Origin: a virus | Lineage: Duplodnaviria > Caudoviricetes | Reading direction: 5' to 3' (one strand) | Length of the DNA stretch: 52,536 nucleotides | IMG/VR virus record: IMGVR_UViG_3300043372_000056 | Span: 1-52,536 of that record | Part shown: positions 1 through 52,536 of the stretch, piece after piece | Position numbering within the stretch: the first letter of the stretch is position 1 | Layout of the letters: each line of letters opens with the position of its first letter | Notes under the pieces: model-generated | Told to the model about the DNA's origin: nothing | What the model saw: the letters and a program-made list of their open reading frames with translations, nothing else | The model's database searches: none | Program-made: the position numbers and the translations under genes

Positions 1-183
1 GACCCGTGGTCTGGCCCAAGTTGGTAAGAGCTTGCATCTGCTGGCCAGTGAGCTGACCGGCGGTCTGGCCAAGGTTACCGTACTGGGCACCACCCTGAAG
101 AACGCGCGACAAGTCTGCGCCGCTGATGCTGCCCACGGTGCCAGCCAACTGAGCCTGCCGCGCCAGATCGGCTTGGGCGGCGC
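1..183. repeat. Terminal direct repeat, left copy (circular closure overlap)
   Basis: 1-183 matches 52354-52536 except A56 vs G52409 (GGT/GGC, Gly, synonymous on the minus strand). Confidence 0.95.
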
Positions 184-1555
184 TGAGAGACTGACCGTAA
201 CCTTGCTGGGCCGCCTGTGACTGTTCTCTAAGGATAGCCTCCTGCGTGTCTCTCAGAGCGCGAGAACCGAACTCGCCCATCCGATTGCTACCAAACTGCC
301 CAGCCTTGATGAAGGCGTCAGAGACTTGCGGCAGCAGGTTCTCGGACAGGTTGCGGGCACCCTGTTTTGCGATTACGTCTAGCACACCCTGCTGATAGGG
401 CGACATATATTGGCCGACCTGAGATGCCGACGTCTGACCGGCAGCGGACAGATACGGATTTGCCGCTGTCAAAGCGCGCTCAGCAAGCGATTGGGCTGTG
501 GTGCTCTCAGCCTTGCCCAACAAAGGCTGCGCCGCGCCCACAATGTCCATCGACCCGGCGCGATTAAGATACGGCTGCGCCGCGCCCACGATGTCCAGGG
601 CACCGGCGCGATCAAGGTATGGCTGGGCTGAACCTATAACATCCAAAGCCGACGCGCGCTGAAGATACGGATCAGCGGCTTTAACGCTGTCAAGGGCGTT
701 GGCTTTATCAAAATATTTTTGAGCCGCCCCGATACCACTTTTTGACGTAGCTTGATCAAAATAAGATTTGGCGGCACCCGCAATATCTTGAGATGCGGCT
801 CGATTAAGATAGGGTTGACCAGCCCCTATAATATCTTGAGATGCTGATCGTTGAATATAAGGCTGCGCGGCTCCTGTAATATCTTGAGATGCCGCTCGAT
901 CAAGATAAGGTTGAGCCGCGCCTGCAATATTTTGAGATTCAGCGCGTTGATAATAAGGCTGGGCCGCTCCTACAAAATTTTGAGACGCGGCTTGGTTAAG
1001 ATAAGGTTGCGCCGCTCCTGTAATATTTTGATACGCCGCTTGGCTCAAATAAGGTTGCGCGGCTCCCATGAGGTTTTGAGATGCGGCTTGGCCCATATAC
1101 GGCTGGGCCGATCCCAAAATATCTTGAGACCCGGCACGCTGAAGATAAGGCTGGGCGACCCCGGCAATGTCCATCCCGGCGGCTTGGCCATACAATTGCT
1201 GGCCAGCGTTAAGGCTTGAACCGACCAAATCTTGCCGAAGATACGGAGCCTGACCGGCTTTAAGCTGATCCGCGGTTCCCCTGCCGGAAAAATCCTTCAT
1301 GCCCGTGCTGGCAAAAGTCATGTCGGGCTGGTACGCCCCGACGTTCTTGTTTACGAGATCATACGCCTGCATCTGTTGCGGGGCAAAGCCCGCAACTGTC
1401 TCACCTGTATAAGGTGTATATGGCCGGTTAGCTATATTTGTCGATGTTTGAATTAAATTGTAAATAGCATCTTGCATCCACTTCGGTGTTTCCGAAGTGT
1501 TTTGTGCATACGATGTGGCAACTTGCGGCGTGCCCTGAAACAAACTTCCAGACAT
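1..1555 (-). CDS. 5' part of an ~888-aa repeat-rich putative ejection/DNA-pilot protein; continues across the circular junction into 51242-52353
   Basis: Not in the ORF track. Hand translation from ATG 1555 (overlapping the upstream TGA) is open to base 1: MSGSLFQGTPQ...ETPKWMQ...RPYTPYTGETVAGF...YMSPYQQGVLD...; it is in frame with ORF 51242..52501. Confidence 0.85.
   Translation of the reverse strand, partial: MSGSLFQGTPQVATSYAQNTSETPKWMQDAIYNLIQTSTNIANRPYTPYTGETVAGFAPQQMQAYDLVNKNVGAYQPDMTFASTGMKDFSGRGTADQLKAGQAPYLRQDLVGSSLNAGQQLYGQAAGMDIAGVAQPYLQRAGSQDILGSAQPYMGQAASQNLMGAAQPYLSQAAYQNITGAAQPYLNQAASQNFVGAAQPYYQRAESQNIAGAAQPYLDRAASQDITGAAQPYIQRSASQDIIGAGQPYLNRAASQDIAGAAKSYFDQATSKSGIGAAQKYFDKANALDSVKAADPYLQRASALDVIGSAQPYLDRAGALDIVGAAQPYLNRAGSMDIVGAAQPLLGKAESTTAQSLAERALTAANPYLSAAGQTSASQVGQYMSPYQQGVLDVIAKQGARNLSENLLPQVSDAFIKAGQFGSNRMGEFGSRALRDTQEAILREQSQAAQQGYGQSLSAAQADLARQAQLAGTVGSISGADLSRVLQGGAQYGNLGQTAGQLTGQQMQALTNLGQTTG
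500..1205 (-). repeat. ~14 degenerate 48-bp (16-aa) coding tandem repeats, consensus AQPYLxRAASQDIxGA
   Basis: Read directly from hand translation. Confidence 0.9.
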
Positions 1556-3552
1556 CAGGCAACTCCCTTCAAATAGGTAAGCGGAGATTTAGCATCCGGG
1601 CTGAATTTACCTCGGGCGAGGGTTTTGCCTTTGTGCTTGCGGATTTCCGCCCGCATTTCATCCAACCGCTTTGCACCCGCCTTGCTCGATCCATCACCGA
1701 GCATGGCGACGGTTTCCGCATCTATAACATACTCGCCATCAGAGAGTTTGGCATCAATTTCATCCGAGCGCCCGGTGCCGCCGCCTCGCACAAAACGAGA
1801 CATGGCATTCAAGCCGCCCTGCGCCATTGCCGGGGCTTTGTTGTATTCGCCGCCGCTGACCCGGTTCCAATTTTGCGCCATGAACTGATCGAGCGTAAGG
1901 TTGCTGCTTGCAGCGTCTGCTGAAAGTTTGTCCCAATCCCACACGATACTCGGGCGGTTGAAATATTCTTGCTGAGCGGGGGATAGGTTTCTGATTGCGC
2001 TCTGCACGGCGGGAGGCGCGGTTTTAGACGAACCCATGCCAGACAACGCCGCGAGAGCGGCACCGCCCGCAAGAAGTGGACCCAGCCGACCCAGAGTGCT
2101 GCCGGAGGATGTTGCACCGGTTGTCGCCGCCCCGACGCCTTCACCATAAGTGTCAGTGATATTTGGATTTGCGGTCAGATTTGTGGGTGCGGCTGCCTGC
2201 TGGGCAGACGGGTCCGTCATGCTAGTCATGAGCGCATTGTTGTTAAACGTAGGCGGCATAAGAGTGGGGTTTTCAGCCACCCCGGTGAGGCCGGTCAGGA
2301 ACGTGTTCCCGCCAAATCCTGGCGCAGCCGGTGCTGCGGTTGTTGTGGCTCCAGGGGCTGTGGGTGCCGCACCCGTGGCAATTTGTTGATTACCTTCGCC
2401 GCCGAAATCATAGCTGGCAACCGGGCTGGCATCGGATGCAGCCGGTGCTGCGCCGTTTGTCGTGTCGGCGGCGGGAGCAGCGGCAGACGACGATGTCAAG
2501 CTCGACAAAGACGGCAGGTTAGTTTTCAACAAGCCGCTGGCAAGACTGCCAAGACCGCCGAGACCACCGGCCTGCAAAGCCTCTGAAGGCGATTGGCCTG
2601 CGGTGAGGGCGTTACCGAAACCTCTTGTCGCTCCCGCCACCACGCGGTTCAAGTCGGCGTTCTCAATGCCGAGACCGCCCATCCCGCTAATGCCCGCACC
2701 AACAGCGCCTGTGATGGCCCCGGTGATCGGATCGCGGCCTTGGAGTGCGGAAGCACCGGCACCAGCCGCCGCGCCACCAAGAAGATTTGCCGTGCCTTCT
2801 GACAGACCCAAGCCAAACGCACTGTTGATCCCGCCACCCAGGACGTTACCTAGACCCGCGCCAATACCGCCGGTCACCGCCCCGGTTAGTGGATTTCCAC
2901 CGCCAATGGCAGATGACGCCGCGCCCATGGCAGCGCCACCCAACACGCCAGCCGCCGTGCTTGCGGAACTAAGCAACCCGCCAGTGAGGGCGCTACCGAT
3001 CATTCCGCCAATGCCGGGCACAATAATGCTAAGGGCAATGGGCGCAACCGCCGCCAAAACCTTGCCCCACTTTATTTTCTTTATCCAGCTTTTGTATTCA
3101 CGCAGCCCGGTGTTTGGGTTGATCGTTCCCGAACCACCCGCACGACGAAGCATCGCCGCTTCGCGCGGGTTGACGTGCGCCAGTTCAGTGTCACCGCCTC
3201 GACCCCGCGCGGCCAATTGCCGGGCGGCAACGCTCAAACCACCCCGGGCGTAACCTTTCTTCGACAGACGATCTTGCAGGCCATAGAGGGCGACGAGCAG
3301 TGACACAATATAAACTTGGTCGTATTGCTCGGGCAGCATCTCTTCATCAACCATGTCATCGGCAATGGCCTTAGACCTGATCTCTGCGTACTTGTTAGGA
3401 TTTTTGATAATCTTTTCAAGGGTTTCAATGCCCTCATCCAGATCGTCTGGCATGATTGGCATATTGACGACGGCGCGCTCCATGGCGTCCACCGCCTGGG
3501 CGAATTTCGGATCGCTTTGGGCGATCTGCATGATTTGTTCGCGCATCGACAT
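1555..3552 (-). CDS. Putative internal virion/ejection protein, Gly-rich with hydrophobic segments and two D-x3-A-x5-E domains
   Basis: 665-aa ORF after the tail nozzle; motifs YARGG...GRGGDTELAHVNPRE...INPNTGLREY and MAQGG...GTGRSDEIDAKLSDGEYVI. Confidence 0.7.
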   Translation of the reverse strand: MSMREQIMQIAQSDPKFAQAVDAMERAVVNMPIMPDDLDEGIETLEKIIKNPNKYAEIRSKAIADDMVDEEMLPEQYDQVYIVSLLVALYGLQDRLSKKGYARGGLSVAARQLAARGRGGDTELAHVNPREAAMLRRAGGSGTINPNTGLREYKSWIKKIKWGKVLAAVAPIALSIIVPGIGGMIGSALTGGLLSSASTAAGVLGGAAMGAASSAIGGGNPLTGAVTGGIGAGLGNVLGGGINSAFGLGLSEGTANLLGGAAAGAGASALQGRDPITGAITGAVGAGISGMGGLGIENADLNRVVAGATRGFGNALTAGQSPSEALQAGGLGGLGSLASGLLKTNLPSLSSLTSSSAAAPAADTTNGAAPAASDASPVASYDFGGEGNQQIATGAAPTAPGATTTAAPAAPGFGGNTFLTGLTGVAENPTLMPPTFNNNALMTSMTDPSAQQAAAPTNLTANPNITDTYGEGVGAATTGATSSGSTLGRLGPLLAGGAALAALSGMGSSKTAPPAVQSAIRNLSPAQQEYFNRPSIVWDWDKLSADAASSNLTLDQFMAQNWNRVSGGEYNKAPAMAQGGLNAMSRFVRGGGTGRSDEIDAKLSDGEYVIDAETVAMLGDGSSKAGAKRLDEMRAEIRKHKGKTLARGKFSPDAKSPLTYLKGVA

Positions 3553-3558
3553 GCTATA

Positions 3559-3792
3559 TCACTCCAAAGTTTGGCAGAACCGTTCTGCCCATTCGTGCCA
3601 ATTGTCAAAAGCGTATGGGATTGGCATGTTTTCTTTAAGGGTCATGTTGTTTATAAACTGCATGGCCCAGTTTTGCCACTGATCTTCGATGTCCAGCCGA
3701 CCGAACGCCCCGAACGAATCCAGATCAAGCGCAATTTGATCTGCCCAATCTCTAAGCCCCATGCCAGTTGGCAGCGTGACCCTCGGTCTCAT
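3559..3792 (-). CDS. Hypothetical virion-module protein
   Basis: 77-aa ORF coupled (ATGA) to the nozzle gene; W-x-x-W-A motif three times. Confidence 0.75.
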   Translation of the reverse strand: MRPRVTLPTGMGLRDWADQIALDLDSFGAFGRLDIEDQWQNWAMQFINNMTLKENMPIPYAFDNWHEWAERFCQTLE

Positions 3793-5627
3793 CCAAGCAC
3801 CGTCTTATCGCCGCTGCTCATGTGGCCGATGATCTGGCCCATCTGGTAATCACCATAGACCGCGTTGCTCTCAAACCGCACGCGAAGCTCACGGCGTTGT
3901 TCCTTCAGCATGACGATCTGCTCAAACGGCATCCCGGCAGTTTCAGGAAACTCAAACTGCGTGCTGTAGACCTCGGGCGCGCGGGCATTTGCTCGACCGG
4001 TCACTTGCACCGTCATCGGGCCGCTTTGAACAAAGTCAGGCTCAATCGCGGTGATGCGGACATATTCGTTTTTACCCTGCACCAGTTGTGAGATGTCAGC
4101 CGTCTCAAAATACGAAAGGATGGGTAAAATGTTAGGGCCATCATATTCGTCGGTTAACTGCTCATGCACCCAGACCCGGTATCCCGACCCGGTGTCTTCA
4201 ACGCCCGTCAGGATCGGGGCGGCAAACGAGTTATTGAATTGCCCAGCAGACCGACCATAGTTAGGCAATTCGGTGTCATACCAGCAATTTTCGCGCACAT
4301 TATAGATCACGGCGTGCGTGCATTCGGTCGCGTCGCCGCGAGGATAGCACCACCAGACTTCGCCAAAGCGCGGAACCTTGAAGGCGAAAACCCGACTGCG
4401 CTGGTTCTGGTTCAGGCCATCGAAGAACCAGTTCAAGTTCATCGAGTTGGGCACTTCGCGCACCACACCGTTGAACATCATGAACCGGTCAACGCCGCAC
4501 CAGAAGAACACGCCGTCGTAATCCACAACGCACTGCGGCGACATGATCGAGGTGTCGGTGGCGATGATGTCAAACTGGAAGACCGTAGCACCCCCGGTGA
4601 ACGTGGCTCGCAGTACGGCATCAAACGCCCAGAAGATGCCCGCCGGGGCGGTGCCAGAACCGGCACGCAACGGGAAGCCTTTGATGATCTTCTGGCCCCA
4701 GACGCGCGCCAGGCCAGAACCGCTGCCTGTCAGGTTGGTGGGCTCGCCCGGCACCGACCAGCCGATGATGCCATCCGTGCCGTAATAGAAGAGGTAGGGG
4801 TGCAGGGAAACAATGCCACCCGTCACATTGGCATCCGGCGGCAGGCTGATCGACTTTAAGTCACCTGTTCCGAGCACCTCACCGAAGAAGATTTGACCGC
4901 CCTCGTCATTGCAGATGCAACGCTCGTTGGGAGCCACATGAGAAATCAGATAGTTCTGGCTGGTGGATGAATCATATTGGTAGTCGAACATCCACATGTT
5001 GCGTGCGGAATTGGTCAGCGCAAACGACCCGCCCGACATATTGGTTTTTGTGAATGTGATCGTGGTTGCCGTGGCAGCCACCACAAACCGGTTGGGGTCC
5101 GACCCGGCACCAATGGCCGCGCTGATCGTGATGACCGCCCCAACGGCAACGGCGGTGTATTCCGGCGAGGAGGTGTGGGCGTTGATGTTGGCGGCGACAG
5201 CGGTTGCCGTGGTCGCCAGATTAGTGGTGAAAGCCACGGACCCCGACATGATGTTCACGCTGTTGACCGTGATCGTGTCAACCGACCCCGCCGCGCCGCC
5301 GGTCAGCGTCACCGTGCCTGTAGCAGCTACGGCGATGGGCGTCCGGTCGGTCACAATCGAGCTATTGCCGGTCGCATCAATCGTGAAGCGGTCCAGCGTG
5401 GTCGCGCCGCCCGAGTGGCAGTACACAAAATTCTGCTGCGTGAAAGTCGAGAAGCCCCGGCTGATCTCTTGGAGGTATTTTTGGGTGGATCGGTATCCGC
5501 CCATCTTGCGAGGCAATGCGCGCTGCCAGCGCACCCATTGACCGTCAACGTAGAAGTCGCCCTCGAATTTCGTCCCGTCCCGCTTAATACCCGCATTGGA
5601 TTTCAGAACGACCGTGTTCACAGGCAT
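3789..5627 (-). CDS. Tail nozzle / tail tubular protein B (P22 gp10-like)
   Basis: 612 aa, beta-rich propeller-like character (FFWCGVDRFMMFNG, EVWWCYP...AVIYNVRENCWY); position before ejection genes. Confidence 0.65.
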   Translation of the reverse strand: MPVNTVVLKSNAGIKRDGTKFEGDFYVDGQWVRWQRALPRKMGGYRSTQKYLQEISRGFSTFTQQNFVYCHSGGATTLDRFTIDATGNSSIVTDRTPIAVAATGTVTLTGGAAGSVDTITVNSVNIMSGSVAFTTNLATTATAVAANINAHTSSPEYTAVAVGAVITISAAIGAGSDPNRFVVAATATTITFTKTNMSGGSFALTNSARNMWMFDYQYDSSTSQNYLISHVAPNERCICNDEGGQIFFGEVLGTGDLKSISLPPDANVTGGIVSLHPYLFYYGTDGIIGWSVPGEPTNLTGSGSGLARVWGQKIIKGFPLRAGSGTAPAGIFWAFDAVLRATFTGGATVFQFDIIATDTSIMSPQCVVDYDGVFFWCGVDRFMMFNGVVREVPNSMNLNWFFDGLNQNQRSRVFAFKVPRFGEVWWCYPRGDATECTHAVIYNVRENCWYDTELPNYGRSAGQFNNSFAAPILTGVEDTGSGYRVWVHEQLTDEYDGPNILPILSYFETADISQLVQGKNEYVRITAIEPDFVQSGPMTVQVTGRANARAPEVYSTQFEFPETAGMPFEQIVMLKEQRRELRVRFESNAVYGDYQMGQIIGHMSSGDKTVLG

Positions 5628-6829
5628 CAGAAGGCACCGCCGTCGATGTTACCGGCCTGAGCCACGCCGAGTGCCGCCCAGGCGGCGGGCTGATCCACCG
5701 CCGTGAACAGCGCAATGCCGGTGGCCGTACCGCCCAGGTTGATCCGGGCACCGCTGGCAGTGGTGGCGTTCGTGCCGCCCTCTGCGATGGTCAGCGGAAC
5801 CGAGATGCCCTGCGTCGAGGCGTTAAGGATGTTGGTCCCGTCGCAGTACAGGATGGCGCGAGAACTCTGGGAGATAACAAACCCGGCACCGCCTCCCGAA
5901 GGCGAAATGGTGAGCGTGTACGCCCCGGTGGTTTGGTTATCGACCCAATACTGCTGCACGGTGGCAGGCACCACGACAATGCGATTTCCGGTAAGAGTTC
6001 CGGTGAAGCGATAGGCCACGCGGTTCAGTTCCGAACCCGTGAGGGTGTAGGTGCCTGTACCCCCAATGGCGATCACCGTGTAGTCGAACGCGAACGTGGC
6101 CGACTGGCCGAAGCCAATGGTGAAAAAGTTCGTACCGTCAGACGCGATGATCGCGGATTCGCCGGGCTGAAACGAAAGGAACAGGGCACCGTTGATCGTG
6201 ATGATGCCGGGCGGGTCTGCGACAATCGCACCCGTGCCGCTGTTCCGCAGATAGACGAACCAGTTATTGCCGACCACCGTGGGGTCGGGCAGTGTGAAAG
6301 TGCCGCCCGCAGATGTCCAGTTGAACATCTTGGCGCGGTCGGTAACGCCCGCCGTGTAATTGGTGTTGAAGGTGGTGATGGGCACTGACTGGCTGAGCAG
6401 CGTGCCGACAGCCACAATGCCGGTACCGGCCAGGGCGCTGGCATTGGCGATGGAAGTTGCCGCGCCATACTGGAGGGAGCGCCAAACGCCCGCAGCGGTG
6501 GTGTTATCGGAGAGATAGACCTGCCACAGCGTACCTGCCGGAACCGTGACGACTTGCGTTCCGACGGAGTTTTTAACCGTGAAGGTGTGGGAACCACGGT
6601 TGTTGAACAGGATCGTGTTGCCGACGCCGGTTTTGTTGGCAGGCGGCAGGAAGATGCTGAACCCAGCCGCCGATGGCGTGACGTCAATGATTTTTGTGGC
6701 GAGGTTCTCGCTGGCGGAAGTCTCTTCGGGCCAGCTAAGAACCACATCAACGGTCAGCGCAATCGCGCTGTAGCTGATCTCGCTCGGATAGATATTCGCG
6801 CCGCCGAAAACGTCTTGATAAATGGTCAT
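5627..6829 (-). CDS. Tail structural/fibre-type protein
   Basis: 400 aa, Thr/Gly-rich repeated beta modules; GGTNATTASGARINLG motif; C-terminal IDGGAF. Confidence 0.6.
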   Translation of the reverse strand: MTIYQDVFGGANIYPSEISYSAIALTVDVVLSWPEETSASENLATKIIDVTPSAAGFSIFLPPANKTGVGNTILFNNRGSHTFTVKNSVGTQVVTVPAGTLWQVYLSDNTTAAGVWRSLQYGAATSIANASALAGTGIVAVGTLLSQSVPITTFNTNYTAGVTDRAKMFNWTSAGGTFTLPDPTVVGNNWFVYLRNSGTGAIVADPPGIITINGALFLSFQPGESAIIASDGTNFFTIGFGQSATFAFDYTVIAIGGTGTYTLTGSELNRVAYRFTGTLTGNRIVVVPATVQQYWVDNQTTGAYTLTISPSGGGAGFVISQSSRAILYCDGTNILNASTQGISVPLTIAEGGTNATTASGARINLGGTATGIALFTAVDQPAAWAALGVAQAGNIDGGAF

Positions 6830-7458
6830 GCCTCGGTCCTCGCCGCGCTACGGTCCATGATGCGTTTCATATCCTCGCCCGTGAGCGCCTGCGCGGTCCT
6901 GTCGTACATCGCTTGCCAAACCTGAATCCTCTCATCGCTCTTGAGGAATGGAGTAGCCTCCAACAGCGTGGCGTAGAGAAGGATGTCAGGTGCATACTCC
7001 GTCAGCCAGTTGGTTTGCAGATCGTCACCGAGCAGGGCGGGTTGCTCGTAATACATAACCTCGAGGACACCCGCCGTGCTGGGCGTGGGGGTGATCAGCC
7101 AGTGCTGAAAATCATAATCGGCGTAGAACTGCGGCGTGCCGGTCGAGGCCTCGTTGGGCCAATAGCTTCGCAGATATTCGTAGGATCGGGCAAAAATCGG
7201 CGTGCCGTTCACGGTCATGCTGATCGTGTCGCGCCAGCGATCCGGCTTGGCATAGACCGCCACGCCGACCTGCAAGCTGGTCTGCACCGGGCGGATGAAG
7301 CCCTGAATTTTGAGTTCACGCGCGATTCGACGCTGTGCCAGCGTGATCAAACGCGGTAGCTGCTCATAGACGATCTGGTCGCTCTCGGCGGTAAAACCGC
7401 GCTCGAGATAGCGACGAACGTCCACCAGCAAGCTGTCGTAAGTCATTACATAAGACAT
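6826..7458 (-). CDS. Head-to-tail adaptor / tail tubular protein A-like
   Basis: 210 aa; GTPQFYA...PTPS...YY...TNWLTEYAPDILLYATLLEATPFLKSDER pattern typical of podovirus adaptors. Confidence 0.65.
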   Translation of the reverse strand: MSYVMTYDSLLVDVRRYLERGFTAESDQIVYEQLPRLITLAQRRIARELKIQGFIRPVQTSLQVGVAVYAKPDRWRDTISMTVNGTPIFARSYEYLRSYWPNEASTGTPQFYADYDFQHWLITPTPSTAGVLEVMYYEQPALLGDDLQTNWLTEYAPDILLYATLLEATPFLKSDERIQVWQAMYDRTAQALTGEDMKRIMDRSAARTEA

Positions 7459-7546
7459 GCGCGCTCCAGAGCTATGTCAGAGGCTGATGCAGCCTGTGCC
7501 CGCAAAAAGGTTTATAGGCGTCAAACATCTGAGCGGGCAAGATGTT

Positions 7547-7753
7547 TTAGGGGCAGACGGCCCGGTTGAATGCCCTATCAACAGACATGGCATCGAGCAT
7601 GCGGGTCAATGCCGGTGCCGTGGCCAATTCACCAGCGGCTTGCCGCTGCAATTCTACCGGAAATTCAGTGACCCTCGGGCAGGGTCTGTTAGAAATTGCC
7701 TGTCCGCAGGCGGTCAGCAGCAGTAGACTGCTGAGCAGTACGAGCAGCTTCAT
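7547..7753 (-). CDS. Rz1: o-spanin (Rz1-like outer-membrane lipoprotein)
   Basis: Signal peptide with lipobox LTAC; Cys residues near both ends; overlaps the 3' end of the i-spanin. Confidence 0.8.
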   Translation of the reverse strand: MKLLVLLSSLLLLTACGQAISNRPCPRVTEFPVELQRQAAGELATAPALTRMLDAMSVDRAFNRAVCP

Positions 7754-7910
7754 CGGCGGATTTCCTTATTTCCTGTTCGAGTTCGGCGGCATTGGCGCGA
7801 GCATGCTCACCGCCGGTCCTGCGCCCGATTGCCCAAGCCGAAGCAATGGCACCGACGACAACGAGGATTGCGGCCAGCGTGCCTTGCAGCTTACCCCAAA
7901 GAGCGGTCAT
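7689..7910 (-). CDS. Rz: i-spanin (Rz-like)
   Basis: ATG 7910 overlaps the endolysin stop; N-terminal TM segment then helical region (73 aa). Confidence 0.75.
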   Translation of the reverse strand: MTALWGKLQGTLAAILVVVGAIASAWAIGRRTGGEHARANAAELEQEIRKSADEAARTAQQSTAADRLRTGNF

Positions 7911-8557
7911 GCGTCCCTCTTCTTCAGCAGATACACCGCCGCCAGCACGACAGCCCCAGCGACCAAGGCCACGCCCACCGCCCAGTGAATGCCGCTTAGG
8001 CTCGTCAGTGCCGGTGCCGCAGTAGCAGCCGCCGCAGCGACACCACCCAACTTGCTGGCATCCATCGCCATTGAGCCCTGGGCCGGTGTGGCGGGCTCGA
8101 CGCTGCGAGAGGATACGAAGGCACCCTTGGCCCACAAACCGGCTTCAGCGGCCCGCCTGTTGCTCAGACCGGCATTCACCTTTTTCTTGACTTTGTTCCA
8201 GCGAGCCAACTCGCCGGGCACTGCGCCTGCGTCGCCTGCGTTGAGTTTGCGGATAAGGGTGCTATTCCGCATGGCACTGGTGCCGACGTTGTACGTCCAA
8301 CTGACCAGGGCAGCGAACTGATTGTCGGTGAGTTTGGCGGTGACCGCGCGAGACACCGCTTCTTCTGCAATTGAAAGATCAATGAGAAGAAGTTTGTCGG
8401 CGTCTTCCTGGCTGATCCGCATGCCTTCGGTGACGCCCAGCGTATGGCCATATCCGATGGTCCAGGCATCGGCAGTGCAGCGGTAGGCCTCCAAACGGAG
8501 ACCCTCCCACTGCTTGATGAAAACAAGCCCTTCGGGGCTGATCCGGCGCGTCATCAT
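7907..8557 (-). CDS. Endolysin, GH24 phage lysozyme with C-terminal hydrophobic/TM tail
   Basis: E-x8-C-x5-T triad in EGLRLEAYRCTADAWTIGYGH; NQFAALVSWTYNVG; GLSNRRAAE. Confidence 0.92.
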   Translation of the reverse strand: MMTRRISPEGLVFIKQWEGLRLEAYRCTADAWTIGYGHTLGVTEGMRISQEDADKLLLIDLSIAEEAVSRAVTAKLTDNQFAALVSWTYNVGTSAMRNSTLIRKLNAGDAGAVPGELARWNKVKKKVNAGLSNRRAAEAGLWAKGAFVSSRSVEPATPAQGSMAMDASKLGGVAAAAATAAPALTSLSGIHWAVGVALVAGAVVLAAVYLLKKRDA

Positions 8558-8796
8558 GATAACTCCGTTTCTTTGATAATAGCCGTTGATGTGTCTCTAT
8601 CAATGTTTAAAACGCCAAAGCAAACGATGTTATAATCTTCGCTATCTGATTCTTTTTCGCTTTTGATCGGAACGTGAATGTCTAGGTGCTTAAAAAGATA
8701 TTCTCGGTCATCTTCAAAAACACGCCAAACATGATCCATTGTGCCCCGTCCAGGTTTTCCACGCGACTTGTTGAACCGTATGCGGTACTTGTTCAT
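8554..8796 (-). CDS. Hypothetical protein
   Basis: 80-aa ORF with ATGA overlaps at both ends. Confidence 0.75.
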   Translation of the reverse strand: MNKYRIRFNKSRGKPGRGTMDHVWRVFEDDREYLFKHLDIHVPIKSEKESDSEDYNIVCFGVLNIDRDTSTAIIKETELS

Positions 8797-9467
8797 ATCA
8801 CTTCTGCCGGTGGAAGTGGCTTGCAGTGGTTTATAGGCGCGCTCTGTTGGACCGTTAGATTGAAATGCACAAACTTGATGGGCTTATTGCTAGCGTGCCG
8901 CGTGAAGGAGTGGGCAAGCCAAGCGTTTGAGAAGATCATCAGCCCAGGCTTAGGTTTAAAGTTAATCATGCTGCTGGCAACGGTAGCTTGCGAAGCATCG
9001 CTTTGCGGCAAGTCGATCATGGTTTTGGCAACGCGAGGATCATGGAACACCACGCGAGAAGCGTTCTCTGGCACCTCAAGGAAATAGAAGCCCACAATCT
9101 GCGCGCCATAACCGTGCGTATGCTGATCCATGGCAGAGTGTTTGTGATGCTCCTGCGTCCACATTTCGGTGAACATGACGTTCTTGTCTTCCATGGCGTA
9201 GCCCTGCTCGGCCAGGATGTTCCAAGCGGACATGCCAATAAACTGAGCAAACTCAAAAACGCGCGGGTCATCGTAATAGTTTCCGCTCATTATGGCGGGA
9301 TAGATTTCATCAACCGGCTTTTCTTGCTTTGCCAGAAACTCGTCCGACACAGCGTTGACTGTCGCTAGGAAGTCAGGACGCTCAACCGTGTAAATGGGAG
9401 CGCCAAAATAAAACGCCGCCTGCAATTGCGGTTGAACCGGCAATGCTAATGGTGCGGCATTACACAT
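8793..9467 (-). CDS. Putative 2OG-Fe(II) oxygenase (TIGR02466-like)
   Basis: W...HTH, GFYFLEVP, FHDPR, PKPGLMIFSNAWLAH motifs; likely start MCNAAP at 9467 overlapping the upstream stop. Confidence 0.75.
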   Translation of the reverse strand: MCNAAPLALPVQPQLQAAFYFGAPIYTVERPDFLATVNAVSDEFLAKQEKPVDEIYPAIMSGNYYDDPRVFEFAQFIGMSAWNILAEQGYAMEDKNVMFTEMWTQEHHKHSAMDQHTHGYGAQIVGFYFLEVPENASRVVFHDPRVAKTMIDLPQSDASQATVASSMINFKPKPGLMIFSNAWLAHSFTRHASNKPIKFVHFNLTVQQSAPINHCKPLPPAEVI

Positions 9468-9948
9468 TCGGCACTTCCTCCCACCGCCACCCAAAGAAAT
9501 CAAACTGGTGCAGTTTGCCATCATCTGGTCGAGATGGCGCTTGTTTCCAGCCGCTCTCAGCACCACACCAAAAAACAATCACCCCCTCCACCGGATCGGG
9601 ACGAGGTATCGGAGGGATATACGAGCAGGTTGCCTCGTCAAACACCCATGCCGACCAGTTTTCCGCCTGTGGCCGTGTTGCCCAAGCATCTTTGACAACT
9701 TGCTGCTTGGCTGCAATTTCAGTTTCAGTCATTGGCCGCAATGACCACACATCGGTCCAGACGCCATCAACTTTTTGATAGGTGGGTTGGTCAGATTCTA
9801 GAATTTCATATATGCCGGGGATAGGGCGTTCAACGCGAGTAAAAGGCTCCCAATGATCGGGAACAACACCAAACGCTTGGATAAGGTTGTCTTCAAGCGC
9901 GGGATGGTTGACGGGTTGGTCGCTTTCAACCTGAATAAACAAGTTCAT
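9460..9948 (-). CDS. Hypothetical fibre-associated protein (possible assembly chaperone)
   Basis: 162 aa; WVFDEATCSYIPPIPRP motif; follows the Gly-rich fibre tip gene. Confidence 0.65.
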   Translation of the reverse strand: MNLFIQVESDQPVNHPALEDNLIQAFGVVPDHWEPFTRVERPIPGIYEILESDQPTYQKVDGVWTDVWSLRPMTETEIAAKQQVVKDAWATRPQAENWSAWVFDEATCSYIPPIPRPDPVEGVIVFWCGAESGWKQAPSRPDDGKLHQFDFFGWRWEEVPNV

Positions 9949-10778
9949 TTGTCACCTGTGCAAGTAGAAGGAAATTGACGAGTGGTGCCGGGCCAGATTA
10001 TGCGGACTGCACCGGGAGACGAGGTATTACTGCCAGTACCGCCGCCATAAGTCCCACCACCAAACTCAGTACCGTTAGTTCCACCGGAACCACCTTTTCC
10101 ATTTTTTGAAGCGCATGTACTCGCTGCGCCGCTAGTTCCTTGCCCAAGAATACCCACGCCACCACCACCTACTGCCGCGCCGAGTACATTACCGTCTTGC
10201 CCGTACCCGCCACCGCCACCGCCACCTGCGCCTGCTGTTCCAGCATTGCCCCCCGCATTGCCTCCAATACCTCCAGCGCCCGAGTACCCACCTGCGCCGC
10301 CACCGGCTCCCCATAACGGGCCAACGCATTGATTCCCCGTTCCACCACACCCGCCATTTCCACCGCCGTCTCCAGTGTATGTTCCACCAACAGCCCTTGT
10401 TGTCGGGTTTGGTTGGCCTGCGCCGCCTCCACCCTTGACTACTCCAGTAGAAACAAAATAACTATCATTTCCATTGGTGGTGGAGGTAGCGAGTGCGCCA
10501 ACAACAACAGTATATGAACTACCTGGGGTGACTGCATAGTTATTTTTGTACCCCAAACCAGCACCAGCCCCACCCCCACCATTTGCAGGATTTATACCCG
10601 TCTTTTGATTGCCGCCAGTACCAACAGCTACAACAGAAACGCTAGTTACACCAGCTGGAGCAACCCAAGAATAAGTGCCTGGTGTAGTGTACGCTTGCTG
10701 GCCCGGTGGAGCTACAAAAATACCAGCAAACCCAAACCCTCTAGCGGAACCCGCGCCTCTTGTGATGATTGTTGGCAT
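9945..10778 (-). CDS. Glycine-rich fibre tip / adhesin-like protein
   Basis: 277 aa; YTTPGTYSWVAPAGVTSVSVVAVG head, GGGGG repeats, GAVRIIWPG end. Confidence 0.7.
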   Translation of the reverse strand: MPTIITRGAGSARGFGFAGIFVAPPGQQAYTTPGTYSWVAPAGVTSVSVVAVGTGGNQKTGINPANGGGGAGAGLGYKNNYAVTPGSSYTVVVGALATSTTNGNDSYFVSTGVVKGGGGAGQPNPTTRAVGGTYTGDGGGNGGCGGTGNQCVGPLWGAGGGAGGYSGAGGIGGNAGGNAGTAGAGGGGGGGYGQDGNVLGAAVGGGGVGILGQGTSGAASTCASKNGKGGSGGTNGTEFGGGTYGGGTGSNTSSPGAVRIIWPGTTRQFPSTCTGDK

Positions 10779-10787
10779 CCTATTACC

Positions 10788-11513
10788 TCACGCAAACTTT
10801 GTTTGGCTAGCAAACACGGTGAATGCTGCGGAACCCGTCTTCACAATGGTGTAGGTGTATATGTCAATGCTGGAAGCATTGCCGGAAGCCCAAGCGGTGC
10901 CGCCCTGATACTTAGGCGTGACGGCAGAGCCATCAACTTGAACCACGTTGTTGTAATAGGCGGTTGCCCCTTGGGTGACGAGGAATGCCACCGTGATGCA
11001 TTGGCCTGTGGACATCGCCGTGTTCAAGCTGGTTCCACTTGAAGCCCGGAAATTCACCGTCCAGTTGGCCGAGGCGTTGCTGGTGTAATACAGAACGCTT
11101 TGCGTGGTAACATCATACGCAATCGTACCCGTGGCCGCAGTGGCGCTAATCGTGGCGGTTTCAGCAACATTCGTAAGTACGGATGCAAGTTTGCTGGACG
11201 TGCCAGAAAATGTTTGCGTACCGGTAAAAGTGTTGTCAGCCGAAAGCGAAATACCGCTTGTAAACGACAAGGTGCCCGAACCGTTGGTCGTGACCACCTG
11301 ACCATTCGTGCCGTCGGCGGTGGGGTATTTCAGCCCCGCCGGGTTGTTCATCAAGCGAACGACGGTGCCCGAGGCGTTTTCAGCAAACAGCGCCATGTCA
11401 GCGTTGTTGATGTTGATCGCAAGTTCGCCGGGGGCCAGGTTCGCAGTCAACGGCACCGCCGCAGCGGTCGTCGTGCGGTACAACTGGATCGGGGTGTAAC
11501 CGGTTTGTGCCAT
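10788..11513 (-). CDS. Fibre protein with Mtd_N-like N-terminal domain
   Basis: IQLY...P...LAPGELAIN N-terminus; YPTADGTNGQVVTTNGSGTLSF fibre motif. Confidence 0.65.
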   Translation of the reverse strand: MAQTGYTPIQLYRTTTAAAVPLTANLAPGELAININNADMALFAENASGTVVRLMNNPAGLKYPTADGTNGQVVTTNGSGTLSFTSGISLSADNTFTGTQTFSGTSSKLASVLTNVAETATISATAATGTIAYDVTTQSVLYYTSNASANWTVNFRASSGTSLNTAMSTGQCITVAFLVTQGATAYYNNVVQVDGSAVTPKYQGGTAWASGNASSIDIYTYTIVKTGSAAFTVFASQTKFA

Positions 11514-11517
11514 CAGA

Positions 11518-11862
11518 TCACCTCAGATTTTCAATCTTATACAGCGTTTTCATATACACTGCTGTCATTTCATCAAGGATATTTTCAAGGGCTGGAACGC
11601 CCCGGGCAATTTCCTTGCGGTTGGAGTTCAACCATAGCAGGTCTTTGCGAAGGAACTTAGCAATATCCTTGACCTGCTCGGGGGCCTGTTCAAGCTGCCC
11701 AAACGTGCCTTGGTATGCCTCAACATAGCGGTCGAGCACGCCGATGATGTCCTCGTAGAACTCACCGAGAGCTTCGTGCTGAGAAAAGCTGTTGGTCGTC
11801 CAATGGTTGGCATGCGCGGTGTTCCGCGCCTCAAACGACTTCGTGATCAGGTCTTTGATCAT
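11518..11862 (-). CDS. Ferritin/Dps-like protein (DUF5856-like)
   Basis: AHANHW...HEALGEFYE...DRYVEAYQG metal-ligand pattern; ENILDE...YK end. Confidence 0.7.
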   Translation of the reverse strand: MIKDLITKSFEARNTAHANHWTTNSFSQHEALGEFYEDIIGVLDRYVEAYQGTFGQLEQAPEQVKDIAKFLRKDLLWLNSNRKEIARGVPALENILDEMTAVYMKTLYKIENLR

Positions 11863-13958
11863 CAGAATGTGCCCCCGTCGATGCCGCCCCAGGCGGGCAC
11901 GCTTGCTCCCGCAGATACCAATACCTGCCCGGCAGTGCCATTGGCAATGAACGCCGTCGTACCTGCGGCGCTCTGATAAGGAATCTGACTAGCCGCACCA
12001 CCGGCAAGGTTGGTGGCCGTCGTGGCGCTGGTCGCGCTGGTGGCCGAACCCACAGAGAGCGACGACTGATTGGCCCAGGTCGGAACGCCAGAACCACCAG
12101 AAAGCAGAACTTGGCTGGCAGTGCCCGCCGCGCTGAAGGCGTATGCTGTGCCGGTGCCGTAAGATACCGCGCCCGCCGTGGGTGTGGCGGTGCCATTCGT
12201 GCCACCATACGCTATTGCGATGGTCGTCGCGTTCCACGTCCCGGCAGTCAGGGTGCCGACGCCCGTGATGCCCGTGTAAGAGCCGCTCAGGCGTCCCGAA
12301 TCCAGCGTGCCGGATGTCACTTGGGTGGCGGCAATGGCGATGGAAGTGTCAGACGCCGCCGTCAATTGGCCCTGAGCATTCACCGTGTATGTGGGAACCG
12401 CCGAGGCCGAACCGTAGGAAGCCGCTGTCACCGCCGTGTTGGTGATGCTGAAGACGGTCCCGGCAAGGGTCAGGCCGGTGCCTGCCGTGTATGTCGTACC
12501 CGCCGCACCGAACTGCGAGAACACGATTGCCGTGGTGCCGACCGTTATGGGCTGTGGCGTCTGCTGCACCCAAGAGGTGTTAGCGTTTGCGGTTCCCGCC
12601 GTGATCAGAAAGAAGTCGCCCGCGTCGATCTGATTGACGCCTGTGCCGGGCGTGTCGAAGTCAGTCGCTCGAGTGAGGATGAACGGCGCGGCACCGCTGC
12701 CGGTCTGGGTGACGACATAGACGCCGTTGTGGGCCTGATTGGCTTGGTTCTTGACCAAGATGCGATTGGTGGTGGCGACCAGCGTGCCATCGACCGACAG
12801 GGCAGCGTTCGCCGTGGCGGTCAGCGTTGCACCGACACCGGAAGACCCGTTGTTGTAGGTGCAGGTCGGCAGTGCCGCCGTTGAAGCCAACCGGCAGGCT
12901 TGGTGGAAATTGATGCCCGCCGCAATGGAATCGGCATAGTTCTTATTGACAATGTCAGTGCCGTTGGTTGGCGCGGTCGAAATGCTGCCGGTCGTCAGCG
13001 TGACGGCATTGATCGTCGTGTTTGTCGCAGAGGTCACCTGACCCTTTGCGTTCACGGTAATGACCGGCACAACCGCCTGGGAGCCGTAGGTTCCAGCGGA
13101 TGCGCCAGAGTTGGGCAGGTCTGCGGTAACCAGCGCCCGGAAGCCTGTAGGGGCCGCAGCACCAGCCGCCGGGCCAGCATATACCACGTTGGCGGCTTGA
13201 TCCGTTATGACAAGCGCGGAGCCCCAAATGGGGGCACCTGTTCCGCCAGAAATAAGCACCTGACCGGCAATGCCCACCGGACCAACATACAGGCCATCGG
13301 CGCCGGACCAGATGATAGCACCAGCCGCCGCCACGATGCTTCGGGCAGTGCCGCCGTTGCCCAGGCCGAGGATGCCGTCAACCTCGTCATCGACGCCAAG
13401 ATTGACCGCCGGATGCTTGTGATCTGCCCGAGTGATGTTATTGGACGAGCCTGCGGAGCCTGCCTGGAACCCCGCCAGCGGCGTGGCACTGCTCAGATTG
13501 GCGGTGATCGTCAGGTTGCTAGTAAGAGCACCACCGCCGCTTAGACCGGCCCCTGTGTTAACCTGGCGGCTATCAGGAACGTATCCACTGATCGTGGCGG
13601 CCACCGTGGTAGCCGCCATGACGCGGCCCGTAGCATCCACCGTGAAGACTGGAATGTCGGTGGCAGTGCCGTAGGAGCCCGGCGTGACGCCCGAACTGGC
13701 AAGCTGGGTGGAACCCACGCCACCCGCCGCAATACTCAGCGTGACATTCCCTGTAAGCTGGCCACCGCCGGTCATGCCCGTACCGGCAATTACTTGCGTC
13801 GTTACGGGCACTCCGGCAACCGAAAGCAGATCACCGACGCGGATTTGATAGTTGTTACCCTGATAGACAATCATCATCAGGGAATTTGCGTCAGCCACCG
13901 GGGCGACGGGTAGCTGCGTGATCCGCGTCGGAATGAGGTTGCTAGGTACGTCGGTCAT
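11862..13958 (-). CDS. Long fibre/structural protein
   Basis: 698 aa; RITQLP N-terminus; three (G/A)(S/T)YG...P...TVxAxG repeats; RILVKNQ...NGVYVVT...LTRATDFD domain; C-terminal IDGGTF. Confidence 0.75.
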   Translation of the reverse strand: MTDVPSNLIPTRITQLPVAPVADANSLMMIVYQGNNYQIRVGDLLSVAGVPVTTQVIAGTGMTGGGQLTGNVTLSIAAGGVGSTQLASSGVTPGSYGTATDIPVFTVDATGRVMAATTVAATISGYVPDSRQVNTGAGLSGGGALTSNLTITANLSSATPLAGFQAGSAGSSNNITRADHKHPAVNLGVDDEVDGILGLGNGGTARSIVAAAGAIIWSGADGLYVGPVGIAGQVLISGGTGAPIWGSALVITDQAANVVYAGPAAGAAAPTGFRALVTADLPNSGASAGTYGSQAVVPVITVNAKGQVTSATNTTINAVTLTTGSISTAPTNGTDIVNKNYADSIAAGINFHQACRLASTAALPTCTYNNGSSGVGATLTATANAALSVDGTLVATTNRILVKNQANQAHNGVYVVTQTGSGAAPFILTRATDFDTPGTGVNQIDAGDFFLITAGTANANTSWVQQTPQPITVGTTAIVFSQFGAAGTTYTAGTGLTLAGTVFSITNTAVTAASYGSASAVPTYTVNAQGQLTAASDTSIAIAATQVTSGTLDSGRLSGSYTGITGVGTLTAGTWNATTIAIAYGGTNGTATPTAGAVSYGTGTAYAFSAAGTASQVLLSGGSGVPTWANQSSLSVGSATSATSATTATNLAGGAASQIPYQSAAGTTAFIANGTAGQVLVSAGASVPAWGGIDGGTF

Positions 13959-14267
13959 TTAGAACTCCAGATACCCGTCGCCATCTTCAGTGATGAAGAA
14001 CTCGTCGCCCTGCTCCTGAATAACACCAGCCGGGCGCGTATTGATAGGCGTATCAGGTCGATTGAACGGCAGCACAATCTGATCCGGTGCCCGGGGGGCG
14101 AGGCGATACGGGTCGTATTGATCACGGTCGAGATCGCACACCATGAGGCCGGGGAAATTCGGATCGGGCGAAAGCTCGGCAAGGAACATCTTGCGCGAGC
14201 AGCGCCCGCAGATACCGATGCCGTAGGTTGACTGACCGGTCGGATCGAGAAACTTGCCACCACTCAT
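13959..14267 (-). CDS. Small virion protein with CxxC...C motif
   Basis: ICGRC...GLMVC...DQYDP; C-terminal ITEDG motif. Confidence 0.7.
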   Translation of the reverse strand: MSGGKFLDPTGQSTYGIGICGRCSRKMFLAELSPDPNFPGLMVCDLDRDQYDPYRLAPRAPDQIVLPFNRPDTPINTRPAGVIQEQGDEFFITEDGDGYLEF

Positions 14268-15244
14268 GCGGTGTAGGCCCGAATGCCCGGGTTGATCTGG
14301 GTGGGCGAGCCGTCGTTATCCCCATCCCAGGCACGTTGCATGGATACGCTGGCGCGTGCTTCGAGTACAGGGATCAGGTTCAGATCGACAGCAGGCGTCT
14401 CAGCCGCCATGCGGGCAGCGAGGCCATTCGTGATAGCCTCGAGCCATCGGTCAGGCACCTCGACCTCCTGCTGAAGGTTCTCGGTGTCCATGATCTGGCG
14501 ATGCCGCCACAGCACAAGCTGGGCCTGCTCAGCCGCAGAGAACGGCGCGGGCCACAGGTACACCACCGGCTCGGGCAGGTCGCGCAGGAAATAGTAGCTG
14601 CTGGGTCGGCCCGGGAACACCTTGTTGGACTGGTTCACATAGCTGTCGCGGTTCAACTGCCCGAGCGGGATTTCCTGCGGCAGGTTGCCCAGGGTGATCG
14701 CGGTGTAGTTGATCGTGCTGGCCGAGGTGATGCGGAAATATTGGTATGGCAGGCCGACGCTGATGTCGGTCCATGTGATGTCACCGGCAACCGTCGTTGT
14801 CGTCTGCGTGCCGACCGTCACCCAGGTCGTGCCGTTATTGCTGACCTGAAATGTGAGGTTAACGCCCGCACCGCTCCACTCGACGCCCACCGTATTGACC
14901 ACGGTTGCGCTGGTGAAGTTCACCGTGTAGCTGGTCGAGGTACTCACCGTCGTGCCGCTGAGAAGCTGAAGCGTGCGATAGTTGAGGTTCAGCACCTCAA
15001 CCGTACCGACAGGCAGCGTCACCAGGGGCTGGTTCTCATACATCGGCAGAATGAGCTTCTCGATGCACCAGCTTGGCGTCTTGATGTTCGCAAGCTCAGA
15101 AAGCATGAGATAGAGCGAATCGAGAGCATAAGACTGCATCTCAGACGTGATAGCCTGGGCAGGCAGACGGCACCGCCGGAAGGCGTGATCAACCACCTTC
15201 AGCGCATTAAACGTGGTGCCGCCGATATTACCTGAGTAGGCCAT
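14264..15244 (-). CDS. Head-tail connector/adaptor-like protein
   Basis: AFRRC...SLYLMLSE...GRPSSYYF...YLWPAP...VPDRWLEAITNGLA; start moved to MAYSG (15244) after GGAG. Confidence 0.65.
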   Translation of the reverse strand: MAYSGNIGGTTFNALKVVDHAFRRCRLPAQAITSEMQSYALDSLYLMLSELANIKTPSWCIEKLILPMYENQPLVTLPVGTVEVLNLNYRTLQLLSGTTVSTSTSYTVNFTSATVVNTVGVEWSGAGVNLTFQVSNNGTTWVTVGTQTTTTVAGDITWTDISVGLPYQYFRITSASTINYTAITLGNLPQEIPLGQLNRDSYVNQSNKVFPGRPSSYYFLRDLPEPVVYLWPAPFSAAEQAQLVLWRHRQIMDTENLQQEVEVPDRWLEAITNGLAARMAAETPAVDLNLIPVLEARASVSMQRAWDGDNDGSPTQINPGIRAYTA

Positions 15245-15280
15245 GCTTTCTCCGCTCAAAGGCGACGGTCGCTGGTTCAG

Positions 15281-15322
15281 CAGGCCCCGTGGTATTTGGC
15301 GAAAAATACGTCACGGGGCCTG
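15281..15322. other. Long intergenic hairpin (11-bp plus 6-bp stems)
   Basis: CAGGCCCCGTG-GTATTT-GGCGAA-AAATAC-GT-CACGGGGCCTG. Confidence 0.7.
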
Positions 15323-15332
15323 AAATAACAAG

Positions 15333-15875
15333 CTACTTCTTGGAAGCCTTGCGGGCTTCCGACATGCCAATCGCAACAGCCTGCTTGCGGTTCGTCACCA
15401 TGGGGCCGTTCTTGCTGCCGGAATGCAGTTCACCGGCTTTGAACTCGCCCATGACCTTGCCGACCTTGGACATGCCGCCCTTGGCCATGCCGCAGTCACT
15501 TATGCCGCCCTTGGCCATACCGCCTTTGGCCATGGCACGCATGGGCATGGCAGGGGCGCGAGCCATTGCGGCTTGGCGGTTTGCCAGAACTTGAGCCGTG
15601 GCCGCTTGAGCGGGAGTCATCGCCATGCCGCCCATAGCCATGTTCACCGAACCCTTGGCATGCGGCATCGGTGCGCCCTTGCCGTCAGACAGGAGGGTCT
15701 TAGCGGTGTTCTCCTTCTTGCTATAGAGCATGTCGCTCTTCGGGGCGGGCGAAGCGGCAGGCTTGGTTGACTTCATGTTACCCATAGCCATGCCGCCCTT
15801 GGCATAACCCGGTGCCGCCGTCTTACCGGCGGACGGAAACGTAAACTCAGAGACGTATTGCAGCGTCTTACCCAT
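15333..15875 (-). CDS. Small basic Met/Ala/Gly-rich protein with tandem MAKGG motifs and DUF6496-like C-terminus
   Basis: YAKGG, MAMGG, 3x MAKGG; KVMGEFKAGELHSG...RKQAVAIGMSEAR. Confidence 0.75.
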   Translation of the reverse strand: MGKTLQYVSEFTFPSAGKTAAPGYAKGGMAMGNMKSTKPAASPAPKSDMLYSKKENTAKTLLSDGKGAPMPHAKGSVNMAMGGMAMTPAQAATAQVLANRQAAMARAPAMPMRAMAKGGMAKGGISDCGMAKGGMSKVGKVMGEFKAGELHSGSKNGPMVTNRKQAVAIGMSEARKASKK

Positions 15876-16125
15876 TGCCTGGACCCTTTACACGGATGTT
15901 TTCAATTAAGCGATCAAGCTTTGCATCAAGCACTTCAAGGCGGTTCATCACGCGGTTGATGTCAACGTGAACTTCCGTCTTCGTCACATAATCCTTAGCG
16001 ATTTCCTCGCGCGTCTTGTTCAGAAGGATGGATATGCGGGCCAGTTCCCCAGCCTTATCCTTCAGAACCCAACCAATGACGCCAACAACCAAAGATAGTG
16101 CAGCGTTCCACAGCGTTATGTCCAT
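15868..16125 (-). CDS. Single-TM coiled-coil protein (possible holin-like)
   Basis: N-terminal hydrophobic helix followed by LEVLDAKLDRL heptads. Confidence 0.6.
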   Translation of the reverse strand: MDITLWNAALSLVVGVIGWVLKDKAGELARISILLNKTREEIAKDYVTKTEVHVDINRVMNRLEVLDAKLDRLIENIRVKGPGNG

Positions 16126-16137
16126 TGCATCGCCTCG

Positions 16138-16548
16138 TCACAGTGTCGCGTAGGTTTTGATGCACTCCAGAACCACCGTGTACATGTCACCGGAACTGGC
16201 ATCGGCGGTGGTAAACAACACGTTGCCATTCACACCCGCACCGGCATTGCTAGGCAGGCCACCGAACGACGAAAAATCCATAAGATAGTTCGTATTTTGG
16301 GGAATTTGCCACGCAAATGTATCCGTGGTGGCATCAAACAAAATTCGGATTTCCAAACCGTGAGTGGTCGCCCAAATCTTGTTGATCTTCACACCGTTGC
16401 AGGCATACCCGAAAATATTCGGGTTCAGGGCAGAGGCGTTGATCTTTACGACCGCCGTCTCGCCCGTGCCGTCTGAGATGTTTGTAAACTTGCCGATAAA
16501 CAGGCGTTCACCGTCAAGGATCGTCTGGGACGATACTGCGTCAGCCAT
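16138..16548 (-). CDS. Hypothetical virion structural protein
   Basis: 136-aa beta-rich ORF with GAGG RBS, downstream of the capsid gene. Confidence 0.7.
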   Translation of the reverse strand: MADAVSSQTILDGERLFIGKFTNISDGTGETAVVKINASALNPNIFGYACNGVKINKIWATTHGLEIRILFDATTDTFAWQIPQNTNYLMDFSSFGGLPSNAGAGVNGNVLFTTADASSGDMYTVVLECIKTYATL

Positions 16549-16570
16549 CGCGCGCCTCCTTTATGCCGGA

Positions 16571-16966
16571 TCAGGCGATTGTGACGCCGCGATCACCCAC
16601 GATTGCCCAACCAGCCGCCGTGTAGATCAGCATTGCGCTGTCGCCAACCGCAGTGAACGTGATGGTGGTAAAACCGATCTTCGTGGTCGGGGTGAGCACC
16701 GCCGAACCGCCGTCAACGACGTGGCTGATGATCTTGATCTGACCCAGCGTGCCATTGGCCAGCGTCAGAGCCTGGGCCGCGCCGGTCGTGGTCAGCGAGG
16801 TGAGCATGTCGGTGATATTGACCGCACCCGCGCCAGACAGAGCCTGATTGGTTGCGATGACGTCGCCCGTGATGTTGCCGGTCACGTCGCCCGTAACGTT
16901 GCCGGTGACGGCACCGATGAAGCCGTTGTCAGACCGGACCGGGCCGGAAAAGCGAGTTTGAGCCAT
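16571..16966 (-). CDS. Putative capsid fibre/decoration protein
   Basis: MAQTRFSGPVRSDNGF N-terminus; GNVTGDVTGNITGDV repeats. Confidence 0.7.
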   Translation of the reverse strand: MAQTRFSGPVRSDNGFIGAVTGNVTGDVTGNITGDVIATNQALSGAGAVNITDMLTSLTTTGAAQALTLANGTLGQIKIISHVVDGGSAVLTPTTKIGFTTITFTAVGDSAMLIYTAAGWAIVGDRGVTIA

Positions 16967-16974
16967 TTGTTTTT

Positions 16975-17034
16975 CCTCTCATGCGAGATAAGCGTTACAG
17001 TCTGCATGACGTCAGCCGGGACTGTCTGCAACGC
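16975..17034 (-). ncRNA. Structured cis-RNA element resembling the Mu-gpT-DE motif (stem, inner hairpin, pseudoknot into the downstream SD)
   Basis: GCGUUGCAG/CUGUAACGC 9-bp stem; AGUC/GGCU hairpin; UCAUGC pairs with GCAUGA next to the GAGAGG RBS; lies directly after a Mu-gpT-like capsid gene. Confidence 0.6.
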
Positions 17035-17047
17035 CGGTTTACCCGGG

Positions 17048-17075
17048 AAAGCGAATGGGGGGCCGAAGCCCCCCA
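17048..17075 (-). terminator. Hairpin/weak intrinsic terminator after the major capsid gene
   Basis: UGGGGGGC-UUCG-GCCCCCCA followed by UUCGCUUU. Confidence 0.7.
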
Positions 17076-17080
17076 CCCAA

Positions 17081-17995
17081 TTAGACGCCAGCGGTGCCGA
17101 AGATGCCGCGCGGATCGGTCCAGCCGAACGTGTAACGCTCGGTGGCCTTGTAGCGCATGCTGTCGGTCTCGAAATCGCCTTCCATGGACTTCTCCAAGCC
17201 ACGGCGCATCATCAGCTTCAGACCTTCGGGGGCGTCGGTCTGAATCCACCAAGCAGTGGTGGAGGTGATACGCGACAGGTTCGCCTGACCATCGTTCAGC
17301 AAGCCCATGGACTTCACGGGGTTGATGTCGTTGTCAGCCGTGCCGGTCCGCAGCACCGACTTGAGCAGCACTTCCGCCTGGAAGACGTTGGACGGACCCG
17401 TCACGATCTTCTTCGGCGTCAACCGGATGCGCTTGCCGTTGTTGTCGACGGCATTGCGAATCTGGATGAGCAACTGCTCCAGCGAGGTCTGCGACAGCGC
17501 CGCAGGCGTGGTCAGCACGTTGGAGAACGTGCCGTTGACGATGGGGTGGTTGTTGGCATTCATAGCCACGCCGTCACCGCCCGGATAGGCAGCGTTGAAC
17601 GCGCGGTTCAGGATGTTCGCGCCCAGCGTCTCCTTCGTTTCGATCAGAGACTGCGCGAGATGCTTCGCGTAGGTCTGGCCGATGCGGATGTGATCACCGT
17701 CCTCGACAAGAACCTTGGTCAGGCTGAATGCCAGACCGTAGACCTTGTAGAGGTAACGCTGGAGGAACAGAACGCCACCGCTCTGGTAGCTAACGGCCAT
17801 GCCGTCGGGCAGTTCAGGGGCCGCGCCAAAACCATAGAGCACGGGCTCCTCATGGTAATTGCGGGGAATACCCTTCTGCTCGCGGAAGACCATCTTCCAT
17901 TCATCAGCGCGCTGATCATAAACGCCGTCGAAGACTTCGTTCAGGATGGGCTCAACGACCGACCGGAAGTCGGTACTACGCATTGGTGTAGCCAT
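17081..17995 (-). CDS. Major capsid protein (HK97 fold, Mu gpT-like family)
   Basis: 304 aa; GFGAAPE..G....Y, YGLAFSLT, AWWIQTD, EGDFETDSMRYKATERYTFGWTDPRG; strong codon bias. Confidence 0.9.
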   Translation of the reverse strand: MATPMRSTDFRSVVEPILNEVFDGVYDQRADEWKMVFREQKGIPRNYHEEPVLYGFGAAPELPDGMAVSYQSGGVLFLQRYLYKVYGLAFSLTKVLVEDGDHIRIGQTYAKHLAQSLIETKETLGANILNRAFNAAYPGGDGVAMNANNHPIVNGTFSNVLTTPAALSQTSLEQLLIQIRNAVDNNGKRIRLTPKKIVTGPSNVFQAEVLLKSVLRTGTADNDINPVKSMGLLNDGQANLSRITSTTAWWIQTDAPEGLKLMMRRGLEKSMEGDFETDSMRYKATERYTFGWTDPRGIFGTAGV

Positions 17996-18009
17996 GTGTC
18001 AGACCCCCC

Positions 18010-18603
18010 TTAGACCGAGTTAACCGCTGCCTTGTAGTGATGTTCGTTGATACGAACAGTCACTTGCACATAGGCATCGGTCAGCGAATCGTTGATGTTG
18101 TAGGCGAAACCGGTGATCTGGAACTGGCCAGAAGTCGCCTGGATGGCGGTAAGCTGGCAGTTGCTGAGACCGGTCTGGGTCGAACCACCCGGGGAGGCAA
18201 CGCTCCAGTCGCACTCTTCACCGACAGCGGTCTGCACAGTCGTGCCCGACGACGGGTTGGTGTACTGGACGTCGAACAGCGTTTCCGGGTCATCGTACAC
18301 CCAGGCGACGATTTCCGTGCCTGTAGCGCCCGAGGGCCAGAAGGGGCTGATCGTCGGCTTGCCGCTGGCGTCATTGTACTGGCAGCCAGCGAAGATGCCG
18401 AGCAGGGAGATGCCGTCAACGGTGCCCGAGCGGGTGCCGTCAGACGTGCCAAGCTGGACAACGCCGTTGTCGGTGAGCTTCACCGGGTCACCGGAGAAGA
18501 TGTTGGCAGCATAGGTGCTGGCGATGGTGTAAGCCTTCGGACGCATCTGACCACTGTTGTGGTAAGACGGGCGAAAGCCAAAAGGTGCGCTAATCGCAGA
18601 CAT
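18010..18603 (-). CDS. Putative capsid cement/decoration protein
   Basis: APFGFRP N-terminus, IFSGDPV, VYDDP; immediately upstream of the capsid gene. Confidence 0.65.
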   Translation of the reverse strand: MSAISAPFGFRPSYHNSGQMRPKAYTIASTYAANIFSGDPVKLTDNGVVQLGTSDGTRSGTVDGISLLGIFAGCQYNDASGKPTISPFWPSGATGTEIVAWVYDDPETLFDVQYTNPSSGTTVQTAVGEECDWSVASPGGSTQTGLSNCQLTAIQATSGQFQITGFAYNINDSLTDAYVQVTVRINEHHYKAAVNSV

Positions 18604-18627
18604 TGTGGCTCCTAATGGATCGAGGGG

Positions 18628-19158
18628 TTACGAGAGGTCAAAGAGAGCCTCCCGCCGCTGCCCAATCTCCAGATTGCCTTCCCCAATTTGCAGCTTGGAT
18701 TTCGAAGCCCGGGCCTGCTGCTCGAGGAAATCGGCAGTGTCGGTGAGCTTCTCTTCTTCGCGCAACGGGGCGTCATGGTGCGCCTCCTGCATGTACTTCT
18801 CGTAAAGAGAAATCGGTAGCTTGAAGGCAAGCATCTCATTGACGCCAATGAGCCCAGCCCAGTCACCGGTCTTCAACGTCGCATATTCCCAGCCGGGAAC
18901 ATCTTCCGGCTTCACGGGCTCGTAGCCCAGTCGAATACGCATGTGAATCGAATCACGGGGATTGGTGGTTGTCAGCCAGCAGGTGTGCCAGCCGGGGATT
19001 TTTGGCAGGTCTGGAAGAGAGGACTGGAAGAATTGCTGACGAAACATAGCAACCCGCTCATCATCAGAAATCTCGCGATTTTGGGTAACAGCACGATCTT
19101 GCATCGCGCGGCTCTCGCGGCCTTCACCAGCAGATTTTTTCAAGCGTTCGTCGGTCAT
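18628..19158 (-). CDS. Conserved head-module hypothetical protein
   Basis: Likely start MTDERLKK (19158) with AAAGGAG RBS; PKIPGWHTCW...RLGYEPV...LIGVNEMLAFKLP. Confidence 0.75.
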   Translation of the reverse strand: MTDERLKKSAGEGRESRAMQDRAVTQNREISDDERVAMFRQQFFQSSLPDLPKIPGWHTCWLTTTNPRDSIHMRIRLGYEPVKPEDVPGWEYATLKTGDWAGLIGVNEMLAFKLPISLYEKYMQEAHHDAPLREEEKLTDTADFLEQQARASKSKLQIGEGNLEIGQRREALFDLS

Positions 19159-19160
19159 TA

Positions 19161-19180
19161 AATCGCTCCTTTCAGCGATT
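19161..19180 (-). promoter_or_regulatory. RBS-sequestering hairpin AAUCGCU-GAAAGG-AGCGAUU
   Basis: 7-bp perfect stem ending 2 nt before the ATG; same loop as the 20146-20165 hairpin. Confidence 0.7.
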
Positions 19181-19186
19181 GAGGAA

Positions 19187-19215
19187 GCATTAGGGTTTTT
19201 GAAACCAGCGCGCAA
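19187..19215 (-). promoter_or_regulatory. Putative sigma70-type promoter TTGCGC-N17-TAATGC
   Basis: Correct spacing in the intergenic gap upstream of the capsid sub-operon. Confidence 0.45.
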
Positions 19216-19222
19216 GGTTTTT

Positions 19223-20143
19223 TCACGCCTTGTTGTTTCGGTCATATTCGGCATACCGTTTGACGTACTTGGAACGCAGAACCGGGTCATCCCAGACGCC
19301 AGCTTCCACTAGGGCTTGCTTGCGCTCGGGCGAGATGTACACCTCACGACGAGTGCTTGTCGGGGCGTGTTCACGACCAGAGCCCACCACTGGACCACCA
19401 CGCGGCTCACGCTTGGTGTTAACCTTCTCAAACCGTTCAGGCAGGCGGCGGGCCGCTCGCTTGTTCAGTTCGTCCCAATATTCCGAGGTGCGCGAGTCGA
19501 AACCGTCTTTAGCCAGAGATTGGTCGATGGCGATGACGATAGCCGAATCTTCGTTACCACCCGTCGCGTCATACCAGGGGTTTTTCTCGATGAACTCATG
19601 GGCATAGCGCAGCGTGGTCTCGTCAATCTGCTGCTGTTGCTGCGGACGCTGAGGGGCCTGCTGAGCCACCTGATTTTTCTGGGCGTGCAGTTGCTGGATA
19701 CGCGCCAGCGCCTGATCCCGGTATCGCATCGCCTGTGTGACGTCGTCGCCGTTACCGGCAGCAACAGCCTTGGCAATGACCCGCTCGGCCATGTCGGCTT
19801 CGTGGGCGGCTTGGTTGAGAGCGTTATCATACGCGCTCAAGTCTGAGTTGTGGGCGCGTTGTTCCTGAACGCTAAGCCGACGCTCAAGATTATCGTTGCG
19901 ATTGCGGAGGAAATCTAGCTCGAGCTTGTCGCGCTTGATTGCCTCGTCGCGGCGCTGCTTCCGGTCCTGCTTTTCGGCACGCCGACGCTCACGAATGGCA
20001 TCGCGCTCATCATCGCTGCCGGATGAGGCTACGCGGTCATCAGCGTCATCGTCATCCTGATCGTTGTCAGATAACTGACTGGGGTCTTCAACAATGACGA
20101 TTTCCTCGTCCTTGTCGTCATCTTCTCTAAGAGTGCCAGACAT
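19223..20143 (-). CDS. Putative capsid scaffolding protein
   Basis: Acidic N-terminus, long coiled coil, NPWY motif, basic helical C-terminus; between portal and capsid. Confidence 0.7.
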   Translation of the reverse strand: MSGTLREDDDKDEEIVIVEDPSQLSDNDQDDDDADDRVASSGSDDERDAIRERRRAEKQDRKQRRDEAIKRDKLELDFLRNRNDNLERRLSVQEQRAHNSDLSAYDNALNQAAHEADMAERVIAKAVAAGNGDDVTQAMRYRDQALARIQQLHAQKNQVAQQAPQRPQQQQQIDETTLRYAHEFIEKNPWYDATGGNEDSAIVIAIDQSLAKDGFDSRTSEYWDELNKRAARRLPERFEKVNTKREPRGGPVVGSGREHAPTSTRREVYISPERKQALVEAGVWDDPVLRSKYVKRYAEYDRNNKA

Positions 20144-20145
20144 AA

Positions 20146-20165
20146 TTCATCTCCTTTCAGATGAA
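20146..20165 (-). promoter_or_regulatory. RBS-sequestering hairpin UUCAUCU-GAAAGG-AGAUGAA
   Basis: 7-bp perfect stem ending 2 nt before the scaffold ATG; contains the GroES stop codon. Confidence 0.7.
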
Positions 20166-20564
20166 AGCCTTGACCGTCAGCGGATCACCCGTGACTTGGC
20201 CGATAATATCCAGATCGTTAAAGATCACGAACATGGCGCTGTCGTCGCGATTGATCGCCACTTCCCAGCGGTCACCGCCGTATTTCGGCACGCGGACGAA
20301 ATCGCCTGGCACGCACCATGCGCCTTCGGGCCAGAACTCTTGCGTGGTCCGGTTTCGGAACGCCAACGACCCAACGCTGACCACCTTCGCCACCTGGGTG
20401 TTCCACTTTTCGGTGTCCTGCGTGTCAGAGGACAGGATGATACCGCCCTTTGTGACTTTGCGAGGGGTACGGATTTGGACCAGAACGCGGCTCCCAAAAG
20501 GCTGAACGCCCGGATTTACATCCGGGAAAGCCTCTGCCAGAGCGTTCTCAGAAGTCGTTACCAC
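20157..20564 (-). CDS. groES: GroES-like co-chaperonin
   Basis: QPFGSRVLV, TKGGIIL mobile loop, KVVSVG, GDFV...KYGG. Confidence 0.85.
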   Translation of the reverse strand: MVTTSENALAEAFPDVNPGVQPFGSRVLVQIRTPRKVTKGGIILSSDTQDTEKWNTQVAKVVSVGSLAFRNRTTQEFWPEGAWCVPGDFVRVPKYGGDRWEVAINRDDSAMFVIFNDLDIIGQVTGDPLTVKAFI

Positions 20565-20742
20565 CAGATTTCTCCTCTTCGATGAGTTTTAACAGCACGC
20601 CAATAGCTGCCTCGTATCCGGCAACTACGCCGACGCGATACCCATACTCAAAGGCATCGCGTTCCTGTGGACGTTTCAGGGCGTCCACAGAAAATTGCAA
20701 CTGGGCCTGCTTCAAAAAATTGAGCAGTTTGCTTTCGTTCAC
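20548..20742 (-). CDS. Hypothetical protein
   Basis: 64-aa ORF overlapping both neighbours in the head operon. Confidence 0.7.
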   Translation of the reverse strand: MNESKLLNFLKQAQLQFSVDALKRPQERDAFEYGYRVGVVAGYEAAIGVLLKLIEEEKSGGNDF

Positions 20743-20879
20743 GCCTGATTCTTTTCCGTCTTCGGTTCAGGCGGCAGAGACTGGCCGTCGAGCTTCTCAC
20801 CCGCCGCCAGGCGGTGCTTCTGCTTCACATAGGCACCGGTCATCGGCACCGTGCCGTTCTTCTTAGGCTTGTCGTCCAT
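20739..20879 (-). CDS. Small hypothetical protein (46 aa)
   Basis: Not in track; AGGAG RBS; MDDKPKKNGTVPMTGAYVKQKHRLAAGEKL...; its stop overlaps the next GTG. Confidence 0.65.
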   Translation of the reverse strand: MDDKPKKNGTVPMTGAYVKQKHRLAAGEKLDGQSLPPEPKTEKNQA

Positions 20880-20887
20880 GTAAACTC

Positions 20888-23485
20888 CTATGGATTGGGG
20901 TTGATGCCGGTGCCGGTACTGACCGCCACCTTCTCGCCGGTCGCCATCTCGGCAGCGGCAAGCAATTTGGCGGTGTCGTTATCCGCCTGATTCATGCGCT
21001 CGCGAGAAGCAAGTTCCGCCGCCTTGCGCTCGTTCTCGGCGGCTTCCTTAAGCTGGTCGGCCCGCAGCTTCTCAACGAGTTCGATCTGCTTGCCCTGGAG
21101 CTTCGCCTGTTCAAGCTGGGCCTGCATCGCAAGACGCTGCTGCTCAAGTTGAGCCTTCTGCTGCTCAAGTTGAGCTTTCTGCTGATCAGACTGGGCCTGC
21201 ATTGCAAGACGCTGTTGATCAACCTGAACACGCTGCTGATCAACCTGAGCGCGCTGCTGGTCGGTCTGGGCGCGCTGCTGAATGGCCATCTGCTGCACCT
21301 GGGCACCAAGCTGGGCGACCTGCATGCTGCTGTCAGGCGGCATCTGCGGCTGGGGTGCAAACTGCTGGGCGGCCTGGTCGATAGCGGCGAGTTCCTGCGC
21401 CATCCCGCCCAACTGCTGCTCGATGTACTGCTGAACTTGCATGATGAGCTTGGCCTGATCCTCGGCCTCTTCTGGGATCAGTTCCTTTCTCTGAGCAATA
21501 TCAACAGAGTTATGAGCCTCAACGAGGTAATAATTCAGCAGGTGGTCGCGCAAATGCACCGAAATCGGATACAAAAACGTCTTGGTGATCGCCGGATTGC
21601 TGCCAAATAGCGGCGATTTCAGGAATGCCATGTGGATCATGATGTGAGCGAGGTGATCCTGCTTTGGCAGCACATAAACAGGCCGACCCATGGCGGCAGC
21701 GACGTTTTCGCTGACCGGGTCCATGTTATCCTTGCCCGGTTCCGGCTGGAGAACCTCATCTGCCGGGACTTTCAGGGTGCGGAGGAAGATTTCCTCGACC
21801 TTGCGGGGGTCATATAGCTGCGGTATCGCCGCTGCCCGCGCCATGATCGCCTGTATCTGGGCAAAACGCTGGGTTTCGGAGAAAATTGCCGGGTCACTGA
21901 CCGGCACGACGTCGAGCGGGCCATCAAAATCGGACGGGTCGATCTCCAGCCCGTCAGATTGGGCCGCGATGTCCTCTTCGGTCAGATATGCCGAGTTGAT
22001 CCGGTGCAGAATCTTGAAACACCGGGCCATCGAGTTGTGCAGGCGAGCGTGAATGCTCGAGAACACCACCATGCCCTGCTCGATCAGGGCCATCGTGGTG
22101 CCGACCGGCTGGTTGGCGTTCTGATCGCTCAGCTTCTCGAAGGAAGTCTGGATGACGCCCTTACCGGCATCAACCAAGAACCCCAAAAGCTGGAACAGCG
22201 TCGGGCTGGGCGGATTGAAAGGCATCGGCATGGCGATCTTGCGGACGTCGTCGACAAGAGCACCGCCATCCATCTCGACCACTTCGGTCGGCTGGAGGTT
22301 GATCGTCTGCCCGCCAGGGCCACCCTTGAGCTTCAGGAGAGTGGGGATGTTCTGGATGTGGGCGCTATCCAGCAAAGCGCGCAGGGCACCTGTAGCGGCT
22401 CCTGAGAGGCCCCCAATCATATGCGTCAGGCCAATGGGGTACGCACCGCGCCAAGGCACGAACGGGAACTCGACAATCCAATCGAGTTCCTGGTGCCGGG
22501 CATCATCCGCTTCCCAGTTGCGATAGAGTGCCAGGGCCTCGCCGGTCGACTTGTCGACGCTCAGAATGTACGGGCAGAGGTCTTCGTCTTCGATGTCGAG
22601 GTAGGTGTAGATTTCAAAGATGGTCCGCAGGCCATCCTCGTTGTAGCTAGTCGATTTGCGACCCTCAATCTTGTCGTTGGCAATCGTCGCCTTGCTGAAC
22701 TCGGGATCATCGGGATACCCCAGGTCAACGTCGATATACATGCCCGCCTTAACGCGCTTCAAGTACTCCATCTTCGTGACGTACTGAACATGCGTCTTAC
22801 GCTCGGCGGTGTAGAAGTTCGTGGCGGCAAACGGCAGATACACGTCGTCAATCGGCACAAACTCGGCCTGCGGACGACGGTGCTGCGGGTTCCACATGAA
22901 TTTGAGGTATTGACCGCCGCCGAGCGGAAGCTGGGTGCTCAGTTGCTCCAGTTCGCTGCGGAACTCGGGCATCTGCTGCGTGGTCTGCCAGTTCATAAAG
23001 GCGGCTTTACGCTCAGCCTTTTCGAGCTTGGCTTTGTCCGCTTCGCCGTAAATTTTGCTCTTAACCGGCCCGTTCGACGGAAAAATTTCTTTCATGAAGC
23101 GTGCGGAGAAATCCACGCAGGCTTCGACGAGCATTGGGTGAACGACTTTGTTCGCGCCGCTGAACTGAGCACCGCCGGGGGCATCGTCACCCAGGCCGGT
23201 ACGGCGCAGCCCTTCCTCGTACAGCTTGTCCCGCTTTTCGCGGGCCTCCTTGTCGCGCTCGATCTTATCGAGCAGGTCGCTGACAACATCCTTCAGCGCC
23301 GCCTGATCGACCTCTTCGACAATGTTTGCGAAGTGCTCGAGGTGGCGCTTCTCATCCTTGCTGTTCTCGAGCCGGATAATCGCGCCGCCGTCTTCGGTAT
23401 CCTCGACCTCGAGATTGTCCTCGTCATCGAGTTCAATCATCTCGCCGGGCTTGTCGTCGTCATCGTCTTTGAGAGTGTCAGACAT
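20888..23485 (-). CDS. Portal protein (P22-like, with Gln-rich C-terminal barrel)
   Basis: 865 aa; VVHPMLVEACVDF, QPVGTTMALIEQG, SSIHARLH, DVVPVSDP; QQR/QQK heptads at the C-terminus. Confidence 0.85.
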   Translation of the reverse strand: MSDTLKDDDDDKPGEMIELDDEDNLEVEDTEDGGAIIRLENSKDEKRHLEHFANIVEEVDQAALKDVVSDLLDKIERDKEAREKRDKLYEEGLRRTGLGDDAPGGAQFSGANKVVHPMLVEACVDFSARFMKEIFPSNGPVKSKIYGEADKAKLEKAERKAAFMNWQTTQQMPEFRSELEQLSTQLPLGGGQYLKFMWNPQHRRPQAEFVPIDDVYLPFAATNFYTAERKTHVQYVTKMEYLKRVKAGMYIDVDLGYPDDPEFSKATIANDKIEGRKSTSYNEDGLRTIFEIYTYLDIEDEDLCPYILSVDKSTGEALALYRNWEADDARHQELDWIVEFPFVPWRGAYPIGLTHMIGGLSGAATGALRALLDSAHIQNIPTLLKLKGGPGGQTINLQPTEVVEMDGGALVDDVRKIAMPMPFNPPSPTLFQLLGFLVDAGKGVIQTSFEKLSDQNANQPVGTTMALIEQGMVVFSSIHARLHNSMARCFKILHRINSAYLTEEDIAAQSDGLEIDPSDFDGPLDVVPVSDPAIFSETQRFAQIQAIMARAAAIPQLYDPRKVEEIFLRTLKVPADEVLQPEPGKDNMDPVSENVAAAMGRPVYVLPKQDHLAHIMIHMAFLKSPLFGSNPAITKTFLYPISVHLRDHLLNYYLVEAHNSVDIAQRKELIPEEAEDQAKLIMQVQQYIEQQLGGMAQELAAIDQAAQQFAPQPQMPPDSSMQVAQLGAQVQQMAIQQRAQTDQQRAQVDQQRVQVDQQRLAMQAQSDQQKAQLEQQKAQLEQQRLAMQAQLEQAKLQGKQIELVEKLRADQLKEAAENERKAAELASRERMNQADNDTAKLLAAAEMATGEKVAVSTGTGINPNP

Positions 23486-26400
23486 ATCCAGCCTCGATTT
23501 GATTGGCGAGCGTGTTTACCGCGTCAGGATCATAGATAGCAGGTTGAGCACTGACCGCGCCACCCTCGGCATATTTTTGGTCTAGGTCAGCAACTGCCGC
23601 ACCCGCTGCAACCGGCGCTGCGCCAAACATCAATCGCTCAAACTGGCGAATCTGCGCCGTTCGGTCAGCATCATCCCTCGATGCCAACCGGTTGTAATAT
23701 CGGATGTCATCAACACCGTACCGGCGAAGCAAATCTGTCACGTCTTTCGATGCTTGCACAGGAACCACCGCGCCTTGGAACTCGTTCAGCGGCACTATCC
23801 GGCGAGGCTTGGCCTCGAAATAGGTGGCGGGCAAATCGCGGCCTGCTTCCAGATGTGCCCGCGTGCGTTCAAGCAGGTCTTCGGGAATTGCGTTGCCGTA
23901 ATAGTTGCGATTGATATATTCCATGCCGCCGGGGCCACGTTGCACGGCTTCGGCCATGTTGCGAGTGTGGCTATCAATGAAATTAAAATTATCACGAATG
24001 CTATCTGGCAGTGCCTCGCGAAACTCTTGACGCAAAGCACCTAGTTGATTCTGCCAATCCTCAACAGACTTATCCGTGCGGGGCACCAAGCGGTCTCTCG
24101 CTCCACGCAGTTCGCTCATGTTGCGAAACTGCGGCGTGATCTGCCCCAGCAGCCAATTATCGGTGATGAAATCCTCGCCACCACGCCATGGATCATTGGT
24201 CATGACACGCAAGGCGTTTCGAGGCGTGTGCGGTAAAAGGCGCGATTCCCCGGTGTCGTCGTTGTAAAGACGCACATATTCTTTTTCTCGGTCACGAACT
24301 GTTTTCGGTATGACAGATGGATAACGCGGCGTGTAGGCGTCGCGCGCGTAGACCGGGGTGCGCCTAGGATCGACAGTCTGCGGCGATGCTATCAATGAAA
24401 TTTCACCGAAGCTGTCCATCGGATCATCGGCGCGCGAGATGCCAATTGAAGGGGCCACGACAACGCCTTCGTTATTGGCAATCTTCTCCAACCCCGCCTG
24501 CCGAACATTGTGCATGGCCACCATCGGCGGCTCATCCGGCGTTTGGCGGCCTAACGCCCTACCCACAGCGCGACGCAGCCCACCCGCTTCCGCCTCGCTC
24601 GGCTCCATCGCCATCAGAGCCGTCGAACCTGCCAGCCGGGCCATACGACCCCCCGGCCCAAGCGCCACCATCAGGGCCGCATCCAGAGGGCTCTGCGGCA
24701 GGAAGATGTCCGACGCCAACTGGGCAGCATCATAGCCTGCGCTGCGTATAGCCCGAGCCTGTTCGGCATTGGTTGACTCGGTGGTGCGGCCCGTGTCGCG
24801 CTTCATGCGCTCGAGCAGGCGGCGGTCATACTCCTCGTCGCTCATGACGCGGCCACCCTCGGCATACCGCTGATCAAGTTCTTCGAGGCTCGGCGCGGCT
24901 TCGCCTTCACGGGCGAGGATCGCAGCGGGTGCCACGCCTGCCAGCGGGATCATGTTGCGCGTGTAGAGGCGCAGCACCTCCTCCGGTGGGATGTCCAAAG
25001 CCTGGGAGGTGATTGACATGCGCTGGTTGAGCAGTTCCGGCACCGTGTGGGCCTCGGATGCCAAGCCGGTGCGAGGGCCATAGTGAAACCACATCAGGGC
25101 CTGGGCATCGGCAGGCGTCAGCCCCAGCCGCTCGGCGATGTTCGTCGTGATGTCGTTGTAAATCGGATACTCGGTCGAAATGCTCTGGCCGCGCACCTTT
25201 TGGCCGCTGGGGCGGGCGACGAGTATCTCACGCAGTTCGTCGTCACTCATCCCACGAACGACACCCTCAGCGTTGGGTGTGTAAGCGTCGACATACTCCC
25301 GATATTTTGCGGCGGTATCAAACGACGACGCCGGGAGACCGCCGGGGTTCACGTCGTTGTAGATCATGTTAACGGCCCGGACGTTGTGAACGTCGGCGGT
25401 CACGGCAGTGCGGTCACCAGAGATGTTGCGCCCAAAGACGGTAGGCTTCGGGTTCTGGGCCAGACTGACCGTCCCTTCCAGCAAGCCTTGTGTCAGGGCC
25501 GGGTGCTGGTCGTAGATCATGCCATAACCGGAACCAGGGCCGGTCACGTTTTCGACGGTGTTCTTGTCTATCGGCAGGCCGCGCGCCATCCGGTTCTGGA
25601 GGAACGCTGAATTGAGCACGTTCTGCTCGGTGTCGGTGCGGGGGCTGGTGCCCGCAATAGCCTGGGATTCCTGGCGGATGCGGCGCAGGGCCTCATCGTG
25701 GGAAACACCCTGCCCGCGCAGGACGTCATAGACCGGGCGCATGTTGTAGAACTCACCGGCACGGGCCGATGCGATCTGGGCCGGTGTCGCACCGGGCACC
25801 TCTTCACCACGCATGATGCGTGCGATGGGGTCCAGATCGCCAACGATCCGGTCCATGGTGGTGCCGTATCTTTCCGCCAGATCGGATGCCAGACCAGCCG
25901 CCGCCCGCGATCCGGGCAGTGATTGTGTCGGTGAGATATTCTGAATGCGAAGTGATTCGAGTTCCTGAGCGACGTTTGACGGCCCAGCTTCCAATGGCTG
26001 GTCAAAACGTGCTGGCGGAAACAACTGATCTTCTGGCCGGGGCTGAACACGGGCGTCGACCGGCAAGCGCATCTGGGCGGCGCGGAAGTCGAGCACCCGC
26101 TGAGAGAGTTCGTTCGCCCGCTCCAGATCATCACCCTCGAGGCGTGGCACACCAGCCCCTGGCTGGGGTCGGGTGGCGATAGCCATCGCCTCGTCGGGCG
26201 TCATGGTGGGCTTGAGAACGCTCCGGGGCGGGTTGTTGCCGCCCATTACCGCCCTCGGGTTTTCGACAACAGGCTCAGGGGCCGAGCCCCGCACCGCACG
26301 ACGAAGCGCGCCCACGGTACGCTTCACGCGGCCACCGCTTTCATACTTCTGATGCAGATCAGCCAGCCCACCCTCAGCGTAACCCATAGCCCGACCAATC

Positions 26401-27434
26401 CGCTCACGGGCTTCGGCGGCCATGATGGATTCAGGAGCCACGTCATAGCGCGCGGCGAGCCTGTCCAGCACCATGGCGTTCAGTTGGTCCGCCGTCAGTT
26501 CCTCGCGCGGGGCCGGGCGCGGTGCGCGAGGCGTGCGGATGCGGTTTGCTCGGACGTGATAATCAAAAGCCGGAATTGGAGTCGCCACACCAGGAACTTC
26601 AACAAGGTTACCACGGGAATACTTATGATCAAGTTCAGCGAGGCCACCCTTGGCATAGCCGGGCATGCCAGCATTCCGCATGACGGTGGGCACATAGGCC
26701 CGCGTCTCAGCAATGTCGGGGATAGCGTTGCCCGCTTCTGCCACCCGTCGAGGGCCTGCGTTGTACGCCGCCAGGGCCAGCGTCATGTCACCGCCAAACC
26801 GGTCAAGCTGCTGGCGCAGGTAACGTGCGCTGCCCTCGATGTTCTGCATCGGGTCACGAGGATCAACGCCCAAATCGCGCGCCGTGCCCGGCATCAGCTG
26901 GCCGAGACCGAGAGCGCCCACCCGGCTCACCGCATTAGGGTCAAACCGGCTCTCTCGATGTAGCAGCGACAGCAGCACGTTGGGCGGCAGGCCATACCGC
27001 TCGGCCATCTGCGTGGCCGTCGCCACATACGGGTTCTCTGGGTTGAACCGGACATGCAGGGGCTGAGGTTCGGCACCGGGCACCTGCGGCAACACAGCGG
27101 GCGGGATGGGATTGCCGTCAGCACCCAACTGAGGGGGCCGTGGGGGCACCGGGAGTGCCTGGGCAGGGGTACGGGCCTGCGGCGCGGCAGCGGCCTGTGG
27201 CGCGGCCTGCTGGGGCGGTGGCGGCGGTATCACGGCAGGCGGCGTCGGCGGGATCGGCAGAGGCTGTTGGCGCTGGCCACCAAACAGCGGGGCGGTGGGA
27301 CCCGCACGCCGCTCACGGGCGAAAGCAGCTATCGGGTCAAACGGGGCCTCGCGGTTTGCAGCATTTGACCGACGCATCTGCTCGAGCAGGCCCAAGGCGG
27401 TCATGCGGGGAGGGGCGTTGTTGCGTTCGGCCAT
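23478..27434 (-). CDS. Multidomain (polyvalent) putative virion protein: Pro-rich N-terminus, SLT lytic transglycosylase, HhH-glycosylase-like (DUF7178-like) domain, ART-like domain
   Basis: SLT motifs HRESRFDP, GALGLGQLMPGTA, LAAYNAGP, ETRAYV (~26680-27040); the other domains are from motif recall; domains are separated by YxxGG motifs. Confidence 0.75.
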   Translation of the reverse strand: MAERNNAPPRMTALGLLEQMRRSNAANREAPFDPIAAFARERRAGPTAPLFGGQRQQPLPIPPTPPAVIPPPPPQQAAPQAAAAPQARTPAQALPVPPRPPQLGADGNPIPPAVLPQVPGAEPQPLHVRFNPENPYVATATQMAERYGLPPNVLLSLLHRESRFDPNAVSRVGALGLGQLMPGTARDLGVDPRDPMQNIEGSARYLRQQLDRFGGDMTLALAAYNAGPRRVAEAGNAIPDIAETRAYVPTVMRNAGMPGYAKGGLAELDHKYSRGNLVEVPGVATPIPAFDYHVRANRIRTPRAPRPAPREELTADQLNAMVLDRLAARYDVAPESIMAAEARERIGRAMGYAEGGLADLHQKYESGGRVKRTVGALRRAVRGSAPEPVVENPRAVMGGNNPPRSVLKPTMTPDEAMAIATRPQPGAGVPRLEGDDLERANELSQRVLDFRAAQMRLPVDARVQPRPEDQLFPPARFDQPLEAGPSNVAQELESLRIQNISPTQSLPGSRAAAGLASDLAERYGTTMDRIVGDLDPIARIMRGEEVPGATPAQIASARAGEFYNMRPVYDVLRGQGVSHDEALRRIRQESQAIAGTSPRTDTEQNVLNSAFLQNRMARGLPIDKNTVENVTGPGSGYGMIYDQHPALTQGLLEGTVSLAQNPKPTVFGRNISGDRTAVTADVHNVRAVNMIYNDVNPGGLPASSFDTAAKYREYVDAYTPNAEGVVRGMSDDELREILVARPSGQKVRGQSISTEYPIYNDITTNIAERLGLTPADAQALMWFHYGPRTGLASEAHTVPELLNQRMSITSQALDIPPEEVLRLYTRNMIPLAGVAPAAILAREGEAAPSLEELDQRYAEGGRVMSDEEYDRRLLERMKRDTGRTTESTNAEQARAIRSAGYDAAQLASDIFLPQSPLDAALMVALGPGGRMARLAGSTALMAMEPSEAEAGGLRRAVGRALGRQTPDEPPMVAMHNVRQAGLEKIANNEGVVVAPSIGISRADDPMDSFGEISLIASPQTVDPRRTPVYARDAYTPRYPSVIPKTVRDREKEYVRLYNDDTGESRLLPHTPRNALRVMTNDPWRGGEDFITDNWLLGQITPQFRNMSELRGARDRLVPRTDKSVEDWQNQLGALRQEFREALPDSIRDNFNFIDSHTRNMAEAVQRGPGGMEYINRNYYGNAIPEDLLERTRAHLEAGRDLPATYFEAKPRRIVPLNEFQGAVVPVQASKDVTDLLRRYGVDDIRYYNRLASRDDADRTAQIRQFERLMFGAAPVAAGAAVADLDQKYAEGGAVSAQPAIYDPDAVNTLANQIEAGYV

Positions 27435-27446
27435 GTTACTGATTCC

Positions 27447-27722
27447 TCACCATTTTACCTTGGCCGCCCAAAACGCGGCACTGCTCTTACCCTTGGCGAT
27501 GTTCTCGCCATGCCGCGCCTTGAAGCTGGCGCGCTTCGCCTTCATGCGATCCGACTCACCCTCTTTCGGCTTGCCAGCGGTGCTCGCGCCCTGCTCGCCA
27601 AAGCGGATGACTTTCTCTTTACCGTCGAAACATGCCTTGACGACGTGCGACTTTGTCGCGTGGTCCGGCGTGCGGCGCGGCTTGTTGCAAGCCATCGCGG
27701 CCTTGTCGACGGGCTTGGTCAC
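27447..27722 (-). CDS. Small basic conserved phage protein
   Basis: KSHVV...IRFGEQG...SFKARH...SAAFWA..VKW. Confidence 0.75.
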   Translation of the reverse strand: MTKPVDKAAMACNKPRRTPDHATKSHVVKACFDGKEKVIRFGEQGASTAGKPKEGESDRMKAKRASFKARHGENIAKGKSSAAFWAAKVKW

Positions 27723-27886
27723 TTCTTCTTCGCCGCTCGCATGTTGTCGACCAGATTTGGGTAGGGTCGACCGGCAGACTTGGCCATAGCCTTAGCCGAT
27801 GCCTTGCGCTTCGATGACAGTTCCTTGCTCTCGCCCAGATCGGCGGGGCGCTTCTTGTCCCAGATCGGCTTAGGGCTACGCGGCAT
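27719..27886 (-). CDS. Small basic protein (55 aa)
   Basis: Not in track; MPRSPKPIWDKKRP...AKSAGRPYPNLVDNMRAAKKK; overlaps the terL end and the next start. Confidence 0.7.
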   Translation of the reverse strand: MPRSPKPIWDKKRPADLGESKELSSKRKASAKAMAKSAGRPYPNLVDNMRAAKKK

Positions 27887-30470
27887 AAGGGTTCACCTTT
27901 TCACGTCGAAATTGTGGCGGCTCATCGCGTTCTCGAGCCTGTGGCAGTTCAAACCATCGCTCATTCTTCAAAAACAGAATGGCCTGGGTGAATGTATCGA
28001 CGTAATCATCATGTTCTGCAACCGGAAACTTGGCCAACTGCTTGATGCAAGGCTGTGCCCAGCTTACCGGCTGGCCCCTGTTCTTCCCCGACTCGGGCAC
28101 CCAGACGAAACCTAGCTCCAGTGTCGGGGCGGCCTGATGGGCTCGGCTGACCTTGTCGGCCATGCCCGGGTTGTAGCCCACCGCAGGCACGCGGGCCTGG
28201 CGCAGGTCTTGCAGCAGCGATTGACCGCTGGCCTTAGCCTCGACGAGTATCCGGTCGGGCTTGCGCGGGCGGCGGATGCCATCTTTGACCGATGTCGCAC
28301 CATACTCGGTCGACCAGTCTTTGATCGCCCGGGCGCGCAGGTCAGGATAGCTGAGGTGCTCGTCCCAGGCGTCAATGAGCAGGATGTTGCGTTGACCGCT
28401 GTGGGTGAAGACGGCCCACACCGTGCAGGCTGTCGGATCGCCGCTAGTTTTCTCGGTGAATGCACAATCGTACGATTGCAGGATGTATTCAAACTGCGGC
28501 AGCGGCTTGTCGGCAGGCCATAGCTGTATCTCAGATGTCTTCAGAATGCCGCCCGTGCTCGGCGTCGGATCCTGCTGAAGCTGACCAGCAGTGCCGTACA
28601 CGCCGAGCAATTGTTTCAGTTCAGTGATTTCTTTTGGGCCAAAACGCTCGGCACAGATCAACTCGCCTTTGACCTGGCGCGGATCATACGGGCCGAGCAC
28701 CGTCCTGCGCCGCACACCATCCCACTCAGCCGGAATGAGCAGGTGCTCCCAGCCCCCGATGTCCTCGAGAATGTGTCCCGATATGTCGCGCTCGTGCAGG
28801 CGCTGCATAATCGTGACCATGGCGTCTTTTTTCGGATCGTTCAGGCGCGTGCTCCAGACCACGTCGAACCACTCGAGGGCGCTGCTGCGGATGGCATCGC
28901 TCTGGGCCTCTTGAGCACTGTGAGGGTCATCGAGAATGAGGCGGGAGCCACCCTCACCCGTCGCCGTGCCACCCACTGACGTGGCAAGCCGGTAGCCCGT
29001 CCTGTCATTCTCAAACCGCTGCTTGGCATTCTGGTCGCCGCTCAGCTTGATCAAATGCCCCCAGCGTTCCTGATACCAGGGCGACTGAATGAGGCGGCGA
29101 GCCTTGAGGTTGTCGCGGATGCTCAGGTTACCGCTGTAGCTGGCGCAAAGATATTTATGTTCGGGGTTGGTCAGCCATTCCCACATCGGCCACATCACGC
29201 TGACGATAGTGGATTTGGAATTATGGGTGACGATGTACCCGTCACCAACCATGAACAGGCCGTCTGCGCGATCAACGCGGATGCACTGCGTACTGTCGAC
29301 CTCATCAAGCTTTTCAATCTTGATGTATCGGCCAAATTTCGGATCAGTAGATTTTGTTCTGTTTTCTTTCCGCGAAAGATGGGCGACGTCTTTCGCATAA
29401 AAAGAAACTTTCCATGTCGGCCCAACGTCCCGACCATCCAAAGTGGCTCTAGTTTCTATGGAGTTTGCCTTAATTCCAAGGCTCCTGAGCAGGCGAAGAA
29501 CTTGATTGATAAAAGCAAAGTTACTTTGAGCAAAGAAGCATTGACCGCCGACGGCTATGTTGCCGTCGGTGTCCATCAGGCCTTTGAGAAGATCCCGGCG
29601 CTGCGACACGCTTGCCTGAAGATATTGCTCAGGGATGTGTTTGTTATTTATCAGGTTAAGCTTTCGAAGCTCGGTCATGAGGCCGAGGATCGTATGCCGA
29701 TATCGTGCTTGCGGTTTCCTCACCATGTAGCCTCTGCGCTCGATTTCAGCGCAGACCTCTACCGCGTCTTCCTCAGACATTGTGAAGCTGCTGTTGGCCG
29801 ATGTTCCATCCCCCAGCCAGACACCGAGAACATATGGGTCGACGGGAAGATCCTTGTGTCCATGCTGAGACGCTGCGAAATTCGGCAGTCGAGGCAGCCT
29901 GACATCTTTAGTCGGACGATTGAAGTTTAGCTCAGTTGCGCCGCCGCGCTTTTTTCTCAGAAACGCGCCGTTCTGTCGGTGCCAGAGCTCTTCTGTCGTG
30001 TAATCGTTGAATTGCTTGTATTTTCTATCAAGCCTAACTGTCCAAATATGGTCGCCGTCAACGTCGACGAAAGCGCCATCGTCTGTCCAAACGCGATAGA
30101 TCGGCCTGTCATTAAACACTTCAGACTTGCCAAGAACTTGAACAAGCTGGCCATCCGGGCCGAAGACCATGTCTCCAACATTGAGATCTTCGACCGATAT
30201 CATCCCGCGCATGGTTGGCACAATCGTACCAAGGCGAAGCGCGTGACGCGGCGGGATGTTGATCAACAGCTTGCGAAGCTGCCCGGCAGTGATCGCCTCC
30301 AAATGTTCACATATCTCTTCGATGTGCCACGACGGCACGAACGGCACGCCAGGCTCCACGACGTGCCAGGACTGCTTCACGAACTCGTACATGCTGGCCG
30401 AGGCCGCGCGCCGTTCCTGCTCCCGCCGGATCATGTCGAGCATGACAGCGGGGCTGAGAGGCTTGTTCAC
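27876..30470 (-). CDS. terL: Terminase large subunit containing an intein
   Basis: Walker A NIPPRH/SKS split by the intein; Walker B LILDDPH; MQRLHERD; nuclease QSYDCAF...HDDYVD. Confidence 0.95.
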   Translation of the reverse strand: MNKPLSPAVMLDMIRREQERRAASASMYEFVKQSWHVVEPGVPFVPSWHIEEICEHLEAITAGQLRKLLINIPPRHALRLGTIVPTMRGMISVEDLNVGDMVFGPDGQLVQVLGKSEVFNDRPIYRVWTDDGAFVDVDGDHIWTVRLDRKYKQFNDYTTEELWHRQNGAFLRKKRGGATELNFNRPTKDVRLPRLPNFAASQHGHKDLPVDPYVLGVWLGDGTSANSSFTMSEEDAVEVCAEIERRGYMVRKPQARYRHTILGLMTELRKLNLINNKHIPEQYLQASVSQRRDLLKGLMDTDGNIAVGGQCFFAQSNFAFINQVLRLLRSLGIKANSIETRATLDGRDVGPTWKVSFYAKDVAHLSRKENRTKSTDPKFGRYIKIEKLDEVDSTQCIRVDRADGLFMVGDGYIVTHNSKSTIVSVMWPMWEWLTNPEHKYLCASYSGNLSIRDNLKARRLIQSPWYQERWGHLIKLSGDQNAKQRFENDRTGYRLATSVGGTATGEGGSRLILDDPHSAQEAQSDAIRSSALEWFDVVWSTRLNDPKKDAMVTIMQRLHERDISGHILEDIGGWEHLLIPAEWDGVRRRTVLGPYDPRQVKGELICAERFGPKEITELKQLLGVYGTAGQLQQDPTPSTGGILKTSEIQLWPADKPLPQFEYILQSYDCAFTEKTSGDPTACTVWAVFTHSGQRNILLIDAWDEHLSYPDLRARAIKDWSTEYGATSVKDGIRRPRKPDRILVEAKASGQSLLQDLRQARVPAVGYNPGMADKVSRAHQAAPTLELGFVWVPESGKNRGQPVSWAQPCIKQLAKFPVAEHDDYVDTFTQAILFLKNERWFELPQARERDEPPQFRREKVNPYAA
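29220..30242 (-). mobile_element. 341-aa intein (Ala1, class-3 WCT signature) with LAGLIDADG homing endonuclease
   Basis: Starts ALRLGT, ends IVTHN/S; DHIW (block B), TQCIRV (block F); LGVWLGDG and LKGLMDTDG. Confidence 0.92.
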
Positions 30471-30958
30471 GGGGTGCCTGACGCCTTGGCCATCAGCATC
30501 TGCATGTTCTGGAGTTCGGCATCGCTCAGGTTGCGCAGATCGACAGCAGCAATGGCGATAGGACCGCCACCAGCGCCCGTGTGTTCCTGCTGCACTTTGT
30601 CGCCGTAATCGCGCGGAGCAATCGCCTTCGCCCGCCAGCGGTAATGATGGGCGAGAGCCTGCGCTCGATCCAACTCAAACTTGTCGGGCGCGGTTGCGAT
30701 CACCCGCTCAGCCTTCTCGTCCCAAATTCTAGCGGACCTCACTCTAGCTTCGCGCACGCGCGCGGAGCGTTGCGAGTCATTCTCAATCCAGCGGATCAAA
30801 TTTGCCGTGTGAATGCCAATCTCATTGGCAACAGCCGTCAACGACTCGCCCGTCGAAATCATGTCGCAGATCATATCAATGTCAAAATCAGCATCAGGCC
30901 TGTCCAAAACCGGCACAGGCCCCGATCTGCGTCGCGTTATCGTTTTAATATCTGGCAT
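30467..30958 (-). CDS. terS: Terminase small subunit
   Basis: HTH ICDMISTGESL...; RWRAKAIAPRDYGDKVQQEHTGAGGGPI; overlaps the terL start. Confidence 0.85.
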   Translation of the reverse strand: MPDIKTITRRRSGPVPVLDRPDADFDIDMICDMISTGESLTAVANEIGIHTANLIRWIENDSQRSARVREARVRSARIWDEKAERVIATAPDKFELDRAQALAHHYRWRAKAIAPRDYGDKVQQEHTGAGGGPIAIAAVDLRNLSDAELQNMQMLMAKASGTP

Positions 30959-30963
30959 ACCCC

Positions 30964-30993
30964 ATCATATCCTAGCCCCTTGCATCGCATCAA
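30964..30993 (-). promoter_or_regulatory. Putative late promoter TTGATG-N18-TATGAT, possibly giving a leaderless terS mRNA
   Basis: The -10 element ends 5 nt before the terS ATG; no room for an SD. Confidence 0.4.
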
Positions 30994-31119
30994 GCGGCAA
31001 TGATAGCATCGACGCACGCTGTCCATCCCGGCCAGCGAAACCGCCCCGGCTCGAAGCGCCCTCCACCCCCCGGTGGGGGGCGTTTCCGTTTACAAAGCAC
31101 CCATCAAATTCATGCAATC

Positions 31120-31475
31120 GAAAGCCCGGATTGCTATTTTGTAATCCGGGCATTCACCCCGCCGGAAGCAAAAACCGGCCCCCAAACCGGGCATCGTAAG
31201 CCCCATTTTAGAGCCATTCTGAGCCCCAACGCTCTCATCAGAAATTTAGCACTCTTTTCCTAAATCGAATGCCCGGATTTGAATGCCCGGCCTAAAGGAA
31301 AACCAAAAAGCCGGGCATTCGAATTTCATATATTATTGTGACTGACGTCCTAGACACTTCGTTGCCTGCGGCGTTCCGGCTTGTGCCGGGAACGCCTCCA
31401 GCACCCCGCGTCGTATGTGCTGCAAGCGAATGCCCGGATCGAATGCCCGGTTCCGGGCATTAACCCGGGCTTTCG
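31120..31475. repeat. Cluster of GAATGCCCGG / CCGGGCATTC repeats in both orientations (iteron-like; origin or packaging site)
   Basis: Exact copies at 31146, 31267, 31281, 31311, 31428, 31441; near-copies at ~31121, 31187, 31453, 31465; in the divergent non-coding gap. Confidence 0.8.
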
Positions 31476-31484
31476 AAATTCATA

Positions 31485-31582
31485 TAATTTTTTTTCGAAA
31501 TTCGTCGAAAGGCACTTTTCTTTTTTATCGCCTGCCGGTAAACAGATTTCAGGCAATCACGCCACCCAGAACGGATAACTCA
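31485..31582 (+). promoter_or_regulatory. Early promoter/leader element, copy 1
   Basis: AT tract, AAAGGCACTTTTCTTTTT, TAAAC, CAGGCAATCACGCC, GATAACTCA; same spacing as copy 2. Confidence 0.6.
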
Positions 31583-31583
31583 G

Positions 31584-31856
31584 ATGACCCAGACCACCCC
31601 CAGCGAATTTATCGTCATGACCAGCAGCGCCAAAGTTTCTGGCAAGGCCCGCCAGTTTGGCCGCTACCGTAACGTCGCAGTGCTCGAGATCGAGCCCGGC
31701 ACCCGCCCTGCCATGATCTCGGAGCGCGCCCGTGGCGTGCGCCGGATCGTCTGGCACAGCGGCTCGGTGAGCGTCGGCAAGTCGGACAAGTGCGCTTATG
31801 CTCGTGCCCGGCGTGAGGCCGAAGCCCTCGTCGCCACCCTGCAAGCGGAGGCCTGA
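31584..31856 (+). CDS. Early hypothetical protein
   Basis: 90-aa ORF after the repeated promoter element. Confidence 0.75.
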   Translation: MTQTTPSEFIVMTSSAKVSGKARQFGRYRNVAVLEIEPGTRPAMISERARGVRRIVWHSGSVSVGKSDKCAYARARREAEALVATLQAEA

Positions 31857-31859
31857 GCC

Positions 31860-32141
31860 ATGATGCTCCCCACGATCCACATGAACGGCACCAGCGGGCG
31901 CGCACTGCTCGAGGGCTACTGCGATGCCATCTCGGCGGTTCACGCCGCCCTGGAGGCCCTGGCGCGTGCTGCACCGAATGGTCGCGACTATTACCCCCAG
32001 GGGCCGGATGCCTGCGCCACTGCCGATGCCGAGCATGATGCCCGCAAGCGGGCTCTGATCAGCGTGCTGAACGAATTGCAGGCCCTGGCCGAGCACGTCG
32101 CAGAACAGCATCACTTTACCCGCCGCCCCCTGGAGGCCTGA
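31860..32141 (+). CDS. Early hypothetical protein
   Basis: GGAGG RBS; PTIHMNGTS...PNGRDYYPQG. Confidence 0.8.
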   Translation: MMLPTIHMNGTSGRALLEGYCDAISAVHAALEALARAAPNGRDYYPQGPDACATADAEHDARKRALISVLNELQALAEHVAEQHHFTRRPLEA

Positions 32142-32144
32142 GCG

Positions 32145-32369
32145 ATGACCAGCTACACAGTCGTCTACTACACGGGCGGCACCGAGATGGGGGAATGGCA
32201 TCGCTGCTCACCTGTCGCCACCCTCGAGGAGGCCAACACCATGGCCGATGGGATCGAGCGTGGGGGCCGCGTCGCCTACGTCCGCCCCACCCGCGAGTGG
32301 GATGTGCTCGCCCTGCCCGAAGGCCCCCCGCGCCGGGCACCACACTGCCCGATCCGGAGCCAAAAATAA
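32145..32369 (+). CDS. Early hypothetical protein
   Basis: GGAGG RBS; 74 aa. Confidence 0.7.
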   Translation: MTSYTVVYYTGGTEMGEWHRCSPVATLEEANTMADGIERGGRVAYVRPTREWDVLALPEGPPRRAPHCPIRSQK

Positions 32370-32460
32370 TTTTTACAAAATTCCAAAAAGGCACTTTTCT
32401 TTTTCGGAGCCGAGGTCTACACCGGTTCCAGGCAATGACGCCGATAACTCAATAACTGGA
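32366..32460 (+). promoter_or_regulatory. Early promoter/leader element, copy 2
   Basis: AAAGGCACTTTTCTTTTT, TACAC, CAGGCAATGACGCC, GATAACTCAATAACT. Confidence 0.6.
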
Positions 32461-32468
32461 GAACTCCG

Positions 32469-32726
32469 ATGCTCATCAACCACAACGAACTCACCGCCTG
32501 GAACAACGCCATTGCCCGCTCCTGGGACGTGGCATGCGAGGCCGGTGCCGACACCCATACCCGCCAGTGCGAGGCCATCCTCGCCCTTCAGCGCGCGTTT
32601 GAGACCCTGGCACACTACGCTGATGTGCTCGACAGCCCTGCCCTATCTGCGCACGACCTGCTCGCACAGATCACGGACATGGCCAGCGACATGGCGGGCG
32701 CGGTGTACAAGGAGAGCATGCAATGA
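32469..32726 (+). CDS. Early hypothetical protein
   Basis: GGAG RBS; 85 aa, helical. Confidence 0.75.
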   Translation: MLINHNELTAWNNAIARSWDVACEAGADTHTRQCEAILALQRAFETLAHYADVLDSPALSAHDLLAQITDMASDMAGAVYKESMQ

Positions 32727-33070
32727 GCAACGGACGCACACGATACACTCGCAGCAAGCCGAATGCCCGGTGGGATGCCTATGACGCACTCCCACCCCTG
32801 ACCCGTCAGGCCCTTCAGGAAGGCCCCCAGCAGTGGTGCGACATCGCGGTGGCCAAGACCATCAAGCAGCTACGCAAACAACACCCACTGCTGTCCATGC
32901 GTAGCATCGACAACATCGCTGCTCGTATGGTGGAGGGTTGGCACATGCACGAGATTGCCGAAGCAAAACCCTGGCAGCCCACCCGCAAACCCTACGAGCG
33001 CAAAACCCTCTACCCCGTGCCGTCTCCGCACATCGCGGCAGACGCAACCATGCAACTCAGCAACCGATAA
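32723..33070 (+). CDS. Hypothetical protein (weak DUF6525-like resemblance)
   Basis: ATGA coupling; AYDALPPLTRQAL motif. Confidence 0.65.
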   Translation: MSNGRTRYTRSKPNARWDAYDALPPLTRQALQEGPQQWCDIAVAKTIKQLRKQHPLLSMRSIDNIAARMVEGWHMHEIAEAKPWQPTRKPYERKTLYPVPSPHIAADATMQLSNR

Positions 33071-33081
33071 GGAACACGACT

Positions 33082-33687
33082 ATGGAAATTGATATTCGCG
33101 CTTTGAAAGCCTGCTCATTTGCCATGAGCACCGATGAAACCCGCTATTACCTCAAAGGGGTGTGTCTCGAAATCAGTGACGGCGGCGTGCTAGCAATTGC
33201 CACAGATGGGCATCGCATGGTCGCCATAGCTGCGACCGACGAATGGTCGAGCAAAATGGACGGACATACCGTGCCAGGTGCGAAGGAGATCATTGTTCCT
33301 GCCGATACCCTGAAGCGCATCAAGCTAAACAAGCGCATAACACACGGCACGATAACGCAATCCGGCGACGAATGGCGCATTGACTATTTCGGCGATGCCT
33401 ATGTGTTTAAGCCGATCGATGGGAGCTTTCCATTTTGGCGGCGCGTACTGCCCAAGCACAGCCAGGTCGGTGCATGGGCGCATTTCAACCCGGACTATGT
33501 GTCTGACTTTGGTAAAATCGCGTCAGTCTATGGTGCGCAGTGCTCTATCATACCCGATGGCCCTAACCCGGCGTGGGTGGCGTTTGGCGATGACGTGCCT
33601 GGTATCGGTGTGCTGATGCCTAGTCGTGACGGGATCGACACCGCACGCACACCCGTGTGGACAGCATGGAAGCCTCGCGCAAAATGA
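33082..33687 (+). CDS. Truncated DNA polymerase III beta-clamp-like protein
   Basis: FAMSTDETRYYLKGV, ATDGHR, IDGSFPFWRRVLP, FNPDY, GVLMP match DnaN domains II-III; start 33082 after AAGGA. Confidence 0.8.
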   Translation: MEIDIRALKACSFAMSTDETRYYLKGVCLEISDGGVLAIATDGHRMVAIAATDEWSSKMDGHTVPGAKEIIVPADTLKRIKLNKRITHGTITQSGDEWRIDYFGDAYVFKPIDGSFPFWRRVLPKHSQVGAWAHFNPDYVSDFGKIASVYGAQCSIIPDGPNPAWVAFGDDVPGIGVLMPSRDGIDTARTPVWTAWKPRAK

Positions 33688-33992
33688 CCGACATGACCGA
33701 GAGCGAACCGCTCAAGCTGCACTTCCTATTCACCCCGCACGAGGATCGTGCGGTGCGTTACCTCGCCCAACGCTGCGGCGAGGAGGTGCCGGTGGAGGCC
33801 ATCGCCAATGCGATCTATCTCAGCAAACGCGAACGCCCCCGGACGTGGCGCGTCACGACCATGACGCTGATGCGTAACCTGCAAATCAAATGCGCGTTTG
33901 TCGGACCCATCCAATTTTGCCGCAAAAGCCGCTTGGGTGCGGGCGGCAAAGCAACATACCTCGCAACTCAGAAGGAAGAAACCAATGGATAA
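33684..33992 (+). CDS. Putative winged-helix DNA-binding protein
   Basis: FTPHEDRAVRYL...EAIANAIY...LMRNLQIK resembles an OmpR-type wHTH. Confidence 0.55.
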   Translation: MTDMTESEPLKLHFLFTPHEDRAVRYLAQRCGEEVPVEAIANAIYLSKRERPRTWRVTTMTLMRNLQIKCAFVGPIQFCRKSRLGAGGKATYLATQKEETNG

Positions 33993-34197
33993 GCCCCTAC
34001 CTATGCACCTCGTCGACCTCGAGATGGCCGCCCAGGTCAAAGCCATCGCCCGCAAGCGCAACGACAACCCCGAGGTGGCCCGAGAGGTCATGTTGACCGT
34101 GGCCGAGTACCTGACGCACCGCTCGCAGGGCGATGACGACAGTGCCCGGCACGATCTGCAATATGTCGCAATGGTCGCGAAGGAGTTCATGTCATGA
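33985..34197 (+). CDS. Hypothetical protein
   Basis: Start MDKPL after AAGGA; overlaps neighbours. Confidence 0.65.
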   Translation: MDKPLPMHLVDLEMAAQVKAIARKRNDNPEVAREVMLTVAEYLTHRSQGDDDSARHDLQYVAMVAKEFMS

Positions 34198-34505
34198 GCA
34201 TCTTTAAAAAAATGATCGCCCCGCCGGTTAATGCCCAATACCTCAAATTTTCCGAGGCGGTGCGCGATCAGGCCAGCGCACTAGCGATGGACATTGCCCG
34301 CGCAAGCCACTGCCACCCAGGCATCCCCGATGCCCTGGATGCCCACGTCTCTCTGATGTTGCAGGCCATCGCCGCCGAGCACATGGCGTATGGGCGCGAA
34401 GTGCTTGCCAAGCATTATTTGGCCAGCGCGCTACGGATTGAAGCGAGCGCGCTGGTGCTGGAACTGGCCGCGATTGCCGAACTCAACACCGAGGATGACG
34501 CATAA
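34194..34505 (+). CDS. Hypothetical protein
   Basis: ATGA coupling; 103 aa. Confidence 0.7.
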   Translation: MSIFKKMIAPPVNAQYLKFSEAVRDQASALAMDIARASHCHPGIPDALDAHVSLMLQAIAAEHMAYGREVLAKHYLASALRIEASALVLELAAIAELNTEDDA

Positions 34506-34602
34506 CGATAATATGATGCTGGACTAGATTTTTTTGCGGATTGATGGTTATCCACAGAGGCGCGTCTTGACGGCGCGTCTTTGACCGGAGGTCCAACACC
34601 TT

Positions 34603-35613
34603 ATGGCTCAACCTGCATACAAATGGAGCGACATCGAGGCGGTCTATACCGCCGTCGCCATCCACGGAAATGTCAGCACAGCGGCCCGATCTTTTAACCC
34701 GCCGATGTCGACCAAAACGGTGGCCAATCAATACGAAGCCGCGCTCAGCCGTTTTCACAAGCCCGACGTGCGAAAACTGCACCGGCAAGCCGTGGCATAC
34801 GATCCTGACAATCCGCCGGAATGCGAACTGACCGAGCGGGTGAGGCACCCCAATGCCACGGTTGTCGCGTTTTCGGATGCCCATTGGACGAGCCTGCACC
34901 AGCCTCGCAGCCTCGCCCACGAAGCATTGCTGCGAGCAATCCCAGCCATCAAGCCCGACATCCTTCTGAGCGTGGGTGACCTAGTGGATATGGGCGAACC
35001 ATCGCGCCACGACCCAATCGGATGGAACAAACGCATCCGGGTCAAAGACGAATTGGAAGCCGCTAAACAGCACCTCGATGATATCATGGGATGCGCGCCT
35101 CGAGCCCTGCGCTGGTGGGTGCGAGGCAATCACGATGACCGATTCGATAAATATTTGGCGCTGAATGCGGCGATGTTTGAAGGCGTCGAGGGGTTTGATT
35201 TTGCGGCGCAATTTCCAGACTGGCAGATGTGTCACCGGCTAGACCTAAATGACTCAGTGGTCATGCACCGGTTTCATGGTGGCATTCACGCGGGCTACAA
35301 CAACACTACCAAATCAGGCGTTAATTTTATCAGCGGCGATTCGCATGCTCTCCAGTCCGTGCCAACTGTGGACATGCGCGGGCGTCGGTGGGGCGTGCAG
35401 TGCGGTATGCTGGCCGAATTGACGTGGCCATGTTTTGGTTACATGCAGGGTAACACCCGGCTTTGGACCCCAGGCTTTGCCGTGCTCACATTCCGAAATG
35501 GGGAACTGATGCCGCCAGAATTGTGTGAAGTGATCAATGGAGTTGCCTGGTTTCGGGGCCAGGAGATTGCTGGTAAGCACCGGGTGCGTGTGCAGGCAGG
35601 GAGAGCATCATGA
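34603..35613 (+). CDS. Calcineurin-like metallophosphoesterase with N-terminal HTH-like segment
   Basis: SDAH, GDLVD, GNHD, HRFH, GDSH motifs; GGAGG RBS. Confidence 0.85.
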   Translation: MAQPAYKWSDIEAVYTAVAIHGNVSTAARSFNPPMSTKTVANQYEAALSRFHKPDVRKLHRQAVAYDPDNPPECELTERVRHPNATVVAFSDAHWTSLHQPRSLAHEALLRAIPAIKPDILLSVGDLVDMGEPSRHDPIGWNKRIRVKDELEAAKQHLDDIMGCAPRALRWWVRGNHDDRFDKYLALNAAMFEGVEGFDFAAQFPDWQMCHRLDLNDSVVMHRFHGGIHAGYNNTTKSGVNFISGDSHALQSVPTVDMRGRRWGVQCGMLAELTWPCFGYMQGNTRLWTPGFAVLTFRNGELMPPELCEVINGVAWFRGQEIAGKHRVRVQAGRAS

Positions 35614-35834
35614 AGAAATCGGCAAAGGTGGAACGCATCGACCCCGACGATTGCGCCATTGGCGCATTTGCCCGCAAGGCGCTGGAAGAAGTGCTGTCGC
35701 GCGATCCGTCGGTACTACTGCTCGTATACGAGACCGAGGCACAAGTGGGTTATGCCAGCGTGCCTGCATCCTCTGCCGTGGCGCTTGGCCTGCATCTCGC
35801 CGTGGGTAGCCTATTGATGCCAGAGCCTGAATAA
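35610..35834 (+). CDS. Hypothetical protein
   Basis: ATGA coupling; 74 aa. Confidence 0.7.
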   Translation: MKKSAKVERIDPDDCAIGAFARKALEEVLSRDPSVLLLVYETEAQVGYASVPASSAVALGLHLAVGSLLMPEPE

Positions 35835-35920
35835 TTTTTGAAAAATTCTATTGCGTGCCGTTTTCGGCCATTATAAAAGACGTCTTAGGGCACGACGCCC
35901 GGATAACTCATAACTCGGAG
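35831..35920 (+). promoter_or_regulatory. Early promoter/leader element, copy 3 (TTGCGT-N17-TAAAAG)
   Basis: Similar AT tract and downstream AGGGCACGACGCC...GATAACTCATAACT leader. Confidence 0.55.
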
Positions 35921-35927
35921 ACCTAAA

Positions 35928-36203
35928 ATGCTTGACAATCTATCCCTCGCTGATCGCTACAGCACGCTGAGCGAGCGTCTCAAAGAGATCGAGGCCCAGG
36001 TAAAAGCACTGCGCGAACAGATCATCTCGACCGGCCTGGAGCGCGTCACGGGCGATTACGCTGACGTCGTCGTTGCCCTGAGCGAGCGCGCCACGTTTGA
36101 TGCCAAGGTGGCCCAGAAATACCTGACGCCCGATCAGGTCGTCGAATGCACGCGCCAGACGGTCGTCACGACCCTGCGCGTCAAAGCCAAGGTAGGAGCA
36201 TAA
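35928..36203 (+). CDS. Hypothetical protein
   Basis: GGAG RBS; coiled coil then beta region. Confidence 0.8.
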   Translation: MLDNLSLADRYSTLSERLKEIEAQVKALREQIISTGLERVTGDYADVVVALSERATFDAKVAQKYLTPDQVVECTRQTVVTTLRVKAKVGA

Positions 36204-36207
36204 AACA

Positions 36208-36573
36208 ATGCCCAAGCGCGAAATCTTTAAGGACGCATATGATTGGCTCGACGACACACACGCCGCCGATAATTACGGCAAGAAGGCGGCTAGAGCTTTC
36301 GCAAAGGAAATACGCCAAGACCTGCGCAAAAACTTCATAGATGGCTGTGTAGGCAATGGTGTTCCATATGTAATCTGCGGAGATGACGAAGCAACGAGCT
36401 GGACCATTACCGAAACATTTGAGAACCTTTTGAACCAATCCATCCGAAATGCGGTCGATTGGGACGAGAAGGCCGCGCCAGAAAAGCTAATTGAACTTAT
36501 GGCTGTTCTTCAGCGAGTGTCCACAAAAGCCGAACGAGTTGTGAAGCGCCTCCGCAAAAAAGCGGGGGCCTGA
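36208..36573 (+). CDS. Hypothetical protein
   Basis: AGGAG RBS; 121 aa. Confidence 0.75.
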   Translation: MPKREIFKDAYDWLDDTHAADNYGKKAARAFAKEIRQDLRKNFIDGCVGNGVPYVICGDDEATSWTITETFENLLNQSIRNAVDWDEKAAPEKLIELMAVLQRVSTKAERVVKRLRKKAGA

Positions 36574-36794
36574 TGCCCACCTATTACATCGACCACGTAG
36601 ACGTCTGTCGGCTGCTGACAGACGCATGCAAGGCAGCCGGTGGCCAGAAAAAATGGGCCGAGGCTCACGGCATATCGTCCCCCTATGTGAGCAACGTCTT
36701 AAATTCACGCTGTGAGCCCGGCAGAGCCATGCTGGAGGCTCTCGGCGTCGTCAGAGTAGTCATGTACCGCAAACGCGAGGAGACCGCACAGTGA
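36573..36794 (+). CDS. Cro/XRE-like HTH protein
   Basis: AGGQKKWAEAHGISSPYVSNVLNSRCEPG. Confidence 0.8.
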   Translation: MPTYYIDHVDVCRLLTDACKAAGGQKKWAEAHGISSPYVSNVLNSRCEPGRAMLEALGVVRVVMYRKREETAQ

Positions 36795-36988
36795 CCGTCC
36801 AACAGCCCCCTAAGCCTGACATTGAGGCCCTGCGCGCCAAAGTCGGTGCCGCCCTCGATGCACTGCTCGCCGTCGAGCAGGGCGATGACATGGCCTACAG
36901 TAACGGGTCGTATGACCTCGCCATGCAGGTTTTTATGGATGCGACCTGGGCGCTGACCGATGCCCTGCGCGAGGAGAGCGCGGAATGA
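36791..36988 (+). CDS. Hypothetical protein
   Basis: GTGA coupling; GAGGAG RBS. Confidence 0.65.
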   Translation: MTVQQPPKPDIEALRAKVGAALDALLAVEQGDDMAYSNGSYDLAMQVFMDATWALTDALREESAE

Positions 36989-37275
36989 GCGAACCAGCAA
37001 AAGACGAAGCCGAACTGATTACTCAAGCGGCGCGGGCAACTTGCGAATGCCAGCCCAAAGGCTGCTATGTTCTGGACGGAGCAACGTGGTGCAGCGCAAG
37101 CAATCAAGATTCCGTTATTGCCACTCTCGCCGCAATCCGCGCGGCAGGGTGGGCGGTTGTGCCTGTTGAGCCGACCAGAGAGATGCTGCGCGCTGGATAT
37201 GATGAGAGCGGCGGGCGTGCCGTGATTGGAATTTGGGAGGCGATGCTAGAAACAGCGCCGGGGGTGAAGCCATGA
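36985..37275 (+). CDS. Hypothetical protein
   Basis: GWAVVPVEPTREMLRAG...WEAMLETAP module common in phage accessory genes. Confidence 0.75.
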   Translation: MSEPAKDEAELITQAARATCECQPKGCYVLDGATWCSASNQDSVIATLAAIRAAGWAVVPVEPTREMLRAGYDESGGRAVIGIWEAMLETAPGVKP

Positions 37276-37604
37276 CCGATCAAGACGACATTTACAATGG
37301 GATATTCTGGGTTCGTTCAAAGGACTTTGATATGAGGTGGGAAGCTGCAACCCCAGGCGAATCTTGTGATGAAATCAAGCGGCTCCGCGCCGAGAACGCG
37401 CGGCTGCGGGAGGCTTTAAAGAACCTACTCGACCGCGACGAACGCTACACATGCCAGCACGAAGAAACGCACCGTGGCGGGTTTCTCTGGGAAATTTGCG
37501 ACTGCTGCGGAGCCAAGTGGGCGGATGATATGGGCGGAAAAACAGAGTGGAAAGACCCGCCTGAATGGGTGGCCGCACGCGCAGCCCTGAAGGTGAAGCC
37601 ATGA
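37272..37604 (+). CDS. Hypothetical protein with Cys/His cluster
   Basis: ATGA coupling; CQHEETHRGG...CDCCG. Confidence 0.7.
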   Translation: MTDQDDIYNGIFWVRSKDFDMRWEAATPGESCDEIKRLRAENARLREALKNLLDRDERYTCQHEETHRGGFLWEICDCCGAKWADDMGGKTEWKDPPEWVAARAALKVKP

Positions 37605-38038
37605 ACGACTGGCCTGATCCCGACAAGCCGGGCGTGCCGCTTAATCCTGAGCGGGATGGGTGGCATTGGATTGTCGGATGGAGTGACAAACTATTTGTCG
37701 CTGAGTGGGATTCTGACCAAAAGGATTATGTGTGGTTTGATGGCGGCGATGATCCGTCAGGCATGGTTGAGAATGGCTGGACTTACGCTGGCCCAGTCCT
37801 AATGCCAGCCGAGGTAGACGCCTTTCGCGCCGAGAACGCGCGGCTGCGGGAGGTGGCAACAGAGGCTGAGCGTGAGGCGTGTGCATCTGTTACTGTGCGT
37901 ATCGAAGTCCCTGACGGTGCTGACACGTGGTCGCCGCTCGAAGCTTTTGAAGAGGGTTTACTTCTTTCTGATGCAGCGTTTCGTGATGCAATACGCAGCC
38001 GCGCCATGCTCGCAGCAGCGCCGGGGGTGAAGCCGTGA
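37601..38038 (+). CDS. Hypothetical protein
   Basis: ATGA coupling; WPDPDKPGVPLNPERDGWHW. Confidence 0.75.
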   Translation: MNDWPDPDKPGVPLNPERDGWHWIVGWSDKLFVAEWDSDQKDYVWFDGGDDPSGMVENGWTYAGPVLMPAEVDAFRAENARLREVATEAEREACASVTVRIEVPDGADTWSPLEAFEEGLLLSDAAFRDAIRSRAMLAAAPGVKP

Positions 38039-38289
38039 GCGAAGGTGTCACGCCCCGCAGCGTCGTCGAGATGGCCACCCGCGTACACCGCAGCAAAAAA
38101 GCTGCATATTATGCTGCGGCGTTGCAACTTAGAATTTCCTGCCACACTCCTCGCAAGATTGAGCAGGGCGGCACACCGGGAACCTTTATCCCGCAGCGCG
38201 TTGTAGACGAGGCTTTTGAGATGTTTCGACAACAACGGATTACACAAATCAAAGCCGAGATGGAACAACTTTTAGAGGCAACATCATGA
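38035..38289 (+). CDS. Hypothetical protein
   Basis: GTGA coupling; 84 aa. Confidence 0.65.
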   Translation: MSEGVTPRSVVEMATRVHRSKKAAYYAAALQLRISCHTPRKIEQGGTPGTFIPQRVVDEAFEMFRQQRITQIKAEMEQLLEATS

Positions 38290-38492
38290 TCTTACAACTC
38301 AACCCGCCGATCCCGATGACAACGCCCATCGGCAAAGGCGTAGCGCAACTGGTGATTGACTATGGCCTCGAGCACGATCTGCTCTGGGTCGTGTTTCAGG
38401 CGGATGGCGAGTGCTGGTGCTGGAGCAACAAGGACATTCGCGCGGACAACAACATCACCATCGGTCGTGTCAAACCTACGGAAAAGAGATGA
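38286..38492 (+). CDS. Conserved phage hypothetical protein
   Basis: MILQLNPPIP...TP.G.G...IDYG.EHDL.WV...GECW...N.DIR...N.T.GR. Confidence 0.8.
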   Translation: MILQLNPPIPMTTPIGKGVAQLVIDYGLEHDLLWVVFQADGECWCWSNKDIRADNNITIGRVKPTEKR

Positions 38493-38737
38493 TGGACAAT
38501 GTTGGATTGAGTGCCGGGCCTGTCATATCCACGCAGGAAGAGGCCCACAGCGTCAATGATTTGACTCAGAATTGGAAAATCATAGCACGATGCCCGCATG
38601 CTACCCGCGTGTGGAATTGGTGCTTTCCGTTAGTCGACATGACGCCATATCAGTCGTTTTACAGCGACGGCATCATCGCCACAGTGCAGCGCCGCGATCC
38701 GGGAGAAACCGTACTGCTGGCAAAGTGGGCCAGATAA
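38489..38737 (+). CDS. Hypothetical protein
   Basis: ATGA coupling; 82 aa. Confidence 0.55.
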   Translation: MMDNVGLSAGPVISTQEEAHSVNDLTQNWKIIARCPHATRVWNWCFPLVDMTPYQSFYSDGIIATVQRRDPGETVLLAKWAR

Positions 38738-38775
38738 CGCTATAACCGGCCCATAACCGATAACTGAGGCATCAC

Positions 38776-40320
38776 ATGCAGCTACGACCCTATCAGCAAG
38801 AAGCCCTAGCTGCCGCTCTCGTGGCGCTGGAGGCGGGCTCTAACCCGGTGCTTCAGCTTGCTACGGGCACCGGCAAGTCCCTCATAATTGCCGCCCTGGC
38901 AGAGCACTACCGCGCCACCAACAGGCAGGTGTGGATGATTACCCACGTGCAGCAATTAGTTAAGCAAAACGCATTCACATACGAGCGATATGCGGGCATC
39001 GAACCGGCGATCGTGTGCGCCAGTCTCGGTCGTCGGGACACCTGGGGCGGCGTGACGTATGGCACGATCCAGAGCGTCACCGGCATGCTCGATAAATTGA
39101 TCGCCCCGGATTTGATCATCATCGACGAGGCTCACCGGGTGCCACACAACGAGGGTGAGCCCGGCCAATATGAGGTATTACTCAGCCGATACCCGTGGGT
39201 TGGCCGAGTAGCTATGACCGCCACGCCCTGGCGCATGGACAACGGCGTCATTCATGGCGAGGGTAAGCAATTCTGGTTTGATACACTAGCCTATAGCTAC
39301 ACTGTACAACGTGCCGTAGCGGATGGATGGCTGTGCCCGCTGGTGGGTGTCGAGACTGCCGTCCAGCTTGATATGCAGAAGATTGCCATTAAAGGTGACT
39401 TTATACAGTCGCAAGTTGCAGCCGCCCAAACTGAGACATGGTTAAAATCTGTAGCTAGATCAATGCTGAAGTTGGCTGAAAAGCGCCAGCATATTGGAGT
39501 TTATTGCCCCACGGTTAAAGCCGTGACTAAAACCGCCGAGATCATTCGAGAAATTACCGAATGGTCTGTGTCTGTGTTGCATTCGGGCATGTCATCTGAT
39601 GAACGCCAAGCGGCCCTGAGTAATTTTATGTCGGGCGCCGTGCGGGTGCTTTGCTCGGTGGATATGATCACCACCGGCTTTGACTTTCCTGCCATGGATT
39701 GCATCGTTTGCCTGCGGCCCACCCTGTCATCGTCACTGTGGGTGCAGATACAGGGTCGTGGAACGCGGCTGCACCCTGACAAAAAAAATTGTTTAATTTT
39801 AGATTATGCGGGCAATTTGATCCGCCTGGGTGGCGTGGACATGTACGAGAATTTTTACCGCGAGAAAGGGCTTGAGGTGGTGTACACCGCCGGGCCCTAC
39901 TCATCGACAGATGCCCCGAAAGATGCTCCGACAGAGCAAAAAATTTATTCCGGGGTTAACACGCTGTTAGCGATTGACCCGATGACCGGCCAAGCGGTTC
40001 TAACCGAATCAATTGTTAAGGTCGATGTCCAGAGCGTTAGCGCGGTGGCAATCACTCCAAAAGGCAAGCATGTGGCGGTGCTGCTTGTGCATTATGCCTG
40101 CACCACCACTGAGGGGGTGCCGATAAAGGCGAGCAGTTTTATCGACACTGAGAATCCGACTTACAAAACGCATCAGTTTTTTTTCAACCGTGGCCTTGCC
40201 GTCTCTCTACCATCTTCGGCAAAGTCGCTGTCCTGGCAAATCAAAGGCGCGCAGATGCCCGATACGGTAGTGGTTAGAAAAAAAGGTCAATACTGGAATG
40301 TGATTGAGGAACATTTTTAA
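38776..40320 (+). CDS. Superfamily 2 DEAD/DEAH helicase (RadD/YejH-like)
   Basis: LRPYQ, ATGTGKS, DEAH, TATP, TTGFDFP, QIQGRGTR. Confidence 0.93.
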   Translation: MQLRPYQQEALAAALVALEAGSNPVLQLATGTGKSLIIAALAEHYRATNRQVWMITHVQQLVKQNAFTYERYAGIEPAIVCASLGRRDTWGGVTYGTIQSVTGMLDKLIAPDLIIIDEAHRVPHNEGEPGQYEVLLSRYPWVGRVAMTATPWRMDNGVIHGEGKQFWFDTLAYSYTVQRAVADGWLCPLVGVETAVQLDMQKIAIKGDFIQSQVAAAQTETWLKSVARSMLKLAEKRQHIGVYCPTVKAVTKTAEIIREITEWSVSVLHSGMSSDERQAALSNFMSGAVRVLCSVDMITTGFDFPAMDCIVCLRPTLSSSLWVQIQGRGTRLHPDKKNCLILDYAGNLIRLGGVDMYENFYREKGLEVVYTAGPYSSTDAPKDAPTEQKIYSGVNTLLAIDPMTGQAVLTESIVKVDVQSVSAVAITPKGKHVAVLLVHYACTTTEGVPIKASSFIDTENPTYKTHQFFFNRGLAVSLPSSAKSLSWQIKGAQMPDTVVVRKKGQYWNVIEEHF

Positions 40321-42443
40321 TGGCCAAACCACCCTCACACATTTGGGTCGTCGATGATCAACCCAAGCCGGTCGATTACGCCCTGGCATATGCGCGCCTG
40401 GGCTGGCACGTCTTGCCCGTCTGGTCCGTCGACGCCCATGGTCAGTGCCGGTGTGGTCGCCCGCATGGTGAGAAAGGTCACACGCCCGGTAAGCATCCTC
40501 ACACCAATCTGGTTCCGCATGGGCATCAGGATGCCAGCGCCGATGAGCAGGTGATCAGGGACTGGTGGGCGGTGGACCCGGATGCGGGCATCGGCATCAG
40601 CCTGGCCGCGTCGGGCCTGCTGGCACTCGACATCGACCCACGCAATGACGGGCGCGATACGCTGGCACAGATCGAGGCCGAGCATGGCGTGCTGCACTCC
40701 GATTGCGTGGCGATCACGCAGGGTGGTGGCGAGCATCGGGTGTTCGCCGCCGATCCCGAGATGTCGTACCCGGGCACGCTGGGCGATGGGCTCGACCTCA
40801 AACACCACGGCTACATCTGCGTGGCACCCACGCTCGGCATCAGCGGCGATTATCGCTGGGCCCAGGGTCGGTCGCCCATCAGCAAATCAAACCCGGCAAA
40901 GCCCGCACCCTTGCCCGACTATATCTCGAGCCGGGGTCGGTCAGCAGTTGACTACAGCCTCGTCGAGCGCAATGGCGCACCGGTCGCCACCGCCCAGACA
41001 TTCGACGACCTTCGATCTGCCCTCAAGCACGTTGATGCGGACGACTATACGACTTGGGTAAATGTCGGGTTGGTTCTCAAACCGTATGGCGAGAATGGAT
41101 ACAAAATTTGGACCGAATGGGCGTCGAAGTCCGAAAAATTTGATGCGGCTGCCCAGCGCCGGAAATGGGAGCGAGACATCGATCGGCCCCACAGCATCAC
41201 TTACCGGTCGATATTCCGCATGGCTATCGACAATGGCTGGCAGGGTAACCACGACAAGCCTGCGGTGCCAGAAGCCAAGATCAAGCAGGATGAGCACCCT
41301 CTCAGCCTGAGCCGCGCCGAGCCTCAGTCAGGCGCGAGCAAGGTTTTCGTTTTTGAATATATCTTCGATGACTTCATGAGCGTGGGTGTGAACGTCATTG
41401 CCGGTGCCCCAGGTGTCGGCAAAACCACGCTGATTGTGCCGCTGGCCTTGACCGCCGCGCACATCTGCCCGCCAGACTACGCACTCAAGCCGTCGATCCG
41501 GCGCAACGTGATCATCGTCACCGAGTCCGTCGTGCAGGTGCAGCGCGTTATCTACTCGGTACACAATTGGGGATATGTCGGTAACGACGCCCAGGTGTTC
41601 GAAAACCGCATCAAAATCATTCATGCCAAGCGTCTGGACCCAAAGATCGTGGCGCAGGTGGCCGAGGAATATCGGGGATGGACCGTCGATAATGAAAAAG
41701 CAGATGGGACGTTTTATTCTGCGCTGCCGCTGGTGGTGTTTGATACAGCGAATGCGGTTTTTGATTTGGAGAACGAGAACGATAACGCGGAGGTCGGAAA
41801 AGCTATGGCGCACGTTAAGGAGTCTTTTGTCGATTTCCCGTTGATCATTATCACGCACACGGCGAAGGCCCTGGGCTCGCTCGAGTCAGATTTCCTGAGC
41901 CCGCGCGGTGCATCTGCCTGGACCGGCGATGCCCAGGGCGTTTATCTGGTGTTCCGCGACGGCGAGACGAACGACGCCCCGCGCGTGCTCAAAGCCACCA
42001 AGGTACGGTTCCCCACGGCATTTGATGAACTGTCTTTCGACTTGATCAGCAATTCCGAAACGCACAAAGACATCCTGGGTTACGACAAGGAAATTTGGTT
42101 TTCGCACTCGGTTGCCCGGCCCCTGAAAGCCGGCGAGCGCAGCCAGTTGAAGGAAGGCCTGAAACAGAAGCGCGAGGATGATCAGGTGTCCGCCCTCTGC
42201 GCTGAGATGTTGAATTTGATCCGCAACAACGAAAACCAACCACGAAGTTTCTATGAACGCATGACCGTTGCCCAGGGCGGCGTGAAAGGCTCTAAGGAGC
42301 GCAAGTTACAGGCGATTGATACACTGCTGGATAAGGGCATTATCGAGATTGTCGAACTTGATATCCCCAAGGGGCGGCAGACCCATTACATTCGCATTGC
42401 CGACCCAAAGCCGACCGACGACGAAAACAAATATAACCTGTAG
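40320..42443 (+). CDS. Bifunctional primase-polymerase with PriCT-2 and AAA (RecA-like) helicase domains
   Basis: GKHP, LALDIDPRN, TQGGGEH; DDYTTWVNVG...WTEW; GAPGVGKTT, VVFDT, ITHTAK...RGASAW. Confidence 0.9.
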   Translation: MAKPPSHIWVVDDQPKPVDYALAYARLGWHVLPVWSVDAHGQCRCGRPHGEKGHTPGKHPHTNLVPHGHQDASADEQVIRDWWAVDPDAGIGISLAASGLLALDIDPRNDGRDTLAQIEAEHGVLHSDCVAITQGGGEHRVFAADPEMSYPGTLGDGLDLKHHGYICVAPTLGISGDYRWAQGRSPISKSNPAKPAPLPDYISSRGRSAVDYSLVERNGAPVATAQTFDDLRSALKHVDADDYTTWVNVGLVLKPYGENGYKIWTEWASKSEKFDAAAQRRKWERDIDRPHSITYRSIFRMAIDNGWQGNHDKPAVPEAKIKQDEHPLSLSRAEPQSGASKVFVFEYIFDDFMSVGVNVIAGAPGVGKTTLIVPLALTAAHICPPDYALKPSIRRNVIIVTESVVQVQRVIYSVHNWGYVGNDAQVFENRIKIIHAKRLDPKIVAQVAEEYRGWTVDNEKADGTFYSALPLVVFDTANAVFDLENENDNAEVGKAMAHVKESFVDFPLIIITHTAKALGSLESDFLSPRGASAWTGDAQGVYLVFRDGETNDAPRVLKATKVRFPTAFDELSFDLISNSETHKDILGYDKEIWFSHSVARPLKAGERSQLKEGLKQKREDDQVSALCAEMLNLIRNNENQPRSFYERMTVAQGGVKGSKERKLQAIDTLLDKGIIEIVELDIPKGRQTHYIRIADPKPTDDENKYNL

Positions 42444-42455
42444 AAAGGCATAACC

Positions 42456-42947
42456 ATGACAACTCAAATCACGATGATCAAAGACCTGAAGAAAAGCTGC
42501 GGAGATTGCTCGGCATGCTGTTCTGGCGCATTGAGCGGGCAAGCCCACGGACATTTTTTCTTCAAGGGCCGCCCATGTTTTTTCCTCAAGGAAAGCGGCT
42601 GCTCGATCTATGAGGACAGGCCCGAGAACCCCTGCGTCAGTTACAAGTGCGGCTATCTAGCCGAGCCGTTTTTTCCTGAATGGATGCGGCCCGACCAGTG
42701 CGGTTTTATCGCTACCCAGCGCGTTCACCGGTATATGGAGAAGGTCAAAGATGGCGACACAGAGCGCGACGAGGAGCGCGTGATCCCCTTCATGCAGCTG
42801 ATCGAATACCAAGGACCGACGACAGCCAAGGCGCTCTGGTGGTTCATCGAGAAGCACCTGGAGGGATCAATCCCGAACATGCTGATCGAGATTGACGGTG
42901 GGTATCAGCGCATGGGCAGCATGGACTTCCTGCGGGCCAAACTCTAG
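42456..42947 (+). CDS. YkgJ-like Cys-cluster (CxxCxxCC) Fe-S/Zn protein
   Basis: CGDCSACC, CFFL, CSIYEDRP..C..Y.C. Confidence 0.8.
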   Translation: MTTQITMIKDLKKSCGDCSACCSGALSGQAHGHFFFKGRPCFFLKESGCSIYEDRPENPCVSYKCGYLAEPFFPEWMRPDQCGFIATQRVHRYMEKVKDGDTERDEERVIPFMQLIEYQGPTTAKALWWFIEKHLEGSIPNMLIEIDGGYQRMGSMDFLRAKL

Positions 42948-42973
42948 CCTTCACTCACACTGGATAACTGAGA

Positions 42974-44818
42974 ATGACGACCTGGGTTTTTGACACTGAG
43001 ACGATGCCGAACCGCACCCTGATCTGCGCCAAAAACGTGGATACGGGTGCGTGGTTCGACCTGTGGCGACATGAGCCGAATGCCCCGGATCGACTGACGC
43101 AATTCATAGGTCAGCCTAAAGCGACGTTTATCGGTTTCAACAGCCAGTCGTTCGACAGTCTGATCGTCTCGGCGTTCTGCGCCGGGCGCACCGAACTCGA
43201 GATCAAGCGCATCGCGGATGACATTATCAACAACAATGTGCCGCCTTGGATCGCGATGCGTAAGTTCGCGTTGGAGGACGTGTTTGCTGACCACATCGAC
43301 TTGATCGAGGTCGCGCCCTCGTTCGTGGGCCTCAAAGCCTACGGGGCCCGCATGCACATGCCGCGCCTGCAGGAGATGCCGCTGGCGCACGATGCCTTCC
43401 TCGAGCCTGCCCAGGAGGCCCTGCTGCTGGAGTATTGCCACAACGACGTGGAAACGACGGTGGGGCTTCTCAACCAGCTTGAGAAGGAGGTTATCCTCCG
43501 AGTGGAGATGAGCCGCCGCTACGGCGTGGACATGCGCAGCAAGTCAGATGCCCAGATGGCTGAGCAGGTCTACATCACGACGATGGGCCTGCAACGCGCG
43601 AAGAACGACATCCCAGAGCACGTCGTCTATAACGCGCCCGGGTTTCTAAAGTTCCGAGATGCTGGTCTCCAGCACATTCTGAACAGCGTCGATGGCTGTC
43701 AGTTTGAGGTCAACGCAACCACCGGCCACGTTAAGCTGCCTGACTTCCTGGGCGATGCGTCGATCAAATTTGGCACAGGTGAGTATCAACTCGGGGTCGG
43801 TGGCATCCACAGCGTGCATGACCGCAAGGTGTGCCACATCGCGGGCGACGACATCATCTGCGACATCGACGCCGCCAGTTTTTATCCCAGCATTATCCTC
43901 GAGTGCGGCTTTGTACCCGAGAATTTGGGGCAGCGGTTCATCGAGGAGTATCGGACGATCTATGACCGGCGGCTGGAAGCCAAGCGGGCCGGTGACAAGG
44001 TGACCGATGGCACGCTGAAGATTTCTCTCAACGGCACATTCGGCAAACTGGCCAGCAGATACTCGGTGCTCTACTCGCCCGATCTGATGCTGGCAGTGAC
44101 GCTCACCGGGCAGCTTACGCTGCTGATGCTGATCGAGTGGCTGGAGGCTGTTGGTGCCACCACGCTCAGCGCCAACACTGACGGCATTGCCATTCGCTAT
44201 TCAAAAAATATTGACCCTGCAATCCAGCAGGCGGTTGCAAAATTTGGCGAGACCTCTAAATTCAGCTTTGAGTTCACGCCTTACCGCGTGCTCGCCATGA
44301 AAGACGTCAATAACTACATAGCTGTAAAACCGGATAGATCGTTGAAAACCAAAGGTATTTACGCCCCGTTATCGCTGAAGAAAAACCCCACCGCCCAGGT
44401 CTGCGCCGATGCGGCTGGACAGTGGTTGGCCAAGGGTGTGCCGTTCCTCGAGACAATCAAGGCGGCCCCGTTCTGCGATTTCATCTCTGCTCGCAATGTC
44501 ACGGGTGGCGGCGAGCAGATGGGTAAATATCTGGGTAAGGTGGTGCGCTGGTATCAGTCGAATGACCCAGCCCTCGAGCCGATCCGGTACAAAACGAATG
44601 GCAATAAGGTGCCCAAAACCGATGGTGCCCGAGCTTGCATGGAACTGCCCGACAAGGTTGAGCACCCGCCGGACTTGGATTACGAGTGGTATCACAGGGA
44701 TGCCATCAAGATTGCGGTGGCCCTGGGATGCACGAATTACCTGACACCCGACGACATAACTCTGATAACGCCACCCCCTAAGATCAGGAAGATCAAAAAT
44801 GGAAAACCCAAACAGTAA
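42974..44818 (+). CDS. DNA polymerase, family B-like, with 3'-5' exonuclease
   Basis: Exo FDTE, GFN..SFD, YCHND; pol DAASFYPS, KISLNGTFGK, NTDG, DVNNY. Confidence 0.9.
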   Translation: MTTWVFDTETMPNRTLICAKNVDTGAWFDLWRHEPNAPDRLTQFIGQPKATFIGFNSQSFDSLIVSAFCAGRTELEIKRIADDIINNNVPPWIAMRKFALEDVFADHIDLIEVAPSFVGLKAYGARMHMPRLQEMPLAHDAFLEPAQEALLLEYCHNDVETTVGLLNQLEKEVILRVEMSRRYGVDMRSKSDAQMAEQVYITTMGLQRAKNDIPEHVVYNAPGFLKFRDAGLQHILNSVDGCQFEVNATTGHVKLPDFLGDASIKFGTGEYQLGVGGIHSVHDRKVCHIAGDDIICDIDAASFYPSIILECGFVPENLGQRFIEEYRTIYDRRLEAKRAGDKVTDGTLKISLNGTFGKLASRYSVLYSPDLMLAVTLTGQLTLLMLIEWLEAVGATTLSANTDGIAIRYSKNIDPAIQQAVAKFGETSKFSFEFTPYRVLAMKDVNNYIAVKPDRSLKTKGIYAPLSLKKNPTAQVCADAAGQWLAKGVPFLETIKAAPFCDFISARNVTGGGEQMGKYLGKVVRWYQSNDPALEPIRYKTNGNKVPKTDGARACMELPDKVEHPPDLDYEWYHRDAIKIAVALGCTNYLTPDDITLITPPPKIRKIKNGKPKQ

Positions 44819-45149
44819 GACGGTCTTTGTGATCCAGGCCGACAAAAACAAAGATTTCTCAGATGCTCGTCGTTTCGGGAATTTGCGAGCGGTGTTTAAC
44901 AACCCGCGCAAGCCCTACGATACGAGTGCGATGATAGACCGCGCAAAGCGAGTGCTCCGAGATTGGAAGCCGGGCGATTACCTGCTGATGATCGGAGACC
45001 CGACGCTATGCGCTGTCTGTATGACCCTGGTCACCGAAGAATATGATCAGGTGAAAGTGCTTAGCTGGGACCGCGAGACATTCCAATATCTGAAACAGGA
45101 ATGGGATTTCCGCCAGTTGAGCTTTGACTTTGGCGAAACCGAAAACTGA
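44799..45149 (+). CDS. Conserved replication-module hypothetical protein with C-terminal QLSFDF
   Basis: 116 aa overlapping the polymerase end; DYLLMIGDP, VLSWDR. Confidence 0.8.
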   Translation: MENPNSKTVFVIQADKNKDFSDARRFGNLRAVFNNPRKPYDTSAMIDRAKRVLRDWKPGDYLLMIGDPTLCAVCMTLVTEEYDQVKVLSWDRETFQYLKQEWDFRQLSFDFGETEN

Positions 45150-45167
45150 CAACGAAAGGATAACACA

Positions 45168-45908
45168 ATGAGTGATTGGACAAGCAACCTACGGAAGGGC
45201 AAGCAAGCTGTGCCGCCGCGTATTGTCATCTATGGCGGCCACGGCATCGGCAAGAGCACGCTCGCCAGCCAGTTTCCCAGGCCGATTTTTATCAGCACGG
45301 AAGACGGTCTCGACAGCCTCGATGTAACCAGCTTTCCAAAGGCTGCGCACATCAAAGACGTGGTTGAGAGCATCAAGACGCTGATCAAAGAGGAGCACGA
45401 ATTTAAGACGGTGGTGATCGACTCGGTTGATTGGTTGGTCGAGCCCCTCATCGTCAGCAACGTCGAAGCCACGCACGAGGCCAAGGATTTGGCATACGGC
45501 AAGGGTCAGATGATGGTAGCCGAGGAGTTCCGTGAAATCCTCCAGGGCCTCGATGTGCTGCGCATGAAGCGTGGCATGAACGTGGTGCTGATCGCCCACG
45601 CCACTGTGGTGCGGTTTGAAGATCCTCGGACTGAGCCGTATGACCGGTATCAGCCAAAGTTGCCGAACCGCTGCAATGCCTTATTGCAGGAATGGGCTGA
45701 TGTCATTGCGTTTGCCGCATTCAAGGTGATCATCCGCAAGAGCGACAGCGGCTTCAACAAGGAAAAGACGCGCGGCGTTACGACCGGCGAACGCCTCCTG
45801 CACTTTGTTGAAAACCCGGCTTATGCGGCCAAGAACCGCTATGCCTGCCCCGACGAAATCGAGATGACGATTGAGAATCTCGAAAAAGTTATTCCCATCG
45901 CAAACTGA
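45168..45908 (+). CDS. AAA_24 / Sak4-like ATPase
   Basis: YGGHGIGKST, EDG, VVIDSVDW, LIAH, EWAD, AKNR. Confidence 0.88.
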   Translation: MSDWTSNLRKGKQAVPPRIVIYGGHGIGKSTLASQFPRPIFISTEDGLDSLDVTSFPKAAHIKDVVESIKTLIKEEHEFKTVVIDSVDWLVEPLIVSNVEATHEAKDLAYGKGQMMVAEEFREILQGLDVLRMKRGMNVVLIAHATVVRFEDPRTEPYDRYQPKLPNRCNALLQEWADVIAFAAFKVIIRKSDSGFNKEKTRGVTTGERLLHFVENPAYAAKNRYACPDEIEMTIENLEKVIPIAN

Positions 45909-45923
45909 GAAAGGATTACGACA

Positions 45924-46415
45924 ATGGCAAAATTTGGATTTGACGTTACCGAGGTCGAACCGTCCGCCCCCCGGGGTGATTATGAACCGATACCGGCAGG
46001 TAATTATATCCTTAAGGCCATCGAGGCTGATGAGAAGAAAACCGCAAGCGGCGGCACCATGATCACCGTAAAGTTTGAGGTGGTTAAGGGTGAGCATGCC
46101 GGTCGCCTGCTTTGGCAGAATTTTAACACTGTGAACAACAGCCCTACTGCCCAAAGCATTGGGCGTGGGCAGATTGTAGCCTGGGCGCATGCTTGCGGTA
46201 AGCCGAATGCCGATGACACTGACAAGCTGCTCGGCAAGCCGTTTGCTGCGTCGGTGGACATCGACCCGGCAAAGAACGGTTACAAGGCCAGCAACAAGAT
46301 CAAGGCGTTCCTGGCCCAGCAGGACGATGGCGAGGCCCCTGCGAAGAAGGCCCCGCCTGCACCCAAGCCTGCCACCAAGTCTGCCCCAGCAGGCAACGCA
46401 AACCCCTGGGATTGA
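45924..46415 (+). CDS. ssb: Single-stranded DNA-binding protein (DUF669-like)
   Basis: YEPIPAGNY, GEHAGR, flexible tail ending NPWD; follows the Sak4-like gene. Confidence 0.8.
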   Translation: MAKFGFDVTEVEPSAPRGDYEPIPAGNYILKAIEADEKKTASGGTMITVKFEVVKGEHAGRLLWQNFNTVNNSPTAQSIGRGQIVAWAHACGKPNADDTDKLLGKPFAASVDIDPAKNGYKASNKIKAFLAQQDDGEAPAKKAPPAPKPATKSAPAGNANPWD

Positions 46416-46418
46416 TCC

Positions 46419-47255
46419 ATGGTAGCCATCCCGCCCCCTCCTGAGCAGCAGATCGTAAACCGCATCTATGCGGCAATTGAGAAGGAAAAGGTCAACCCTG
46501 ACCTGTACCTGGGGCGGCTTGGTTCCTCTTTCATAGGCGAGGAGTGCGTTCGTCAAATCTGGCTTGAGTGGCGAGGTTTCGCCCGTGGTCAGTTTGATGG
46601 GCGCATGCTTCGCCTATTTGAGACGGGGCACTTGCAAGAGGAGCGGATCGTGGCAGATCTGCGCCGGGCAGGGTTTGCCGTCTGGGACAAGCGCGAGGAT
46701 GGTCGACAGTTTGAGTTTGTCGACCAGACCGGGCATTTCATCACAAAGGTCGACGGTGTGGTGAAAAACGTCCCAGAGAGCGATGAGCCGCACCTGCTGG
46801 AGATTAAGACCCACAACAGGAAGAGCTTCGACAGCCTGTTGAAGAAGGGCGTGCAAGGCGCGAAGCCGCTGCATTACGCCCAGGTGCAGATCAGCATGGC
46901 GCTGGGTGGATTCACCCGGGCCTTGTATGTGGCACTCTGCAAGGACGACGAGCAATTTTATGTGGAGCGTGTCAAGGAAGACAAAGCCTTCCAGGCTAAA
47001 CTACAAACCAAGATCGGCAAGCTGGTTGAGGCTCAGTTGCGCCCGGCAGGCATCAGCGACGATGCGTCGTCGTTTGCCTGCAAGTTTTGCAGCATGAAGG
47101 CGGTCTGCACCAAGGAAGCCCCGCCCCTGCATCACTGTCGCACATGCGCCATGTGCTCGGCAGGTGCCGAAGGCAAATGGGTTTGCAACCTGAACAGCTT
47201 CACCCTGACCCTGTTTGAGCAGCGCCTGGGCTGCGAACATTATGAGGCTTTATGA
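46419..47255 (+). CDS. Cas4-like PD-(D/E)xK exonuclease
   Basis: GSSFIGEEC, DG...LEIKT, HYAQVQ, CKFC....C cluster. Confidence 0.85.
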   Translation: MVAIPPPPEQQIVNRIYAAIEKEKVNPDLYLGRLGSSFIGEECVRQIWLEWRGFARGQFDGRMLRLFETGHLQEERIVADLRRAGFAVWDKREDGRQFEFVDQTGHFITKVDGVVKNVPESDEPHLLEIKTHNRKSFDSLLKKGVQGAKPLHYAQVQISMALGGFTRALYVALCKDDEQFYVERVKEDKAFQAKLQTKIGKLVEAQLRPAGISDDASSFACKFCSMKAVCTKEAPPLHHCRTCAMCSAGAEGKWVCNLNSFTLTLFEQRLGCEHYEAL

Positions 47256-47713
47256 TGCTGACAATTGGAATTGATCCGGGCCTGACCGGTGCCGTGGGCG
47301 TGCTCGAAAACGGCGAGTTCTTGGCCGTCTTTGACATGCCCACGGTGTTGAAAGGCTCGGGCAGTGTGAAGAATGAGGTGGACCCGGCGGGCCTCGCCGC
47401 AATTCTTCGTGACTATCATGCGCTATGCGTGATCGAGCGGGTCAACGCGATGCCCAAGCAGGGTGCATCATCGACGTTCAGCCTGGGCGACAGTTTTGGG
47501 GCCGCCCGGGCGGTTGTGGCTACCATGGGCATCAGCCTGACCTATGTCACGCCAGCGGCCTGGAAGAAGCATTTCAAGCTGCCGTCAGACAAAGAGATGA
47601 GCCGTGCCCTGGCGATCCGCATGTTCCCTTCAGCACCCCTCAATCTGAAGAAACACGCGGATCGCGCCGAAGCCCTGTTGATGGCGCGGTGGCTCTACGA
47701 GACGCAGCGGTAA
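47252..47713 (+). CDS. ruvC: RuvC-like Holliday junction resolvase
   Basis: IGIDPG, IERV, TPAAWKK, DRAEALL. Confidence 0.88.
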   Translation: MMLTIGIDPGLTGAVGVLENGEFLAVFDMPTVLKGSGSVKNEVDPAGLAAILRDYHALCVIERVNAMPKQGASSTFSLGDSFGAARAVVATMGISLTYVTPAAWKKHFKLPSDKEMSRALAIRMFPSAPLNLKKHADRAEALLMARWLYETQR

Positions 47714-47715
47714 CC

Positions 47716-49836
47716 TTACTCTGTGTAAGGCTCTGGGATGACGCCTGTAGCCGTTCCGCCGATGACCCCTGCCTCACCCATGCTGACGCGGCGCTCGCCC
47801 CGTGCGGCCCTCTCAGATGCGTTCTCGAGCACCCGCACAGCCGCTGCCACTTCTGCCGGATCGCTTGACATAAGCATCCGCGCAGTGCGGTCAGCAATCT
47901 CGTCGCTGACCGCCGCCCCGCGAAACGCCCGAATGGCCATGTTGGCCAAAGACGAACCCCAGCCGCCGGTAGCCATTTCAGCAGCGGCTGCCCCCACGTC
48001 AGGGCCTTCGTCAAACCTCTCCCGAGCCTGAGTTCTGCGGGCTGTAGGTGAACCGGCCAGGATGCGATTGGACTGCTGGAAAAGTTGCGCCTCACGTTCA
48101 AGCGCAGCCTGGAAGAGGCTGTACTGGGCCGGGCTGTCAAACATGGCCTCAAGTTTCCGCCGGGTTTCAGGCGAACCAATGAGACGTTGGGCAGAATTGA
48201 AATTGCCTGACGGGTTCATGATCGTGCTGTAGATGTTGCGAGCCGCGCCCGTGCGGAACGCCTCGCGCTCGGGACCATTCATGCTATTAAAAAGTTTGGC
48301 AACCTCTTCGTGATCTAAACGATTGAAATCGTTCATCCCTGTACGAAGTGCGTTTACGACTTCTACGTCACCTCGATACTCATCAATCGCACGCCGGTAT
48401 TCAGGGACTAGCTCCTTGGTCCGATCACGAAGCGCGTCTCGCATATCACGCAGTGAAGCGGCTGAGGTGCGAGCAACAGCATCCGGTGACGAGAACCCCG
48501 TATTAACTTGGGCGTCGAGAGCGCGCTTCATGTAATCGAGCGTGCGAACATCCGGCACGGTTTGCGCCAGTTCAACAATGTCTTCTCCGGTATCGGGATT
48601 TCTGCCGGTGACGCGATAAATTTCCCGTAAGCGATATTCTTCAGGATCAAAAGCCGACCCAGTGCGAATTGCACGAGCTTGTGCTGCCGAAGCATCCTCT
48701 GCCGCAAGGCGACGGGCGGTGCTCCAAGCATTTCGATATTGCGGAAGTTCCAGCAGGCTTGTGATCTGCGGATCAAAGACTTCACCAACACGATACGCTT
48801 CGCGATATGCTGGTTCAGCGCGGGCACGCATGGTGCTGACAAGAACATTCTCATCGGCATATGCGTCACCCCGGGTGTTGAGACCCTCACGAACTTGGCC
48901 ATAAACCCGTTCACGGGCACCTTCACGCTGATCACCCAATGCGGCTTCAACCCGGCGACCGCTGGGGCCGCTGCGTTGGGCCACAGTTTCGGCAAGGTCA
49001 ACCAGGGCCGGGTCCACGTTGGCGACAACAGAGGGCACGTTCATCGCCCTATCCGCTGCAAGGCGCGTGGGAATATCGGAGGGCTGCATGCCTGCTTCAG
49101 CCAAGGCCCTGTTAACCCGATCAGCGGCACTGCGTTCAACAGTTGCAGGCGTGGGAGACAGGCGCTCGCTCAGCCACCTCCAGGCCGATCCGGCACCTCT
49201 CGCAACAGCGGGGACAGCCGCACCCATTGGGGCGCCGATAGAAGCCCCAACCGTTCCACCTTCAACGCGGCTGTCAGGTTCAGCCATGCCCGCGCCAGAG
49301 ATGCCGCCTTGTGTGGCACCGGTAACGGCCCCTCGACCGTAAGGAGTTGCCAACATGCGCGCGACGCGAGGGGCCTGACCTCCGGTTACCGCGCCCACGG
49401 TGCCGAGCAATGCCGCGTCTCGAACAGTGCCTTCGTCAATCTGATCGTTGATGCCCACGCCAGTTGCCGCCCCAGTTGCCGCACCGGCACCCACCCGAGC
49501 CGCTGTATTGCCTGCGATGCGGTTGGCAATAGTGCCCAGGGCACCGGCAGTGCGAGCCGTTGTAGCGGCTGCGGCAGGGGCTGATGCGCCGCCTGTGAAC
49601 GGCACAGCCATGTAAGCGCCGACCGCCGGAAGCACACCGCCCGCAAACTCTGCGATAGGTGCCAGATACGGGTTGCGCTCTTGAAATCGGTTATATTCTT
49701 GGTTGATGCGCGTGCGCTCACCTTCATACGGACGCCCCGTGATGCGCGAACGAAGCCAAGCTTCCGCCTCATCGCCCCATCCCATGCCGACGCCTTGGCC
49801 GATTAGGGCGCGGGCAAAATTAAGACTATCGCTCAT
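47716..49836 (-). CDS. Putative internal virion/ejection protein
   Basis: 706 aa; QGVGMGWGDE N-terminus, Gly/Ala hydrophobic stretches, helical C-terminus; last gene of the late operon. Confidence 0.7.
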   Translation of the reverse strand: MSDSLNFARALIGQGVGMGWGDEAEAWLRSRITGRPYEGERTRINQEYNRFQERNPYLAPIAEFAGGVLPAVGAYMAVPFTGGASAPAAAATTARTAGALGTIANRIAGNTAARVGAGAATGAATGVGINDQIDEGTVRDAALLGTVGAVTGGQAPRVARMLATPYGRGAVTGATQGGISGAGMAEPDSRVEGGTVGASIGAPMGAAVPAVARGAGSAWRWLSERLSPTPATVERSAADRVNRALAEAGMQPSDIPTRLAADRAMNVPSVVANVDPALVDLAETVAQRSGPSGRRVEAALGDQREGARERVYGQVREGLNTRGDAYADENVLVSTMRARAEPAYREAYRVGEVFDPQITSLLELPQYRNAWSTARRLAAEDASAAQARAIRTGSAFDPEEYRLREIYRVTGRNPDTGEDIVELAQTVPDVRTLDYMKRALDAQVNTGFSSPDAVARTSAASLRDMRDALRDRTKELVPEYRRAIDEYRGDVEVVNALRTGMNDFNRLDHEEVAKLFNSMNGPEREAFRTGAARNIYSTIMNPSGNFNSAQRLIGSPETRRKLEAMFDSPAQYSLFQAALEREAQLFQQSNRILAGSPTARRTQARERFDEGPDVGAAAAEMATGGWGSSLANMAIRAFRGAAVSDEIADRTARMLMSSDPAEVAAAVRVLENASERAARGERRVSMGEAGVIGGTATGVIPEPYTE

Positions 49837-51230
49837 GGTGTCCCTCCTGGGGCGGGCTGTGCGGGCTCTGCGGGTCGCTGGCGTCGATATTCACCGCTAG
49901 TGATGTCTTGAACAAGTCTACGCTGGCGCTCCCGAGACCTTTCAATTTCTTCCAGAGTGCGTTCAAGAATTTCACGACGTTGTGCCGGGGTGCGAGAAAG
50001 AGCGCCTTGAAGGTTATCCAAAGCGGCGCGTTCGCTGTCGGTGATCTGACTACCAAACGATTCCCGCAACTGAGCAATTGCCGCTTCGCTCAAAAGAGTG
50101 CGAATGCGAGCCGTATTTCTGGTTTTCGGATCGTCCGCTCCCGTTCTGGATCGGAACTCATATAGCGCCGTATCGCCGACAGATGTGCCGAAAGTATTAT
50201 CGTTAATTCTAAGAGCCTCGCTGATAGTTCTTTGGGCTCTTTCAGTTGCGCTCAAAGTGGCTTCTGCGTCGAGCCGCATGCGCTGTTCGGCAGGTGTAAG
50301 TTCTTTGTCGCGTTCAGCTTTGCGAGCAGCTTCCGCCTGACGAAGATCAAGACCGGCTCGCTGCATCTCAAGTTGAGCTTGCCTAAATGCTTCGCCGCTT
50401 TCAATCTTGCTGTTGATATACCTAGTAACAAATTGACTATGCTCAGGCGTCCCTGGCCGCAGACCCATGTCCTCTGCCGCCTTACCAGCATCAGATTGCG
50501 GGCGGCCCGATGCGAGGTATTCCTTGATGACTTCGCGCGCCATCGTGCGGCGTTCCCCGGTTTCCTGTGCGGCCAAAGCCTGCGCCGTGGTCAAATCCTG
50601 TCGGGCACCGGTCATGCGGATTTCCTGCGCCTTGAGGGCGAGGTTCCGCATATCGTTTTCTTCCGCCCGGCGACCCTTGGCGTATTCGCTCATCTCCTTG
50701 CCGACAAGCGACAGGTTCTCAGCAAACCGGCCCGTCTTGGTGGGCGAACCAAAAGCCGCCGCCAGTCGGAAATACATCTCCGCGCGCGATGTCGGGCTCT
50801 CGGTGCGCTGAGACATCTGCTGGATCATCCGGGTGAAAGCCTCGGTCTCGGTCTGAGCCCTGCGCCGAGATTCCGCCAGTTCCTGGGTGTATTGGTTCGA
50901 TGGCGGCGCATACCGGTTGAGCAGGGCCTCGAGTTCCGCCGTGCGATCAGGTGGCGCAACAGTGGCGGGGCCAGCCGAAGTTGTCGTTGCAGCCGAAGTT
51001 GTCGTTGCAGCCTGCGGGGTGACGACAACCGGCGCAGCCGCTGGGGCTACATCACCGCCTTCGCCACCGTTGGGATCAGCCTGACCGGAGCCATCGTTGT
51101 ACGCCATCGCCATGTCATTGAGGCCGCCCTCGTCAAAACGACGACGCACTGAACCGCCCTTGGCGTAGGCCGACTTCTTGGTCGGTGCCCCGCGATATTT
51201 CTGGTTCAGCCGATACAGATCAGATTTCAT
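49833..51230 (-). CDS. Putative internal virion/ejection protein
   Basis: 465 aa, coiled coil; N-terminal YAKGG and FDEGG motifs; GGAG RBS. Confidence 0.7.
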   Translation of the reverse strand: MKSDLYRLNQKYRGAPTKKSAYAKGGSVRRRFDEGGLNDMAMAYNDGSGQADPNGGEGGDVAPAAAPVVVTPQAATTTSAATTTSAGPATVAPPDRTAELEALLNRYAPPSNQYTQELAESRRRAQTETEAFTRMIQQMSQRTESPTSRAEMYFRLAAAFGSPTKTGRFAENLSLVGKEMSEYAKGRRAEENDMRNLALKAQEIRMTGARQDLTTAQALAAQETGERRTMAREVIKEYLASGRPQSDAGKAAEDMGLRPGTPEHSQFVTRYINSKIESGEAFRQAQLEMQRAGLDLRQAEAARKAERDKELTPAEQRMRLDAEATLSATERAQRTISEALRINDNTFGTSVGDTALYEFRSRTGADDPKTRNTARIRTLLSEAAIAQLRESFGSQITDSERAALDNLQGALSRTPAQRREILERTLEEIERSRERQRRLVQDITSGEYRRQRPAEPAQPAPGGTP

Positions 51231-51241
51231 ATCCAGCCTCC

Positions 51242-52536
51242 TCAGATGCTACCCAAAGCCTTGGCAGTATAGATACCTGTGGCCAATTGCGACAGCGGTG
51301 ACGGGGCATAGCTGGCACCCGTGGTGCTCCCCGTGCTCGTCTGCGTTGTTGGCACAGAGGGTGCGATACCGCGTATCTGAGTGCTGAGCCAATCCAATTG
51401 CCTCTGCGGATACAGCCGCGCTTCCTCGGCCTTGGCGCGTTCAGCGTCAAAAACTCTCTGAGAGATGTTTTGCTGAGCGGCACCAGCAGACTCTAGAGCC
51501 GCCGCATCCGCCGTTCTAAGGGCCTGATTTTGGCGTGCCATCTCGCTAACATTCTGCAATGCCGACATTTGGCGTACATAATCTTGGGCTTGCGCCGCCT
51601 GGGCCTGCTGCACCGCAGACAAACCATACTGTTGCTGAGCCTGACCGGCAGACGTCTGCATCTGGCCAATGTTTGCAAGAGTTTGCATCTGCTGACCGGT
51701 AAGCTGGCCGGATGTCTGACCCAAATTGGTGAGGGCTTGTATTTGCTGACCGGTAAGCTGTCCGGTGGTTTGGCCGAGATTTGCAAAAATATTGGCCTGC
51801 TGGCCTGTAAGCTGGCCAGCGGTTTGGCCGACATTGGCGAGGTTTTGCGCCTGCTGAGCAGTAAGCTGACCGGATGTTTGACCAATGTTGGCGAGGCTCT
51901 GCGCTTGCTGAGCCGTAAGCTGACCGGTCGATTGACCCATGTTGATAAGATTTTGCGCTTGCTGGCCGGTAAGCTGGCCAGACGTCTGGCCAATGTTGGC
52001 AAGGCTCTGAGCTTGTTGAGCAGTAAGCTGGCCGGAGGTTTGCCCCAAGTTGGCAAGATTTTGCGCTTGTTGCGCGGTAATTTGGCTAGATGTCTGACCG
52101 ATGTTGGCAAGGGTTTGCGCCTGCTGAGCGGTTAGCTGACCAGAAGACTGACCCATGTTGATAAGATTTTGTGCTTCTTGATTAGTAAGCTGTCCTGCTG
52201 ACTGACCGAGGTTGGTAAGAGCTTGCATCTGCTGGTTGGTAAGCTGACCATAAGTCTGACCAATGTTAGTCAGATTTTGCATTTGCTGATTTGTAAGCTG
52301 GCCGGTGGTCTGACCCAAGTTGGTAAGAGCCTGCAACTGCTGAGCTGTGAGCTGACCCGTGGTCTGGCCCAAGTTGGTAAGAGCTTGCATCTGCTGGCCA
52401 GTGAGCTGGCCGGCGGTCTGGCCAAGGTTACCGTACTGGGCACCACCCTGAAGAACGCGCGACAAGTCTGCGCCGCTGATGCTGCCCACGGTGCCAGCCA
52501 ACTGAGCCTGCCGCGCCAGATCGGCTTGGGCGGCGC
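51242..52536 (-). CDS. 3' part of the ~888-aa repeat-rich ejection/DNA-pilot protein (start at 1555)
   Basis: Frame continuous through the terminal overlap; Gln-rich repeats; ends YPQRQLDWL...PSPLSQLATG. Confidence 0.85.
   Translation of the reverse strand, partial: AAQADLARQAQLAGTVGSISGADLSRVLQGGAQYGNLGQTAGQLTGQQMQALTNLGQTTGQLTAQQLQALTNLGQTTGQLTNQQMQNLTNIGQTYGQLTNQQMQALTNLGQSAGQLTNQEAQNLINMGQSSGQLTAQQAQTLANIGQTSSQITAQQAQNLANLGQTSGQLTAQQAQSLANIGQTSGQLTGQQAQNLINMGQSTGQLTAQQAQSLANIGQTSGQLTAQQAQNLANVGQTAGQLTGQQANIFANLGQTTGQLTGQQIQALTNLGQTSGQLTGQQMQTLANIGQMQTSAGQAQQQYGLSAVQQAQAAQAQDYVRQMSALQNVSEMARQNQALRTADAAALESAGAAQQNISQRVFDAERAKAEEARLYPQRQLDWLSTQIRGIAPSVPTTQTSTGSTTGASYAPSPLSQLATGIYTAKALGSI
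51660..52437 (-). repeat. ~14 degenerate 54-bp (18-aa) coding tandem repeats, consensus LxNLGQTxGQLTxQQxQx
   Basis: Read directly from the ORF translation. Confidence 0.92.
52354..52536. repeat. Terminal direct repeat, right copy
   Basis: Matches 1-183 with one mismatch. Confidence 0.95.

Follow-up and report, generated by a model that had tools for sequence, protein, structure and literature searches.

A tape-measure-type module at the C-terminus of a putative ejection protein from an apparently short-tailed phage

The closest described systems are the tape measure proteins (TMPs) of siphoviruses and the ejection proteins of podoviruses. In the T5 study pb2 is cut after R1127, and once the receptor has been bound the last 43 residues of the cleaved protein, which directly follow two transmembrane-like helices, are seen lodged between the hub subunits (PMC10038345). 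For the TMP of phage JBD30, residues 1022-1066 are described as a predicted hook composed of two helices and a short hairpin, which by the authors' speculation fixes the TMP to the baseplate in the manner of T5 (PMC11445458). The C-terminal fragment of lambda gpH is about 14 kDa, with both the cut site and the catalyst stated to be unknown (PMC12617516).

In this work we analyzed a window of 52,536 nucleotides, positions 1 to 52,536 of the viral record IMGVR_UViG_3300043372_000056, and within it the gene for a 665-aa protein, here P0001 (Table 1). This protein is composed of a charged N-terminal part ending in a module which we call D1, about 360 nearly uncharged residues, and a charged C-terminal part ending in a second module, D2; the charge profile accordingly runs charged, uncharged and hydrophobic, charged. 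By composition the middle is Gly/Ala-rich low complexity and not coiled coil, and the strongest hydrophobic stretch of its Gly/Ala-rich region covers residues 159-195 (Kyte-Doolittle). The N-terminal region is kept in phage DSL-LC04 (query residues 12-172) and in the orthologues, the helical subdomain keeps FNRP..DW..NW in the consensus of alignment A1, and in the C-terminal tail G648 and Y660 are invariant while S651, A654, K655, and P657 are conserved in at least 90%. A Pfam scan of P0001 returned no family at E<=0.1, and a PHROG scan returned weak matches of residues 554-622 to five tape-measure PHROGs.

Table 1. Features of the P0001 gene and xAxGG tags of the 1318-aa protein, in window coordinates.
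Feature	Position	Strand	Basis
Gene for the 665-aa protein P0001, putative tape-measure-like ejection protein	1555..3552	-	ORF, weak PHROG matches, synteny
Charged N-terminal region, residues 1-100	3253..3552	-	Conservation in orthologues, charge profile
Tag 1, YARGG, residues 101-105	3238..3252	-	Opens linker cassette: YARGG, short helix, RGRGG
D1 core, residues 117-156, GRGGDTELAHVNPREAAMLRRAGGSGTINPNTGLREY	3085..3204	-	Invariant columns in 91 sequences
Gly/Ala-rich, nearly uncharged region with hydrophobic stretches, residues 160-345	2518..3075	-	Kyte-Doolittle windows, charge counts
Ala/Pro/Thr/Gly low-complexity linker, residues 346-486	2095..2517	-	Composition per 40-residue block
Second hydrophobic stretch, residues 487-508, LGRLGPLLAGGAALAALSGMGS	2029..2094	-	Hydropathy/charge profile
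Small helical subdomain, residues 531-575	1828..1962	-	AlphaFold2 pLDDT 93-97, three helices
Tags 2 and 3, MAQGG (576-580) and FVRGG (587-591), linker cassette preceding D2	1780..1827	-	
D2 core, residues 592-641, GTGRSDEIDAKLSDGEYVIDAETVAMLGDGSSKAGAKRLDEMRAEIRKHK	1630..1779	-	Invariant columns, HMM matches to TMPs
Conserved C-terminal tail, residues 642-665, GK.LA.GKFSP.AKSPL.YLKG	1558..1629	-	
Tag YAKGG, 1318-aa internal virion protein, residues 260-264	26643..26657	-	
Tag YAEGG, 1318-aa protein, residues 352-356	26367..26381	-	
Tag YAEGG, 1318-aa protein, residues 857-861	24852..24866	-	
Tag YAEGG, 1318-aa protein, residues 1288-1292	23559..23573	-	

A first-pass annotation, made from the letters alone, had drawn attention to two D-x3-A-x5-E motifs in P0001, each just downstream of an xAxGG tag, and all of these elements lie where it placed them: YARGG ahead of GRGG-D121-TEL-A125-HVNPR-E131 (3160-3204) in D1, and MAQGG (1813-1827) and FVRGG (1780-1794) ahead of GTGRS-D597-EID-A601-KLSDG-E607-YV (1726-1779) in D2. 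The two copies of D-x3-A-x5-E compare with a mean of 0.17 in 20000 shuffles of the protein (P(>=2) = 0.0125), and the occurrence, twice, of a tag followed within 5-25 residues by this motif has P(>=2) = 5e-5 in an equal number of shuffles. The conservation described below argues more strongly for both motifs than do these shuffle statistics.

The D2 signature reads A-x-G-G ... G-x-G-x-S-D-x-I-x-A-x-L-S-x-G-E-[FY]-V and is followed by two helices. Ten residues (G594, D597, S604, E607, G619, G621, S622, G626, R634, and K641) are invariant in 149 representatives, and E607 is kept in every homologue examined. At E<=1e-3 the family numbers 8158 clusters at 50% identity; it is not covered by Pfam, and our literature search found the module described nowhere as a family. 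Conservation extends to the tag: 118 of 120 orthologues have a strict form of it ahead of D2, at a fixed spacing of 21-22 residues, and a strict form is also found there in 68 of 144 representatives. In an 11-sequence module alignment (A3), which P0001 matches over residues 577-609, the A, GG, G, and GE positions are invariant, and the S-D and A are present in all but one sequence; the exception is lambda gpH, with Tyr at the position of D597 and Gly at that of A601.

By sequence similarity, D2 is homologous to modules of true siphovirus TMPs. A tblastn search with residues 562-665 matched 64 phage records, mostly annotated TMPs, and phmmer against the PDB sequences matched the Douge TMP twice (E=4.2e-9). 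An HMM built on podovirus-type D2 segments matched seven TMP copies of the module (two each in Faja and Douge, and one each in the Nitrincola, ReqiPine5, and Colwellia 9A phages) with domain E-values of 1e-8 to 5.5e-11. The A3 profile, in which JBD30 is not included, matched residues 1018-1094 of the JBD30 TMP (E=2e-12), a segment within which the published hook falls (PMC11445458). The JBD30 gp46 hook (1022-1066), Douge gp16, and the TMPs of Faja, Nitrincola 1M3-16, Colwellia 9A, and ReqiPine5 carry the same module as P0001, with A-x-G-G, G-x-G, S-D, A, and G-E-[FYH]-[VI] followed by a helix pair. Lambda gpH is a weak match (729-797) which the D2 HMM scores at a marginal, non-significant E=0.051, and T5 pb2 was not matched by this HMM at all, neither in the hook (1085-1127) nor past the cut. 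The tape-measure and lambda motifs cited in the first-pass annotation are both correct, siphovirus TMPs carrying [FY]AxGG...SDxIxAxLSxGE and lambda gpH reading ...HFATGG...GIVHRGEFV...RGYATGG, and the tie of the P0001 motif to these proteins is borne out by the tblastn, phmmer, HMM, and A3 profile matches.

Copies of the module in TMPs sit near the C-terminus or beside embedded cell-wall hydrolase domains, and are bracketed by one tag on each side. In the Douge TMP (1699 residues) they are internal, at 964 and 1412, flanking an NlpC/P60 domain far from the hub-binding end. In several cases the module is preceded by a Gly-rich hydrophobic segment in TMPs as it is in P0001, but this is no general rule, since a hydrophobic stretch was found upstream of D2 in 37 of 125 representatives and is absent in actinophage TMPs. 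P0001 also differs from siphovirus TMPs in its length of 665 aa, in lacking a long coiled-coil ruler, and in that tube and chaperone genes were not found nearby. Its D2 lies at the very C-terminus with a tail of its own (GKFSP.AKSPL.YLKG), whereas the TMP copies are followed by a second tag and the hub-binding helix. It should be noted that the Douge, lambda, and JBD30 structures resolve only the extreme C-terminal 30-40 TMP residues, and that the module is resolved, or seen docked, in no solved structure.

D1 has the signature GDTELAHVNPxE...GGSGTINPxTGLxEY, with G117, G120, D121, A125, H126, E131, L135, G139, G140, G142, N145, and T148 invariant in 91 sequences, although A125 is replaced by Val in at least six wider relatives. 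Judged from its sequence matches, D1 is a separate and separable module of podovirus-type proteins: the D1 HMM matched Venkman gp46 and DSL-LC04 only, and no TMP. Venkman gp46 (302 aa), the first ejection-module protein of the Venkman/HTVC010P-like marine podoviruses, carries D1 with 76.5% identity over residues 121-154 of P0001 and is encoded after a "stabilization protein," as P0001 is; unlike P0001, it has D1 at its extreme N-terminus, tagless, and lacks D2 and the long Gly-rich middle. D1 and D2 are separable from each other, as 114 of 120 short proteins carry D1 and one carries D2, and, among the matches listed, GB2A and six representatives have D2 joined to unrelated N-termini. The GB2A protein (Caulobacter phage RW/GB2A) has 580 aa, and a 759-aa protein of DSL-LC04 carries both modules. 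As to the co-occurrence of tag and domain, a tag is found 20 residues upstream of D121 in 84 of 84 orthologues, and 77 of 114 short D1 proteins have no room for any tag.

The same annotation had treated the two domains as paralogues, which our profile comparisons do not establish. The best profile alignment does run mostly in the register it proposed, but the significance varies with the way in which the profiles are constructed. Motif-anchored D1 and D2 segments including the upstream tag gave P=0.0016, their score being attained by none of 100 column shuffles, and a core-only D2 set compared with D1 after the removal of 14 D1-type rows (AHITRGE variants) gave P=0.03. The motif-free test, with homology-derived alignments A2 and A1, gave P=0.49 (35 of 100 shuffles reaching the score), or P=0.2 and 0.17 for trimmed versions, and hhalign of the D1 alignment A2 against A3 gave P=0.73 in a different register.

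In the AlphaFold2 model D2 consists of helices at 612-618 and 623-641 and no strands, with pLDDT below 50 for residues 576-600, such that the hairpin reported for the JBD30 hook is absent from it. An unstructured A-x-G-G...S-D segment is as expected of a piece which folds on a partner. D1 was modeled with a mean pLDDT of 52 and a helix at residues 105-116. The structural idea of the first-pass annotation found no support here: neither D/A/E region has a compact predicted fold, and the cis tag is undocked in the D2 monomer model. A prediction of a three-copy complex of residues 531-665 with A1 gave run scores of 0.00, 0.83, and 0.14, which speak neither for nor against. Foldseek found no match of the D2 model in the PDB at E<=0.001, VIA-align against 48161 chains gave a best Z of 2.9, BFVD returned uncharacterized viral proteins only, via sequence likeness, and the ESM Atlas returned viral hypothetical clusters only, with a crAss_CARG1 score of 0.77 being at chance level.

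Upstream of the P0001 gene lies that of a 612-aa phrog_3287 protein ("virion structural/stabilization"), a hub-like protein resembling P22 gp10, and downstream are genes for proteins of about 949, 465, and 706 aa; a protein downstream of P0001 has a weak match to a "DNA ejection protein" PHROG. The order of hub-like gene, P0001-type gene, and large genes is also present in GB2A, DSL-LC04, and Venkman. Scanning of 34 proteins with PHROGs detected no tail tube, sheath, or tail chaperone (such HMM absence being weak evidence), and from this gene content only we infer that the phage is apparently short-tailed. The ejection proteins of P22 (gp7, gp20, and gp16) and T7 (gp14, gp15, and gp16) share with P0001 the position after the hub in a run of large genes, podovirus ejection proteins share its membrane-like segments, and their systems can be likened to that of the analyzed phage in the giant transglycosylase-bearing protein encoded elsewhere in the genome. 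They differ in that the Pfam and PHROG scans gave no sequence match between them and P0001.

Tags are found 15 times in the proteins of the analyzed phage against 1.25 expected, and are present in the 1318-, 706-, 465-, and 180-aa proteins. Each tag (aromatic-A-x-G-G) opens a linker cassette, of which it makes up one half, and is followed there by a short helix and x-x-G-G; in several of the virion proteins the cassette sits where modules meet. In the 1318-aa protein, for instance, YAKGG (260-264) lies between an SLT domain (142-235, Pfam) and the next module; its coding DNA falls into a family of DNA repeats which happens to be labeled D2 and is distinct from module D2. Among the modules of relatives there is no enrichment in GB2A (one tag) or Venkman (none), and a slight one in DSL-LC04 (three against 0.5 expected).

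We tentatively favor, with a little less than even confidence, an explanation in which P0001 serves an apparently short-tailed phage as a tape-measure-like channel or ejection protein and D2 is its hook or latch and most likely not an enzyme. D2 would be unstructured alone and fold against a partner; in this way the protein, ejected and inserting into the membrane, would stay attached by its end to the tail tip or the hub channel, and the membrane channel would remain aligned with the tail. D1 lies across the membrane-like region from D2 and might most simply be guessed to be a second latch. While the kinship of D2 with TMP modules, the separability of D1 and D2, the architecture, and the tag enrichment are shown here, we infer the latch function from the JBD30 and T5 hooks together with the two helices and the unstructured segment of the D2 model, and the ejection role from architecture and gene context. 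A hub-specific latch fits awkwardly with the strong sequence conservation of D2 across phages with unrelated hubs, since the module is found in phages of Gram-negative bacteria (Proteobacteria) and of Actinobacteria. Also counting against a latch are the internal position of the Douge copies, the lack of sequence similarity between D2 and the T5 hook, the missing hairpin in the D2 model, the absence of any structure with the module docked, and the restriction of the preceding hydrophobic stretch to some of the proteins. The distribution over unrelated hubs points to an alternative in which, after ejection, D2 and possibly D1 attach to an envelope component common to all hosts, for example peptidoglycan or the surface of a membrane, and position the channel or a neighboring cell-wall hydrolase; in the TMPs of Douge and ReqiPine5 the module adjoins NlpC/P60 domains, and in P0001, lambda, Nitrincola, and GB2A its neighbors are membrane-like segments. 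Envelope binding is nevertheless unlikely in our estimate, as family scans, Foldseek, and VIA found no similarity to a known cell-wall-binding family or fold. Another possibility raised in the first-pass annotation is that the modules are receptors for the tag, in which case xAxGG strands on other internal proteins would be bound by D1 and D2, and the ejection proteins would be linked to one another so as to be packaged or to leave in order. The spread of tags over four other proteins, the disorder of the D2 core alone, as expected if it folds on a partner, and the tags on each side of the TMP copies are in keeping with such a network. We consider it decidedly improbable, because in D2 the tag belongs to the module itself, in cis and at a constant distance, and is undocked in the monomer model, most of the short D1 proteins have no room for a tag, and related module-bearing phages lack extra tags. 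The main proposal of that annotation would make D1 and D2 small proteases with an acidic dyad, which would cut the tags of other virion proteins in trans and replace the prohead protease. It has in its favor the invariance of D597/E607 and D121/E131 in close families, the enrichment of tags in virion proteins, and the lack of a recognizable prohead protease, with which we agree for the 34 proteins scanned. Short-tailed phages of the P22 and T7 types are not known to need a prohead protease. No peptidase family was matched (Pfam at E<=0.1; the PHROG matches are to TMP families only), the D2 model has no fold match, the surroundings of the dyad form no compact predicted fold, and in a JBD30-type hairpin D597 and E607 would sit at opposite ends. 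Furthermore, the Asp is absent in lambda, one of the two phages with proven cleavage, A125 can be Val, and D1 and D2 often occur apart and in genomes that have no further tags. The protease reading of the pair is ordinary and probably wrong, and the replacement of a prohead protease by trans cleavage is very improbable indeed.

Two further alternatives concern the tags. The cassette may be a conserved flexible linker for module swapping by recombination, without a biochemical role of its own, an explanation which covers the tags only. Relative L013 lacks about 500 residues between tags 352 and 857, exactly from tag to tag, such that ...RAMGYAEGG is joined directly to RVMSDEEYD, the sequence following tag 857; relatives L012, L019, and L021 have three to six tags, often in tandem (YAEGG-LAELDQKY-AEGG); and among the direct DNA repeats of the 1318-aa gene the cassette forms the top family, with four copies of 35 nt. 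These copies share only 69-71% DNA identity, which makes them a poor substrate for homologous recombination and indicates selection on the peptide, and recombination by itself hardly accounts for an A-x-G-G that is invariant in the TMP modules of phages unrelated to one another; we regard this explanation as having an outside chance. About as doubtful is the view that A-x-G-G marks maturation sites of TMPs and ejection proteins, with the adjacent G-E module aiding the cut, either by self-processing or by presentation to a host or phage protease, and with the 665- and 1318-aa proteins being polyproteins. The four tags of the 1318-aa protein fall between recognized domains (Pfam), five related contigs encode the module found between tags 352 and 857 as a protein of its own, tagless and of 563-630 aa, and the TMP copies flank NlpC/P60 domains. 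The first-pass annotation had placed the lambda gpH motif near its maturation cleavage, and the placement in the TMP maturation region is upheld by T5 pb2, where AEGG directly follows R1127, the residue after which the protein is cut (PMC10038345); A-x-G-G occurs only twice in the 1219 residues of this protein. T5 pb2 is also like P0001 in the order of hydrophobic segment, short docking piece, and cleavage site. By eye only, FVPR/AEGG of T5 (cut at the slash) resembles IPRFASGG, the closing bracket of the TMP modules. Cuts before the lambda A-x-G-G sites at 707, 711, 718, and 734 would give fragments of 14.8 to 12.5 kDa, which fits the reported fragment of about 14 kDa (PMC12617516). Against this, T5 is the one mapped site and was spotted post hoc, D2 similarity is undetectable beside it with the D2 HMM, both in the hook and past the cut, lambda lacks the Asp of the dyad that was proposed, Pfam, Foldseek, and VIA found no autoproteolytic fold or family, and the modules of GB2A and Venkman show no tag enrichment. 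A T5 paper of 1973 reportedly, going by its title, has the host involved in tail-protein cleavage, which also counts against such processing. Among the papers listed by a literature search on tape measures and autoproteolysis, none used the term "tape measure protein." That tape-measure and ejection proteins are matured at a conserved cassette made up of tag and G-E module, with a cut just before the Ala as in T5 (R1127/AEGG), is in our judgment a long shot; if true, it would explain the cut of gpH to gpH* in lambda, and the 665- and 1318-aa proteins would be polyproteins from which cleavage releases free modules, either while the virion is assembled or while ejection takes place. The tag observation bears on where and how lambda gpH is cut, a question dating from 1974.

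Returning to D2 as a probable non-enzymatic part of a delivery protein, for which the latch remains our tentative choice, few conserved parts of the proteins by which phages deliver their DNA are as widespread as this module, and yet it is without a Pfam family. It ties the tape measures of long-tailed phages to the internal ejection proteins of short-tailed phages, and its being common to both kinds of protein supports the idea that they serve one and the same purpose at the host envelope.

All motif coordinates that the first-pass annotation had given for P0001, a 665-aa protein with an N-terminal (D1) and a C-terminal (D2) module, were reproduced, and they are collected in the table with other features of the record (52,536 bases, estimated completeness 97%). 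In 20,000 shuffles of this protein, D-x3-A-x5-E was found at least twice with P = 0.0125, and two pairs of tag (the xAxGG-type motif) plus pattern with P = 5e-5; the pattern therefore exceeds what chance would give. A stronger argument for these motifs than the shuffle statistics is their conservation across relatives.

Features of the record, with the number of [FYWM]-A-x-G-G tags per protein
Feature	Position	Strand	Tags	Basis or remark
665-aa ORF, P0001	1555-3552	-	2	ORF calling
YARGG, P0001 residues 101-105	3238-3252	-		coordinates checked on translation
P0001 D1 motif, D121-TEL-A125-HVNPR-E131		-		coordinates checked on translation
P0001 tags ahead of D2, MAQGG 576-580 and FVRGG 587-591		-		coordinates checked on translation
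P0001 D2 motif, D597-EID-A601-KLSDG-E607		-		coordinates checked on translation
1318-aa protein	23478-27434	-	4	tags at residues 260, 352, 857 and 1288, between recognised domains
180-aa DUF6496 protein	15333-15875	-	5	
465-aa protein			1	
706-aa protein			1	
214-aa protein			1	
278-aa protein			1	
End ORFs	2-1555 and 51242-52534	-		in frame across the record ends
Large terminase (864 aa)	27876-30470	-		
331-aa protein	14264-15259	-		matches SU10 adaptor and galactose-binding-like domain
2OG-Fe(II) oxygenase-like gene	8793-9578	-		amid structural and lysis genes

P0001 has no Pfam match at E ≤ 0.1, and its residues 554-622 weakly match five tape-measure PHROGs (E 1e-4 to 7e-3). A word-based search with residues 540-665 returned 2848 homologous proteins, and an exhaustive cluster-representative search with residues 566-665 gave 8158 clusters at E ≤ 1e-3 and 2949 at E ≤ 1e-10; these searches reveal a very large family, and the module lies outside every Pfam family in all proteins scanned. 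In 149 of the best representatives D2 stands at the extreme C-terminus, with the consensus G.G.GRSD.I.A.LSDGEYV.DAETVA.LGDGS...GA..LD.MR..R.HKG..LA.GK.SP.AKSPL.YLKG and with G594, D597, S604, E607, G619, G621, S622, G626, R634, K641, G648 and Y660 invariant. Two metagenomic proteins of 1707-1779 aa (P0398 and P0399) end in a D2 variant, GQSDDIPAMLADGEFVFPADVVSALGNGSSKAG; P0399 carries PF13946 in precomputed Pfam annotation.

The core of D2 is common to P0001 and true siphovirus tape measure proteins (TMPs). Searching with the D2 region by tblastn identified 64 phage records, 45 of them mycobacteriophages, and phmmer against PDB sequences matched the Douge TMP twice (959-1004 and 1412-1450). 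A D2 HMM trained on podovirus-type segments only gave domain E-values of 1e-8 to 5.5e-11 for Faja (twice), Douge (twice), Nitrincola, ReqiPine5 and Colwellia 9A, and an 11-sequence profile matched residues 1018-1094 of the JBD30 TMP (E = 2e-12). Lambda gpH, which reads HFATGG-FTGTGGKYEPAGIVHRGEFV-FTKEATSRIGVGNLYRLMRG-YATGG in exact agreement with the first-pass annotation, is only marginal with the HMM (E = 0.051). Across 11 aligned modules A-x-G-G, one Gly and G-E are invariant, S-D and Ala are present in all except lambda, and the TMP modules are closed by a second tag some 45-50 residues downstream (IPRFASGG, MPQFSTGG, LPRFDSGG, RGYATGG). The Douge TMP (L011 286-5385) has D2-type modules at 964-1010 and 1412-1460, either side of an NlpC/P60 match in Pfam (1295-1331), and in ReqiPine5 (L007 340-5538) an NlpC/P60-like segment, seen by eye, directly follows the closing YATGG (1009). 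The module may bracket cell-wall hydrolases embedded in TMPs.

D1 has the consensus G.xGDTELAHVNPxExxxLxxxGGSGTINPxTGLxEY, with G117, G120, D121, A125, H126, E131, L135, G139, G140, G142, N145 and T148 invariant in 91 sequences; Val replaces A125 in at least six wider relatives. A variant, AH[IV][TN]R[GD]E near residue 120, occurs in P0038, P0066 and 12 further orthologues and ends in G-E (D-E in one), resembling D2. D1 and D2 are separable. D1 is present in 114 of the 120 shorter proteins found with query residues 90-175, in 77 of which it lies inside the first 35 residues, too close to the end for a tag; Venkman gp46 (302 aa), encoded by the third gene after the 'stabilization protein', has it at its head. 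The D1 HMM matched no TMP, and only four records of the phage collection contain D1. D2 was found in one of the 120 short proteins, without D1 in the 580-aa protein of Caulobacter phage GB2A, and joined to unrelated N-termini in six representatives among the matches listed.

The two modules had been proposed as paralogues, and for most comparisons the best profile-profile alignment indeed fell in the proposed register, but the statistical support was not robust. Motif-anchored segments that included the upstream tag gave P = 0.0016 (none of 100 column shuffles reached the score), while homology-only alignments of the 91 D1 sequences and the 149 D2 representatives gave P = 0.49 (35 of 100 shuffles), their trimmed versions P = 0.2 and 0.17, and D1 against the TMP-inclusive 11-sequence alignment P = 0.73 in a different register; a core-only D2 set cleared of 14 D1-type rows gave P = 0.03. 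In our reading the resemblance would mostly reflect a common linker cassette ahead of two different modules; true paralogy is possible.

The 38 larger ORFs of this phage contain 15 copies of the tag [FYWM]-A-x-G-G, against 1.25 expected and a maximum of five in 500 shuffles. It is usually part of a cassette, e.g., YAEGG-LAELDQKY-AEGG, and YARGG-LSVAARQLAARG-RGG and MAQGG-LNAMSRFV-RGGG of P0001 look like the same cassette. Four YA[KE]GG cassettes separate the domains of the 1318-aa protein, which are an SLT transglycosylase (142-235), DUF7178 (589-693, below cut-off) and a PBECR5 nuclease-like domain (971-1064). Among 10 loci with relatives of this protein, the cassette is retained, with 3-6 tags, in those that overlap the tag regions; the middle module is either deleted, as in L013, where the gap of about 500 residues runs exactly tag to tag, or a separate gene, as in five contigs where it stands on its own as a tagless protein of 563-630 aa. 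Among the DNA direct repeats of the 1318-aa gene the cassette forms the leading family, but its copies are only 69-71% identical. In the 180-aa protein five M/Y-A-x-G-G repeats (MAKGGMAKGG...MAKGG) precede DUF6496 (131-180). The ejection modules of GB2A (one tag), DSL-LC04 (three, against 0.5 expected) and Venkman (none) showed no tag enrichment.

For the suggestion that D1 and D2 are acidic-dyad proteases nothing favourable was found in families, folds, models or the comparison with lambda and T5, and a protease role of P0001 is not supported. No peptidase family of Pfam or PHROGs matched it. For D2, AlphaFold2 modelled residues 531-665 from a 149-row alignment (mean pLDDT 72): a small helical subdomain at 531-575 is predicted with confidence, pLDDT is below 50 along the A-x-G-G...S-D stretch, and helices follow at 612-618 and 623-641; neither Foldseek nor VIA-align found a related fold, and the D1 model was poor (mean pLDDT 52). 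TMP cleavage is proven in only two phages: lambda, whose gpH lacks the Asp of the proposed dyad, and T5, where no D2 module is detectable beside the cut. Alternatively, A-x-G-G itself could mark cleavage of TMPs and ejection proteins. T5 pb2 is cleaved after R1127 (PMC10038345), where its sequence reads FVPR↓AEGG; the 1219 residues contain just one other A-x-G-G. Lambda loses a C-terminal peptide of ~14 kDa, with site and catalyst unknown according to the 2025 Ur-lambda paper (PMC12617516), and cuts before A-x-G-G at 707, 711, 718 or 734 of gpH would release a computed 14.8 to 12.5 kDa. Both fits are suggestive, but they were noticed after the fact and T5 provides the single mapped site; we consider this processing role unlikely.

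P0001 is composed of a charged head (residues 1-160) ending in D1, a Gly/Ala-rich middle of ~360 residues that bears almost no charge and has hydrophobic stretches at 159-218, 276-296 and 487-508, and a charged tail (521-665) ending in D2. Its gene comes after those of a hub-like virion protein (phrog_3287) and a 77-aa ORF and ahead of three further large genes, an order matching GB2A, DSL-LC04 and Venkman; the next protein after P0001 has a weak match to a 'DNA ejection protein' PHROG. The two end ORFs are in frame, their 2 + 1 bases making one codon, which makes circular permutation of the record probable, with both ORFs forming one protein of ~949 aa. In this protein a ~16-residue repeat (AAQPYL.RA.SQDI.G) recurs in tandem about a dozen times, and its C-terminal part gives the weak PHROG match. 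No tail tube, sheath or chaperone was matched among 34 proteins scanned with PHROGs, and from this and the gene context we infer a short-tailed phage. Its large terminase likely carries an intein-like insertion, with LAGLIDADG_3 (residues 290-340) and a weak Hint_2 match (80-113) between terminase parts.

By analogy with TMPs we tentatively propose, at a little under an even chance, that D2 would serve as a latch, fastening a membrane-inserting ejection protein by its C-terminal end to the tail channel. Published work on the equivalent region of the JBD30 and T5 TMPs supports a latch role for that region. In the JBD30 paper (PMC11445458), TMP residues 1022-1066, which fall within the D2-type profile match, are predicted to form a hook made up of two helices plus a short hairpin; its authors speculate that this serves to anchor the TMP within the baseplate, in a way 'similar' to T5. 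After receptor binding in T5, the C-terminal 43 residues of cleaved pb2, directly following nine residues and 46 hydrophobic, would-be membrane-spanning ones, insert between hub subunits (PMC10038345). Against such a latch stand the strong conservation of the module across phages with unrelated hubs and the internal location of both Douge copies, one on each side of the NlpC/P60 domain. P0001 is best filed as a putative tape-measure-like ejection protein that bears D2, the hook module of TMPs, together with D1, which is podovirus-specific; a tag-bearing linker cassette joins the two. The motifs are real and represent an uncurated module that is very widespread among phage DNA-delivery proteins.

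Follow-up and report, generated by a model that had tools for sequence, protein, structure and literature searches.

The tape measure protein pb2 of phage T5 is cut after R1127 into pb2* and pb2C (Linares et al., 2023, PMC10038345, passages on pb2). In phage lambda, gpH matures to gpH* and gpHC with a reported loss of about 14 kDa, and the 2025 paper, in its sections on gpH, gives both the cut site and the catalyst as unknown (PMC12617516). The ejection protein gp7 of phage P22 loses its N-terminal 20 residues to the host oligopeptidase A (PMC4992974, as far as it covers gp7), and in the Tal protein of the lactococcal phages TP901-1 and Tuc2009 the Gly-rich segment NGGGNSGGGD is processed, a step that is blocked by Gly-to-Arg substitution (PMC11409707, passages on Tal). 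Polyvalent proteins, as presented in the main text of Iyer, Burroughs, Anand, de Souza and Aravind (2017, PMC5512222), are multi-module polypeptides proposed to be processed, with a zincin-like MPTase as the suggested enzyme; the words 'linker' and 'glycine' are absent from that main text, and a joint motif is not described there. The T4 capsid-targeting sequences and the C39-type double-glycine leaders are short cleavable peptides shared by unrelated cargo, as was proposed for the tag described here; both are confined to the N-terminus and depend on a dedicated protease, the gp21 prohead protease and a C39 domain, respectively.

The window analysed here is the entire circular genome (52.5 kb) of a short-tailed phage, in which a short peptide tag recurs in four proteins, p665 (1555..3552), p180 (15333..15875), p1318 (23478..27434) and p465 (49833..51230), all encoded by minus-strand ORFs; every feature of these proteins given below lies on that strand. 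The carriers of the tag are probably the proteins that the phage injects. The consensus reads [Y/F/M/W/K/L]-A-x-G-G-x-[V or hydrophobic], and it is usually flanked by an amphipathic helix of 7-8 residues, L-x-x-L-x-x-K-Y, with Y-D-P-x-x-V-D-x-I-x-N-Q-I as an alternative flanking helix at C-termini. All pentapeptides listed in the original prediction, as well as its five companion helices (four in p1318 and one in p465), are present at their places in the translations of the four ORFs. The enrichment test that it proposed was run on 56 curated ORFs (16,507 aa), with shuffles that keep the composition of each protein as the control. Enrichment turned out weak for the loose pattern [YFM]..GG, with 21 copies where 11.5 are expected, a count also reached in 15 of 2000 shuffles, and strong for the forms containing Ala: [YFM]A.GG occurred 15 times against 1.45 expected and YA[KRE]GG seven times against 0.06, counts reached in none of 2000 shuffles over the same ORFs. 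For the helix L..L[DNH][QH][KR]Y, five copies compare with an expectation of 0.003, and none of 1000 shuffles reached that count. Beyond the four carriers, [YFM]A.GG has three copies in the window, close to the chance expectation, namely FAGGG in the ORF 31557-32201, MALGG in a Cas4-like exonuclease (46419-47255) and MATGG in a 706-aa protein (47716-49836); the portal, capsid and terminase of the window have none. The tag copies are not DNA repeats, and since their nucleotide contexts (51 nt) are at most 63% identical in pairwise comparison, selection appears to act on the peptide and not on the DNA.

The tape-measure-like membrane/ejection protein p665 carries three tags; besides a helical N-terminal part and a conserved module at the C-terminus, it has a hydrophobic Gly-zipper stretch and a spacer of low complexity. 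The PHROG tape-measure families 6090, 3547 and 17300 match its residues 554-622 with E values of 1e-4 to 8e-4. The tag YARGG is found at aa 101 (3238..3252), while MAQGG (aa 576, 1813..1827) and the variant FVRGG (aa 587, 1780..1794) belong to the C-terminal 'tag + GEYV' module (aa 560-665, 1558..1875), which reads MAQGG...FVRGGGTGRSDEIDAKLSDGEYVIDAETVAMLGDGS... and has FVRGG immediately before the GEYV element. The MAQGG position is occupied by [MKLY]A[RQN]GG in 53 distinct relatives, and 26 columns are invariant in the module alignment of 32 sequences. The profile of this module matches the tape measure protein of Rhodococcus phage ReqiPine5 (hhalign 96.2%, E 2.4e-9), whose YATGG aligns with MAQGG.

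The gene of p465 is the third of a four-gene ejection cassette consisting of p665, a 949-aa repeat protein, p465 and the 706-aa protein. Its product has an N-terminal helix, two tags and a conserved body (aa 88-455). The companion helix LYRLNQKY (aa 5-12, 51195..51218) is the local form of the conserved N-terminus of the family, MGYELNRLMKQYGV, and is followed by YAKGG (aa 22, 51153..51167), which relatives have at the homologous position, and by the variant FDEGG (aa 32, 51123..51137). Thirteen short p465 homologues are without the tag, and just one copy is present in Caulobacter phage RW; therefore, the tag is dispensable for a working ejection cassette.

The small, basic, disordered, Met/Lys/Gly-rich protein p180 ends in DUF6496 (PF20106, 42.9 bits, cutoff 24), and members of its family are present in relatives. 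Its five tags are YAKGG at aa 24 (15792..15806), MAMGG at aa 79 (15627..15641) and MAKGG at aa 115 (15519..15533), aa 120 (15504..15518) and aa 130 (15474..15488), the last at the edge of the DUF6496 envelope. Both p180 and p665 are Gly-rich.

The gene of p1318 lies between those of the large terminase and the portal. Pfam matches to SLT (aa 142-235, 83.4 bits) and PBECR5 (aa 971-1064, 53.2 bits) exceed their cutoffs, and a DUF7178-like region (aa 589-693) falls below its own; with at least two unrelated effector/enzyme domains in one polypeptide, p1318 has the make-up of a polyvalent protein, and relatives encode CHAP, Phage_lysozyme2, ART-PolyVal and PcfJ at the same gene position. Five tags stand between its modules. 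The first, YAKGG at aa 260 (26643..26657), lies 25 aa past the SLT envelope, has Y260, A261, G263 and G264 invariant in 11 of 11 aligned relatives, and runs into the companion motif LAELDHKY (aa 265-272, 26619..26642; predicted helix 265-273). YAEGG at aa 352 (26367..26381) is followed by LADLHQKY (aa 357-364, 26343..26366; predicted helix 357-365) and, 12 residues past the tag, by the variant YESGG at aa 364 (26331..26345). Two further YAEGG copies, at aa 857 (24852..24866) and aa 1288 (23559..23573), adjoin the helices LEELDQRY (aa 850-857, 24864..24887) and VADLDQKY (aa 1281-1288, 23571..23594). The last tag, 30 aa before the C-terminus, overlaps the start of the conserved tail AEGGAVSAQPAIYDPDAVNTLANQIEAGYV (aa 1289-1318, 23481..23570), which is 64-94% identical in relatives with different upstream modules.

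The distribution of the tag was followed in 158 related IMG/VR loci (2432 ORFs, 704,711 aa). [YFM]A.GG was found in 60 of 63 homologues of p665, 52 of 75 of p465, 16 of 17 of p1318 and 7 of 9 of p180, and also in 25 of the 30 ORFs that best match a 91-aa conserved protein (27447..27722, minus strand); six of these 30 are stand-alone 91-aa ORFs and the others are fused to the polyvalent protein. It was found in none of the 81 portal proteins (64,114 aa) and in no capsid or terminase of these loci, so that the absence of the Ala-containing form from capsid and portal noted in the original prediction holds in the window and in the relatives alike. Distinct GG sites of this form number 232 of 1497 in the carrier families versus 8 of 1530 in other families; the tag is limited to homologues of the carriers. 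Together, the enrichment and this restriction support the idea of a single signal, under selection, that late proteins of otherwise unrelated kinds have in common.

Within the proteins, the tags occupy loops just past folded domains. In 22 proteins with Pfam matches, none of 82 tags lies in a domain interior, against 10.2 expected; four touch the first residues of DUF6496. Measured from the end of a domain, the next tag is 9-36 aa away in 12 of 24 cases. AF2 models place the p1318 tags 260 and 352 in low-confidence looped linkers past the SLT domain (mean pLDDT of 10-residue blocks 52-84), with their companion motifs in short helices.

The suggested link of the tag to interchangeable modules was supported as well. 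Relatives exchange or delete whole p1318 modules, and the crossovers, with tags 352 and 857 as their two points, fall within the 15 bases of the motif. DNA identity to the flank left of tag 352 is 93% in relative L007 and 83% in L005, identity to the flank right of tag 857 is 97% and 98%, respectively, and in both the switch point lies within the 15-nt tag; in L023, an unrelated module begins immediately past the tag. Collapsed BLAST breakpoints lie at most 15 aa from a tag in 7 of 18 cases versus 2.0 expected (P 0.002). Upstream of p1318, the motif marks the point of a gene split. The 91-aa protein ends in ...KVKW, its ORF stops precisely at this W in the window and in five relatives, and all 17 distinct fused forms read ...KVKW-x-x-G-G-x-V, with Ala next after the W in eight of them. 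The motif of the fused relatives starts precisely at the site of the stop codon in the window phage.

These features, together with the match of the peptide to the cut site of the T5 tail ruler protein, make it most likely that the motif serves as a signal for cutting or joining. Tentatively, and with a likelihood close to even, we regard it as a joint between modules that is cut between the large residue and Ala. By analogy with R1127|AEGG of pb2, the joint would be a processing site, at which a precursor with several enzymes or with an anchor helix would come apart into separate pieces, either in the course of assembly or once ejected; before the cut, the proteins would be retained in the particle by the conserved helices of the p465 N-terminus and of the p1318 C-terminal tail. 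A cleavage role had been part of the original prediction, and it has a direct precedent in the PR|AEGG site, as reported in the pb2 passages of PMC10038345; on the side of the enzyme, a Pfam scan of 61 ORFs yielded no peptidase of the prohead protease, C39 or any other family, nor was any peptidase family, the zincin-like MPTase included, found in p1318 and 21 polyvalent relatives. Because a phage peptidase is not recognisable, the cut would be made by a host enzyme or by an activity that depends on assembly. The 306-aa protein of the head module is scaffold-like at best.

The same tags might instead stay uncut and, as a short linear motif of tag plus helix, plug unrelated cargo into a single partner that all of it shares, located in the particle or the ejection channel, with the portal, the capsid interior or another ejection protein as candidates. 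We consider this doubtful, although several features agree with it. The tag-helix-tag architecture is fixed, the commonest tag-to-tag spacing being 12 residues (29 cases), and the five copies in p180 suggest binding by avidity; such pairs and the p180 array are more readily explained by a unit for multivalent binding or structure than by a series of cuts. The unit also sits at termini, at the conserved p465 N-terminus and at the C-terminal tail of the polyvalent proteins, which is kept on differing cargo. Moreover, the p665 C-terminal module reaches a pLDDT of 50 as an AF2 monomer; it is thus not an autonomous fold, as would be expected of a segment predicted to order only in a complex, and T5 pb2 and lambda gpH have their C-terminal helices anchored at the tip of the tail, according to the relevant sections of PMC10038345 and PMC12617516. 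However, the siphovirus tape measure proteins with the same peptide lack an obvious partner in common with this podovirus, and many tags are internal, between enzyme modules.

It is unlikely that the tag is just a flexible Gly-Gly hinge that no protein reads, its similarity arising from short shared DNA at module borders that promotes cassette exchange. A flexible linker would likewise occur at domain ends and gene-split points, the tags lie in loops predicted with low confidence, some family members lack them, and the mapping of crossovers and breakpoints to the tags agrees with such an origin. A passive hinge, however, should keep composition and not positions, yet the tag keeps its large residue, its Ala and its two Gly in place, as seen in the invariant YA.GG positions of p1318 and in the GG-site counts of the carrier families. 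In addition, the peptide is kept across very distant phages in spite of the divergent DNA contexts, and 15 bases are very short to drive homologous exchange alone.

It is highly improbable that the x-G-G-hydrophobic core acts as a mimic of the GroES mobile loop, through which these long, aggregation-prone proteins would attract the host GroEL. The phage does encode a Cpn10 (PF00166, 36.8 bits, cutoff 21.1), whose predicted mobile loop VTKGGIILS resembles AKGGM/AKGGI at the sequence level, and the cut of a T5 tail protein was reportedly host-dependent in work by Zweig and Cummings in 1973, a point that counts for this explanation. Nevertheless, conservation within the tag is highest at the large residue and the Ala that precede GG, both lacking in GroES loops, and most tags have just one hydrophobic residue after GG. 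A chance or low-complexity artefact of Gly/Ala-rich proteins, to which the about two-fold excess of the loose pattern and the Gly-rich nature of two carriers could point, is refuted by the composition-keeping shuffles, the GG-site counts and the family restriction and tag positions kept by relatives.

If the joint is indeed cut, the large residue|A-x-G-G signal could be a general maturation code of tailed phages, served by one widely available host or assembly-triggered activity and covering tape measure proteins, podovirus ejection proteins and polyvalent effectors, all as precursors; we offer this as a possibility on the doubtful side. Such a code would yield exact cut sites, e.g., F733|A734 in lambda gpH with a gpHC of 12,522 Da, and new effector modules could recombine in at the joint and still be released. 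To our knowledge, it is not known how tape measure proteins are cut or how giant multi-enzyme phage proteins are dismantled after delivery. A seven-residue joint offers residue-exact, cheaply tested predictions for model phages (F733|A734 or Y778|A779 in lambda), a rule for locating module borders in uncharacterised injected proteins, and a natural 'plug-in' site for the exchange of anti-host enzyme modules. Full-text literature searches with the pentapeptides and GE-x-V strings returned no relevant description of the motif, which further papers or supplements could contain.

Among the known systems, T4-type capsid targeting and the double-glycine leaders, to which the tag had been likened, are not supported as models for it. 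The tags are mostly internal or C-terminal and not restricted to the N-terminus, the prohead protease family was not found, and C39 or ABC transporter domains are missing from all scanned ORFs; moreover, double-glycine leaders are cut after GG, whereas the T5-type cut lies three residues before it. With polyvalent proteins, p1318 and its relatives share the combination of SLT, CHAP, lysozyme, ART-PolyVal, PcfJ, PBECR5 and DUF7178 in one polypeptide encoded next to the head genes, but not the MPTase proposed in the main text of PMC5512222. The Tal segment, as described in the Tal passages of PMC11409707, likewise forms a junction, joining a structural linker to a catalytic domain in a tail protein that is injected, but it is a poly-Gly/Ser run without the large residue and Ala, in another protein family and another host. 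In P22 gp7, cut at SYPE|KGGKGG according to its sequence record and the gp7 sections of PMC4992974, a short N-terminal peptide is lost just ahead of a Gly-Gly run, as p465 would by analogy lose 22 residues at Y22|A23; however, the gp7 site has no Ala and is out of register by one residue, and an oligopeptidase trims termini only and cannot cut internal joints.

The tape measure proteins come closer, and the tag peptide also occurs in those of siphoviruses of actinobacterial, enterobacterial and cyanobacterial hosts. In lambda gpH, FATGG at 733 comes before GEFVF, and the complete helix-plus-tag unit NLYRLMRGYATGGYV stands at 778, both within the Gly-rich C-terminal region of gpH cleavage; a cut after F733 is calculated to yield fragments of 79.8 and 12.5 kDa, to be compared with the roughly 14 kDa reported as lost. 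The p665-type profile does not match gpH significantly (hhalign, E 0.11), and the TIGR01541 model for the C-terminal domain of lambda-family tape measure proteins, which scores 448.7 bits with gpH, has no match in p665, p465, p180 or p1318 at E up to 1. The likeness to T5 pb2 is confined to the motif, short and spotted by eye, and hhalign found nothing there, its sole match being a spurious 7-residue alignment elsewhere. T5 is long-tailed with a single such site, whereas the short-tailed window phage has many, and the T5 tag precedes a GE-x-V element that only p665 has in the window, the tags of p1318, p465 and p180 being without it. Nevertheless, as given in the pb2 passages of PMC10038345, the cut at PR|AEGGMMYPG follows the order large residue|A-x-G-G-hydrophobic of the window tag, has a hydrophobic stretch ahead of it and a GE-x-V-like element behind it, as does the tag of the p665 C-terminal module, and parts one module from the remainder of an ejected protein. 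The tag has its closer analogy in the way tape measure and ejection proteins mature and not in the loading of head cargo.

The tag, a large residue followed by A-x-G-G ([YFM]A.GG, strict form YA[KRE]GG), is a real, ancient and selected motif. It defines the seams of the set of injected proteins in the phage family of the window and also occurs in tape measure proteins. All the peptides listed in the original prediction are present in the ORF translations, and YAKGG and FDEGG in p465 lie exactly at 51153-51167 and 51123-51137. Enrichment was evaluated by within-protein shuffling of 56 curated ORFs (16,507 aa, 2000 shuffles). The loose form first proposed, [YFM]..GG, was mildly enriched (21 copies against 11.5 expected, a count reached by 15/2000 shuffles), and the strong signal came from the A-containing forms. 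[YFM]A.GG was found 15 times against 1.45 expected and YA[KRE]GG seven times against 0.06, and in both cases 0/2000 shuffles matched the count. The companion helix, L..L[DNH][QH][KR]Y, occurs five times, where 0.003 copies are expected. The carriers, all on the minus strand, are the tape-measure-like p665 (1555..3552), the small basic p180 (15333..15875), the polyvalent protein p1318 (23478..27434) and p465 of the ejection cassette (49833..51230). Three loose copies lie outside these proteins, which is about the chance number, and no tag was found in the portal, capsid or terminase of the window.

The 52,536-base window is a complete phage genome. One minus-strand gene crosses the record ends: it leaves at base 1, resumes in frame at 52,536 and encodes 949 residues uninterrupted by a stop, and therefore the record is a circular or permuted assembly. 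According to the PHROG and Pfam scans, the minus-strand order is small and large terminase, the large one with a LAGLIDADG insert, then two small basic proteins (55 and 91 aa), p1318, the portal, a homologue of Cpn10/GroES, three proteins of the head module, an HK97-type capsid protein, p180, SU10-type adaptors, fibres and endolysin, and a cassette of four genes encoding p665, the 949-aa repeat protein, p465 and another protein of 706 aa. The replication genes are on the plus strand. Of the cultured phages, Caulobacter phages RW, KcrB, RLK and GB2A come closest, at 69% nucleotide identity in the portal region, joined over a part of p1318 by Roseobacter phages CRP-3 and CRP-212.

Several other genes are of separate interest. 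The large terminase (27876-30470, minus strand, 864 aa) has a LAGLIDADG_3 domain at aa 290-340, and the segment from near LGVWLGDGT to VTHN/S resembles an insertion (intein or homing endonuclease) into the ATPase domain; the annotation of phage RW gives the large terminase as two CDS with a methyltransferase gene between them. The Cpn10/GroES homologue (20157-20564, minus strand; PF00166, 36.8 bits), located between the portal and head-module genes, has the predicted mobile loop VTKGGIILS; it has 35 homologues among the relatives and is also kept in phage RW. The plus-strand early gene 32938-33687, labelled RusA-like by PHROGs, hits PF02767 (42.8 bits), the central domain of the beta sliding clamp of DNA polymerase III, and may give the phage a clamp-like factor of its own. 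Within the structural module, a 2OG-Fe(II) oxygenase (8793-9578, minus strand) is encoded two genes away from a 277-aa glycine-rich protein (9945-10778, minus strand) with 33 GG dipeptides and a C-terminal RIIWPG; the two may form an enzyme-substrate pair for structural-protein hydroxylation. For the 306-aa head-module protein, the nearest ESM Atlas clusters are scaffold-like (score 0.86), a weak lead. The 949-aa protein (1-1555 and 51242-52536, minus strand) has one long repeat array in each half, with units of ~17 residues (N-terminal half, AAQPYLxRAxSQDIxG; C-terminal half, GQTSGQLTxQQAQxLxN), before a conserved tail (...DWLSTQIRG.AP...SPSPLSQLATG.Y..KGL). As its repeat number varies widely among relatives (329-1464 aa), it may be a length-setting element. 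A complex prediction from alignments of its C-terminal 120 aa and the N-terminal 60 aa of p465 scored 0.00, which, having been run without controls, speaks neither for nor against an interaction.

Conservation of the tag was determined in 158 loci from two IMG/VR scans (2432 ORFs, 704,711 residues), with ORFs sorted by their best window homologue. [YFM]A.GG is present in 60/63 homologues of p665, 52/75 of p465, 16/17 of p1318 and 7/9 of p180, and in 25 of the 30 ORFs best matching the 91-aa protein, at least six of which are stand-alone 91-aa proteins and the rest fusions to the polyvalent protein. A further 41 ORFs that lack a homologue in the window also have it; by inspection, most of these are other versions of the pre-portal gene or small proteins resembling p180. 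None was found in 81 portal proteins (64,114 aa), nor in the capsid or terminase homologues of the 158 loci. Counts were low in some other families, with 10 for homologues of the exonuclease, three for those of the primase and two each for those of the 612-aa protein, the 706-aa protein and ORF 31557-32201. Across 341 distinct contexts the consensus is [G/K]-[Y/F/M]-A-[E/K/R]-G-G-[L/A]-[V/A], the first tag position being also filled by other large residues (W, K, L). Of all distinct GG sites, 232/1497 in the carrier families have the tag form, against 8/1530 in other families. The original proposal of a signal shared by interchangeable proteins holds.

A gene split coincides with the tag. The 55-aa and 91-aa proteins (27447-27886, minus strand; PHROGs 34011 and 7595), located between the terminase and polyvalent genes, are very basic and highly conserved. 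Many relatives have the 91-aa protein (27447..27722) fused to the polyvalent protein as its constant N-terminal part. In 17/17 distinct fused junctions its terminal ...KVKW is directly followed by x-x-G-G-x-V, the residue after W being Ala (8), Asn (6) or Lys (3). Where the gene is separate, in the window and five relatives, it ends exactly at W (6/6). Therefore, a stop codon and new start in some phages occupy the tag site of others, and the boundary comes directly after the large residue. Judged from these sequences, this is what a cut at the large-residue bond would give, and a plain linker would also start there. The best reading, which we put at slightly less than an even chance, is a joint with a putative cut between the large residue and Ala and with the adjacent helices as anchors. 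Counted against simple cutting are the rarity of the GE-x-V element, a short conserved stretch that may follow the tag, the 12-residue tag pairs, the absence of a peptidase (no phage protease was detected in Pfam and PHROG scans of all ORFs), and phage RW, which has one tag only, in its p665 homologue, and neither a polyvalent gene nor a p180. No description of the motif was found in the literature searched, including string searches.

The tag is seldom found by itself. Along p1318, tags and short helices alternate (YAKGG-LAELDHKY; YAEGG-LADLHQKY-ESGG; LEELDQRY-AEGG; VADLDQKY-AEGG), and the commonest tag-to-tag spacing in relatives is exactly 12 residues (29 cases). Such pairs, and the five tags of p180, look more multivalent or structural; cutting there would give tiny peptides. 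For p1318, the calculated fragments of a cut at every tag would be 27.7, 10.1, 1.3, 53.4, 48.2 and 3.0 kDa. The likelier of two alternatives to cutting, yet an unlikely one on balance, is a pure docking tag, for which the terminal helices are good candidate docking elements. In nearly all polyvalent proteins the last tag lies 22-30 residues from the C-terminus and is followed by a conserved helix (Y-D/N-P-x-x-V/I-D/E-x-I-x-N-Q-I), in a tail that is 64-94% identical in relatives even where the upstream sequence is wholly different. The N-terminus of the p465 family is a conserved helix, MGYELNRLMKQYGV, with the window form LYRLNQKY. Members with a variable N-terminal extension have a tag 30-100 residues before the conserved body, homologous to Y22 of the window protein, and 13 short members have neither extension nor tag. 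The p180 family (15333-15875, minus strand; e.g. L038:13491-13865 and L076:17638-18021) comprises small, disordered Met/Lys/Gly-rich proteins of 117-304 aa, rich in K/M-x-GG-S/M-M-K repeats. About half of these proteins have DUF6496 at the C-terminus, a domain whose other known carriers are small bacterial proteins; the family may consist of internal proteins associated with DNA.

In relatives, mosaics of SLT, CHAP, Phage_lysozyme2, ART-PolyVal, PcfJ, DUF7178, DUF6973 and ADP-ribosyltransferase modules make up the pre-portal gene, and p1318 has SLT, PBECR5 and a sub-threshold DUF7178 (Pfam). This modular architecture is that of the "polyvalent proteins" (PMC5512222). In 22 proteins with Pfam hits, 0/82 tags lie in a domain interior, against 10.2 expected, and four touch the first residues of DUF6496; the distance from a domain end to the next tag is 9-36 residues in 12/24 cases. 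An AF2 model of p1318 residues 1-400 (11 aligned sequences) contains the SLT domain, with a mean pLDDT of 52-84 over 10-residue blocks. In the model, linkers of low confidence hold tags 260 and 352 as loops and, as short helices (265-273, 357-365), the companion motifs. In the alignment of 11 relatives Y260, A261, G263 and G264 are invariant, and divergence starts right after tag 352. BLAST breakpoints cluster at the tags, 7/18 collapsed endpoints lying within 15 residues of one against 2.0 expected (P ~0.002, related sequences having been collapsed, yet not being fully independent). At the DNA level, identity to the window is 93% in relative L007 and 83% in relative L005 on the left of tag 352, and 97% and 98%, respectively, on the right of tag 857, with the switch within the 15-base tag, and relative L023 has an unrelated module after tag 352. 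A passive hinge doubling as a recombination site appears improbable, more so than docking. Tags as targets of the neighbouring oxygenase were rejected on the variability of both the large residue and the x position, and tags as DNA repeats because the copies are at most 63% identical over 51 nt, so that the repeat is one of peptide.

The tag is also linked to tape measure proteins. The C-terminal module of p665 consists of the tag followed by G-x-G-S/T-G-R-x-D-x-I-x-A-x-L-S-D-G-E-Y-V...G-D-G-S, with 26 invariant columns in 32 sequences. It matches three PHROG tape-measure families (E about 1e-4) and, by hhalign, the tape measure of Rhodococcus phage ReqiPine5 (96% probability, E 2.4e-9), with YATGG opposite MAQGG. 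The tag, with or without GE-x-V, is also present in phage DSL-LC04, Synechococcus phage MinM2 and a Manatee Spring phage. Lambda gpH has a 27-residue tag-bearing stretch at 731 and, at 778, NLYRLMRGYATGGYV, a complete helix-plus-tag unit; its segment from the GEFV element to YATGG is common to tape measure genes in 1009 phage records. The links to lambda gpH and T5 pb2 are drawn from the motif alone, since hhalign of the p665 module gave a non-significant E of 0.11 for gpH, though in the expected register, and for pb2 no match at the motif and one spurious 7-residue hit, and p665 has no TIGR01541 match. No carrier matched an NCBIfam tape measure model, and a PDB sequence search with p665, p180 and the 306-aa protein returned nothing usable. 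The module was modelled by AF2 at pLDDT 50, and homologues of p665 residues 560-665 (2831 of near length and 18 longer) are all unnamed, with 0 relevant Pfam domains. Besides an SLT domain and a YATGG tag, the 1185-aa 'internal virion protein D' of Manatee Spring phage MW202675 (L002:6222-9779) has a peptidase-S74-like self-cleaving motif (SDRRLKHDI...), which is normally located at tail fibre ends.

Among known systems, the analogies first drawn with T4 capsid-targeting sequences and double-glycine leaders fail on the defining features of those systems, and closer parallels are offered by injected phage proteins that are cut. For lambda gpH, a 2025 paper reports the loss of ~14 kDa from the glycine-rich C-terminal region and states the exact site and catalysis as open (PMC12617516); hypothetical cuts after F733 and Y778 were computed to give 79.8 + 12.5 kDa and 84.6 + 7.7 kDa, respectively. 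In P22 gp7, the first 20 residues are removed by a host protease (record note; PMC4992974), at a site reading SYPE/KGGKGG, and in TP901-1 Tal the glycine-rich junction ahead of the catalytic domain is processed (PMC11409707). The T5 pb2 cut is placed after R1127, between a stretch of hydrophobic residues and a metallopeptidase motif, by Linares et al. (2023; PMC10038345), and the sequence there is NSFVPR/AEGGMMYPGVSYQMGEHGTEVV. There are thus several precedents for cuts beside Gly-Gly at the module borders of injected phage proteins. In T5 and lambda the tag is followed by the GE-x-V element, whereas most window tags are without it; one of the precedents, T5 pb2, has the A-x-G-G of the window tag at its cut.

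What the first reader, a model, noticed from the sequence alone, without database searches (positions are those of the whole stretch)
23478..27434. 1318-aa effector 'polyprotein' between terL and portal, with domains delimited by YxxGG motifs
Seen order: Pro-rich leader, SLT, YAKGG (26643-26657), short module, YAEGG (26367-26381) and YESGG (26331-26345), glycosylase-like domain, YAEGG (24852-24866), ART-like domain, YAEGG (23559-23573), short tail. The two large modules are framed alike: G(A/G)LRRAV near the start and a hydrophobic (AG/GA)(V/A)(A)P-AA stretch plus LxxLDQ(R/K)Y at the end. Inference: a cassette-built, virion-packaged precursor cut into separate enzymes injected with the DNA, one for wall penetration and others acting on nucleic acids or host defence.
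Basis: partly seen in the sequence, partly recalled or inferred. Interest (0 to 1): 0.85.

Follow-up and report, generated by a model that had tools for sequence, protein, structure and literature searches.

The report
Phage cargo protein built from cassettes
A giant phage protein encoded beside the portal gene is a string of swappable enzyme modules joined by one short repeated peptide, which shows how an abundant uncultured phage keeps changing the proteins it probably injects into its host.

Summary
The 1318-aa ORF, its place between terL and portal, and all five Y..GG motifs are at the stated coordinates. Shuffles of the protein give 0.25 such motifs on average and never 5.

It is a phage "polyvalent protein" in the sense of Iyer et al. 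2017. It has a Pro-rich leader, an SLT lytic transglycosylase, a DUF7178-type cassette, a short hydrophobic module, a PBECR5-type cassette and a universal 26-aa tail.

Fifty-two relatives carry the same junction, (G)YAEGG-LAxLxxK-YAEGG-(R/A)V. Cutting them at the motif gives clean cassette families in 30 different orders among 37 full-length proteins. DNA breakpoints against related contigs fall in the junctions. In one contig a whole cassette is missing, with a 14-nt overlap inside the YAEGG codons. Stand-alone homologues of both large cassettes end where the junction begins.

The same motif occurs in three other putative internal virion proteins of this phage, so it looks like a shared signal and not a mere spacer.

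Cleavage into separate enzymes is not shown. None of 40 ORFs scanned hit a peptidase family. "Glycosylase-like" is unsupported. "ART-like" is only weakly supported here, although relatives carry a true ART in that slot.

Verdict: new variant of a known kind.

The parts
23478..27434 (-). Whole 1318-aa polyvalent protein gene (P0001), stop included
27045..27434 (-). N-terminal leader, aa 1-130. The first ~30 aa are conserved in relatives; aa 41-130 are Pro-rich (28 P).
26730..27011 (-). SLT lytic transglycosylase domain, aa 142-235. The AlphaFold-confident stretch runs to about aa 259. The strings HRESRF, GLGQLMP and AYNAGP are present; reading them as the catalytic motifs of this family is recalled, not from a call.
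26643..26657 (-). Junction motif 1, YAKGG (aa 260-264), directly after the confident SLT fold
26382..26642 (-). Short module, aa 265-351 (cassette family 3, 72-104 aa). It is present in 25 segments of the 53 proteins.
26331..26381 (-). Double junction YAEGG-LADLHQK-YESGG, aa 352-368 (motifs 2 and 3, 12 aa apart)
24867..26330 (-). Cassette of the DUF7178 type, aa 369-856. It starts with the basic stretch RVKRTVGALRRAV and ends with the hydrophobic LAGVAPAAILA and the helix LEELDQRY.
24852..24866 (-). Junction motif 4, YAEGG (aa 857-861). It lies in a stretch with pLDDT below 50, and a DNA breakpoint against L004 falls here.
24579..24851 (-). Hydrophobic ~90-aa module, aa 862-952, ending in the degenerate junction AEAGG (aa 948-952). 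It occurs as a separate Y..GG-bounded 88-aa module in 3 relatives and in front of other cassettes.
23574..24578 (-). Cassette aa 953-1287. Pfam names it PBECR5 (match aa 971-1064). The confident AlphaFold domain spans aa ~970-1270. It ends with the hydrophobic FGAAPVAAGAAVA and the helix DLDQKY.
23559..23573 (-). Junction motif 5, YAEGG (aa 1288-1292), in a stretch with pLDDT below 50
23481..23558 (-). Universal 26-aa C-terminal tail, aa 1293-1318. It is present in 47 of 53 family members and is predicted helical.
15333..15875 (-). P0066, 180 aa. It has GYAKGG at aa 23-28, three further MAKGG copies, and a C-terminal DUF6496 domain. It carries the same motif as the junctions.
1555..3552 (-). 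P0067, 665 aa, Gly-rich. It has GYARGG near aa 100 and MAQGG near the C-terminus. Both motifs are kept in 6 of 6 relatives.
49833..51230 (-). P0068, 465 aa. Its N-terminus reads LYRLNQKY...SAYAKGGSV...FDEGGL, which resembles a double junction.
27876..30470 (-). terL, the upstream neighbour (contains an intein)
20888..23485 (-). Portal, the downstream neighbour. Its start overlaps the end of the polyvalent gene by 8 nt.

Best explanation
This is a phage polyvalent protein, meaning several effector enzymes on one chain. It is most likely packed in the head and delivered at infection.

The N-terminal SLT domain would cut peptidoglycan at entry. The cassettes behind it would act in the host at the very start of infection: a DUF7178-type enzyme of unknown chemistry and a PBECR5-type domain that is either a nuclease or ART-like.

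Each cassette is a formerly independent cargo protein. It runs from a basic N-terminal stretch to a hydrophobic C-terminal tail. Cassettes are joined by a conserved peptide junction: an amphipathic helix LxxLxQ(K/R)Y followed by A(E/K)GG and then (R/A/L)V, often doubled with a 12-aa period.

Shown here: the junctions are the points at which cassettes are swapped, gained and lost by recombination between the repeated junction-coding DNA. This produces a hypervariable cargo set.

Inferred: the junction peptide is itself a functional signal shared with other internal virion proteins. It is either a site for a maturation protease or a docking/loading peptide. These data cannot tell which, and cleavage is not demonstrated.
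For: Domains and context. SLT 1.1e-23 and PBECR5 4.8e-14. The SLT region matches internal-virion and lytic-tail PHROGs. The gene sits between terL and portal. A separate endolysin lies elsewhere in the genome. Pfam hits on 7 relatives add PBECR5, DUF7178 and ART-PolyVal, which belong to the polyvalent-protein repertoire.

Junction. There are 308 Y..GG motifs in 53 family proteins, with 83 pairs exactly 12 aa apart. The flanks are conserved: L at -7 and -4, K/R/G at -1, V/A at +6.

Cassettes. Cutting at the motif gives families in which 185 of 212 segments have a partner with 80% coverage both ways. Random cuts give 107-137 of 287-310. There are 30 architectures in 37 full-length proteins.

Breakpoints.
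- 45% of interior HSP ends lie within 20 aa of a motif, against 16% for random points.
- A block 96% identical to P0005 runs from aa 351 to 950, from junction to junction.
- P0010 is near-identical up to AEAGGLRR and then carries an ART (YHGT, GRGLYFA) in place of PBECR5.
- DNA breakpoints against the window fall at aa 273, 356, 857, 950 and 1284. In L004, aa 356 is joined to aa 857 with a 14-nt overlap inside the YAEGG codons.

Selection at peptide level. Motif codons vary synonymously: TAC/TAT 9/9, GAG/GAA 10/4.

Stand-alone homologues.
- Proteins 69-78% identical to cassette 5 (L005-L009, L011) end 10-12 aa after IPLAG..., as do PBECR5-type proteins P0072, P0074, P0076 and P0077.
- The DUF7178 domain is mostly C-terminal in the listed representatives of 478 clusters.
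- 18 of 147 carry [hydrophobic]A[KERQHD]GG, 20 sites against 7 expected. Several of these sites lie right at the C-terminal end.

Structure. Motifs 4 and 5 lie in stretches with pLDDT below 50 that flank a domain with pLDDT mostly 78-96. Motif 1 directly follows the confident SLT fold.

Shared signal. YA[KR]GG occurs in three other proteins of the structural block (P0066, P0067, P0068) and, as a YA[KRE]GG match, in no wrong-frame ORF. It is conserved in their relatives. A more distant phage, MW202545, has 4 such motifs in its terL-portal protein and 3 in another head-block protein.
Against: - Packaging and delivery are inferred from gene position and domain type only. No virion data exist.
- The nearest cultured relative by portal (Caulobacter phage RW, 59%) has no gene at all between terL and portal, and few motifs.
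- No peptidase family was found in 40 window ORFs. A phage-encoded protease for the signal is therefore unsupported.
- The shift-by-60-aa control clusters almost as well as the true cuts (172 of 213). That test alone does not pin the boundary.
- Cassette 5 could not be modelled (mean pLDDT 41.7). Motifs 2 and 3 are therefore not shown to lie outside a fold.
- Two of 8 P0068 relatives lack the YAKGG copy through an exact 8-aa deletion. At least that copy is dispensable.
- Y..GG alone is not sufficient as a signal: the capsid protein has YQSGG inside its fold.
Confidence: 0.75

Rival explanations
1. True polyprotein. A protease, phage-encoded or from the host, cuts at or after the Gly-Gly of every junction inside the head or after ejection. 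This releases the SLT, the DUF7178-type enzyme and the PBECR5-type enzyme as separate proteins. It also trims N- or C-terminal peptides from P0066, P0067 and P0068.
For: - The motif is repeated, selected at peptide level, and lies in low-confidence inter-domain stretches.
- In P0066 and P0068 it lies about 22-28 aa from the N-terminus, like a propeptide.
- Doublets 12 aa apart (83 pairs) would release a small spacer.
- Stand-alone homologues show that each cassette can exist as a separate protein.
- Precedent: head proteases that cut ejection proteins in giant phages (abstracts of PMC10052503 and PMC5694885 in the listing).
- Gly-Gly sites used by adenovirus, ASFV and coronavirus proteases and by double-glycine leader peptidases are recalled, not from a call.
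Against: - No peptidase family was found in 40 ORFs scanned with Pfam, nor with PHROGs or NCBIfam on the structural genes.
- The head genes between portal and capsid are shared with phage RW, which lacks the gene and most motifs.
- In stand-alone homologues the motif sits 3-15 aa from the C-terminus, where a cut would release nothing useful.
- There are no fragment data.
Confidence: 0.3
2. Loading or docking peptide without cleavage. The hydrophobic tail plus helix plus A(E/K)GG is a short signal that binds a head-interior partner (capsid lumen, scaffold or portal) and so loads cargo into the prohead. The polyvalent protein is a chain of cargo proteins that each kept their own tag.
For: - The motif or a Gly-rich hydrophobic tail sits at the extreme C-terminus of stand-alone DUF7178 and PBECR5-type proteins.
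- The motif is also present at the ends of three other putative internal proteins.
- A universal 26-aa C-terminal helix follows the last motif in 47 of 53 proteins.
- The analogy to encapsulin cargo-loading peptides and the T4 capsid-targeting sequence is recalled, not from a call.
Against: - No partner was identified and no binding test was run.
- Tails of stand-alone homologues are diverse, and only 18 of 147 carry the strict motif.
- The motif is dispensable in 2 of 8 P0068 relatives.
Confidence: 0.25
3. Passive joint. The junction is only a flexible, fold-neutral spacer. Its sequence is conserved because repeated homology is what lets cassettes recombine in frame, and it has no biochemical role of its own.
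For: - DNA breakpoints lie in the junction codons, with a 14-nt overlap in L004.
- The junctions have low pLDDT.
- There are 30 architectures in 37 proteins.
Against: - Synonymous sites in the motif vary freely, so the exact DNA repeats are short.
- The same peptide recurs in unrelated single-domain proteins of this phage (P0066-P0068) and in a distant phage with different DNA. No cassette exchange is involved in those proteins.
Confidence: 0.2
4. Not a virion protein. The gene encodes a cytoplasmic or lysis-stage multi-enzyme that merely lies in the late operon.
For: Packaging is not shown by any search. Phage RW manages without such a gene.
Against: - A dedicated endolysin exists elsewhere in the genome.
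- The SLT region matches internal-virion and lytic-tail PHROGs.
- The gene is in the terS-terL-portal block, and its end overlaps the portal start.
- According to Iyer et al. 2017 (passages seen), PBECR and ART-PolyVal domains are typical of proteins encoded among virion genes.
Confidence: 0.07

Closest known systems
Polyvalent proteins of phages and conjugative elements (Iyer, Burroughs, Anand, de Souza, Aravind 2017, PMC5512222; passages read)
   Same: - Several effector or enzymatic domains lie on one chain, drawn from the same repertoire (lysozyme/transglycosylase, PBECR, ART).
- The gene lies among portal-terminase head genes.
- Domain architecture is strongly mosaic among orthologues. 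The paper describes up to 50 combinations for H. pylori jhp1044.
- The paper likewise predicts packaging, injection and possible proteolytic release.
   Different: - The paper's proposed processing agent is an embedded metallopeptidase (MPTase). None is present here.
- The main text does not contain the words linker, boundar-, demarcat-, shuffl- or glycine. A conserved junction peptide that marks every cassette boundary is therefore not described there. Its supplements could not be seen.
T7 gp16-type internal virion protein with an N-terminal lytic transglycosylase
   Same: A large protein with an N-terminal SLT domain. The match to phrog_342 'internal virion protein with endolysin domain' is 2.2e-25 over aa 130-265. 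tblastn hits an 'internal virion protein D' at 43% over aa 138-289.
   Different: Similarity is confined to the SLT domain. The rest consists of exchangeable enzyme cassettes. The gene lies between terL and portal, not in a core-protein block. The T7 gene order is recalled, not from a call.
Head-packaged ejection proteins processed by a prohead protease (T4 internal proteins and Alt; phiKZ/SPN3US ejection proteins)
   Same: Cargo proteins carry a short shared sequence signal and are delivered with the DNA. In SPN3US a prohead protease cuts many head proteins (abstracts of PMC10052503 and PMC7411985 in the listing).
   Different: Those systems have an identified protease gene and sites ending in Glu (recalled). 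Here no protease was found, and the signal ends in Gly-Gly.
Polymorphic toxins with a conserved motif in front of an exchangeable toxin domain (CdiA VENN, Rhs DPxGL; recalled, no call)
   Same: A short conserved peptide marks the boundary at which variable enzyme domains are swapped by recombination.
   Different: Those proteins have one variable C-terminal domain each. Here there are up to 10 motifs and several cassettes in series, in any order, and in a phage head gene.
MuF or portal-adjacent minor head proteins fused to effector domains; Roseobacter phage CRP-212 gp38
   Same: CRP-212 gp38 (1203 aa, next to the portal) carries a DUF7178 domain (1.5e-08). The domain ends with IPLL..., a hydrophobic Gly-rich stretch and ELARGG.
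   Different: CRP-212 gp38 has a single effector domain, lies downstream of the portal, and has no repeated YAEGG junctions.

Membership tests
Polyvalent proteins (Iyer et al. 2017) | Two or more distinct effector or enzymatic domains in one polypeptide | tested here: met
   SLT 1.1e-23 and PBECR5 4.8e-14, plus a DUF7178-type cassette
Polyvalent proteins (Iyer et al. 2017) | [quoted passage not shown] | tested here: met
   The gene lies between terL and portal, with capsid, adaptor and fibre genes downstream
Polyvalent proteins (Iyer et al. 2017) | Variable domain architecture among orthologues | tested here: met
   30 architectures in 37 full-length relatives
Polyvalent proteins (Iyer et al. 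2017) | Packaged in the capsid and delivered into the host | not testable with these tools
   Context only; there are no proteomic data for this uncultured lineage
Virus-style polyprotein | A protease that recognises the repeated site | tested here: inconclusive
   None of 40 window ORFs hit a peptidase family in Pfam. PHROGs and NCBIfam also gave none for the structural genes scanned. Many ORFs have no family at all, and a host enzyme is possible.
Virus-style polyprotein | Mature products that correspond to the segments between sites | not testable with these tools
   Needs a gel or mass spectrometry
SLT lytic transglycosylase (PF01464) | Profile match above the curated cut-off, with the ES, GLxQ and AYNxG motifs | tested here: met
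   83.4 bits against a cut-off of 21.3. HRESRF, GLGQLMP and AYNAGP are at aa 159-228. The motif names are recalled.
PBECR5 (PF18814) | Profile match above the curated cut-off | tested here: met
   53.2 bits against a cut-off of 25, but only profile positions 16-111 of 239 are matched
PBECR5 (PF18814) | [quoted passage not shown] | tested here: inconclusive
   The model of aa 970-1270 gave no BECR protein among the 50 rows listed. The top rows are ART folds at Z 5.7-7.5.
ADP-ribosyltransferase (ART-PolyVal PF18760 / DarT-like) | Profile match or H-Y-E type sequence motifs | tested here: not met
   There is no PF18760 hit in P0001 at E <= 0.01. The YHGT and GRGLYFA strings of P0010's cassette are absent here.
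ADP-ribosyltransferase (ART-PolyVal PF18760 / DarT-like) | ART fold | tested here: inconclusive
   DarT 7yk3_C Z 7.5 (129 aligned, rmsd 3.3); 7omv Z 7.3; 8baq Z 6.4; 7omu Z 6.1; Tpt1 7yw4 Z 6.0; CteC 8ux2 Z 5.7. The tool states that Z under 8 is common for unrelated pairs.
DUF7178 (PF23802) | Profile match above the curated cut-off | tested here: inconclusive
   P0001 scores 21.7 bits against a cut-off of 27. Homologous cassettes pass: P0017 at 33.1 bits and CRP-212 gp38 at 35.3 bits. 36 of 70 distant homologues match at E <= 0.001.
   - No Pfam family other than DUF7178.
- A profile of 70 homologues found no solved structure beyond E 0.76.
- The Atlas gave no usable hit.
- The model was too poor for a fold search.
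T7 gp16-like internal virion protein | Homology beyond the SLT domain | tested here: not met
   The PHROG and tblastn matches to internal virion proteins cover only aa 130-289

The most novel reading that the evidence does not exclude
The hydrophobic tail, the LxxLxQKY helix and A(E/K)GG together form a portable tag. It marks a protein as head cargo in this phage lineage, either as a docking peptide for the prohead interior or as the site of a still unrecognised Gly-Gly-specific maturation protease. The polyvalent protein is then a natural plug-and-play array. Any tagged cargo gene can be spliced in or out by recombination between tags. This would let phages with 93-99% identical capsids carry different anti-host arsenals.
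Probability: 0.3. Interest if true: 0.8.

Novelty: new variant of a known kind. Interest (0 to 1): 0.6.

Why it matters
Polyvalent proteins are known as a concept. How their domain sets change so fast, and how the domains are handled after packaging, is open.

This family gives a clean, testable case. One short peptide marks every cassette boundary. Recombination breakpoints fall in it. Whole stand-alone cargo genes can be recognised inside the fusion. The same peptide tags other internal virion proteins.

The capsid protein has 7998 relatives at E <= 0.001 among 8000 candidates, and the 120 listed are 93-99% identical. The lineage is therefore abundant in public metagenomes, and the cargo gene is its hypervariable spot.

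If the junction proves to be a loading or processing signal, it would be a compact natural tag for putting chosen proteins into phage heads. It would also give a way to read, from metagenomes, which effectors phages deliver first. In addition it provides a defined set of unknown early-acting enzymes to assay: DUF7178, PBECR5, and at least eight cassette families without any Pfam match.

Tried and rejected
- Internal translation starts at the junctions. The GAGG in the AEGG codons looks like a ribosome-binding site. Rejected: only 6 of 21 motif instances have an in-frame ATG, GTG or TTG within 5 codons after the Gly-Gly.

- Selection on DNA only. Rejected as the sole cause: motif codons vary synonymously.

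- Fold identification. Foldseek against the PDB with the PBECR5-cassette model gave nothing at E <= 0.001. The wide VIA search gave ART folds only at Z <= 7.5.

- AlphaFold on aa 100-960, with 19 of the 52 relatives as alignment. Only the SLT domain was confident (mean pLDDT 41.7). Nothing can be said about the fold of cassette 5 or about motifs 2 and 3. The second model used 17 of the 52 relatives.

- Function of DUF7178. No solved relative was found with a 70-sequence profile. The Atlas gave no usable hit. No paper contains the term.

- Search for a protease.
  - Pfam on 40 window ORFs, PHROGs on 23 and NCBIfam on 10 gave no peptidase family.
  - phmmer against PDB sequences found nothing meaningful for the 197-aa and 220-aa head-block ORFs.
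  - The Atlas places the 306-aa ORF nearest to scaffold proteins, at a weak 0.86.
  - Small ORFs under about 80 aa and several ORFs of the + strand were not scanned.

- The shift-by-60 control did not discriminate: 172 of 213 against 185 of 212.

- Complex prediction was not used. No single partner could be named, and I judged a pass more likely false than true.

- Literature. 'YAEGG' occurs in 8 papers, none about phages. YAKGG, MAKGG, FAKGG, FAEGG and MAEGG occur in 151 papers; the 25 listed are all unrelated and the other 126 were not seen. Supplements of papers were closed, and those of Iyer et al. 2017 might bear on whether such junctions were noticed.

- Rows dropped.
  - All family counts use P0001 plus P0005-P0056 (53 proteins). 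P0057-P0065, 9 hits that share only the SLT domain, were left out.
  - In some searches and then 70 of the 150 listed hits (of 478) were used.
  - The pairing of capsid proteins with polyvalent proteins rests on equal 'longest contig' lengths. It is an inference, not a check.

Full report
**Observation.**
The ORF 23478..27434 on the minus strand encodes 1318 aa. Shuffling the protein 20,000 times gives 0.25 such motifs on average, at most 4, and never 5. The framing elements are also real: GALRRAV at aa 375-381 and GGLRRAV at 951-957; hydrophobic A/G/V/P stretches at 831-841 and 1270-1282; LEELDQRY and DLDQKY directly before the motifs. The leader has 28 prolines in aa 41-130.

**Surroundings.**
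- Upstream lie terS (Sf6_terminase 1e-11), terL (phrog_38 3e-82) and a 91-aa ORF (phrog_7595).
- Downstream, overlapping the end of the gene by 8 nt, lies the portal (phrog_1216 1.7e-16).
- After the portal come a GroES-like gene, three ORFs without a family, the capsid protein (Phage_capsid_4), SU10-type adaptor proteins, a fibre-like protein and a separate endolysin.
- The replication genes are on the other strand.
- The gene therefore sits in the head block of a probably podovirus-like phage. Its SLT domain is not the lysis enzyme.

**Domains.**
- Pfam finds SLT (aa 142-235, 1.1e-23), PBECR5 (aa 971-1064, 4.8e-14) and, below the cut-off, DUF7178 (aa 589-693).
- The middle cassette belongs to a large family. 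A phmmer scan of 1.84 billion representatives gives 478 clusters at E <= 0.001. Of 70 distant members scanned, 36 match DUF7178.
- Its function is unknown. There is no solved relative, no paper, and no support for 'glycosylase-like'.
- The last cassette folds confidently at aa ~970-1270 (pLDDT mostly 78-96). Foldseek finds nothing.
- In the exhaustive structure comparison, six of the nine best rows are ADP-ribosyltransferase folds: DarT four times, Tpt1 and CteC. Their Z scores are only 5.7-7.5, which the tool says is common for unrelated pairs.
By sequence the cassette is PBECR5.

**The junction.**
In P0001 and 52 relatives (P0005-P0056) there are 308 Y..GG motifs, 2 to 10 per protein. Eighty-three neighbouring pairs are exactly 12 aa apart. 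The consensus is G-YAEGG-LAxLxxK-YAEGG-(R/A)V. In other words, a short amphipathic helix LxxLxQ(K/R)Y runs into A(E/K)GG. Synonymous codon positions vary (TAC/TAT 9/9, GAG/GAA 10/4), so the peptide is what is conserved.

**Cassettes.**
- Cutting the 53 proteins after each Gly-Gly and clustering the pieces gives clean families: leader+SLT; a 72-104-aa module; PBECR5 (~350 aa); two DUF7178 types (~490 and 518 aa); an ART-PolyVal type; at least eight families with no Pfam match; and a 26-aa tail present in 47 of 53.
- Of 212 pieces of 40 aa or more, 185 have a partner with 80% coverage both ways. Random cuts give 107-137 of 287-310.
- A uniform shift of the cuts by 60 aa scores almost as well, 172 of 213, so this test alone does not localise the boundary.
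- Among 37 proteins that run from the SLT block to the tail there are 30 different cassette orders.

**Where the exchanges happen.**
- Interior ends of high-identity HSPs lie within 20 aa of a motif in 45% of 3911 cases, against 16% for random positions.
- The block shared at 96% with P0005 runs from aa 351 to 950, from the double junction to the degenerate junction AEAGG.
- P0010 is near-identical through the hydrophobic module up to AEAGGLRR. It then carries a sequence-typical ART (YHGT, GRGLYFA) where P0001 has PBECR5, and rejoins at the last junction.
- At DNA level, related viral contigs break against this gene at aa 273, 356, 857, 950 and 1284.
- In L004 the sequence up to aa 356 is joined directly to aa 857, with 14 nt shared inside the YAEGG codons. 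This is the expected footprint of recombination between two junction repeats that removes or inserts the whole DUF7178 cassette.

**Cassettes are whole proteins.**
- Contigs L005-L009 and L011 encode stand-alone proteins of 563-630 aa that are 69-78% identical to cassette 5. They stop 10-12 aa after the hydrophobic IPLAG... stretch. In L007 such a gene lies upstream of a 729-aa ORF that I take to be a portal from its position only.
- Stand-alone PBECR5-type proteins (P0072, P0074, P0076, P0077) likewise end just after the hydrophobic stretch.
- In the listed DUF7178 representatives the domain is mostly C-terminal, followed by a hydrophobic, Gly-rich and then acidic tail.
- 18 of 147 carry [hydrophobic]A[KERQHD]GG, 20 sites against 7 expected. 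Several have it as the last few residues, for example ...IPLMAEGGLVS.
- The junctions of the fusion therefore correspond to the C-terminal tails of independent cargo proteins.

**Structure.**
- Motifs 4 and 5 lie in stretches with pLDDT below 50 on either side of the confident domain. Each is preceded by a predicted short helix.
- Motif 1 follows directly on the confident SLT fold.
- The rest of that model is unreliable (mean pLDDT 41.7), so motifs 2 and 3 are undecided.

**The motif elsewhere.**
- A profile of the junction, run over all six-frame ORFs of the window, finds YA[KR]GG in three more proteins of the structural strand. No wrong-frame ORF carries a YA[KRE]GG copy.
  - P0066 (180 aa): GYAKGG near the N-terminus and three MAKGG.
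  - P0067 (665 aa, Gly-rich): GYARGG and MAQGG.
  - P0068 (465 aa): an N-terminus that resembles a double junction.
- Both P0067 motifs are kept in 6 of 6 relatives.
- P0068 relatives have YAKGG in 4 of 8 and YSHGG in 2 of 8. In the other 2, an exact 8-aa deletion removes the motif while FDEGG or FNYGG remains.
- A distant phage, MW202545 (portal 48% identical), has an unrelated 890-aa protein between terL and portal with four such motifs, and a 449-aa head-block protein with three.
- Caulobacter phage RW (portal 59%) has no gene in the interval and almost no motifs.
- The peptide is therefore more than a recombination scar. It behaves like a signal shared by putative internal virion proteins.

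**Is it cut?**
No call shows cleavage. None of 40 window ORFs hit a peptidase family in Pfam. PHROGs (23 ORFs) and NCBIfam (10) add none. The head genes between portal and capsid are shared with RW, which lacks the motif. A host protease or an unrecognised phage one remains possible. I put cleavage at about 0.3, a docking or loading role without cleavage at about 0.25, and a purely passive joint at about 0.2.

**Comparison and novelty.**
- The protein meets the tested criteria of the polyvalent proteins of Iyer et al. 2017: several effector domains, a virion-gene context and mosaic orthologues (passages read).
- That paper proposes embedded metallopeptidases for processing. Its main text does not contain the words linker, boundar-, demarcat-, shuffl- or glycine.
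- No paper in the library has the motif in a phage context among those listed.
- The new element is the junction. One conserved peptide marks every boundary, is the site of cassette exchange, matches the tails of free cargo proteins, and recurs on other internal proteins.
- The 120 listed capsid relatives are 93-99% identical while the cargo gene varies. This inference partly rests on matching contig lengths.
- I rate this a new variant of a known kind.

**Limits.**
There is no isolate and there are no proteomic data. Supplements of papers were closed.

Noticed in passing
window 27876-30470 (-), aa 77-417 of terL: terL carries a 341-aa insertion relative to a 95% identical intein-free homologue (L010, 528 aa). 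It lies between ...NIPPRH and SKSTIV..., ends in THN followed by S, and contains a LAGLIDADG_3 match. This is an intein in the ATPase P-loop region that begins with Ala.
   Followed up: partly
window 15333-15875 (-), P0066: A small Met/Ala/Gly/Lys-rich protein with four (Y/M)AKGG copies and a C-terminal DUF6496 domain (6.4e-11). DUF6496 is a family of unknown function found in bacteria.
   Followed up: partly
window 1555-3552 (-), P0067, C-terminal ~90 aa; L013 5243-8854: The C-terminus of P0067 (...SDEIDAKLSDGEYVIDAETVAMLG...) resembles the C-terminal region of Roseobacter phage CRP-212 gp38 (...DDIPALLSEGEYVLPADVV...). It also gives weak hits to tape-measure PHROGs. This is a second short motif shared among putative internal proteins of unrelated phages.
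   Followed up: no
window ends: 1555-3552 and 47716-52501 (-): In relatives (L016-L020) the P0067 and P0068 homologues lie about 2.2 kb apart on one strand. The window is therefore a circular permutation of a complete ~52.5-kb genome, and the minus-strand structural operon runs across its ends.
   Followed up: partly
window 20157-20564 (-): A GroES-like gene (Cpn10 4.2e-09) lies just after the portal and is conserved in RW and MW202545. Its mobile-loop region reads KVTKGGIILSS, which loosely resembles the junction core A(K/E)GG(L/I)(V/A). This is probably coincidence.
   Followed up: no
window 27447-27722 (-): A 91-aa basic ORF (phrog_7595, 3.1e-35) lies between terL and the polyvalent gene. 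Related contigs L003 and L010 have a gap of similar size there. MW202545 has an unrelated 71-aa ORF in that position, and RW has a tRNA-Val.
   Followed up: no
L002 6224-8896 (MW202545.1): The terL-portal interval of this more distant phage holds an 890-aa protein with a GP88 domain (2.8e-07) instead of the SLT and other cassettes. It nevertheless carries four (K/M/Y)A(K/E)GG motifs.
   Followed up: partly
window 17081-17995 (-), capsid protein: The search returned 7998 proteins at E <= 0.001 among 8000 candidates, and the 120 best are 93-99% identical. This is a very abundant, capsid-conserved uncultured phage lineage. The capsid protein contains YQSGG at about aa 71, inside the fold.
   Followed up: no
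window 8793-9578 (-) and 32938-33687 (+): A 2OG-Fe(II) oxygenase gene lies within the structural strand. A DNA polymerase III beta (sliding clamp)-like ORF lies in the early region.
   Followed up: no
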